From: the human T2T-CHM13v2.0 reference genome, Homo sapiens
NCBI RefSeq assembly: GCF_009914755.1
Contig: NC_060935.1
DNA: 64,000 nt
Direction: 5' to 3' (one strand)
This document shows, one piece after another, positions 1-64,000 of the stretch. Positions within the stretch are counted from its first letter, which is position 1. Each line of letters starts with the position of its first letter. The notes beneath the pieces were generated by a model, which had not been told where the DNA came from, made no database searches, and was given only the letters and a program-made list of their open reading frames with translations. Both the position numbers and the translations under genes were made by a program.

Positions 1-895
<895 letters not shown>

Positions 896-2269
896 AATTG
901 TTACAGAAAGGAGGTCAAAGAAGAATAAGGAATGATAAACAAGAAAGTGAAAAACATGGAAAAATCTAAATGGATATTTATCCTGGACTTTGAAATATAT
1001 ATAATTAAAATCCTAGGGGTAAAAGAAAATATAATTTGGAAGAGAGAGATGAGTTCAAATGTTCTAAATTCTTTTGAGAAGAAGGCAAAAATATTTAGAC
1101 ATTTTAACATGTACATACTAAAATTTCTAAGCTAATTGCTGAAACGATGTAGAGTTTATAGTTCCCAAAGTGGTACAGAAGCAAAAGTGGGATGAGGGAG
1201 GAAGAACAATTTAATTGGGAAAAAGGCAAGGAAGAACTTGCTGCCCATTATAGGAATTCTACACACCTTAGTTATGAAAATAAAATGCTGCCACATGCCC
1301 TCTGCTATTCCAGGATCCTAGCAACTCCATTTGTTCCTAAAGACCCCACTACTAGAATAGCATCTCTGCCATATGAACCACTCCCAAGCCTTTCAGCAAT
1401 CTGTTGACCCTCTTATCACCTTGGAAAATAGAGTAACCATTGGAGCCTCCCAGTGAACACTGTCAGCTAATGGGCCCAACTGAGAGCATGCCCATTGCCT
1501 TGAGCCTTTTTTGATTGCTTTCTCCACAATTATTCATGACAGTTTTGTCATCTCCATTTCATTTATGAGAATTGGCTCTTCTTCAAAATACTCAAGAACC
1601 ATCTCAGCAACATATTAAAGCAATAAACTTGGATCCAGACCAGAGTGTTGAATCCTATCACAGAACAAAGCTCTTGTATTATCATTCTCTCTTAGCCAAC
1701 TTTATATTCTGCTGCCATCTAACACTCTCAAGGTTAACTCCTCCTTCTTGCCACCTTATATTAACCAGGTACTATAGGATTTTGGGGGTGTATAATCTCT
1801 CTCCCTTCGCAGTCCCAGCACTCCCCTAGTTAGCTTATGCTAAGACTTGATATGATCTATAGTCTGGTGGCCAGAGGGGAAGTGAAGTCAGTTTCTGAAA
1901 TAGGGAGGAGAGGAATTGTCTTACAAAGTATTGGCCTCATTTAAGGAATTTCCATAGTCTTCAATCAAGGAGAGGGCCTGTATTTTCCACAGGGATGTGT
2001 GGGCTATTTCTGCAGGTCCAAAGGATTTGGGAAATTTAGAGATTCCCAGTTTCCAAGTGCCTCTATTCAGACATCCTAAGTGTCAGCAGGTCCCACTTCT
2101 TCCTTATTAGGATGCTGGTTTTGGCATAAGAGCTTGCCCTGAAGTTCTGTCACTTTACAAATTTACACCTTTTGGAAGAAAATATAAATAATCTCTCATT
2201 TTGGAGTGGGCATGGATTCTTAAATAACACAAAAATACCCAGTGCACCCCTGCTTTATTCACTCCTGCT

Positions 2270-2716
2270 ATATGGCAGAGACACTCTTGACAGCAATAAC
2301 TTAAGCATACCCCTGAGAATGAGCCCGTGATCTAAGAATAATATGTGTTCAGATTTTGAGATAAGGAATCTGGGAGTGACCAATCCAGAAATTCATTCCT
2401 TATTTATAAGGAACATCTGAACTTGTGGTCCATCTTGTGGAATGCAGGCCATACAGGGAATCAAGGTTATTGTTTTGGATTAAATGAAGGTTGCCAGGTG
2501 GAGGTTGCCAGGGGGAGGGTGCTATGTGAAAATGCTATGTAAATTGTATACTTTTTACAAGTGGTTCAGTTCTCCTGTCCAGCACATTTCCATGGGACTG
2601 CCCAGTAAGTTCCCCCAAATAAACCCCGTGTTTCATTTGCTGGCTCTGGGTCTCTTCTTTGATCTCTTAAACCTGGTGCCATCCCTATTGAAGTTAATAG
2701 GAGTCTGGCATAACAC
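2270..2716 (+). mobile_element. ERV1-class solo LTR (family uncertain)
   Basis: LTR-like U3/R/U5 layout with aataaa at ~2618; ends ...ggagtctggcataaca. Confidence 0.6.
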
Positions 2717-2789
2717 CTGCTTAGCAACATCAGCAAAGAAAATAATTAAGAAAGCTATGACACTAACAGTGCAGCGTGTTGAGCACTAG

Positions 2790-3695
2790 CCTCCAAAAAG
2801 ACGTGATCAGTTCCAATACATCAAACCTGCAAAGGTGACCTTATTTGAAAAAGGGGTCTTCGCAGTTGTAATTAAGTTAAGGATCTTAAGATGAGAATAT
2901 CCTGGATTTAGCATGGGTCCTAAATCCAATGACTGGTGTCTATATAAGAAGAGAGAGAGGTTAGAGACACAAAGAAATACACAGAAGGCCACATGAAGAG
3001 GGAGGCAGAGATTGGAGTAATGCTGCACAAACCAAGAAATGCCTGAGGCCACCAGAAGCTAAAATAGAGTTGTCAACCTAAAAAAAAAAAAAAGAGAACA
3101 ATTTCTTCTAATATGATGAGTTTATTCAGAAGTAAACAAAAAGGATTATAATTCAGGAGGTATGGGAGGTACAGCAGTGGCAAGCCATAGGCACATCTGA
3201 AAAGGGGAGGGTAAATAGAAGCTTTTATTGGCAAAAAGGAGACATTCAGGAAAGGTGCTTAGAAACAGAGTTCATTGGTCCTACAGGGTCAAAGATATAG
3301 TTGGCATTAGTTCATTGGTGAAGATGCCATTAGGGGGCAAGTGGTCTTTCCAGAGCATCTTAGCTGAATTGCTGCAGTCCTTAAAAAATAATTTCTTGCA
3401 GGGTTATTTTAGAAAGTCCTTGAAACAGTTCTTACCTTACACAGGCAAGCATGAGTTCTCCTCCTTCATGCTTTCCCAGCTCCAATTTGTTTGGGTTTGA
3501 AAAAAGTTATTTTATGCTGGTATTTGCAACTTTCACAGGTAATGAAGTGAATTCTCCCCCAGTGCCTCCAGAGAGAACCAACCCAGCCAAAACCTTGATT
3601 TCAGATTTGTAGACACCTGAACTGTGAGAGCACGAATAAATTAAGCCACTTCATTTGTGGTAATTCATTACCAAAACCCTAGGAAACTAATCCAG
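2790..3695 (+). mobile_element. MLT1B/C MaLR LTR split by an inserted LTR at 3071-3537
   Basis: gtgaccttatttgaaaaaggggtctt...gaggcagagattggag...ccagaagct, resuming at attctccccc...ggaaactaatcca. Confidence 0.8.
3071..3537 (-). mobile_element. ERV1 (MER4-group-like) solo LTR nested in MLT1
   Basis: TG...CA termini (tgtcaacc...tttcaca); reverse poly(A) signal tttatt at 3121; interrupts a contiguous MLT1. Confidence 0.65.
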
Positions 3696-4227
3696 ACAGT
3701 ATTTTAAATAAGCCACTATTGACTGGATTTGTTTTTTTATTCATGTGAATCTGTATATAAATATAAACTACATTATAATCTAATATGAATTTTGACACCT
3801 ATCCAGGCCACAGACCTTTTTAGAACATACTTACAGAAAAACTGACGCACAGCACAGGTAACAGTTTAGACTTTGTTTAGTTTCAATCCAGAACCTCACA
3901 AAATAAGGAATTCTAAGAAAGTTGGCTTTCTAAGGAAAATGCCTTCTATAAAAGCAAAAATGACAAATCTAGGCATAAGAAGTTAGACCCATATGGGAAG
4001 AATTCATGCGTCCTCTCCCTGCACCACCCTCAACACATCGTGGAGTAGCACACAGGCCATGAGCAGATGCGAGACACCTGAGCTGTGGGGTCAATTGCTT
4101 CATTCTATAACTCTCAGGATGACACAGCTGACTTCCACCCTGGGCATCCTTCTCCATTTAAGCTCTGAGACATAAGGAACACCTTCCTGGAACACACACT
4201 CCACTTCTCCCACCGAACATTGGCTTC

Positions 4228-4654
4228 CCACTGGCGCACAACTTCACTTGTTATATAACCTGTTTGTGTAAGCTCATACTTGGCTTGGTGCCACTATTGT
4301 CTATAAAAGGTATAACTGCCCTGATGATGCTTTACGTATGGCTTGTGCCCAGAGGGAGAGAGTGAAGCTACTGACCCTGTAAAGGAAAGCCAGCTTCCTT
4401 ACAGGCCAGGGAGTGCAGCTGTAAGCATAGGAGCGGCGGGAGCCGCAGAGCAGGCTGCTGAGTGGGGCTGCAGCTGGAGCAGGCAGCCGAGATAAAGGCG
4501 AACAGTGTAAGAGAGGTGTTGATGAGAAAGGCACTGAATAAAACCGTATTTTACCTGCCTACAGCCCCCTGAGTGTTCTTTCAGCTATTCAACGCCCATC
4601 CACCCACTCCACTTGGACCTCTGCATGGGCTGGAACCTGACCTTTGGCCTAACA
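4228..4654 (+). mobile_element. ERVL solo LTR, LTR32-like
   Basis: ggcgcacaacttcacttgttatataacctgtttgtgtaagctcatac, TATA-like tataaaa, aataaa at ~4537, ends ggcctaaca. Confidence 0.65.
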
Positions 4655-7600
4655 GTCAGGAAGAGAGAAGGAGAAACAATACTTTCTAAAAATAGAGAGT
4701 GAGTTAAAAGAGAAAGATTAAAACTTTGAAATTGAGAGTGGAACAGGAGAAAAACATCAAGTGGAAAGTAAGAATGAACACATAAATGCAAATAAAGATC
4801 AAAGAGTTTCTAAATAATATGAAACAGGTGAAATTAAAGATAAAGGTAAACAGGATTAGTGGGTCAAGGACCATAAAAGTAAAGGACAGAAAAGGTTATT
4901 GTTAAAAGCTAAAACCTGTAAGATGAAAAGTAAAAGTTAAAGATGGAATTAAGGATGACAAAATATGAATCTGTGATAAAAACAACGCTCAAATAAAAAA
5001 GATTGGAGAAATGTTTGTGATAAAACGCATACAAAATGCTTTATAATTAGATGAATAGATGAGAAAATATTAGAAAGAGGAGGTACAGAAACCACAATGA
5101 AGCATGCACAGACAGGGGCCCTCCCCATTCATTGTGCTATCTCATGCCTCTGGGTTTTCGCTGTTTCTACCATGAGAAATACCTTCCTATTTTCTGTACC
5201 TGGCTAATGTCTCTATATCATTCAAAACTCACCTCAGGCACCCCTGTCTACCCAAGCTAGGTTAAATATTTCTCTGTGACCCAGCTGAGCCCTGCATGTA
5301 CCTCTAATCGGTATTTCAGTCTCTTGCCCTGCCTTCTGCAGACACTTACTTTGCATTCTTTGCTGAACAACAAAGTCATATTATAATCTTTTTTCCCTGG
5401 AGAAAAATAATAAAAGAAAAAGATTTATCAAATTCTGGGGGTTTTTTGGATTAATCTATTTGGCACGTGTTTCCTGAGTTACTTGGTCTGTTCCAGGCTC
5501 TGTGCTAGGATCTGTGAATACAGAGATTAATAAAACTCAATGTCTTTCCTCAAAGAATTAATAATTGAGTTGCGGAGTTACCTTAATAAGCAAAAGTTAC
5601 ACCAGAGTGGCCTCAAATAATGTGAGTTTTACACATTTCAGTTAACTCATCTTGATGTCATATCCACAACTTTAAATCTTTCTGCGCCGGTAATACTTTC
5701 ATTCTCCATTTTCAAAGCTACATACCTAAGTGGAATTTCGAGTTTCCTTCAGTAAAAATTTTATAACACAGTAACAGCAACAGCAGTCTATTTGAACCAT
5801 CCTTGGGTAAAGCCTAGCTGGGTGTAATGCAAAACACTCCGTTGCCAGGTACCTTATTTTACCAGGCACTGTTAGGCTGACCTGATTTGCTGGAGTTGCT
5901 AAGGGCAAGTAGTTTGTAAATTCTTTTAACAATTTTAAAATACCTTTGCCTCTGAGCACAGGCATAGGTGGCAAAACTCCATAGTTTATCTACATACATA
6001 AATTCTGTTTTATGAGATGTTTCTTAGACTTGTTTTGTGACTAAAAGAAAAATCAATAATATAAATTTCAAAAAAAAATGGTTCTGCAAGAAAAATAAAA
6101 CTCTTCTTCCCCTCAGATTGAAAAAAAGTTTACCAAAAGACTGGAATTGATGAATGGAGCTAACAGATCAGTGCTCACCAACCTGCTTTACATTGTCTTT
6201 GGTAGTTTCATTTTTTGCCTAACAAAAAACACTCTTCCCTCCCACGATGGCTTTAATAGAAGAACTATAAATTTCTAATGTAGGAATTTACTTAGGATGG
6301 TTATTGGGAAGGTGTACAGAACTTTTTTTTCAAGGTACATTAGTACACCACAACCTCTTTATGCTTTAGGTGATTGGCATCTATCAACATTCATCCTTTT
6401 TTGCAAAGAGAGAATTGAGAATAAGATGCATACCCTGGGACTTGGGAGTCAAAAGGCTGGGGCACTCCAGATTCTATGTCTGAGTGGTTTCATTTAGACA
6501 AATTGCTCAACCTATCTGTCCCAACTCAAAGTTGGATCTTCCACTTACAGTGCAGCAAATATCGCATGGGATTACATATATAAAACTGTGTAAATCGAGT
6601 ATCAATACACAAACATAAGAGGAAATAGCCACAGCTGTCACCTGAGTTAAATGGTGAAAAAAACAAACAAACAAAACAGTGCAATTCCCTAGTTCCCTAG
6701 TTGGAGCAAACTTTACCCACTGGCACAATAAGATATGACTTCAGGAACCTCAAAAAAGTACTTTTATCCCCAAAATACTATGAAAAAATTGCTGCTTACT
6801 AATGACATAAAGTCCTTCACTTGAAGGCAAGGAGAAAGGAAAAGAGAAAGGACATCAAAAGAGAAAGGAAAGGGGGAAGGAAAGGCAAGGTGAAGGGAAA
6901 GGGAAGGAAGGAAAGAGAAACCTCTTATTCTGTAATTAGAAATAAAATCAAAATGAAAATGTGAAAACATTTTTGATAATAAAGCTGAATCCAGAACACC
7001 CTGGAATAAACAAGATAAATGTATTTAATTGAAATACAAGAAGGAATGAACTAATAATAAGTGAAATAAGGCAAGAAAAAAATTAGCTCGGACCAAGAAA
7101 AAGTTCAGTTCGACAACAGGAAGAAGTTATTTATTATAAAAATAAAATTATATATTAAGTTATAGCAATGATGAAAGGCCATCTCATGGTATAAGAACAA
7201 GGTAGAAGTAAATTTAGGCTTAGGACAAATCTGACAAGTTTAGAAGATGTAAGACAAAAGAGCCAGCATCATTCATATATGCCAGGCATTATTCCAAGTG
7301 CCTTACATGTATTAATTCATTTAAACTTTTAACAACTTGAAGGAGAATGATCACTTTTTACAGATGGAAAAATTAAGGTGTGAAAACTAACATAACTTTG
7401 TAAAAACTGTTGTCATTATTTCCTTGAAATACCAGCTGTTATGCTGCTAATATTTCCTATGCCTGTATGATTTTCATTCATCGAATTGGAGATGTTAATC
7501 TCAAATTTAATGTTTTGAAAGCTGGATTAATATTTAAGCCAATCAGAAGAGACTGTACAATTTTATTGTCTGGGCCATGGGAGTAAATGAAATCAATAAA

Positions 7601-8390
7601 TTTTCCCTGAATTAACCTTGGGGACAATGAACCACTCCTTGCTTCTGGAAAGAAAGAGGAGGAAAAGGCTACATAAAAATAGTCTCAGACTCCGGGGATG
7701 TGGTGTTGTGTTCCAACAACTGAGAATTGTTCTGGATGGTACCCAAACCTAAGCTCACTCCCCAGGTATCCACCTGATGTCAAACACAGCTTTGCTTTAG
7801 AAGGAGCCAATACCAATACCATGTGTACCGTGTGCTTTAAAAGTCTTATTACTAGCTTAGGGAATTCAGAATGTTCACATTTGGAGTATGGGAGTGACTA
7901 AAGACTATAAATAGCCTCATATCAGAATGGGATAGCTTTGATGTAAAACAGGTTTGCCACACACTTCAGAAAATCCTTTCAGCTTTTGTATTTGAATTGT
8001 GAACATGTTCCAGTATTCCTTAGGGCTAAACCAAAGAAAGTGATCTAGTGGAAAGTTATGACCTCCAGGAGACCCATACTAGAATATAAGACTTCCTGAA
8101 TGGGGCTAATTACTAGAAAGAGTGGCCTCTGGTGAGTTGATTGTGTCCGGTCTCTCAGGAAGTGACCTGTACCACCCAGAACTTCTAGTCAGGTTCTCCC
8201 TTTCCTTCTCTTTAGTCAGAACATTTAATTATAACCATGGCACCAAAAACCCACTCTGCACAACAAAGTGCAGTTCAGTGAAAATAACTGTTAATAAACA
8301 GCATGGAAAGCATGATCACATTGATATGTAGCATCATTTGATCGTGGAATGCATCAAAAACTCTTTCACAGAGTTGTGAACTAAACTAGC

Positions 8391-8930
8391 TGTATTAGTT
8401 ATCTATTGCTATATAACAACGTACTTTGAAATTTAGCAGCTAAAAATGACAAACAATATGTTACACTTTCTATGAGTCAGGAATATGTGTGTACGTGTTG
8501 CTCAGCTGGGTATCTCTTGAGTTCTCTCACCAGTTTACAGTCAAGCTGCCTGCTGGGGTTGCAGCCTCTTCTGAAGATCTGAGGAAGGCTGGCTGAGGGG
8601 AGAGGTGTCTACTTCTGAGTTCAATCACATGGGTATTGGAAGGCCTCGGTCCCTCACCACTTGAAACATTTCACAGTTGCCTCACAACACAGCAGCTGGC
8701 TTCCCTCAGAGCTAGTGACCCAAGAGTAAGAGAGAGCAGGCCTCAAATGGAAGCCATTGGGTTTTTTTTTTCTTTTTGAAAATTAAACACTTTGAGGCAA
8801 CATCTCATTATCTTTGCCATTTTGTTTTTTAAGGGTGCATCAGTATATCCTGCCATACTCAAAAAAGTAGAGATTATACAAGGGTGGGAATATTAGGAGC
8901 TGGGGATCATTTGAAAGTCATCTTAGAGGT
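8391..8930 (-). mobile_element. Old MaLR LTR (MLT1F/G-like)
   Basis: Starts tgtattagttatctattgct; contains gcagctggcttccctcagag. Confidence 0.7.
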
Positions 8931-10264
8931 GGACAGAGAATTCTGGAACTCAGTAAATATTTAGACACAGTCTTTGTTTAAGAGACCTCACTGTCTGGTT
9001 TTAAAAAAAATACCTAGTATATACCACTTCCTAATGGTTAAAGTAACTCCTTTGTATTTCTTCATGTAGAATAAGGACAATCATATTGTGATGAGACTAT
9101 TCTCCAGAAAATTTGCAACTTTCTCCCACTTGTTTTTTTCCTGATATGAAACCAGTCAACATTATATTCAATACCACTGAGAAAGTGATCCTGGGAAGGA
9201 ACACAGTAATAGAAAGCAACAGATTTATGACTAAAGTTTGTAATAGTATGCAGCCAAATTCCTGAGCATAGATCTTGTAGGAAAGTAAAAATTGAACTAG
9301 AGCAGTAAGAAGTAAATATTGGTTTTGAGCATGTAATGAGTCCTTATTTCTCTCTTTTTCTTAAGACTGATGATTTAATATAATTTTTTAGAGTAAATTT
9401 ACTTTGCTACAAAAAGAACACTGTAAATAAACAACTAGAAAAAGTCTGGATGAATTGACAACATTAACCATAATTCTGTCTAAATTGTGATGTTATAGGT
9501 AAGTTTATTTTCTCCTAAGTCTTTTATATTTTCTAAAATTTTTACTACATAAAAGTATACTTTCATGCTACATATTGATTATTGTGATGAAACAAGAGGA
9601 AGAGAAAACTCTAGAATAAAAATTTTGCCAAAAATAGATGTTTTCCCACTGAACTTTATCATCCATTTCTAGGCAAATGTTATTCTTTATTTCTTAATAT
9701 TGAAGACTGTGGTGTCTACATGAAATATATGGCAGCATAACTCATGATCTCTCCTCCCACACCTCACCACATAGATTTAGTGCGTGTACTCCCTCACATA
9801 GTTAGTGTCTATTGTGCCTCCTTTTTCTTATGTGGAACACTAGACACTTACATAAAAATGTAAAAGGCATGGACCCTGTCCTTGTGATGTCCATAATCCA
9901 TTCGAGTTGACAGACTTATAAACCAAGAGTTAAAATACAGGGTACTAAATGTTTTAATTGAGGTATGTACAATTATATACCTCTAAGCTCAGAGAATAGA
10001 GATTCTAAATTTGTCTGGAATGCAGCAAGGTTTCATAGAGAATAGGATATAATCATATTACTAATCTTCCTGTAATTGAAGTATAAGTTTCCTCTATCTT
10101 GAGTCAGATGGGAGGGAAATAGCTTGTGCGAAGGTATGGAAATTAGAGACAGCATGACATGAAGAGAAAGCAAGTCATTTTTTGTGTGATTTGAGTCTAA
10201 TGAGAGTGTGTTTGAGGAAGAATGAAGGCTAAAAGTGGAGGAAAGTGGGATAAAATCTTTACAA

Positions 10265-11335
10265 AACACAAATCAGATAAAGAAATGGTATCTAAAGTAT
10301 ATAAAGAATAGTTAAAATTCAACTAAAGAAAACAAGCAACTCAATTTAAAAATGAGCAAAGGATCTAAATAGATGCCTCATCAGAGAAGACACACAGATG
10401 GCACATAAGCATATGGAAAGATACTCAACATCATATGTCACTAAAAATGCAAATTAAAACAAGATACCACTACACCTATTAGAATGGCTGAAATCCAAAC
10501 ACTGACAACACCAAATGCTGGCAAGGATGTGGAGCAAAAGGAACTTTTACTCATTGCTCATGGAAATACGAGAGGTACAGCCACTTTGGAAGATACTATA
10601 GCAGTTTCTTACAAAATGAAACATAATCTTACCATGTGATCCAATCATACTCCTTGGTATGTATCCACATGAGCTGCAAATGTACATAAACTCCAAAATC
10701 TGCACATGAATTTTTATACCAACTTTATTCATGATTGCCAAAACTTGGAAGCAACCAAGATGTCCTTCAATAGGAAAATAAATTTAAAAACTTGTATATT
10801 CACACAATGGACTATTATTCAATGATTAAGAAGAGATGCACTAACATGCCACCAAAGGACATGGAAGAACCTTAAATACATATTGCTAAGTGAAAAAAAA
10901 AGCCAATCTGAAAAGCTTTCTATCATTTGATTCCAACTATATGACCTTCTGGAAAAGGCAAAACTATGGAGATAGTTAGATCAGGGGTTGTCGGGGTTTA
11001 TGGAGAGGGAGGATAATGATATTTAAGGGCAGTGAAACTATAATTCTGTATGACACTATAATGGTGGATACATGTCATTATATATTTGTTGAATTCCATA
11101 GAATGCAAACAGAAAGAATAAATCCTAATGTGAATGATGAAATTCAATTAATAATATGTCAATACTGGCTCATCAATTGTGACATACGTACCACACCAAT
11201 GCAAGATATTAAAAAATAGGCAATATTGGTGGGGGAAGAGGGGTATATGAAGTGCTCTCTGTAGTTTTTACTCAATTTTTCTATAAACCAAAAACTGCTC
11301 AAAAAATTAATAAAGTCTATTAATTTTATTAATTT
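10265..11335 (+). mobile_element. Old L1MC (L1MC1-like) ORF2 end and 3'UTR
   Basis: atgcaaattaaaacaagataccactacacctattagaatggctg; aacttggaagcaaccaagatgtcc; ends aaaactgctc...aataaagtctattaa. Confidence 0.8.
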
Positions 11336-11401
11336 TTTTAAGTGGAAGAAAATGATGAAGAGAGAGATTGGTGTTGATATATAAGAAGCTTCATAAGCTA
11401 T

Positions 11402-11918
11402 TGTTACGGTCACTTGTTTCTATGTAACCAACCACTCCAAACTTGATGTCTCGGAAGCAAAGTTATTTCACAATCTCTGAGTTATATAATCGGCAAGACT
11501 CAACTGGCTCAAAGTCACATGGTGATATTCAGCTGGTAGCTAGGCTGCAAAAGAGGATCAAAGGCTGCTTCTTTTATATATCTGGCACCTTGGTTGGGAA
11601 GGCTACAAAGCAGGGCTTAGCTGGGCCACTCTCCTTCTTCTGGTTGTTTCAGGGTTTCTCCACACAGATTCTCCAGAAAGATAGTTGAACTTCTTATCTG
11701 GCAGCTCAGTTTCCAAGAGTGGGTGCTCCAAAAGACAGGAAGTAGATTCTGTCAGTTTCTTAAAACCTGGGCCTTTAAACTGGCAAAGTATGACTTCTAC
11801 CATATCTATTGAAAAAAGCAGTCATGGATTCTGCCCAGATTCAAGGGAAGAAGACATAGACACCACCTCTCAATGAGAGAAGTATCAGAGCCTTGGCGAT
11901 CATCATTGATCTATCACA
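11402..11918 (-). mobile_element. Old MaLR LTR (MLT1G/H-like)
   Basis: gtaaccaaccactccaaactt...cccagattcaaggg...gatctatcaca. Confidence 0.6.
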
Positions 11919-12280
11919 ACCAACAGATAGAATTTGAATTCTACCTTGCAGTAAATGGGAGCTACTGAAAGATTTTTATCTAGAGAGAGACATACTAGTA
12001 TGAGTTATAGCAGTCTGAAACAGGATATGAGAAGGAAGAAAATTACAGGAAGGAAGCCCAGTCACTCATTATCACAGAATTTTTACTTTTTATGTTTTAA
12101 CTGGCTTCTTCCAGAGGGGGTTGAAGCCAATTTCAATGTCTTGGTTGTAAAGATGGTTATTTGTGGCTAAGATATTGCATCAATCTCAACTAGTAAACTT
12201 CCATGTGTGTTGGGGTATTGTCCCTCCAACTAGACTATAAGCTCCCTGAAGACAAACTGTGTAACTCCAAAGCACCAAGC

Positions 12281-12332
12281 ATTTTGTAAATGCTCAGAAA
12301 AAAGGAATTTTGTAAATGCTCAGAAAAAAGGA
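12281..12332. repeat. Perfect 26-bp tandem duplication
   Basis: attttgtaaatgctcagaaaaaagga x2. Confidence 0.95.
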
Positions 12333-12357
12333 AAAAATAATGAAAAAAGGAAAATAC

Positions 12358-12704
<347 letters not shown>

Positions 12705-13391
12705 TTATTGAGCTTTTGATATGTACTAGGCATTGATCTTGATTCTTGCAGTATATTAGTGAACAAGAGACAATGATGCATCTCCTCATGAGTTAACATT
12801 TTAAGTCTACAAAACTCATGATGAAGAGGGAAGAGCTCCTGAAAGTGTTGTGCTAAGAGAATCTGTTACTTTTCCCATGCTTCTCACCTGAGTGCTGTTT
12901 CCATAAAACTTGAAAAGTTCTTTTTTCTATAAATGGCAAATGACCTTGGAGTTAGAAATTACTTTGTCTCTGTAAATAGACAACTATTTTACTCAACACT
13001 ACAGGGTCTATAAGTCAACCGAGACAATCAAGTAACAGTAGCATATTAATCTGAAGAGAGAATCTTGCCCTTGCAGGCATTTCTTCATTTGAATGTACAG
13101 CTCCAACTACTGTTATGATAGCAAAATCCTAGTTGCACTCAGGTGACAACAAGATTTCCATTTATGTCTTGTCCAAGGCTATTTATTTTTGCTTTATCAA
13201 ATCTGTGTAAGTATCCAAAAAAGTTTCTAAGTCTTTGGATATATACACATCCCAAATAAAAGATGTTTACCCCTGATGCAGTTAATTACATAATTGGATT
13301 TGAAACAGAGACAGACAGATAGCTTACCATCAGTATGAAGTTATAGAAACAAAAGGTTTCCTATAAAGATCAAAATCGGAGATTTACATAA

Positions 13392-13729
<338 letters not shown>

Positions 13730-14980
13730 TCTATTCTACATTTTAAGTCATATTTTTTAAAAGTATATTAGTAAGCATAGCTTATAAAAAGCAGACCTCA
13801 ATAAGTTTAATCAGATCATATTTATAACAAATTAACTGGTCTGAAAAATTGAGGAAAATATGTAAAGTGCATATCTAGATATAAGCAATATTATCTCCTT
13901 TTTCTTTCATGTTTAATTCAAACCAAATTTATTGAATAGCTACTATATGCCAGGCATTGTGCTAGGAACCTAGAATTAACATCCAAGAAGACAGTGTCCT
14001 TGCCCCATTAAATATTCACAATATTGAGAAAGATATATAGAAATACAACATTTTACTTAAAAGTACATTTTGCTTTGTGCCTTCCTAACAAATTAAATTT
14101 TTAATGGCAAGAGTACAGAGAAATTGAAACTTTCATGTATTGCTGATGGGAATATAAATTGATTGAGCTAAATCTAGAGTGTATTTTTGTGACACTTATC
14201 AAAAGCCTTTAATACATGCTTACTCCAGCAATTTCATTTCCAGGAACTCAGCCTGAAAACACAATCACGAATCAGCACAAAGATATATCTTAAAGAAATT
14301 TCATCACACGATTTTTTAAGATTTTAAAATTATCAACACTTAATACCAAAAATGGAGAACTTAGTCAAGTCATTTTATAATGTATGATGAAATAGTGAAT
14401 AGCCATTTACAATAATATTATAGATAATATGGAAAAATGTTGGCTATATTGTCTTTTCTTAAAGAGAAACAACATGTACAATATAGTGGTATTTTTGCTT
14501 TTAAAAATGTATATATGGGTTGGGAGAACTGGCAGGTACCTCCTCTTATTGTCCCCATCAGCAGGAGGCCAGAAATCAAAAGAATTTAATCATAGTTGGC
14601 ACCATTCCTTCTGGCACCAAAAAGAACAGTCATTGACAACCAGCGTGGTTGTTCTTGTGATTCAGCCAAGTTTCAGGTCTGGCAAAATCAGAGCCAAATG
14701 CTTCTCAGCATAGCAATAGAGCAGTCTGTTGTTCACAAAGGACAAAACACAAAACCCAAGCTGATAGGAAAAATGTCCTTTCCTCATTACAGGCAAGCCT
14801 GCATTTTTTCAGAGGAAAATTAATGCTTGTCTTTGTGAGAAGGATGTACTTTACAGGTGATTTATTGAAGGGAAACTGCTCTCAAAGGTGAAGAGGCTGA
14901 ACTGGTGTTAAGAGACTGGCATTCACCCTTCTTCACGGGAAAGAGGTCCATTGCCCTCTATGGCTGGCTACTGTCTAGTG

Positions 14981-15324
14981 CAGGAGGCAGCAAATTATGG
15001 CCCACAGGCCAAGTCAAACCTACCACCTGTTTTTATGTGGCTCACAAGCTAAAAATAGTTTTTACATTTTTATATAGTAGAAAAACACAATTAAAAAAAT
15101 ATGTGACATATAATGTGACACTTGAAAATTATATGAAAGTTAGATTTCAGTGACCATAAATAAGGTTTTATTGGAGCACAGCCATACTCATTTATTTATG
15201 TATTGTCTGTGGCTGCTTTCTGCCTCAGTGGTGGAGCTGAGTAGATGCAACAGAAAGCATATGGCCCCCCAAGCCTAAATTTTTTTCTCCTTGACATTTT
15301 TCAAAAAAGATTTGCCAAACCCTG
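14981..15324. mobile_element. MER58B-like hAT-Charlie MITE
   Basis: Terminal inverted repeats caggaggcagcaaa / tttgccaaaccctg; 8-bp TSD gtctagtg / gtctaatg. Confidence 0.85.
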
Positions 15325-16170
15325 GTCTAATGGAGAGATTCCTGGTGTGCTCAAGTGGCACTCGAGTTTGCAATACCTCCAGTAAAAAGTCTGAAATTTC
15401 CAATGGAAGGATGTGCGTTACAACTGCAATGGTTTGACATACTCCCTCCTTTCTTTGAAGGTTGCAAAGTAGATTTTGAGTGCTGGTCACAGTAAAGGCT
15501 AGCAAAGATTCTCTCCTTCAGGAACAAAAATGGAAGAGAGTCTTGCCACTTACGTTGTGTTACATATAAATGTAACATAATCATCAATATCCAGTGCCAC
15601 CTCAATCCCCATTTCATGGGTCAGTTTCCTCTAAAATACTTTGAAAAGTGAAGCTTTTCTTACATTTCCCAAGTTGTCTGCTCACAAGCTTCTCCTGAAG
15701 ATAAATTTCTTTTAGCTCTGCCGTGAAGCCCTGAGCATCTGCTGCTGCTCTTGATCCAAAAGTCTTAGACTCTGACTCTTATGTGGAAATCACTCTCTCT
15801 ATATAGTGCTAGCAAATAGGTCAGTGTGCAGTATCCCACCCTTTTATTCTCTACAAGACTACTAGGTATGCCTATAAAGACACAAATTACTTTCTGCTCC
15901 CAGCTTTTTGTCTCTTTCTTAGGAGTTTTCTTCATCTAACCTCCCCTATGCAGGTTCTTTTCTACCTCCCAGGAAAGCTAGAAGACAAATAAGCGTTGGT
16001 CTTGCTTCAGGATTTGTTTCCTACTTCCCTCCTGCTGCCCAAGGAGAATTTTTCCCAAGTGTGAAGGGCATTCCAGCAGGATGATTGATTATGGCCATTA
16101 CATCTCAGACCATGCAGACAATGGTAGGTGGCTCTGAAACTCCAAGTCTCAGATAAAATTATAAGCCCTC

Positions 16171-16346
16171 TGCTATGGACTGAAAGTTTATTCTTCTCCA
16201 AAGAGGAGAAGCCCTAACCCCCATGGTATTAGGAGATGGAGCCTTTGGGAAGTACCTAGGCGTAGATGAGCTCTTGACAGTAGAGCCCCCCGGGATGAGA
16301 TTACTGCCCTTATAAGAAGAGGAAGATCTTTCTCTCTCTCTCTCTG

Positions 16347-16377
<31 letters not shown>

Positions 16378-18365
16378 ATCTCTCTCCCCCACATGCACAC
16401 ACCAAGGAAAGGCCATGTGAACATATAGTGAGAAAGTGGCTGTCTGCAAGCCATCAAGAGGGCCTCACTAGAACCTAACCATGCTAGCACATTGATCTTG
16501 GAGTTCCAGCCTCCAGAACTGTGAAAAAATAAGTGTTATTTAAGCCACCCAATCTTCGGTATTTTATTATAGCAGTCCATGCTGACTAAGATAGAAATTG
16601 ATACCAAGAAGTGAGGTGCACTGTAACAAAGAGCTAGAAGTGTGGAAGCAGCTTTGGAACTGGGTAATGGGTAGAGGTTGGAAGAGTTTTTGGGTGTCTG
16701 CTAGAAAAGGCCAAGATGGCTGTGAAGAGAGTGCTACAGTTGATTCTGGTGAGGACTCAGAAAGAAAAGGAGAACTATAGAAAAAGTGTCCATCTTCTAA
16801 GAGAGCACATAAATAATCATGAACATAATGTTGGTAGAACTATGGATGATAAAGGCCATTCTGGTGAGGCCTCAGATGGAAATGAAGAACCTATTATTGG
16901 ACAATGGACAAAGGATGATCCTAGTTATAAAGTGGCAGAGAACTTGGCTGAATTGTGTTTGTGTTCTAATGTTTTGTGAAAGGTAGAACTTATGAGCAAT
17001 GAAACTGGATATTTAGCCAAAGAGATTTTTAAGCAAAATGTTGAACATGCAGCTTAGTTATTCCTGACTGCTTATCATAAAACAAAGGAAAAGATATAAA
17101 TTGAAGAAGGAATTGTTAAGAAGAAAAGGACCAGAACTTAAAGATTTGTAAAATTCTCAGTCTATCCATATTGCAGAGAATACCAAGAGTGGGGCTGAAC
17201 AACTGTTTGATAAGGAGATTAGTATGAGTGTGAGCCACAGACATCATCAACCACCTAAGGGTAAACACTGCCAGTTATAACTGAAGAGAATGCAGATGGG
17301 ATAAAATGGAAGAAAGCTATTGGACTTCTTAGGTCCTACAGAACTGTATCGTAAGGCTATATGGATGTGAATAAGCACTGATCTTTGAGACAAGGGAAAA
17401 ACAACCCCGAAGATGATTCAGAAATCATCAGACATCTCTGATGTTTCAGTTTCAATATGGTAGGGCCATTGCCTCAATTTCAACAGGCCAGAGGGCAGCC
17501 ACCTAGAACTGTGGAGGCAGGCTCCCTGAGCCTTGGTTACCCAACCTCCATCTAGCAGAGTCCTGAGGGTGCAACCCTCCACAAAGCATTACTGTAGAAG
17601 TGGGACTGCATCCCCAGTGGGTCCAAAAGGCAAAGCATCAAACCAGAGAGGATTATCCTGGAGCCTTGAGATCTAGTGGAATTTGTCAAGATAGGTTTGG
17701 GACTTGCTTGGAACTTGTTCCTTTTTTCCTTCCAATTTCTCTCTTTTGGAATAGAAATGTCTATTTTATACTTGTCCCACCATCGCATTTTGCAAGCACA
17801 TAATTTATCTGGATTTGAAGGTTTGCCATTAAAGAGGAATTTTCCCTCAGGATGAATGGTGACTCAAGTCTCATTGTTGTCTGATGTAGATAATGTTAGA
17901 TGAGACTTTAGAGTTGATGCTGAAACAATTAAGACATTTGGGACTGTTGGGATGGAATCAATGTATTTTGCACGTGAGAAAGGCATGAATTTTGGGGAGC
18001 CCAGGTAGAATGTTATAGACTAAATGTTTGTGTTCCCCCCAAACTCATATACTGAAGCCTTAACTCCCAATGTGAGTTATTAGGAGGTGGTGCATTTGGG
18101 AGGTAATTCGGTTTGTATGAGATTATGAGGGTGGAATCCACATGATGGGACTAACGCCCTTATAAGAGAAAGACACATCAGAGCTTCCTCTTCCTGCCAT
18201 GTGAGGATACAGCAAGAAGGTGGCCATCTACAGCCCATAAAGAATGCCTTTCCCCAAGAACCAAATCTGCTGGAACCTTGATCTTGGGCTTTCCAACCTT
18301 TAGACCTATGAGAAATAAATGTCTGTAGTTGAAGCCACCCAGCCTATTGTATTTTGTTATGAAGT
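16171..18365 (+). mobile_element. MaLR provirus (MLT1A/MSTD-like): 5' LTR 16171-16592, internal 16593-18010, 3' LTR 18011-~18365; (CT)n tract at ~16330-16386
   Basis: LTR starts tgctatggactgaa and tgttatagactaaat; internal starts gaaattgataccaagaagt...gcagctttggaactgggtaa; purine tract ttttggggagcccaggtagaa. Confidence 0.85.
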
Positions 18366-20239
18366 ATGGCTTCAAAGTAGTTACAATAATAGGATATTGA
18401 ATATCTACCATTAAGGGAAGCCCAAAAGTGTGAGAACTCTATGTTCAGTTCAATCAGAGAGTTCAATTATTTTATCAAGGCTTGAAGTTCTTTCTTTCCC
18501 TCTACTCAGCAATCCTCAGTATCAGTTTCATCCTGAAAGTGATCTCTAATTACTTCAAGTTAACCATCTTTGGACATTAGAACTTCACACTTTCTTGTTT
18601 ATACTGAACAGAAAAGAGAAAGAAAGACCTCTCCCACACTCATGGAATATATGTCCTTTTCTACAATCTGAATTGTCAAAATAAGTCATGTATCAACCCT
18701 GATCCAATAGTAGTCTTCAAAGGAAGGTCTTATGTTAAATAGGTTAAATAGCTTAAACTAATCAGGTTCTACCTCCTCTGCAGTGGAGTCAGCTTTCCCA
18801 GGACTAGAAGGCTGAGGTGGATATCTGAACTTAGGTTCTGTCAGAAAAGAGGAAAAGGGGAATAAATACCAGGTGGGTAACAACATTATCCACTGCACAG
18901 TGGTATATCTAACTCTAATCAAGGTTCAGTTTTATGTATGAATTCAAGTTCTGGGATTCATTAAGGTCCCCAGTTTGTGGAAGATACTGAATAACTTTCA
19001 AAAGAACAATAACTGCCTAAAAATGTTTACATATATTAATGTATCAATGAAAAGCCATCAGATTTCACATACCATGACTTAGAATATAATTATATTCTTG
19101 CAAAGATGACTTCAAGTTATAAATAAACTTCTAAAGCCAAAAGCATTGTCATTTTCAACTGAAAACCAAAAGAAGTCTAAAGTTTTATAGTAAATTATTT
19201 ACTACTTTTAGCACTTTGACCATAGATTTTCAGTTAACTTTCTCCAGGTTATCAGAAAGTTCATGCATAAACTTTTTTTCCTGTTTCCTCAGGGCAGTCT
19301 AACCTTGCTTCTATCCAACTACAGAGAATAGTAAAGAATAACCATTATTAATGGGCTCTTGAAATCCCAATCTCTATCCAGAAGGTAAGGAATATTATTT
19401 ATGAGTTCTCCCATAATCACTGATGACCTCAATCAGAATTTGAACCAAATCTTTTACAGATTTGGTCTCTAGTAGATAACACATCTCTACAATAAAAGTC
19501 AAAAGTTTAAAAATAACCCAAGCAAACTAGGTTAAAATATAATAGCAGTCATTTAGCACTGACCCCTTAGATAGAGCTCTTGAGGCTTCTGCTCATAGAA
19601 ATTATGAGTACTTTGATAATCTTCATGTTTTTTCTCATCTTTCTGTTTATACAAGTTCCTCTAATTATGAACTGGTACACCTCTCTCTTCATTCATTATC
19701 ATATTTAAATTTAATTGAAAAAGTAATATCCTTACAATTTATAAATGGTCTTTTGACAGTACTTTACTACAGTAAAGCAATTTCCTGACTTTCGTTAATG
19801 ACTAGACTGATATCTTTTTAAAACTGAACAATGGATCATTAAAATTATTATTCACCATCTGGGTCTCCTTGAAAGCTTGTTTGAGGCCAAGCTGTTATTT
19901 CTACTGAAGAAAAGAAAACGGACCAAGCTAGGAGTACCCAATAGGCCTATAACATATACTTATAAAATTTTTTCTCAGATAGGGCATGTACTTGATTAGC
20001 CTCTAGCAGTCAAAAATGCAAGAAATACAGATAAATACTTAGCAATTTACAGTTCTAAGTCTTAGGAACAAAGCAATAGGGACTATCCAAAAGGTGAATC
20101 AAAGGCCGACTACATCTGACACACAACTGTTGAAAAGTAATTTTAAACCATCAAACAGACAGTGTTTTGAACACAACTAGTCACTGAGTTATTCTGTGAC
20201 CCCATGTGGCTATTTTCCCAGGATGTTGTCAAAGCAGAG

Positions 20240-20460
20240 TCTGGAGAAGTCTCCCTACTCTTGAATCCCAGCTCTGAAGCTTAATAGCTGTGTAACCTTG
20301 AACAAATCACTTGACCTCTCTATTCATCACTTTCCTCATCTGCAAAATAGAGATAATAATTATAATGTCATCTTCATGGTCATTTATAAGTGTTAAACGA
20401 AGGGATGTATGTAAGGCATGTAGAACATTTTGCACACTCTAAGCCCTTCTACCTGTCATC
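20240..20460 (+). mobile_element. MIR SINE
   Basis: ttgaatcccagctctg...agctgtgtaaccttgaacaaatcacttgacctctct...tttcctcatctgcaaaatag core. Confidence 0.75.
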
Positions 20461-21379
20461 TATTATGATCAATTTTTAAAAAGAAGCATATGAGTTATAT
20501 ATCAAATGAAGTCATTTTCAAACTGGTTTTATTTCAGGAAGACTATCTCAATATCTATAAAAGTATTTAATGCACTAATGGATTATATTAATAAAAATCA
20601 GGGTCATTCATTACTTTATTCAATAAATATTTATTGAGCATCTACCATGTGTCAGGCAATATTTTGGGTGCTAGGGACACAACAGTGAATAAAAGAAGAA
20701 AAGAAATCCCTGTCATCATAGAGCTTACAATCAGTCAACCAGTAATAAAAATAAGTAAATTATATAATATAGAAAATGATATATATTATGTATAAAAATA
20801 AATGGGGAAGGAGACAGGAAGAGTCAAGGAAAGGGTAGAGGGTATAGTTTTAAGTAGGGTGGTCAGGGGAGGACTCACTAAGAAGGTAACTTTTGAGCAA
20901 AGACTTGAAGAAGGTGAGGGAGAAAGCCACGAGAAAGCCAGGAGTAGAGTATTCCAGGTAGGTTGAAATGTCAGTGCAGTCACGCTAGGCTCAGGAATAG
21001 CAGAAGTCAGTTTGGCTGGAGGATAATGGAGATGAGGAAATAAGGTTAAAGACAAAATGGGGACCACATCATAGGAACTGGTAGGTCATAATGAGAACTT
21101 GGCTTTTTCTACTAAGTGACATAGAAAGTCATTGAATGGTTTTGGGGGGAGGAGCCAAGATGGCCGAATAGGAACAGCTGTGGTCTACAGCTCCCAGCGT
21201 CAGCGAAGCAGAAGACGGGTGATTTCTGCATTTCCATCTGAGGGACCGGGTTCATCTCACTAGGGAGTGCCAGACAGTGGGCGCGAGTCAGTGGGTGTGC
21301 GCACCGTGCGTGAGCCGAAGCAGGGCGAGGCATTGCCTCACCTGGGAAGTGCAAGGGGTCAGGGAGTTTCCTTTCCGAG

Positions 21380-21595
21380 TCAAAGAAAGGGGTGATGGTC
21401 ACACCTGCAAAATCGGGTCACTCCCACCCGAATATTGCGCTTTTCGGACCGGCTTAAAAAACTGCGCACCATGAGATTATTTCCCGCACCTGGCTCAGAA
21501 GGTCCTATGCCCACGGAGTCTCGCTGATTGCTAGCACAGCAGTCTGAGATCAAACTGCAAGACGGCAGCGAGGCTGGGGGAGGGGCGCCCGCCAT
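21380..21595 (-). CDS. L1 antisense ORF0 (71 aa, open) of L1-A
   Basis: MAGAPPPASLPSCSLISDCCASNQRDSV...HPFL matches the primate L1 ORF0 pattern. Confidence 0.8.
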   Translation of the reverse strand: MAGAPPPASLPSCSLISDCCASNQRDSVGIGPSEPGAGNNLMVRSFLSRSEKRNIRVGVTRFCRCDHHPFL

Positions 21596-22050
21596 TTCCC
21601 AGGCTTGCTTAGGTAAACAAAGCAGCCAGGAAGCTCCAACTGGGTGGAGCCCACCACAGCTCAAGGAGGCCAGCCTGCCTCTGTAGGCTCCACCTCTGGG
21701 GGCAGGGCACAGACAAACAAAAAGACAGCAGTATCCTCTGCAGACTTAAATGTCCCTGTCTGACAGCTTTGAAGAGAGCAGTGGTTCTCCCAGCACGCAG
21801 CTGGAGATCTGAGAACGGGCAGACTGCCTCCTCAAGTGGGTCCCTGACCCCTGACCCCCAAGCAGCCTAACTGGGAGGCACCCCCCAGCAGGGGCACACT
21901 GACACCTCACACGGCAGGGTATTCCAACAGACCTGCAGCTGAGGGTCCTGTCTGTTAGAAGGAAAACTAACAAACAGAAAGGACATCCACACCAAAAACC
22001 CATCTGTACATCACCATCATCAAAGACCAAAAGTAGATAAAACCACAAAG

Positions 22051-23062
22051 ATGGGGAAAAAACAGAACAGAAAAACTGGAAACTCTAAAATGCAGAGCGC
22101 CTCTCCTCCTCCAAAGGAACGCAGTTCCTCACCAGCAACGGAACAAAGCTGGATGGAGAATGACTTTGACGAGCTGAGAGAAGAAGGCTTCAGACGATCA
22201 AATTACTCTGAGCTACGGGAGGACATTCAAACCAAAGGCAAAGAAGTTGAAAACTTTGAAAAAAATTTAGAAGAATGTATAACTAGAATAACCAATACAG
22301 AGAAGTGCTTAAAGGAGCTGATGGAGCTGAAAACCAAGGCTCGAGAACTACGTGAAGAATGCAGAAGCCTCAGGAGCCGATGCGATCAACTGGAAGAAAG
22401 GGTATCAGCGATGGAAGATGAAATAAATGAAGCGAGAAGGGAAGTTTAGAGAAAAAAGAATAAAAAGAAATGAGCAAAGCCTCCAAGAAATATGGGACTA
22501 TGTGAAAAGACCAAATCTACGTCTGATTGGTGTACCTGAAAGTGATGCGGAGAATGGAACCAAGTTGGAAAACACTCTGCAGGATATTATCCAGGAGAAC
22601 TTCCCCAATCTAGCAAGGCAGGCCAACGTTCAGATTCAGGAAATACAGAGAACACCACAAAGATATTCCTCAAGAAGAGCAACTCCAAGACACATAATTG
22701 TCAGATTCACCAAAGTTGAAATGAAGGAAAAAATGTTAAGGGCAGCCAGAGAGAAAGGTCGGGTTACCCTCAACGGGAAGCGCATCAGACTAACAGCAGA
22801 TCTCTCAGCAGAAACCCTACAAGCCAGAAGAGAGTGGGGGCCAATATTCAACATTCTTAAAGAAAAGAATTTTCAACCCAGAATTTCATATCCAGCCAAA
22901 CTAAGCTTCATAAGTGAAGGAGAAATAAAATACTTTACAGACAAGCAAATGCTGAGAGATTTTGTCACCACCAAGCCTGCCCTAAAAGAGCTCCTGAAGG
23001 AAGCGCTAAACATGGAAAGGAACAACCGGTACCAGCAGCTGCAAAATCATGCCAAAATATAA
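22051..23062 (+). pseudogene. L1-A ORF1, frameshifted
   Basis: MGKKQNRKTGNSK...; about 5 bp missing at ~22423 relative to L1-B (gaaataaatgaag vs gaaatgaatgaaatgaag) splits it into 132 and 211 aa. Confidence 0.92.
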
Positions 23063-23125
23063 AGACCATCGAGACTAGGAAGAAACTGCATCAACTAATG
23101 AGCAAAATAACCAGCTAACATCATA

Positions 23126-26957
<3,832 letters not shown>

Positions 26958-27161
26958 ACAATGAGATCACATGGACACAGGAAGGGGAATATCACACTCT
27001 GGGGACTGTGGTGGGGTGGGGGGAGGGGGGAGGGATAGCATTGGGAGATATACCTAATGCTAGATGACGAGTTAGTGGGTGCAGCGCACCAGCATGGCAC
27101 ATGTATACATATGTAACTAACCTGCACAATGTGCACATGTACCCTAAAACTTAAAGTATAA

Positions 27162-27204
<43 letters not shown>

Positions 27205-28429
27205 AAAAGAAAGTCATTGAATGGTTTTTAGTAGCAGAGTAGTATGATCTGACTCACACTTTAAAAGGATTTTTCTTTGCTTTGTAAAGGATAGACTGCA
27301 GAGAGGCAAAGGTGAAATCAGGGAAAGTCGTTAGGCAATTAGTTAGGGTTTTGCACTATTTCAGGAAAAAGATCATGGTGGCTCTCATCAGAATGATAGC
27401 CATGGAGGTGGGAAAATAGGGGAGAGTCATAAGGATCTCCAGAGGGATTGGATATGGGGTATGAGATGAAGAGAGGCATCAAGCATGACTCCAAGGTTTT
27501 GTCCTGAGCAACTGGAAGGATGAATTTGTCATTGGCTGAGATGGAGAAAGTTATACCTACAGCAGGTTTGGGGGAGTGGAGGAAAAAATCAGCTGTTCAG
27601 TTTTGGCTGTGTTCAATTCAAAATGTCTAGTAGACATCCAAGTAGATATAGTAAAGAGACAGTTTGATATATGATTCTGGTATGTTCAGGGGGAAAAGTC
27701 TATACCAGAGATATAAATTCGGTAGACGTCAGATGTGATATCTAAAACCAGAGAGTGAATATAGATAGAGAAGAGGACCAAGGACAGAGCCCTGGAGTAC
27801 TCCAACACGGATAGGTCAGTGAGAAGAGGAGGAGCCAGCAAAGGAGACCAAGAAGGAACAACAGGCAAGGTGTGAGGAAAGCCATGAAAATTTGATTCTC
27901 AGAAGATATGCAAAGAAATTCTATTGAAGAAAAAGGCACAAACAATTATATGAATCCTGCTAATGGGTCAGATAAGATGAAGACTAATCCCTGGCCATTG
28001 GATTCAACAAGGTGGAGGTCATTTGTGATCACAAGAGCAGTATTGATGGTTTTTGTTTCTGTGGGGGCAGAAGCGTGATATAAGAGAGTTGAAAAAAGAA
28101 CTGGAGGAAAGGAATGAAAGGTGACGATTGTAGACTGATCCTGCAAGGAGTTAATTATTAATTACAAATTTTCAAAATAACTCTAGAAGGTAAGTTTGTG
28201 TGCACTCCTTTTACAGATGATAAGACTAAGGTTGAGAAAGAATAAAGATTTAGCCCAAAATGAAAATGCTAGCAAAAGGAAGAACTACGACCTAAGCACA
28301 AATGTCTGACTCCAAAGATAAAGTTCTTCATTGTCCCATGCTTTTGGTAAACATGCGTTGAGTCCCTACAATGTATACATACTACATGAGAGTACCAATA
28401 CGTGTTTATCTGAACTATGATTTAGATCA

Positions 28430-28590
28430 CATTTCTCAGAATCATCCAAGGATGACTTGCATCAGAATTAACTAGCTGGCATCTTAAAAATTCAGATTCC
28501 TGAACCTCATCCGGGATTCATTGAATCAAAATCTCTGGGGATTTTAGCACTCCAAGAAATTCATATGTGAACCAAAGTTTCAGTTGTTCA
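28430..28590. mobile_element. MER5-like hAT fossil
   Basis: tgcatcagaatt...aaaattcagattcctgaacctcatcc...tgaatcaaaatctctgggg. Confidence 0.6.
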
Positions 28591-31039
28591 TCTAATAAAA
28601 TACGATGTTTCTTTCTAAGAATACATTAAATATATGCATTTTTAAATTTCTCCACCTTCTTTTCTTTTAATCTCATTTGCATCAAAGAAAATTTATTTGG
28701 TAACTTCCCAGCAAATATTCAATGTCCTTTTTGATAACAATTTTCATAACCAAATAAATTTGCCTAGAATAACAAACCCTACTTTTTTCTTTCTAAACTT
28801 CTCAGCATAAGTTTTCAGAATTTCGGATTATCTCACATGTTGTTATTTTTCCCTTATGATGGGGTTTTATTTAATGGCAACTAAATTAAGAAAGAACCTG
28901 CTCTTCAAATAGAATTGCTGTGTTTCACAGAGGATACGACTTGGGTTTTTAACTCAGAAGGATGGAATTGCATTGCATTGCAGAGTATTTCTCTGTGAAG
29001 GGAAAATGTACCTATTCATTGTATGCTTCAGATCATTCTCAATTTTTGCTGTTGATTGAGACAGTAGTTCCACCAGCGTTTCTGAAAATCACCCTATTGT
29101 AGACACTTGATCTCTCTTTTTTAATAATTCAGGAAATCGGTTTGCTGCACCTATTCAGAGAATGCTTTATTTTGTACCAGTTCTTTGCTTTCTATCCAGA
29201 AACAGCTGCTCCATCTCCTGTGACACAGGATGTAATAAAATGGAGTAAATGGAGTAGAGTATTTTGATAGATTAATCACTGTGGGGTATGCAGCGTTCAC
29301 AGCACTCATGGTGAAAGTGAAGAGATTATACTGGAATGACATCTGTTTTCTTCCATGTAAATTGCTAGACTTTGAATCTGCTGTTATTTAGCAGATGTGT
29401 AGATTTAATTATTAGGATTGCATAACCACTGGGGAAACCATGGGATTTTATTGATAGCTTTCCACCTACGGTAATTGCAGAATAAGTGAACTGCCTTTGT
29501 CTCCTTTGTGGAAATAAAACTAAAAAAGTTAAATCATAAGGGATGTGTTTCTTTTTCCTAAGGTGCATACAAACTAGTTGTGTTGATGCCTATGTATTAA
29601 TAAAATTTCAACAAATGCATGTAACAGTTCAACAATTATTTTCTTCACAGGCTGCAGCTAAAGACTTATTTTCAGTAAAATATTTCAGAAATCCTTATTG
29701 GTCCACATCTGCAAAACTGAGATTGCTAAGACTTTCATAGGGTTATCTACAGTTTGGGTTTAAAAAGCCCTTGGAGATTATCGGCTCCTATGTATTCATT
29801 TTATGCTTGAGGAAACTGATGAAAGAAATATAGTATCTACTAAGCAAATGCCAACTTATTCCTCAATTTCCTGGCCCCCATTCCAGCACTCAGAGCAGAG
29901 TTCATTGAGAGGAGAGAGGCCCAAATCTGTTCATAGGTTCATTTGAGTACTGTGAGACTCGGCCTTCTCAGCCTCTGCGGTTTTACCCTTGTGTGATAAC
30001 AGAAATAGCTTGAAGAGAAATGGGAGTTATTTGACAAAGTTACAGAGAGATTGTTGCTCCAGATGTCAAAGAAAAACAAAATTCAACAGTCTAGGTCTCT
30101 GGGATCTGGTCCTGCGTGTGCCACTAGTGTAATTTGGGGCCTTGACCATGTCTATTTCCTCATCTGTGCAGGGACTGGTTAGCCTGAGAAGCCACAACAA
30201 GAGTTAAAATCCAGTCCAGTGACTCTAGAATTCTACAATGCTTTCTTCTTTTTGCAAAATGCTCTTGAACCTGATATATAAAGCAAAGTGCTGGATGAGA
30301 AACTTCACTGTCCAAAAAAGGTGAATCCAGAGATCAACTCTTTCAGAAGTTCTGTGTTGTTCTGTTTGAAAAAGAAATTATATACGTTGGTGAGTTCTAA
30401 TCAAACTCAGGAATTAACTTCATATAGGATCTGCCTCCCCTCCTTTGTAAAGAAGTGGCTTTACATCTACAGAATATCAGATGTAGGTAATTTTGGCCAA
30501 AACAGACAAAGAAGCACATTTAAAATATGAAGTGCAAGAAATCAAAAGTTAAATCTACCAATAGCCATACAAAGTTTTTTTTCAATGTAATGAAACCATC
30601 TGAATATTTAAAAACCATCTGGATAATTACATGAAGTTTTCCATTTGGACTCAGATGTTTTGATGTCATGTGTATGGTTGAAGCAGAGCTGTGGCACTTA
30701 CCTGGTTAATTGGATATGGGGTGTCCATGATGTGGCATTAGGCAGAGCTCACAGAGAGGGCCCATGGAGTCACACATCCCTACAGATGTCACAGTGCCTC
30801 AGCTGCCTCCACTCCACTGTTACTATGACTGAACCACCTAGGGAGCTATGCCCACACCAGAAAGATGCCACATCCATCTTCCTCACACTCACTGTGACAA
30901 GCCTTCAGAACATATCACTCCCTGCCCTACCTGAGTGCTCCTTTGATGATCCCCCACCCCCCGGGCTCTTATCCCCATATAGGTCTGTATATCCCCTAAT
31001 CTGACTTGAGCTTCCACTGATATTTGACCTCTCTGACCT

Positions 31040-31925
31040 TCTACTATACCCTCTGAGAATTGCCACCTGTCATTGACAAAACACCCTTTATCCTTAATTT
31101 ATTCTCTGAATATTTCCTCTACTTCTGTCTAACTGAAATCTGGCTGTCCTCTGAGGATGCTGCTTTACATGTAGCCAACTCAAGTGGTGTCTTTCTATCC
31201 CACACAACTTGTTTCACTGGGTGTGGAGGGTATGAGGCTGCCCACCTTATTCCTCATTGGTGCTCAAGGACTGTTATCTCTGCCTCCTCCCTAAAACCCT
31301 TCAGCAATTTGGAAGCTCAAGCCATTAAGCCACACCATCACCTGTCCTTCCTTGTCATATTCATATCCACACCTCCAGCTCATTCCCCCTTGTTCCTCGA
31401 AGAACTTAGCACCTGTTTTACTGTGTCCTTCTACAGAAATATTCTTGTCAAAATTTGTTGCCATCATGGATAGGGAAGATATTCAAAATATTTAATCACT
31501 AGTATGAAACAGGTACCAACCAGTAGTTAATGACTATGTATTAGCTGACTATTCGTCTGTCATGTAGATGGTTTTTCCAGTCACCTGGCTTCTTAGTTGC
31601 CAAATCTACAGTCACCTGGCCTCTTAATTGCTAAATCTACTTCTTGTTCCTCATTTTACATGTGCCCTTATCAGAGAGGCCATTTCTGACCAGTTCATGT
31701 ATATTAACAATACCCCCCAACAATTGCCACTCTCTAATTTTTACCTTCTCTAAAGCACACATGATATATAATACATTTATGAGTTTACTTGTGTATTGCC
31801 TTTCTCTTTTAACTAGAATATAAGCTACATGAAAGCACTAACTTTGTTCTTTTCACTGGTGTTATCTCAGACCCTACATCAGTGCCCAACAAATAACTGG
31901 TACTCAGTAAATATTTGTGGAAAAG
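31040..31925 (+). mobile_element. L2 with an endonuclease remnant joined to the L2 3' end
   Basis: ORF 31060-31473 contains LTEIWL, GCGG and ISTPP (APE-like LTETWL/GGG/YRPP); ends tactcagtaaatatttgtgg. Confidence 0.65.
31578..31639. repeat. 31-bp imperfect tandem duplication
   Basis: cagtcacctggcttcttagttgccaaatcta / cagtcacctggcctcttaattgctaaatcta. Confidence 0.9.
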
Positions 31926-33124
31926 TACCTTTGGATCAAAAGTAGAAGCTTTTAGAGGTCAAACTGCAACATTATCACTTTTTGCTACTTAGGTTTTGAA
32001 TACTAAGTAGTTCTTCAAGAATTTTAAATGAATCAGAGAAAAACAGAATTCTACTAACTTTAAAAAGAGACTGCATTTAATGTAGGCATCCTAGTATGCA
32101 CAGAATTCTCAGCATCAACAGAAGACCATGTCTCTCTGTACCTGCTAAAAATACAGACACTTTAACCTCAGGAAATAAAGTGGTTCATGAAATATCAGAG
32201 GTGATATCTTGGGTCATGATATAGACAAACTTACAGAAATAACATCATTTCAACCTAAGATGCTAGGAATATATAAATGAAAAATAGGATTCGGTCAGTG
32301 GAAGCAACACTAAATTTCTGTCTCTGCCACACATAAGTTTCCTGTCTTCCAGAAAATAGCATTAGGAGAAGCACAATTCATTTTATTCATTTGGGGATTC
32401 GCCATATAAAATAGGATATATGGCATGAATTGCAGTAAGGGGGCACATTATTCTAAAATTTTCTAACAAGCAAGCCAAGTTTGTCAGGTTCCAAATTAGC
32501 ATTTAGTCATTTGTCCTATGAGGAAAATGCAAAATTATTTATTTATACCTCTTACAACTTTGCTTGGTTAAAGTTGTATCTGCATAATAGGCAGTGTGCT
32601 GGAAGGGAAAGGAAATATGCTTATGGCATCTGCCATAAAAAGAAGATATTAAAATGACAATGTTACTGATTTCTTGAATGTGGAGAATAAGTACTCCATG
32701 AAAAAATCATTCAGCAATAACAGGCTAAACTAAAGACTTTTATTAACAGAGCCTTCTCAGTTATTACACCCTGGACCAGAAGATAGTTTACATCTGACAG
32801 AAGGGTAGTCATCTCTGACTATGAGCCCAAGCAATGGCCCTGCTTCAACTAAAAGCTGGGAGCACAGTCCAGACAAGACGAGAGCAAGGACTTAACAAAA
32901 CCTTTTGACAAGTTTCCTTTCAAAGGAGAAAAGTAAAGAACAAATTCCAAGCTGACGGCAAAGTTTGAAATTTTTTTGTAATAGATTCATATTCTATATG
33001 TCAATTGTATTGTAATTTACAAATGATACCAATGACTTACTATATTAAAACAGGTTAGATAAAAATATACAGAAAAATAAATTTATTTTTATTATTTTAT
33101 ATAATTAAATACAAATACACAAAA

Positions 33125-33269
33125 AAATACATATGCCTGTAGCCCCAACTACTCAGGGGGCTGGGGCAGGAGGATCACTTGATCCCAGGAGTTTGAGACT
33201 GCAGTGAGCTATGATCTCCTCACTGATGGGGGCAACAAAGTGAGACCTCCATCTCTTAAAAAAAAAAAA
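33125..33269 (+). mobile_element. Alu monomer (FRAM or AluJ right arm)
   Basis: gcctgtagccccaactactc...ggaggatcacttgatcccaggag...gtgagctatgatc plus poly(A). Confidence 0.8.
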
Positions 33270-34032
33270 GCAGCATTAAAGAGACATTTGTAGACATAAA
33301 CATTTACAATTTTTGACAAGTTTTGCTTTAATCCCTATTTTCTTTAAGATATGCTTATTTTTCTATTCCTCCCTGGGTCTTGGAGAGTGAAATCTCTCTG
33401 CAAGTCATTAGCCTGAAGAGGGTCACATCCTCACTCCAGAACCATTCACTAGCAAAAAAGTGGGATTTCCCGTTTTAGACCAATGAGCCTACTGGCATCT
33501 CTAGCTACTATTTTTCAGTATCCTTTGATGGCAATTCTTTCTCCATCCATCTTTTAAACCCTAGAATCTCTCAAGATTCCATTATGTGTCCACTTATCGT
33601 TTAACTTTTGAGACTTCTTCTGGGTAATCTCATCTATTCCTATGAATTTTCATCTATATTTTGATAACACCCTAATATGTGTCTTCAGCCCAATCTTTTC
33701 CTGAGCTGTGGACTCACATATCCAACTACCTGTAGCTCTCTCTACTTGGATTCACCATCACTATAAAAATTCAAGCACATCCAAAGCTGAAGTCAATGTT
33801 GGGTCAGATGGTATTTCTGGTCCTAGATCCTTGAGGAATCGCAACACTGTCTTCCACAATGGTTGAACTAATTTATACTCCCACCAACAGTGTAAAAGTG
33901 TTCCTATTTCTCCAAATCTTCTGTAGCATCTGTTGTTTCCTGACTTTTTAATGATTGCTATTCTAACTGGCATGAGATAGTATCTCATTGTGGTTTTGAT
34001 TTGCATTTCTCTAAGGACCAGTGATGATGAGC

Positions 34033-34042
34033 TTTTTTTTAA

Positions 34043-34076
<34 letters not shown>

Positions 34077-34791
34077 CTTTAAGTTTTAGGGTACATGTGC
34101 ACAAAGGCTAATATCCAGAATCTACAATGAACTCAAACAAATTTACAAGAAAAAAACAAACAACCCCATCAAAAAGTGGGCGAAGGACATGAACAGACAC
34201 TTCTCAAAAGAAGACATTTAGCAGCCAAAAGACACATGAAAAAATGCTCACCATCACTGGCCATCAGAGAAATGCAAATCAAAACCACAACGAGATACCA
34301 TCTCACACCAGTTAGAATGGCAATCATTAAAAAGTCAGGAAACAACAGGTGCTGGAGAGGATGTGGAGAAATAGGAACACTTTTACACTGTTGGTGGGAC
34401 TGTAAACTAGTTCAACCATTGTGGAAGTCAGTGTGGCGATTCCTCAGGGATCTAGAACTAGAAATACCATTTGACCCAGCCATCCCATTACTGGGTATAT
34501 ACCCAAAGGACTATAAATCATGCTGCTATAAAGACACATGCACACGTATGTTTACTGCGGCATTATTCACGATAGCAAAGACTTGGAACCAAGCCAAATG
34601 TCCAACAATGATAGACTGGATTAAGAAAATGTGGCACATATACACCATGGAATACTATGCAGCCTTAAAAAAGGATGAGTTCATGTCCTTTGTAGGGACA
34701 TGGATGAAATTGGAAATCATCATTCTCAGTAAACTATCACAAGAACAAAAAACCAAACACCGCATATTCTCACTCATAAGTGGGAATTGAA
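34033..34791 (-). mobile_element. Young L1 (PA2/3-like) twin-primed insertion: T/(ATT)n tail, ~30 bp of 3' end, then a 690-bp inverted ORF2 C-terminal segment
   Basis: tatactttaagttttagggtacatgtgcaca joined to aaggctaatatccagaatc...gggaattgaa; TSD gatgagcttttttt at ~34026 and ~34793. Confidence 0.92.
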
Positions 34792-34925
34792 GGATGAGCT
34801 TTTTTTCACATGTCAACTGGCCACTTTTGAGAAGTGTCTGTTCATATTCTTTGCCCACTTTTTGATGGGGTTGTTTGTTTTCTTGTAAATTTGTTTAAGT
34901 TCCTTGTAGATTCTGGATATTAGCC

Positions 34926-35103
34926 CTTTGTCAGATGGATAGACTCAAAAAATGTTCTCCCATTCTGTAGGCTGCATGTTCACTCTGATGATAGTTTCTT
35001 TTGCCGTGCAGAAGCTTTGTCAGATGGATAGATTGCAAAAATTTTCTCCCATTCTGTAGGCTGCATGTTCATTCTGATGATAGTTTCCTTTACTGTGCAG
35101 AAG
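34926..35103. repeat. 89-bp diverged tandem duplication inside the older L1
   Basis: ctttgtcagatggataga...gtgcagaag x2, starting at 34926 and 35015. Confidence 0.92.
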
Positions 35104-36667
35104 CTTAATTTAGTTTAATTCTATCCCATTTGTCAACACTGGCTTTTGTTGCAATTGCTTTTGGTGTTTTAGTTATGAAGTCTTTGCCCATGCCTATGTT
35201 CTGAATGGTATTACCTAGGTTTTCTTCTAGAGTTTTTACGGTTTTAGGTTTTAAGTCTTTAATCCATCTTGAATTAATTTTTGTATAAAGTGTAAGGAAG
35301 GGGTCCAGTTTCTGTTTTCTGCATATGGCTAGCCAGTTTTCCCAGCACCGTTTATTAAATAGGGAATCCTTTCCCCATTGCTTGTTTTTGTCAGGTTTGT
35401 CAAAAATCTGATGGTTGTAGATGTGTGGTGTTATTTCTGAGGCCTCCGTTCTGTTCTGTTGGACTATACATCTGTTTTGATACCAGTACCATGCTGTTTT
35501 GGTTACTGGAATCTTGTAGTGTAGTTTGAAGTCAGGTAGCATGATGCCCCCAGTTTGTTCTTTTCGCTTAGGATTGTCTTGGCTATACAGGCTCTTTTTT
35601 GGTTCCATATGAAATTTAAAGTAGTTTTTTCTAGTTCTGTGAAGAAAGCCAGTGGTAGTTTGATGGGAATAACATTGAATCTATAAATTACTTTGGGCAG
35701 TATGGCCATTTTCATGATATTGATTCTTCTTATCCATGAGCAAAGAATATTTTTCCATTTGTTTGTGTCCTCTCTTATTTCCTTGAGGAGTAATTTGTAG
35801 CGCTCCTTGAAGAAATCCTTCACATCCCTTGTAAGTTGTATTCCTATGTCTTTTATTTTCTTTGTAGCAATTGTGAATGTTTTCTCAATCAACCTGCACT
35901 CATACCTCCATAATCCGGATGATTCACCAATTACTTTTCTCCATATGGCCTCCCTTATCTATTCTCTGGGCTACTACTACACTCTTCCCATCCATCTCCC
36001 TACCCCTCATGTAATTTACCTTCCACAGTCTCATTAGTGATCTGTCTAAAATGCACATATGATCTGTAATTCTCCTGCTGAAAGTACTGGTGGGCTCCCC
36101 AGTGAAATCTAATCTCTCAGGACTCAAAATTTACAGGTACTTCATAATTTGGTGCCAGTTCACCTCTTCACAGAGCCACAGCTATCCCAAATAACACTTC
36201 CGTGCAAATGAGAAAAGACACCCCTTTCTCTGAGCAGATTCAACCTTATGCCAGAGAACACAGCTGCCATAAAGACGTGCAGTGGCTATGCCTATGCACA
36301 CAATCTCCTGGATCCATTACCCAAACTTGCCACTTTTGCATCTGAATTTGTATGTGTGATTTCCCTATTTATGGTCCCCCAACCCGGCCTCACTCCTAGC
36401 CCTCCTCCTTCATCTAAATCTTCTTCACTTTCAATTCATAAGTGGCAGTCATGCGTATCCCTCTATTGTGCTTTCACAGAACCCTGCCCTTTCATTATCT
36501 CAGACCATATCACAGTATATGATTGTGAGTTTGTCATATTCTTACTAAATTATAAATTCTTGGGGACAAGAATCATGTCTGTCTTATTCACCTTTTAATC
36601 CCTAATCCTAAGCAGATGCCTGCCACCTAAAAGATGCTTCAATAAATGTTAGATGAATTTAAGTCTA

Positions 36668-36818
36668 GGCCAGGTGCAGTGGCTCACGCCTGTAATCCCA
36701 GCACTTTAGGAGGCTAAGGTAGGGGGATCACTTGAGGCCAAGAGTTCGAGATGAGCCTGGGCAACACAGCAAGACCACATCTGTACCAAAAATGCAAAAC
36801 TTAGCCAGGCATGGTGGA
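36668..36818 (+). mobile_element. AluJ, 3'-truncated just after the start of the right arm
   Basis: ggccaggtgcagtggctcacgcc...ggatcacttgaggccaagag...agccaggcatggtgg then unrelated sequence. Confidence 0.85.
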
Positions 36819-37555
36819 TGAAAGTATCATTCTGAAATACTATTCTAAATTATATGTCATAAAGGACCTTTAATAGAGACTGGGACCAAATCAAAAGAAA
36901 AATAGTGGAGAACTGAATCCCCCAGAAGACTGAATTCCTGCTGAAAAAAGAGGAATATCTTAAGGGCATAAAAGGTAACTCAGACATATCCTGTTACTTT
37001 AACGTCCAAGGCTCTGATTGCCAAGGCCTGTATCTCTGTTTCTCATTTCTTTCTCAAAAGCTTTAATTTCTTCTTAAAGTTTTGCCTTGAAGCCAAATGT
37101 ATACTTTCTTTATAATTTTAAATGGGATTATTGATCCAATCAAACCAATTTTCTGCAATCTCTAAGACATCTTAAGGCAACGGCTCAATGTCTATGTCTT
37201 GTCTGCTTAGAAGACAGACATGACAGCTAAACTTTTTAAAAATTCTCATAGGATTTTCCTGTGCTTTTCAGGTCCCTCTGGCCAGACCAGGTTCATTTGT
37301 AATGGAGATTTTGCACAGATTTCACAAGCTTTGCTAATCCCCTCCATAAGAAAGATAAGCTCGGGGCATTCAGCTTGACATATGTAGTTTCCAGAAATTT
37401 TGTCAGTGTTTCTTAGAACTTGTTTAAGGTGCCATGAAATATAGCAGTGAAATGTAAAGTGTTGGAATTGTTTTTCTAGGAAAACTCATTGTAGATGGAG
37501 AGCAAGGTATCTAATAGGATGTGGAAGTTCTAAATAAATACAAGAAGACATGAGG

Positions 37556-37625
37556 CAGCAGAGAGAAAGAGAAAGTAGCAGAGAGAAAGTGAAAGTAGCA
37601 GAGAGAAAGTAGCCAAGAGAAAGTG
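37556..37625. repeat. Short purine-rich ~20-bp tandem repeat
   Basis: agcagagagaaag(a/t)gaaagt, about 2.5-3 copies. Confidence 0.8.
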
Positions 37626-38025
37626 ATGGTCCATTCATTTGTTTATGTACTCAACATCTTCCAGTTACTGCCTACTATGTGCCAGGCAATATGCTTGATG
37701 TTTGGGGGATATGTTGGTGAATGACAGAGACACATCCCTGTCCTAACGGAGGTTTCACCCTACTGGGACACACAGGCAAGAAATTAGTCCCACTGTTCAC
37801 GGGATATTTCTTATAATCAGATTGCTCACATTTCAGTAGATATACAGAGAATACTAGAAGATGTTTACATCTTATTATTGCTCCTTATATATCCTCTGTT
37901 CTTTTAATTCTCTAGTAATCCTATTTCACTGGTACATGTTCTTATTGTTTACTCTAATTCTGAGCTCTCTGGTTGGGAGCCACTCAGATAGGCAGGCCAT
38001 TTTTTCTCATTAGAAGTCAGGTCTG

Positions 38026-38326
<301 letters not shown>

Positions 38327-38801
38327 TCAGGTCTGGTGTTGGAATCTTAAGGTGGTAAGACTTAAACCTTAAAAAAGATTAGAAAAGTATCTTGTCTAAT
38401 GATCCGATGGTGTAATAACAGGCTTTGGCCACCTCCTGGGGTCAGGAGACCTAGCATACTCATCCTCTGCCTACTCAGTCCTCATCCCTAGGCTCCATCA
38501 CTGCTTGTCATGTGGTCCACCCATTTGTGGAAGACAGAGGTTGGGGAAGCCAATTCAATTCTCTTTGGAAAAACCTCAACACAGCCCAAAGTTTTATCCA
38601 CACAAGATCATTGCAAGTCTGAGTGTGGCTTGCCTTAGGAGAGACATGTAACCAGTCCCAGGACTTAGAGTTGAGGAGAAGGGAAATTAAAATGTCCATT
38701 TCCTAAAACCTCTACAGATTCTCAAGTTCTAAATCTTTAACTATGCAGACTTACGGCATTTATTTTGAAAAAGTCATGTTATTCAAAATAATAGCTGCTT
38801 C

Positions 38802-38950
38802 GGGAAGAATAGCTAATGGATGCTGGGCTTAATACCTAGGTGATGAGATGATCTGTGCAGCCATGTGCACCATGGCACACATTTACCTATGTATCAAACC
38901 TACACATGTACCCCTAAACTTAAAATAAAAGTTGGAAAAAAGGAAAAAAA
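38802..38950 (+). mobile_element. Short 5'-truncated old L1PA 3' end (PA12-14-like)
   Basis: gctaatggatgctgggcttaatacctaggtgatg...cttaaaataaaagttggaaaaa. Confidence 0.8.
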
Positions 38951-40504
38951 TAGTAACAGCCGCTACGAATTAACCAATTATTTTGTTTCAGGAATTAAAA
39001 TTGCTTCCAGTCCTGCCACTAATTAATTGGTTATGTGATCACAGCAGTGTCATAGACCTCCCTGTGCCCATTACCTTTCTGTAAAATAAGGGAATTGGAA
39101 TAAAAGACCTCTAAAATCTGCTTTTAAGACTCCATAATATGAATCTCTAGTACTCTTTGGACAGCAGCACTCTTCAGATGATTGTGGTCCCTTGAAATCT
39201 GGTCCTAAGCTTCCTGTCTGGCTGTGTCTTTCCGACTCCTCTGAGTGAACTTCCTCTGCAGCCAAACTAATTCTACTTCACATGAGTTACACAGCTGTTC
39301 TCCTTCTTGAAATACCTTCCTCTATCCTAACTCTCTGAAATCTGCACTGTTGGGAAAGGCTGTCCTCCAGGGGCCCTAAGAATCCATGCACATTATTGCT
39401 GAGTGTGCCAAACTTTAAGAACAACTCGACCTACCACAGGCACTGCTTCTATCTGGGCTCATTGCCTCTCCCTGTGGGACTTACAGGCAGAAGAACAGAT
39501 AATTTACATTCCTTTCCTGTGCTGTGAGATTTAAGTTCTTACCTTCATCCATTGTCTCATCACCTGCTTTCAGTGCCTATGGCATGGTGGCAGATTTACT
39601 CCTGACCATCCTCTATGAGGTCAGCGTGCTTCCCTGACACAGGCACTCAGAAAGACCAAAGTAAATTTCTATCTTCTCTGCAAATAACCAAAGTTTCAAA
39701 GACTTTTCCATCATCCTTTGAACATCTATGTGTTGAAACTAAAAAGATATGTACCACAAGGAGGGCACAGAAACTGAGGGAGGTTACCATGGCTCCAGTT
39801 CTAATTCTCAGTTTTGAAAGTGATTTGTTATATCCTTGTCACAGGATTGATTAGGCGTGGGGAAAATGACTCCAGTAAACCAAACTCACAACTGACTGAA
39901 GTACAAACAGGGACCCAATTTGTTCATTTACCGTGAGAAATATAACTCTTATGTTCATCTGAAATGTATCTGTCAGTATGACAAAACATTCTCTCACCAC
40001 AGGAAGATCTGTTTGGGAAACCAAATTACAGTCACACGATTGCTTAGTGAGCACAGAATCCGAGTTAAGGGAGTTGGTGAAGTGAGGCTAGTATTTATGA
40101 GTGGAGGCCAAGCTTATGGATCTTTCTTGCGTTACAGATTTATCCACCATAAAAAGGGACAAATCAAGTTCTTGGTGTAGGGCAACCTTCCTCAGAGAGC
40201 ACTTCACTTTTGTTTATGTTCCATTGCTGCCCATCCATCTATATTTTTGTGGGTCCTTCCTCTTCACTGCAGCTTTAGCTATTAGACCTTGAACTTGAAT
40301 GTGGTGGAAAAGAGACTTGATGTGTTAAAGTTCCTTTTGCCTCTATCTAATTTGTCTCCACCTAAAGTTTCATTTGTTTCAGAGCTATGAAGGGCAGGAG
40401 AGGTACAGGAGAGTTACTGAAGGCTCTTTTTCAATGTACCACAATTTAAGAAATTACAATTGTTTTTAAAGATTGTGCCAACTTTTAGGCATCCCTGAGG
40501 TCAA

Positions 40505-40917
40505 TGTTGGGTGATGCATGCCCCTCAGATTCCCTTTATCAGACCTGTACTCCCATCCCTAGCTGATGTAAGTATTGGATGGCTGCCTCCAGCTGATGGA
40601 GCTGCCACTCTGAGGATTTACACATATCCCTACCCCATGGTGTGTGGGGTTATCCCATAACCAATGACTAGCCTACGTTGGGGTAGAAAAGCTACCTTGC
40701 TGGCTTGGTGAAGTTTATGGACCACAGTCCCCAACCCCAATCCCTAGTTCAAACTGAGACTAGACTTGATCTGAGAGCACATCCTTACTCAGCAAATTGT
40801 CCTTGCCTTTCCTCCTCTGCTCTGTCCCTAACTGGTCTTTCAGAAGAGCACTCCAGCAATAAGTCCCACATCTCAATCTCTGTCTCAAGCTTTACTTCTA
40901 GGGTGCCCAACCTAACA
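40505..40917 (+). mobile_element. ERVL LTR16-like solo LTR
   Basis: tgttgggtg...cagattcccttt...gagcactcc...tctcaagctttacttctagggtgcccaacctaaca. Confidence 0.55.
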
Positions 40918-43900
40918 GAGCTCATAACAAATATCCTTTCCCCATCTTCCTGCTACTTCTCTAGCATCCCTGGTGGGCTTATTCCTCTCCCTAGATAAGG
41001 TCTATGCTGGTTCTATAGAAATAGAGTCAGAGAACTAAGATCAGGCATGAGGAGCCTACTAGCTAGGATCCCTCTGCACAGGATATAGAGGACAGGGATA
41101 TATCTGAGAAAAGGTACCCTGATGCTTACCCCTAGATACTGGAATTGTTATTTTACAGCCCTGACAGTTTCTGTAGGTGCTTTCTGTGTCCTCCGCCTGT
41201 AAGTTTTCCCTAATAACTGATAGTATTTTCTATCCAATTTTTTTTTACTTTTTAAATACTTTTTACTTTGGTTTAAATGAAGAGGAACAGGACAAACAGA
41301 GCATGGGCATAGCGAAGAGACATGAGTGGGACTATTCAGGGGACAATAAGGTTATGCCTGGAATGCCTAAGAGCAACAAGGAAAGGAGAAAGATCTTCCC
41401 ACTGAAAGGTTTACAGTTCATTCTGTCTGGAGCCCGGGACAGAGCAAGGAGGAGTCAGGAAACAAAGAACATGGCCCTCAGAGAATCCAGATGGTTGGCC
41501 ACAGGGTCTCCAGTTAGGGCAATGCCCCCCACCACCACTGCCCCACAAGAAACCCAGTCATTCAAGACCAGACACTAAATCCCAGCCTTATCCTGACTTC
41601 ACAAACTTCAAGACATCTCCTCATAAAAGCAGGAAGACTGAAGAACTGTTAAAAAAAAATGCACAGGAGCCACCAACCACAAAAACAGCTCAAATTCACA
41701 CCCATAATGTGACTGTGACCTCAGCACCATAGCCACAAGCACCGTAATTGCCTCTCCACCTCCTAAGAATGATCCTCCTGATATCTGGAACCAGTTATCA
41801 CTCATATTTGCATCCCTCGCCTTACACAGAAGGTCTTAGCACTGAGTAGTCCCCATCTAAATGAGCCCATCCTCCCCAGCACCACACCTCCCCCTGTTCT
41901 ACCACTCTACTTAAACCCAGTTCATTTTCTTCATAACACACACCACAACTTGAAAATATGTATGTATTCCTTTGTTTCCCTTTTTACTGTCAGTCTCCCT
42001 CACTAGCTTGAGAGCTCCATACAACAGTAACTGTATTTATTCACCATCATGACAAAAATAAAAAACAGTATTTGACAAAAGTAGTATAGACTTCACCAAT
42101 ACTGGTAGAATGATTGAATGAATGCTGATGACATGGTGAAAAGTGTTGGAGCCAACTATAGTTTTGGCCCTTTAATTCAGAACAGGAGCTTATCTTCAAA
42201 CACCAAGTCTGAGCTTGGCACCAGGACCAGATAAGGGTTGCAGTACTTCTTGTTCCCTGATGCTTAAAGAATAATTGGGTTATAGGGATAGTTAAAAGGA
42301 CTGAGTAGAATTTGGTGATTAGCAATGAAATAGAAGAAAATTGACAGGAAAAGAGCTTTTGCAGTAATCCTCTTTTATGCCATTTTTATCTCAGAATGCT
42401 GAAGGGTTTTCCATATGTATCATGTTTTCAGTTCTTAGTTTTCAAATGTGTACTTTATACAGCTTCAAAAGAATAATTGGCAACATATGAATATGCATGT
42501 GCATATTTATGATATTGCATCCATCAGCACAATATTACCTTTCCTCCTGCGTTTAAAATGTATACCTTTTGCACTTTAGAATAATGAGTCTACATGGATT
42601 GGTGTCAAACAAACGGTTCTACCATTCTTTATTAGTTTTCCTTTCATAGTACTTTATGCCAAGAACAAACACCATATTCTTTGAAGGTTGTTTTTATAGA
42701 ATCCTTTCTCAGGTGATACAGAAAAAGAAGAGCTTGCCTCTGAATAGGACTGCATACATTGGATTAAATCCCCTGAGCACTACTGTCAACAGTAAACAAT
42801 ACCTTTATTTCATTCAAGATCTCAATTCTGTCAGTTTTTCCAATTAACCTGTCAGCCACTTTCCAACTTTTAACCCTGTAAATGAAAGCTGGCCCTCCTT
42901 TATCACTATGCCAAGTCCTCTGAGTCTCCCTTACACTAAATACATTTGCTAATAATTTTCTGTTCGCTTCTGTTTATCAGCTCACAGTCACCTAATGCTA
43001 TCCTTTCCACTCAGTATGCCCAGGCCACCCCTCTCATAATTAATATTAATGGAGCATGTACATGCTTAATATACATAATCTTATTTAATCCTTACAAGAA
43101 CCCTATGAAGTGCCATATCAGAGTTCTCAGATTGCAAGCAATGGAAATCAACTTTAGCTAAATTAAGCAAAAGGAAACTTACTGGAAAAATACTGGAGTC
43201 CTCATTACCAATGGGAAGGGTAGAAAGCCAAGCTTAGAAATGAGCAGAAGCTAAGGCATCTCCAGAGAACTAGGAATCCAAAATTATAGGGATAATGTGT
43301 GATGAGAACTATAGTACAATCAACAAGTAAATGCTAACACTTACATGTTGCTAATTGTGTGCTAGATAATGTTCCAAGCATTTCACATAATACATATGCA
43401 CATATCACAATGTATAGTAGATATCCATTTTTCTCTGTTTGGTGTCTGTCTATCTCAAAGCTTGAAAGCTCCATGTGGACAGAAATCATGTGTACTGTAT
43501 TTACTGATGCATACCTAACGCCAAGGATGTAGTCAGCATATAGGATAAGATAGGTACCCTTAACACTCCCATTTTACACATGACGAAGCATGCACAGGAA
43601 GGCTAAATAATTCCCAAAGTCATGCAGTTGCAGTGTATGGTGTATCCCTAGAATCTGTGCCCTTAACCACCATACTATAATTTCATCCACTTTTAGTCAT
43701 TTTATTTCTCTGGTCAAGTTCAGACTCCAAAGGGCCTATCCAGTTGGTATTCACAGGGTGACACATATTCCCATTATCTCAGGAAGGGTTGATTACCAAT
43801 TCACTGAGGAAGCAATGATTCCTCCGAAGGAATTCAGGATATTATAAGATAAATAAAATGGGAGGTCAAAGAATGACAAACATCTTCTCACAATAACCTC

Positions 43901-43995
43901 CAGGTTGAAACCATTATCTTCTCCATTTTACACATGAGGAAAGTGAAGCAAAAGTCTATGTTATAATTCTCTACTTCTATGGTGACAAAGCTAAG

Positions 43996-44414
43996 AGTAT
44001 TGGGTTGAATAGTGCCTTCCCAAAACTCACATCCATCCAGAATCTATGAATGAGACCTTATTTGGAAACAGGACTTTTGTCAGTGTAATCAAGTTGAGGT
44101 CACACTGAATTAGGGAAAGCCCTAATCTCATAATTAAGGTCCCTACAAGAGGAAATTTTGGACACAGATACAGGAAGAGGGAGAATGCCATTTGAAAACT
44201 GAGGCAGAGATTGGAATGATGTGTCTACTAAATAAGCGCCAGAAGCTAGGAAGAGGCAAGGACAGAGCTCCCTTACAGCCTCAGAGAGAGCATGGCCATG
44301 CTAATACTTTGATTTTTGACTTCTGGCCTCCACGATTGTGAGAGAATATATTTCTGCTGTTTTAAGCCACATAGATTGTGTTAATTTGTTACAGCAACCC
44401 TAGCAAATTAATAC
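43996..44414 (+). mobile_element. MLT1B/C MaLR LTR
   Basis: gtattgggttgaatagtgcc...gaccttatttggaaacagg...gttttaagccac...gcaaattaatac. Confidence 0.8.
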
Positions 44415-44609
44415 GCTAATGCTCACATTAATATTAAATAACTTATCCTAGATAACAGAACTTATAAGTGGCATAGACTGCATTACATGTTTCCTCTCTT
44501 TTACTTTGCCTCCAACCCTCATGCCCCACTATACCTTCAATCCTTAACTACCCAGCAGTCTTCCCTAGATTGCCTAATTCTCCCCTGACTCTGACAAACT
44601 GCTATCTTT

Positions 44610-44825
44610 GTTTAACTTTTACTTTAGGTTCAAGGGTGCACATGCAGGTGTGTTATACAGGTAAATTGTATGTCAGGGAGGTTGGTGTACAGATTACTTC
44701 TTCACCCAGGTGATAAGCATGGTTCCCAAAAGGTAGTTTTTTAATCCTCACCCTCCTCCCACGTTCCACCCTCAAGCAGGCCCCAGTGTCTGCTGCTCCC
44801 TTCTTTGTGTTCATGGGTACTCAGT
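44610..44825 (-). mobile_element. L1PA15/16-like 3' end
   Basis: ttttactttaggttcaagggtgcacatgcagg...ccctcaagcaggccccagtgtctg. Confidence 0.8.
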
Positions 44826-45220
44826 CTAACTGCAGTCTTGACCACTGATCTACTTCCTGTCAAAATGATTCTAAGTAGTACTTCATTATCCACAGCCTGT
44901 TCAATGTTCTATTAATAAGATAAACTGGTGTGCTAATTTAGAAATCAATAGCACACAGTTATGTAACATTTTCATTTAAAAATGACTCCATAAAAACCAA
45001 TATCTTTTTTTTTATTATTATTATACTTTAAGTTTTAGGGTACATGTGCACATTGTGCAGGTTACATATGTATACATGTGCCATGCTGGTGCGCTGCACC
45101 CACTAACTCGTCATCTAGCATTAGGTATATCTCCCAATGCTATCCCTCCCCCCTCCCCCCACCCCACCACAGTCCCCAGAGTGTGATATTCCCCTTCCTG
45201 TGTCCATGTGATCTCATTGT

Positions 45221-49044
<3,824 letters not shown>

Positions 49045-49107
49045 TATGATGTTAGCTGGTTATTTTGCTCATTAGTTGATGCAGTTTCTTCCTAGTCTCG
49101 ATGGTCT

Positions 49108-50124
49108 TTACATTTTGGCATGATTTTGCAGCGGCTGGTACCGGTTGTTCCTTTCCATGTTTAGCGCTTCCTTCAGGAGCTCTTTTAGGGCAGGCCTGGT
49201 GGTGACAAAATCTCTCAGCATTTGCTTGTCTGTAAAGTATTTTATTTCTCCTTCACTTATGAAGCTTAGTTTGGCTGGATATGAAATTCTGGGTTGAAAA
49301 TTCTTTTCTTTAAGAATGTTGAATATTGGCCCCCACTCTCTTCTGGCTTGTAGGGTTTCTGCTGAGAGATCCGCTGTTAGTCTGATGGGCTTCCTTTTGA
49401 GGGTAACCCGACCTTTCTCTCTGGCTGCCCTTAACATTTTTTCCTTCATTTCAACTTTGGTGAATCTGACAATTATGTGTCTTGGAGTTGCCCTTCTCGA
49501 GGAGTATCTTTGTGGCGTTCTCTGTATTTCCTGAATCTGAACGTTGGCCTGCCTTGCTAGATTGGGGAAGTTCTCCTGGATAATAACCTGCAGAGTGTTT
49601 TCCAACTTGGTTCCATTCTCCGCATCACTTTCAGGTACACCAATCAGACGTAGATTTGGTCTTCTCACATAGTCCCATATTTCTTGGAGGCTTTGCTCAT
49701 TTCTTTTTATTCTTTTTTCTCTAAACTTCCCTTCTCGCTTCATTTCATTCATTTCATCTTCCATCGCTGATACCCTTTCTTCCAGTTGATCGCATCGGCT
49801 CCTGAGGCTTCTGCATTCTTCACGTAGTTCTTGAGCCTTGGTTTTCAGCTCCATCAGCTCCTTTAAGCACTTCTCTGTATTGGTTATTCTAGTTATACAT
49901 TCTTCTAAATTTTTTTCAAAGTTTTCAACTTCTTTGCCTTTGGTTTGAATGTCCTCCCGTAGCTCAGAGTAATTAGATCGTCTGAAGCCTTCTTCTCTCA
50001 GCTCGTCAAAGTCATTCTCCATCCAGCTTTGTTCCGTTGCTGGTGAGGAAGTGCATTCCTTTGAAGGAGGAGAGGCGCTCTGCGTTTTAGAGTTTCCAGT
50101 TTTTCTGTTGTGTTTTTTCCCCAT
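49108..50124 (-). CDS. Intact L1 ORF1p (338 aa RNA-binding nucleic-acid chaperone)
   Basis: Full-length ORF; REKG, ARR and YPAKLS motifs retained. Confidence 0.92.
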   Translation of the reverse strand: MGKKHNRKTGNSKTQSASPPSKECTSSPATEQSWMENDFDELREEGFRRSNYSELREDIQTKGKEVENFEKNLEECITRITNTEKCLKELMELKTKAQELREECRSLRSRCDQLEERVSAMEDEMNEMKREGKFREKRIKRNEQSLQEIWDYVRRPNLRLIGVPESDAENGTKLENTLQVIIQENFPNLARQANVQIQEIQRTPQRYSSRRATPRHIIVRFTKVEMKEKMLRAAREKGRVTLKRKPIRLTADLSAETLQARREWGPIFNILKEKNFQPRISYPAKLSFISEGEIKYFTDKQMLRDFVTTRPALKELLKEALNMERNNRYQPLQNHAKM

Positions 50125-51032
50125 CTTTGTGGTTTTATCTACTTTTGGTCTTTGATGATGGTGATGTACAGATGGGTTTTCGGTGTGGATGTCCTTTCTG
50201 TTTGTTAGTTTTCCTTCTAACAGACAGCACCCTCAGCTGCAGGTCTGTTGGAATACCCTGCCGTGTGAGGTGTCAGTGTGCCCCTGCTGGGGGGTGCCTC
50301 CCAGTTAGGCTGCTTGGGGGTCAGGGGTCAGGGACCCACTTGAGGAGGCAGTCTGCCCGTTCTCAGATCTCCAGCTGCGTGCTGGGAGAACCACTGCTCT
50401 CTTCAAAGCTGTCAGACAGGGACATTTAAGTCTGCAGAGGATACTGCTGTCTTTTTGTTTGTCTGTGCCCTGCCCCCAGAGGTGGAGCCTACAGAGGCAG
50501 GCTGGCCTCCTTGAGCTGTGGTGGGCTCCACCCAGTTGGAGCTTCCTGGCTGCTTTGTTTACCTAAGCAAGCCTGGGCAATGGTGGGCGCCCCTCCCCCA
50601 GCCTCGCTGCTGCCTTGCAGTTTGATCTCAGACTGCTGTGCTAGCAATCAGCGAGATTCCGTGGGCGTAGGACCCTCCGAGCCAGGTGTGGTATATAGTC
50701 TTGTGGTGCGCCGTTTTTTAAGCCGGTCCGAAAAGCGCAATATTCGGGTGGGAGTGACACGATTTTCCAGGTGTGTCCGTCACCCCTTTCTTTGACTCGG
50801 AAAGGGAACTCCCTGACCCCTTGCGCTTCCCAGGTGAGGCAATGCCTCGCCCTGCTTCGGCTCACGCATGGTGCGCGCACCCACTGGCCTGCGCCCACTG
50901 TCTGGCACTCCCTAGTGAGATGAACCCGGTACCTCAGATGGAAATGCAGAAATCACCCGTCTTCTGCGTCGCTCACGCTGGGAGCTGTAGACCGAAGCTG
51001 TTCCTATTCGGCCATCTTGGCTCCTCCCCCCC
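50125..51032 (-). promoter_or_regulatory. L1-B 5'UTR internal sense and antisense promoter with YY1 site
   Basis: CpG-rich 5'UTR; YY1 motif gccatcttg at 51011-51019. Confidence 0.8.
50580..50795 (+). CDS. L1 antisense ORF0 (71 aa, open) of L1-B
   Basis: MVGAPPPASLLPCSLISDCC...RCVRHPFL. Confidence 0.8.
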   Translation: MVGAPPPASLLPCSLISDCCASNQRDSVGVGPSEPGVVYSLVVRRFLSRSEKRNIRVGVTRFSRCVRHPFL

Positions 51033-51184
51033 AAAAACCAATATCTTAACCCAAAGCCCCCATGATCATAGGGGATGAAGAATGGGCGGCAACTATAAAG
51101 AATTTCATCCTTTGGCTTACACCACACAGATGACTAACAACTCTGCTCTTTTTATAAAAATATTGGCATATGGCCTCTTAGGCC

Positions 51185-51222
51185 CTTTGAATTATTATTC
51201 TCTCTTTGAATTATTATTCTCT
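51185..51222. repeat. Perfect 19-bp tandem duplication
   Basis: ctttgaattattattctct x2. Confidence 0.9.
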
Positions 51223-51633
51223 CTTTTACAGCACTGACCTCCTGGGAAAAAAACAAAAACTCTAGCCTTCTGAAACTAGTCACTTTGTTTTACAGTATCT
51301 TTTTTCTTACAACCTGTGACTTCCAACAGATTAAGCCAAAATCTTTGTTTTCTATTCCCTTGTATCCATAGATAACTAATGATCAGCAAGTAAGCAGAAA
51401 GCCCAACTTACAAACATAGTGCTATTTGGTATTCAACAAAAGAGAAGAACTAGGGAATGGTTGTTGAGTCAACTAACCAGCAACATCTGCCCTATGCCTC
51501 TATGTGGCAGGCACAATTCTAAACATATTATACTAATTCATTTAATCTTCACAAAAACCTAGAAGAGAAATATTATCACTGTCACTTTATGAATGAAGAA
51601 ACTGTGACACAGAGAGGTTAATTAAAAGCTTTC

Positions 51634-52077
51634 ATATGAATTTGCTAGGACTATCATAATCAAGTACTGCAACTGGGTGGTTTAAACCAAAATTTATTAT
51701 CTCACTATTTGGAGGTGAAAATTTCAAGATAAAGGTGTCAGAAGGGGTACTTCTTCTTAGGGATATGGGAGAGACTCTGTTCCATGCATCTCTCCTAGTT
51801 TCTGGTGGTTTTCTAGCAATATTGGGCATTCCTTTGATTAATGTATGGCCCCCGTCTCTGCCTTCATCTTCACATTGCATTCTCCTGTGCCTGTGTGTCT
51901 TTGTGTTAAAATTTCCCCTTTTTATAAGGACACCAGTCATATTGGATTAGGTCCACCATAATGGCATCATCTTAACTTAATAATCTGCAAAGACACTATT
52001 TCCATTAAGATCATATCACAGGTACTGAGGGTTAGGACTTTAACATCTTCTGGAGGGACACAATTCCACCCATAACA
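51634..52077 (-). mobile_element. MLT1B/C MaLR LTR
   Basis: ttttataaggacaccagtcatattggattagg...ggggttaggactttaacatc...cccataaca. Confidence 0.8.
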
Positions 52078-53149
52078 CCTTGGTCGGTGGGGCATCCAGG
52101 AATTGGCACACAGACAACTGCCTCCAGAACTTCTTTATTTTAACAACTACACTTTCCTTCTCTTCATTTTCAAAGTGACATTAGCTATGGTTTCCCTCTC
52201 TCTCAAGTCTTTCCACTGACATAATTTATTCTCCTCCTACTCAGGACTTTCATAACCAACAAAACAGCTGCTTTTAAGATCTTCTCTCAGGATTAAGATA
52301 TTTAAAAATGGTTATTGTATAACAAAGTTTGGTTGAGCTAAGTTGTCCTATGTTTTGAAAGATGGGTGTTTACTTATGAGAAATTCAAGGGATGTGCTGG
52401 GGTTTAGTTTTTCTCATAGCAAACTTAAAATACGGAAAGATAGAAACCCTTTTGATTTGTTTGGCTAAACACAGAGTGCATGCTCACAGCGTTAGGTGAG
52501 AATGGAATCTCTACTTTATTTTTATACAAACATTATGTGGACTCTGTGTTGGTGGTGATGGCTTAAAAATCTTACAGTGACAGGATTTACATGGCTGTGA
52601 GCATTTGTGCACAGCAGCAGGATGGCTCTAAGCACAGACTTTGGGTAAGAAAGATCTATACAATCACCAGCTAGTTGTTACCTGCCCTGCCCCTTCCTTT
52701 TTTTACTCTTTGTCTGAGGGCTTTCTCTTCCTGGCAAACCCTACTTTGCCCACCCATCCAGCATACTGGAAGTACTCTCCCCCAGATATTATTCTTCAAT
52801 ATATGACTGGCATGAGTCGCTATAAAAAATATCCCATCTCCACTGCTCCTTGAGTGGGAAAACTAAGGTGTGTTTCCACATGGGCTCCCTGAATTTCTTC
52901 AGCAAGATTAAAATCTAATTGCCTACATGGAACTAGCTTAATAATTCACTCTTTACTGGTTGCCTCCCCTTCTTTGTCTCACTTTTCCACCAGTAGGGTA
53001 TAGTATTTTTTTTAAATCTCCTATTAAATTATTTACTTTTGAATCCTCTTCTCGGAATCTGCTTCTGATGAAATCCTACTAAGATGATGGCTATGTGAAC
53101 TTAATAAATTTACTTAATTTCTCTATACCTCAGTTTCTACATCCTCCAA

Positions 53150-54100
53150 ATGGAATTGCTTAAAAGAAATTAACAACCTAAAGGGGCTTTCACTAGCCAA
53201 ATCTGGGACAACCTGAGCATCAAATAAACAATGGTCAAAACATATATTATTTACTGAATAATAAAAGCATCCTATGAGTCCATACTAACAATGAATAAAT
53301 AATTGTGGAAAAGAGGACGATTTTTCCTATGGTACAAAGATGCTAACAAGTATGGAAGGAATTGTGGAATTTGAAAATCACCATTTGGCATCATATTAAT
53401 AATTAATTTAGCTAAATTAGCATGCAGGTGAAAGTTTCTTGAGAAAGAGGACACTTGCATTTTCTCAAAGTACTCCTCAACAAATTACTTAATTACAAAT
53501 CAAGAAAGTATAACTTTATAGCAGAAAAACCTATCAGATGCCACCTTGATCAAATTATCAAAATTAACATTACCAGTAATTAGATAAATTGATGTACAGC
53601 TCAATAGATTATAAAAAGAGCACAATATCACTTTTGTCGTATTTCTGCCAAAATGCATAATCAAATCTAATCATGAAGAAATAGAAAATAAACTGAAATT
53701 ACAGGACATTTTCTAAAATAACTGACTGGATAGTAATCTTCAAAATTATCACATCAAGAAAGCCAAGGAAAGACTGAGAAACTTGCCAGGCACACAAAGA
53801 ATAAAGAGACATGCTGCAATGAACTGGATCCTTTTGTCATAAAGAGCATTATTGGGACAATTAGTAAAACTTCAATGGGGTCTGAGGTTAAGATGGTAGT
53901 AACACACCAGTATTAATTTGATGACTGTCATTTAGTTATATAGAAGAATATTCTTATTTGTAGAAAATATGCACTAAAGCACTGAGGGATGTTGAAGCAC
54001 TATGTCAGCAACTTATTTTCAACAGCTCAGGAAAAGTAAATGGTTTTCTTCTCTTCTTAGAGCTTTTCTGTAAGTTTAATATTATTTCAAGTTATTTTTT
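53150..54100 (+). mobile_element. Old L1MC4/5-like 3' region
   Basis: aatctaatcatgaagaaa, cattattgggacaatt, ttttctgtaagtttaatattatttc. Confidence 0.6.
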
Positions 54101-54249
54101 AAAATCTGGTTTATCTTCAGTCAACTATGCCTATTCTACCTGTATGGATAATATTTTCATGAGTTTCTTAATAAACTGGTGATCAGAAACTTATTTGCAC
54201 CTATTTACAAAATTAAAACATTTAAACAAAAAAATTAAGTTAATACATT

Positions 54250-55128
54250 TAAAACGCTTGGAGAAATTTTTCCTCCAATTATGATGAAGTAACAAGTCCT
54301 AGATATGTCCTCCTACCATAAATAACTAGAAAGATGGAAAAAAAGTACCAGAGTAGTGGGGAGAATCTGTTTCCAGACAATGCCTAGGACTGAGATTCCT
54401 AGGAGACTGGAAATAAAAAATATGAGTCATAGTTACTTCACCTTTCTACCTGGAGGCAATTTCTCAACTACAGTGCTGGCAGGAAAGCCCAAAGAACAAC
54501 AGTTTTGTTACATTGAGGAAAGAGAGATATAAATATGAGGGAGCTAAAATAGTCGGAATTTGCAAAGCAGAGAATCAGAGAAAAGGGTACTACACAGAAA
54601 AGGAGAGCAAATAAATCTTTGTTGGTTCTCCTTGACTCTTTTTCTGAATAAGAGGTGCATGCACAGAGTGATAATCCACAAGGCCTGGCATTGTATTACC
54701 AAGGAGATGAAAACTCAATTCCCAGGGTTCACAAGTTCCAATTAGACGGGGTAGTGAGACTTCACTGGTATCCTGGGTTATTCAGTAGAGACACAAGGAT
54801 AACACTTTAGTAGTAATGAAAAAGCAATCCTATAATAAAGGCCACTCTAGATGTACCCTTACAAAACTTCAAAACAAATCTCAAAATCATCAAGCTGGTT
54901 ATCAACAAATTTAACTATCTATAAAAACAAAGTTTGAAACTATTTAAACAAAGTCCCCAAATTCAAACACTCATATGCTCAGAACTCACAATGTCCAACA
55001 TTTGATAAAAAATTACCAGACATAAAAAGAAGCAGAAAATTGTGAGTCATAACTAAAAGAATACCCAATCAACAGGAAAAGATTTAGAAATGAAAGAGAT
55101 GATGAAATTATCACATAAGAACTTTAAA
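54250..55128 (+). mobile_element. Degenerate L1M 5'/ORF1-start region
   Basis: aaaattaccagacataaaaagaagcagaaaa...gatgatgaaattatcacataagaactttaaa. Confidence 0.5.
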
Positions 55129-55178
55129 CATGGAGAGTTCATCTCTACAAATATTTCTTTAAAATTAGCCAGGTATGG
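55129..55178 (+). mobile_element. Alu central fragment cut by L1PB
   Basis: catggagagttcatctctacaaat...aaaattagccaggtatgg. Confidence 0.6.
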
Positions 55179-55179
55179 A

Positions 55180-57990
55180 TTTTGTAGGAAAAATGGCAGA
55201 TAGGAGGCAGGACTAAATTGCAGCCCCTCCTCAGACAGACAGAGCAGCATGTGGAGACTCGCATCCGGACCTTTTTGATCCAAGAACTACTGCAGGAATG
55301 TACCAGAAAAGCTGAGAGAATCCACAGACCCTCTGAAGGAAATGGATTGCTCCTGCAGTACCCAAGAGACAACTCAAATGCAGCAAGGGCCCAAACTGCC
55401 CAAAAGAGGAAAGGGGAATCATTTACCCCTGAACGCACACCTTCACTGGGGAACCTGAAAGTCTAGATCGTGGGAGAAGGATTTGACCTTACCTGGAGCT
55501 GAGTCAATTTAGAGAGCCAAGCAAAATACAGGGGAAGAAGAAGCAGTGGAAAAAGCCCTGTGAATTCTCTGGGTCCCCAGGGAAGCCATTTCTGACTTGT
55601 CTCACAGGGGTCCTTGGGGAGGGCTGCCAGAGAAAGTGGGAAAAGACCACATAAAGAATGTAACCTCCATCTGAACTTTGTAACAATTCCAACTGAACAT
55701 GAAATCCCCTGGCCAGAACTCAGGGCAGGGTGTGCAGACTCGACAGACAGGGAGGCACAAAATCCCAGCTCACTTTCTCAGCCAGGTGGCTGGTAGCTGG
55801 GGCAAGTTGTCAGTCCTGCTAACCCACTGCCTGGAAACAAACTTGGTGCTGTTGGGGGGTATGGTGGAAGTGAGACCAGCATTTCAGGTTGCATGGGAGC
55901 TGGGTGAAGCCTGTAACTGCCAGCTTTCCCCCACTTCCCTGAAAACCTGTATGACACAGCACAGGCAGCCATCATCCTCCTGGAAACATAACTCCATTGA
56001 CCTAGGAACCACACCCCCATCCCCCACAGCAGTCACAGCAAGCCCCACCCAAGGAGAGTCTGAGATCAGATATGCCTAACCCTGCTCCCACCTGATGGTT
56101 CTTCCCTACCCACTCTGATAGCTGAATACAAAGGTCATATTTTTTTGAAGTTCCAGGGTCCCATCCGTCGCTTGATCCTACCTATACTACCACAACTAAT
56201 GCTGTCTTGAAAGTGCCACCTCCTAGCAGGAGGCCAACCAGCAAAAACTAGTTAATCAAACAACTACAACTACGGATACCTACAGAGTCCATTTCACCCC
56301 CCTGCCACCTCCACTGGAGCAGATGCTGGCATCCACACCTGCAAGACCCAAAGACTGCACATCACAGGCTCTGGGCAGACACCCCTCAGTACCAGCCTGG
56401 AGCCCGGTAGCCCTGGTGGGTGGCTAGACCCAGGAAAGAAATAACAATCACTGCAGTTCAGCTATCAAGAAGACACATCCCTAGAAAAAGGCAGAGAATA
56501 CTACCTCAAGGGAACACCATGTGAGACAAAAGAATTCTGAACAGCAGCCTTGAGCCCCAAATCTTCCATCTGACATGGCCTACCCAAATGAGAAAGAATC
56601 AGAAAAAACAATTGTGGTAATATGACAAAACAAGGTTAACACCCCTAAAAAATCACAGTAGCTCAGCTCACCAGCAATGGATTCAAACCAAGAAGAAATC
56701 CCTGAATTGCCTGAAAAAGAATTCAGAAAATTGATTATTAAGCTAATCAAGGAGGCACCAAAAAAAGGTGAAGTCCAAATTAAGGAAAAAAAAAAAAAAA
56801 GATACAACACATGAGGAGAGAACTTTTCAGTAAAATAGACAGCAAAAACACAAAACAATCACAACCTTAGGAAATAAAGGACACACTTAGAGAAATGCAA
56901 AATGTACCAGCAAGTCTCAACAATAGAATCAAACAAGCAGAAGAAAAAACTTCAGAGCTCAAAGACATGGTTTTAGAATTAACCCAATCCAATAAAGACA
57001 AAGAAGAAAATAACTTTAAAAAATAAATAAAGCCTCCAAGAAGTTTGGGATTACGTTAAACTACCAAACCTAAGAATAATTGGCATTCCTGAGGAAGAAG
57101 AGAAATCTAAAAGTTTGGAAAATATATTTGGGGGGATAATCAAGAAAAACTTCCCCAACCTTGCTAGTGACCTAGACATCCAAATACAAGAAGCTAAAGG
57201 AACACCTAGGAAATTCATTGCAAAAAGATCATCACTTAGGCACATAGTTATCAGGTTATCTAAAGTCTAGACAAAGGAAAGACTCTTAAGAGGTGAGCAG
57301 CAAAAGGATAAGGTAACCCATAAAGGAAAACCTATTAGAGTAACATCAGGTTTCCTACTGTACATCCTACAAGCTAGAGGGGATTGAGACTTTATCTTCG
57401 GCCTCCTTAAACAAAACAATTATCAGCCAAGAATTTTGTATCCAGTGAAAGTAAGCTTTATAAATGAAGAAAGGATACAGTTTTTTTTTCACACTAACAA
57501 ATGCTGAGAGAATTTGTCACGACAAAGACAGCACTATAAGAACTGCTAAAAAGGAGCTCTAAATCTTGAAACAAATCCTGGAAACTCATCAAAAGAAAAC
57601 CTCTTTAATGCATAAATCTCACAGGACCAATAAAACAAAAATACAATTAAAAAAAAACAAGGTATACAGGCAACAAACAGCACAGTGAATGGAATAGTAC
57701 TTCACATCTCAATACTAACAATGAATGTAAATAACTTAAATGTGCCACTTAAAAGAAACAGAATTTCAGAATGGATAAGAATTGACCAACCAAATATCTG
57801 CTGCCTTCAAGAGACTCACCTAGCACATAAGGATTCACATAACTTAAGGTAAAGGAGTGGAAAAAGATATTCCATGCAAACGGACACCAAAAGTAAGTAG
57901 TAAAAGCTATTCTTACATAAGACAAAACAAACTTTGAAGCAACAGCAGTTTAAAAAGACAAAAGGGGACACTATGTAATAATAAAAGGAC
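55180..57990 (+). mobile_element. Old L1PB/L1PBa-like 5'UTR, degenerate ORF1 and ORF2 start, interrupted by L1-C
   Basis: aatggcagataggaggcaggact 5' end; ORF1 remnant agcctccaagaagtttgggattacgttaaa; ORF2 start cacatctcaatactaacaatgaatgtaaat. Confidence 0.85.
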
Positions 57991-59011
57991 AGGGGTGGAG
58001 CCAAGATGGCCAAATAGGAACAGCTCCAGTCTAGAGCTCCCGGCGTGAACGACACAGAAGATGAATGATTTCTGCATTTCCAACTGAGGTCCCGGGTTCA
58101 TCCCACTGGGGATTGTCAGATAGTGGGTGCAGGACAGTAGGTGGAGCACACTGAGCATGAGCCGAAGCAGGGCGAGGCATCACCTCACCCAGGAAGCCCA
58201 AGGGGTCAGGGAATTCCCTTTCCTAGGAAAGGGGTGACAGACGGCACCTGAAAAATCGGGTCACTCCCACCCTAATACTGCACTTTTGCAATGGTCTTAG
58301 CAAACGGCACACCAGGAGATTGTATCCTGCACCTGGCTCAGAGGGTCCTAAGCCCATGGAGCCTCACTCATTGCTGGCACAGCAGTCTGAGATGAAACTG
58401 CAAGGTGGCAGCAAGGCTGGGGAAGGGGCGCCTGCCATTGCCCAGGCTTGAGTAGGTAAACAAAGCAGCAGGGAAGCTCGAACTGGGTGGAGCCCCCTGC
58501 AGCTCAAGGAGGCCTACCTGCCTCTCTAGACTCCATCTCTGGGGGCAGGGCATAGCCAAACTAAAGGCAGCAGAAACCTCTGCAGACTTAAATGTCCCTG
58601 TCTGATAGCTTTGAAGAGAGTATTGGTTCTCCCAGCAAGCATCTGGAGATCTGAGAATGGACAGACTGCCTCCTCAAGTGGGTCCCTGACCCCCAAGTAG
58701 CCTAACTGAGAGGCACCCCCCAGTAGGGGCAGAGTGACACCTCAAATGGCCGGGTACTCCTCTGGGACAAAACTTCCAGATAACCATCAGGCAGCAACAT
58801 TTGCTGTTCACCAATATCGGCTGTTCTGCAGCCTCTGCTGCTGATACCCAGGCAAACAGGTTCTGGAGTGGACCTCCGGCAAACTCCAACAGACCTGCAG
58901 CTGAGGGTCCTGACTGTTAGAAGGAAAACTAACAAACAGAAAGGACATCCACACCAAAACCCCATCTGTATGTCACCATCATCAAAGACCAAAGGTAGAT
59001 AAACCACAAAG

Positions 59012-60028
59012 ATGGGGAAAAAACAGAGCAGAAAAACTGAAAATTCTAAAAATCAGAGTGCCTCTCCTCCCACAAAGGAACGCAGCTCCTTACCAGTAAT
59101 GGAACAAAGCTGGATGGAGAATGTCTTTGACGAGTTGAGAGAAGAAGGCTTCAGACTATCAAACTACTCCGAGCTAAAGGAGGAAGTTTGAAGCCATGGC
59201 AAAGAAGTTAAAAACCTTGAAAAAAGATTAGACGGATGGCTAACTAGAAAAACCAATGCGGAGAAGTCCTTAAAGGACCTGATGGAGCTGACAACCACAG
59301 CATGAGAACTACAAGACAAATGCACAAGCCTCAGTAGCCAATTCGATCAACTGGAAGAAAGGGTATCAGTGATGGAAGATCAAATGAATGAAATGAAGCA
59401 AGAAGAGAAGTTTAGAGCAAAAAGAATAAAAAGAAATGAACAAAGCCTCCAAGAAATATGGGACTATGTGAAAAGGCCAAATCTACATCTGATTGGTGTA
59501 CCTGAAAGTGATGGGGAGAATGGAACCAAGTTGGAAAACACTCTGCAGGATATTATCCAGGAGAACTTCCCCAATCTAGCAGGGCAGGCCAACATTCAGA
59601 TTCAGGAAATACAGAGAATGCCACAAAGAAACTCCTCGAGAAGAGCAACTCCAAGACACATAATTGTCACATTCACCAAAGATGAAATGAAGGAAAAAAT
59701 GTTAAGGGCAGCCAGAGAGAAAGGTCGGGTTACCCACAAAGGGAAGTCCATCAGACTAACAGCTAATCTCTCAGCAGAAACTCTACAAGCAAGAAGAGAG
59801 TGGGGGCCAATATTCAACATTCTTAAAGGAAAGAATTTTCAACCCAGAATTTTATATCAAGCCAAACTAAGCTTCATAAGTGAAGGAGAAATAAAATACT
59901 TTACAGACAAGCAAATGCTGAGAGATTTTGTCACCACCAGGCCTGCCCTAAAAGAGCTCCTGAAGGAAGCACTAAACATGGAAAGGGACAACTCGTACCA
60001 GCCACTGCAAAAACATACCAAATTGTAA
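59012..60028 (+). pseudogene. L1-C ORF1 with premature stops
   Basis: ATG at 59012; TGA at 59189 and ~59302; C-terminal 219 aa open. Confidence 0.9.
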
Positions 60029-60091
60029 AGACCATCGAGGCTAGGAAGAAATTGCATCAACTAACGAGCAAAATCACCAGCTAACATCATA

Positions 60092-63899
<3,808 letters not shown>

Positions 63900-64000
63900 A
63901 CAGTGAGAACACACAGACACAGGAAGGGGAACATCACACACCGGGGCCTGTTGTGGGGAGGGGGGAGGGATAGCATTAGGAGATATACCTAATGTAAATG

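What the first reader, a model, noticed from the sequence alone, without database searches (positions are those of the whole stretch)
21144..51032. L1-A and L1-B, inverted ~6-kb arms around a 17.8-kb spacer, share at least 9 private variants
Seen: shared bases at A/B positions 21637/50538, 21672/50503, 21734/50441, 24481/47691 (RPIT>RRIT), 24791/47384 (HIKK>HMKK), 24803/47372, 25118/47057, 25838/46337 and 25890/46285 (KPEEN). L1-C has the ancestral base at each. A and B have different TSDs and differ at other sites (ATKD/ATKA, PTKW/PTTW, YPKD/YPND, IKKD/IKND, LANW/LASW), so they are independent insertions and not a duplication. Inference: patchy arm-to-arm conversion, as in palindrome arms. 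Descent from one minor L1PA2 lineage is the alternative explanation.
Basis: partly seen in the sequence, partly recalled or inferred. Interest (0 to 1): 0.7.

Follow-up and report, generated by a model that had tools for sequence, protein, structure and literature searches.

The report
Neighbouring LINE-1 copies swap sequence patches
Five separately inserted human LINE-1 copies lying 7 kb to 2.2 Mb apart share short patches of rare mutations, two of the patterns found nowhere else in the genome, most likely because one copy was used as a template to repair another, which would mean that old jumping-gene copies keep overwriting their neighbours over longer distances than reported for Alu repeats.

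Summary
Observation confirmed. A (21144-27179,+) and B (45001-51032,-) are 97.2% identical, separate insertions with intact, different TSDs. Eight of the nine alleles are absent from all 27-29 unlinked copies covering them; 21637C is not private (4 of 27). Shared descent is unlikely: A and B fall in different sublineages, A carries B-lineage alleles only beside or inside the shared patches, and no unlinked copy in the motif lists holds more than two of the alleles. The exchange is not confined to the arm pair. One motif occurs at exactly three places in the genome (B, C, and copy Y about 190 kb from B); B's 3-bp deletion motif at exactly two (B and copy X, 2.2 Mb away, identical to B over 558 columns, 4% different elsewhere). 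Elsewhere in the genome, copies sharing a rare allele lie under 100 kb apart in 9 of 9,659 pairs against 3 of 30,527 control pairs, in both orientations, though 3 of 5 allele lists show none. Best reading: proximity-dependent non-allelic gene conversion among L1 copies (inferred from one genome). The process is known for Alu (about 10 kb) and segmental duplications; this range for L1 was not found in nine searches.

The parts
21144..27207 (+). L1-A, full-length L1PA2-type copy of the older sublineage, with A-rich tail; ORF1 and ORF2 both interrupted
   Evidence: subfamily name recalled, not from a call
21123..21143 (+). 5' copy of A's 21-bp target-site duplication
27208..27228 (+). 3' copy of A's target-site duplication
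45007..51032 (-). L1-B, full-length L1PA2-type copy of the younger sublineage; ORF1 open (49108-50124, 338 aa), ORF2 split by a frameshift; hub of the local sharing
51033..51047 (-). 5' copy of B's 15-bp target-site duplication
44992..45006 (-). 3' copy of B's target-site duplication
57992..64000 (+). L1-C, older full-length copy (93% to A and B, longer 5' UTR), runs off the window; shares rare alleles with B and Y
21598..21946 (+). Patch 1: 349 columns identical in A and B (B 50229-50577); holds 21637C, 21672A, 21734T; Y shares the first two
24427..24540 (+). Patch 2 in A (B 47632-47745): 24481G; B-lineage allele 24418C lies just 5' of it, beyond two CpG-site differences
24775..24836 (+). Patch 3 in A (B 47339-47400): 24791G and 24803T
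25062..25120 (+). Patch 4 in A (B 47055-47113): single allele 25118C, the weakest patch
25774..26020 (+). Patch 5: 247 columns identical in A and B (B 46155-46401); 25838T, 25890G and the B-lineage allele 25858C
47285..47838 (-). Stretch of B identical over 558 columns to copy X (G000:C11:98.28 Mb, L032), including B's 1-bp and 3-bp deletions
46514..46968 (-). Stretch of B with six rare alleles shared with C in five small patches (three of them also in Y)
62161..62618 (+). Matching stretch of C; 141 columns of it are identical to Y
27229..44991 (.). Spacer between A and B, in its pre-insertion orientation as judged from the matched TSDs

Best explanation
A and B are separate L1 insertions from different sublineages that share five short patches of rare alleles, most likely copied after insertion by non-crossover gene conversion, and the same process likely links B with C, Y (about 190 kb away) and X (2.2 Mb away). 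Shown: separate TSDs, different lineage alleles, patch-wise identity of 59-558 columns, genome-wide rarity of the allele combinations, and no net inversion of the spacer. Inferred from lineage markers: B gave to A (24418C, 25858C), B gave to X (24418C), C gave to B (old-type 25361T) and C gave to Y (25629C in a 141-column identical run); each direction rests on one or two columns. Inferred from established recombination biology, not tested: a germline break or nick inside one L1 invades a physically near L1, copies some tens to hundreds of bases (synthesis-dependent strand annealing) and is resolved without crossover, with patchy mismatch repair; repeated events over millions of years, later overlaid by new mutations, give the mosaic. 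Partner choice likely follows closeness along the chromosome (excess below 100 kb, weaker to 1 Mb, none beyond in the genome-wide lists), not a fixed arm pair.
For: 8 of 9 alleles in 0 of 27-29 unlinked copies; 8 private non-CpG alleles against 0-1 in 269 of 276 pairs. At 19 lineage-marker columns A follows L008/11/22/24/25/27 and B the younger group; A has the younger allele at 24418 and 25858, which 0 of its 6 lineage mates have. Tree: B inside starred clades of 12 rows (96) and 15 rows (98) that exclude A. The shared sites lie in longer identical runs than chance (mean 186 against 110, p 0.013) and cluster (p 0.011); A/B's 349-column run beats A against all 22 other young copies (best 280). 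Motif lists: outside A, B and X only two copies hold two alleles (chr4, chr16), none three. One motif has 3 hits in the genome = Y, B, C; B's deletion motif has 2 = B, X. X equals B over 558 columns and differs at 94 of the other 2336; best run of X against 29 controls is 225; 0 of 20,000 simulations reach 558. Unrelated neighbour pairs: 9 of 9,659 against 3 of 30,527 under 100 kb, p 2.8e-4, 4 direct and 5 inverted, none with aligned 3' flanks.
Against: One genome only; no ape orthologue or second haplotype, so no event is polarised by an outgroup. The AU test does not reject an A+B clade on all non-CpG columns (p 0.071, log-likelihood 39.9 lower). Overall A/B identity (97.2%) is no higher than A against unlinked copies (up to 97.3%), so the converted share is small. 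The run-length and cluster tests are modest (p about 0.01) and the patches were drawn after seeing the data. Three of five allele lists show no pair under 100 kb (25838T 0 of 4753, 24481G 0 of 780, 25118C 0 of 528); without the list in which the pattern was noticed p is 0.010. Two of six neighbour pairs share no further rare allele in 1.2 kb. The L1 fragments in the spacer and at 1-890 share almost nothing. No GC bias among the local shared alleles (7 W>S, 5 S>W), although a bias is reported for this process. Exact-match motifs miss copies with a second mutation in the motif; 16 of 116 hits of 25838T were not listed.
Confidence: 0.85

Rival explanations
1. Palindrome-type exchange: the inverted A/B pair folds back and converts arm to arm, and inverted geometry is what drives the sharing.
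For: A and B are inverted; B, the only minus-strand copy, is inverted relative to A, C, Y and to the matching segment of X and takes part in most local sharing. Somatic recombination between repeats under 100 kb apart is biased to inverted pairs (10.1101/2020.07.02.163816, passages).
Against: Same-orientation sharing exists: C and Y (141-column identical run), A and Y (24196C), chr1 pair with 7 and chr18 pair with 4 further rare alleles; 4 of 9 neighbour pairs are direct. Partners at 190 kb and 2.2 Mb are not palindrome arms. Arms are not homogenised (97.2%).
Confidence: 0.2
2. A and B descend from one minor source element that already carried the alleles.
For: AU test does not reject an A+B clade (p 0.071). 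True siblings with about as many private alleles exist (L028/L029, 10 alleles).
Against: A and B carry different lineage markers and sit in different clades, whereas L028/L029 are sisters at 99. No third copy with more than two of the alleles except X, and X only in one stretch. Does not explain B/C/Y or B/X.
Confidence: 0.03
3. Repeated inversion of the 17.8-kb spacer by crossovers between A and B, with conversion at the breakpoints, mixed the arms.
For: Inverted 6-kb, 97% repeats are a usual substrate for such inversions (general knowledge; PMC9675761, abstract listing only).
Against: Each element still has its own matching TSDs. Lineage markers moved one way: A gained B-type alleles, B shows neither A-type marker at 23789 or 23910. 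Cannot explain C, Y, X. No row found for estimated coordinates in two supplement searches, a weak test.
Confidence: 0.08
4. Assembly or polishing error: reads from one L1 copy overwrote another in T2T-CHM13.
For: The B/X stretch has no mismatch in 558 columns, as a mis-polished patch would; I could not see reads or a second assembly.
Against: Most shared alleles are interleaved with copy-specific differences, including CpG decay, as expected of old events. Mis-mapping among thousands of L1 copies has no reason to prefer chromosome neighbours.
Confidence: 0.04
5. RNA- or cDNA-templated conversion from a transcribed copy (B has an open ORF1) rather than DNA-to-DNA repair.
For: B is the likely donor to A and X. 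cDNA-mediated conversion is described for yeast Ty and Tf2 (PMC6598467).
Against: The old copy C is the likely donor to B and Y; a diffusible template would not favour neighbours.
Confidence: 0.07

Closest known systems
Non-allelic gene conversion between neighbouring Alu elements (Aleshin and Zhi 2010, seen only as described in PMC8230782 and PMC6598467)
   Same: Separately inserted retrotransposon copies share non-diagnostic mutations as a function of distance; mosaic subfamily markers; old-to-young and young-to-old transfer.
   Different: Reported range about 10 kb; here L1 copies 7-190 kb and once 2.2 Mb apart, with an excess to 100 kb and weaker beyond.
Interlocus gene conversion in human segmental duplications and gene duplicates (PMC10172114; 10.1101/135152)
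   Same: Patch-wise copying; mean tract about 250 bp in gene duplicates matches the 59-558 columns seen; donor-acceptor distances can reach megabases.
   Different: Those substrates are duplications with few partners; here each copy has thousands of 93-98% partners in the genome yet neighbours are picked. No GC bias seen in the small local set.
Arm-to-arm conversion in X and Y palindromes (recalled)
   Same: Inverted repeats around a spacer exchanging sequence without net rearrangement.
   Different: Arms here are independent insertions, 97% identical, not homogenised, and exchange involves further copies and direct orientation.
L1-L1 recombination: break repair by conversion from endogenous LINEs in mouse cells (Tremblay 2000, seen only as cited in PMC3055243); somatic L1/Alu NAHR (10.1101/2020.07.02.163816); 35 recombinant L1 calls among 2,267 HPRC loci (PMC13192797)
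   Same: L1 copies can serve as repair templates for each other; proximal intrachromosomal pairs are favoured in somatic crossovers; mosaic L1 loci exist.
   Different: The passages I saw treat crossovers, a cell-culture break, or remove recombinants as noise using lineage donor groups; none maps fixed conversion patches to named neighbouring donor copies.

Membership tests
Non-allelic gene conversion between transposon copies | Copies are separate insertions, not a duplication | tested here: met
   Different intact TSDs for A, B; own TSDs or flanks for X, Y
Non-allelic gene conversion between transposon copies | Shared derived alleles confined to patches while the rest of the element has another ancestry | tested here: met
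   AU test on all columns inconclusive (p 0.071)
Non-allelic gene conversion between transposon copies | Non-reciprocal transfer, flanks not exchanged | tested here: met
   TSDs matched; B-type markers in A, no A-type markers in B; rests on few columns
Non-allelic gene conversion between transposon copies | Rate falls with distance | tested here: met
   9/9,659 against 3/30,527 under 100 kb, no excess beyond 1 Mb; 3 of 5 lists contribute nothing
Non-allelic gene conversion between transposon copies | GC-biased outcome | tested here: inconclusive
   7 W>S and 5 S>W among shared, 54 and 47 among private alleles
Non-allelic gene conversion between transposon copies | Unconverted state seen in an orthologue or another haplotype | not testable with these tools
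   no ape or pangenome sequence held; HPRC L1 supplement unreadable
Sex-chromosome-type palindrome arms | Arms arose by inverted duplication | tested here: not met
   independent insertions of different sublineages
Sex-chromosome-type palindrome arms | Arms homogenised to near identity (recalled: above 99.9%) | tested here: not met
   97.2%
Sex-chromosome-type palindrome arms | Exchange confined to the two arms | tested here: not met
   C, Y and X take part
L1-mediated inversion (NAHR crossover) | Chimeric elements with swapped TSDs | tested here: not met
   TSDs matched in this haplotype
L1-mediated inversion (NAHR crossover) | Inverted allele segregating in people | tested here: inconclusive
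   no hit for estimated coordinates in two supplement searches; main inversion catalogue not held
L1PA2 subfamily | About 6.03 kb, short 5' UTR lacking the older ~129-bp segment, GAG near position 5930 (features recalled) | tested here: met
   gap against C, 3' UTR print; no named consensus library was available, so late L1PA3 is not excluded for A

The most novel reading that the evidence does not exclude
Across the human genome, L1 copies form local exchange neighbourhoods of roughly 100-300 kb with occasional megabase jumps, so rare alleles shared among fixed L1 copies are a fossil map of which stretches of a chromosome touched in the germline, and young L1 sequences, ages and lineage trees are routinely mosaics of their neighbours.
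Probability: 0.45. Interest if true: 0.8.

Novelty: new variant of a known kind. Interest (0 to 1): 0.6.

Why it matters
L1 copies are usually treated as mutating alone after insertion, and are dated and placed in lineages on that basis. If neighbours overwrite each other in patches, ages and source-daughter trees are biased, deletions and point changes spread between copies without transposition (a frameshift deletion is shared by B and X), and the distance curve of rare-allele sharing becomes a direct, genome-wide measure of how a broken end chooses among thousands of near-identical templates in the human germline. The test needs only existing complete assemblies.

Tried and rejected
C as outgroup: rejected, 337 columns are A=B≠C. 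21637C as private: rejected, 4 of 27. L031 and L033, the two distant hits of the 24791G+24803T motif: 86% old copies with none of the other alleles except 25838T in L031. A/C sharing at 24196: alignment artefact at a 1-bp gap in C; 23513T/23516A are also in the two 86% copies, so may be old-lineage alleles. chr2 neighbour pair L035/L036: no further private allele with the larger panel. L047/L048's 36 shared alleles: no age-matched control, not counted as support. Spacer fragments and the copy at 1-890: at most one rare allele per pair. GC bias as the reason why some lists show neighbour pairs: suggested, but the A>C list 25118C shows none and the local set shows no bias. The tree inside the patches joins A and B but is circular and was not used as proof. 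Known inversion at this locus: nothing found; GRCh38 coordinates were my estimate. Dropped before the neighbour counts: A, B, X and the chr1 pair that supplied the 25993 motif; the two 5' UTR lists and the 5-hit list were left out (one is dominated by acrocentric duplicates).
Full report
Anatomy. Self-comparison shows A (21144-27179, +) and B (45001-51032, -) at 97.2% over 6052 columns, and an older copy C (57992 onward, +) at 93%, 84% in the 5' UTR. A and B each keep a matching, different target-site duplication, so they are separate insertions and the 17.8-kb spacer is not inverted in this haplotype. A's two reading frames are interrupted; B has an open ORF1 and an ORF2 split by a frameshift. 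The label L1PA2 rests on recalled features (length, short 5' UTR, 3' UTR triplet).

The observation. All nine sites are A=B with another base in C, but so are 337 columns. I therefore took the 29 unlinked copies that a genome search with A returned (22 young, 7 older; a sample of 30 scored out of 20,492 candidates). Eight alleles are in 0 of 27-29 copies; 21637C is in 4 of 27. A and B alone carry 8 non-CpG alleles; 269 of 276 young pairs carry 0-1, three carry 2, two carry 4, and L028/L029 carry 10.

Shared descent tested. At 19 lineage-marker columns A has the pattern of L008, L011, L022, L024, L025, L027 and B that of the younger group; A shows the younger allele at 24418 and 25858, which none of those six has, and both columns lie at shared patches. 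In the tree B sits in starred clades of 12 and 15 rows without A, while L028/L029 are true sisters; the AU test does not reject A+B (p 0.071), a result against my reading that is expected if the patches pull the two together. Exact-motif scans of the whole genome gave 55, 6, 43, 5, 34, 116 (100 listed) and 37 places for the seven motifs. Single alleles thus recur, but outside A, B and X only two copies hold two of them and none holds three. The eight sites fall in identical runs of 349, 114, 62, 59 and 247 columns (mean 186 against 110 expected, p 0.013; clustering p 0.011).

The exchange goes beyond the pair. X (L032, chr11:98.28 Mb, a 5'-inverted truncated copy with its own TSD) is identical to B over 558 columns, including a 1-bp and a 3-bp deletion, and differs at 94 of the other 2336; the deletion motif occurs only in B and X. 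X has ancestral lineage markers except 24418C inside that stretch, so B to X is likely, and the lack of any mismatch makes it recent (inference). Y (L034, full length, chr11:100.295 Mb, 166 kb from A, within the annotated span of CNTN5) shares 21637C and 21672A with A and B and three alleles with B and C; that motif occurs only in Y, B and C. B shares six rare alleles with C within 455 bases, in five patches broken by differences; the old-type 25361T in B and 25629C in Y point to C as donor, on one column each. L1 fragments in the spacer and at 1-890 show at most one rare shared allele per pair.

Is it general? The hit lists allow an internal control: pairs within one allele list against pairs across lists, with the ascertained copies dropped. 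Under 100 kb: 9 of 9,659 against 3 of 30,527 (p 2.8e-4); 100-300 kb: 8 against 8 (p 0.022); 0.3-1 Mb: 17 against 28 (p 0.028); no excess beyond. The nine close pairs come from two lists; three lists give none; without the list where I first saw the pattern p is 0.010. Four pairs are direct, five inverted. All nine were fetched in part and none aligns past the L1 3' end, so they are not tandem duplications as far as 3' flanks show; 5' flanks were not seen. The chr1 pair shares 7 and the chr18 pair 4 further rare alleles, the chr2 pair none; 4 of 6 pairs of the second list share a further allele against 5 of 84 cross pairs, one of the four lacking an age-matched control.

Mechanism. Shown: separate insertions, patch-wise identity, rarity, intact flanks. 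Inferred: direction of four transfers; repair of a germline break from a physically near copy without crossover, with patchy mismatch repair. Rivals are listed with odds; an inverted-orientation preference remains open because B, the only minus-strand copy, is the local hub.

Literature. PMC6598467 (parts 1-2 of 4 read) and PMC8230782 (passages) describe Alu conversion within about 10 kb. PMC10172114 (section 7 and passages) and 10.1101/135152 (passages) give conversion in duplications, a mean tract of 250 bp and a GC bias. 10.1101/2020.07.02.163816 (passages) reports somatic L1/Alu crossovers biased to inverted pairs under 100 kb. PMC13192797 (passages) removed 35 recombinant L1 loci of 2,267; its supplements, which may list A and B and their alleles, could not be read. 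Tremblay 2000 was seen only as cited in PMC3055243; Aleshin and Zhi 2010 only as cited. Nine full-text searches showed no paper on distance-dependent conversion among fixed human L1 copies or on this locus; subscription journals are largely outside that library, so this is weak evidence of novelty.

Verdict. Real, and wider than reported: a small network of likely conversion among neighbouring L1 copies, with a first sign that it is genome-wide. Known process, new range and substrate; one genome, no outgroup. Interest 0.6.

Noticed in passing
window 21137-21143, 27222-27230, 44991-44999, 51033-51040: The unrelated target sites of A and B both end in the same short G/T motif followed by A, so the self-match runs 7 bases past both 5' ends; may be chance or a second-strand cutting preference.
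   Followed up: no
window 34033-34798 inside 33800-35879: A young 5'-inverted (twin-primed) L1 with a very short uninverted 3' end sits in an older minus-strand L1, at a point that falls within the L1 region that the insert itself covers; it shares no rare allele with A, B, C, X or Y.
   Followed up: partly
window 1-890: 3' part of another 5'-inverted L1 (92-95% to A), cut by the window edge.
   Followed up: partly
L028 (G000:C13:41.65 Mb) and L029 (G000:C14:24.56 Mb): Unlinked pair with 10 private non-CpG alleles spread over the whole length and sisters in the tree: a likely true source-sibling pair, useful as a contrast.
   Followed up: partly
A and L008 (G000:C11:6.24 Mb): Four scattered private alleles and sister placement (93): likely A's nearest lineage mate, on the same chromosome.
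   Followed up: partly
G000:C1:79.97-80.57 Mb (L037, L038, L041, L042 and one more): Five L1 copies within 600 kb carry the same rare allele out of 80 in the genome; a second likely exchange neighbourhood. Another run lies at G000:C3:87.6-89.6 Mb.
   Followed up: partly
L047 and L048 (G000:C2:183.81-183.82 Mb): Two old copies, inverted and 8 kb apart, 95% identical to each other but 86.5% to A; possibly strongly homogenised, no age-matched control.
   Followed up: partly
G000:C11:98.65 Mb and 96.92 Mb: Two of the 33 other copies with the 25118C motif lie 1.8 and 3.5 Mb from A; not fetched.
   Followed up: no
window 23513-23517: Four clustered changes in A, two matching C and much older copies and one matching Y: a possible micro-patch from an old L1.
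   Followed up: partly
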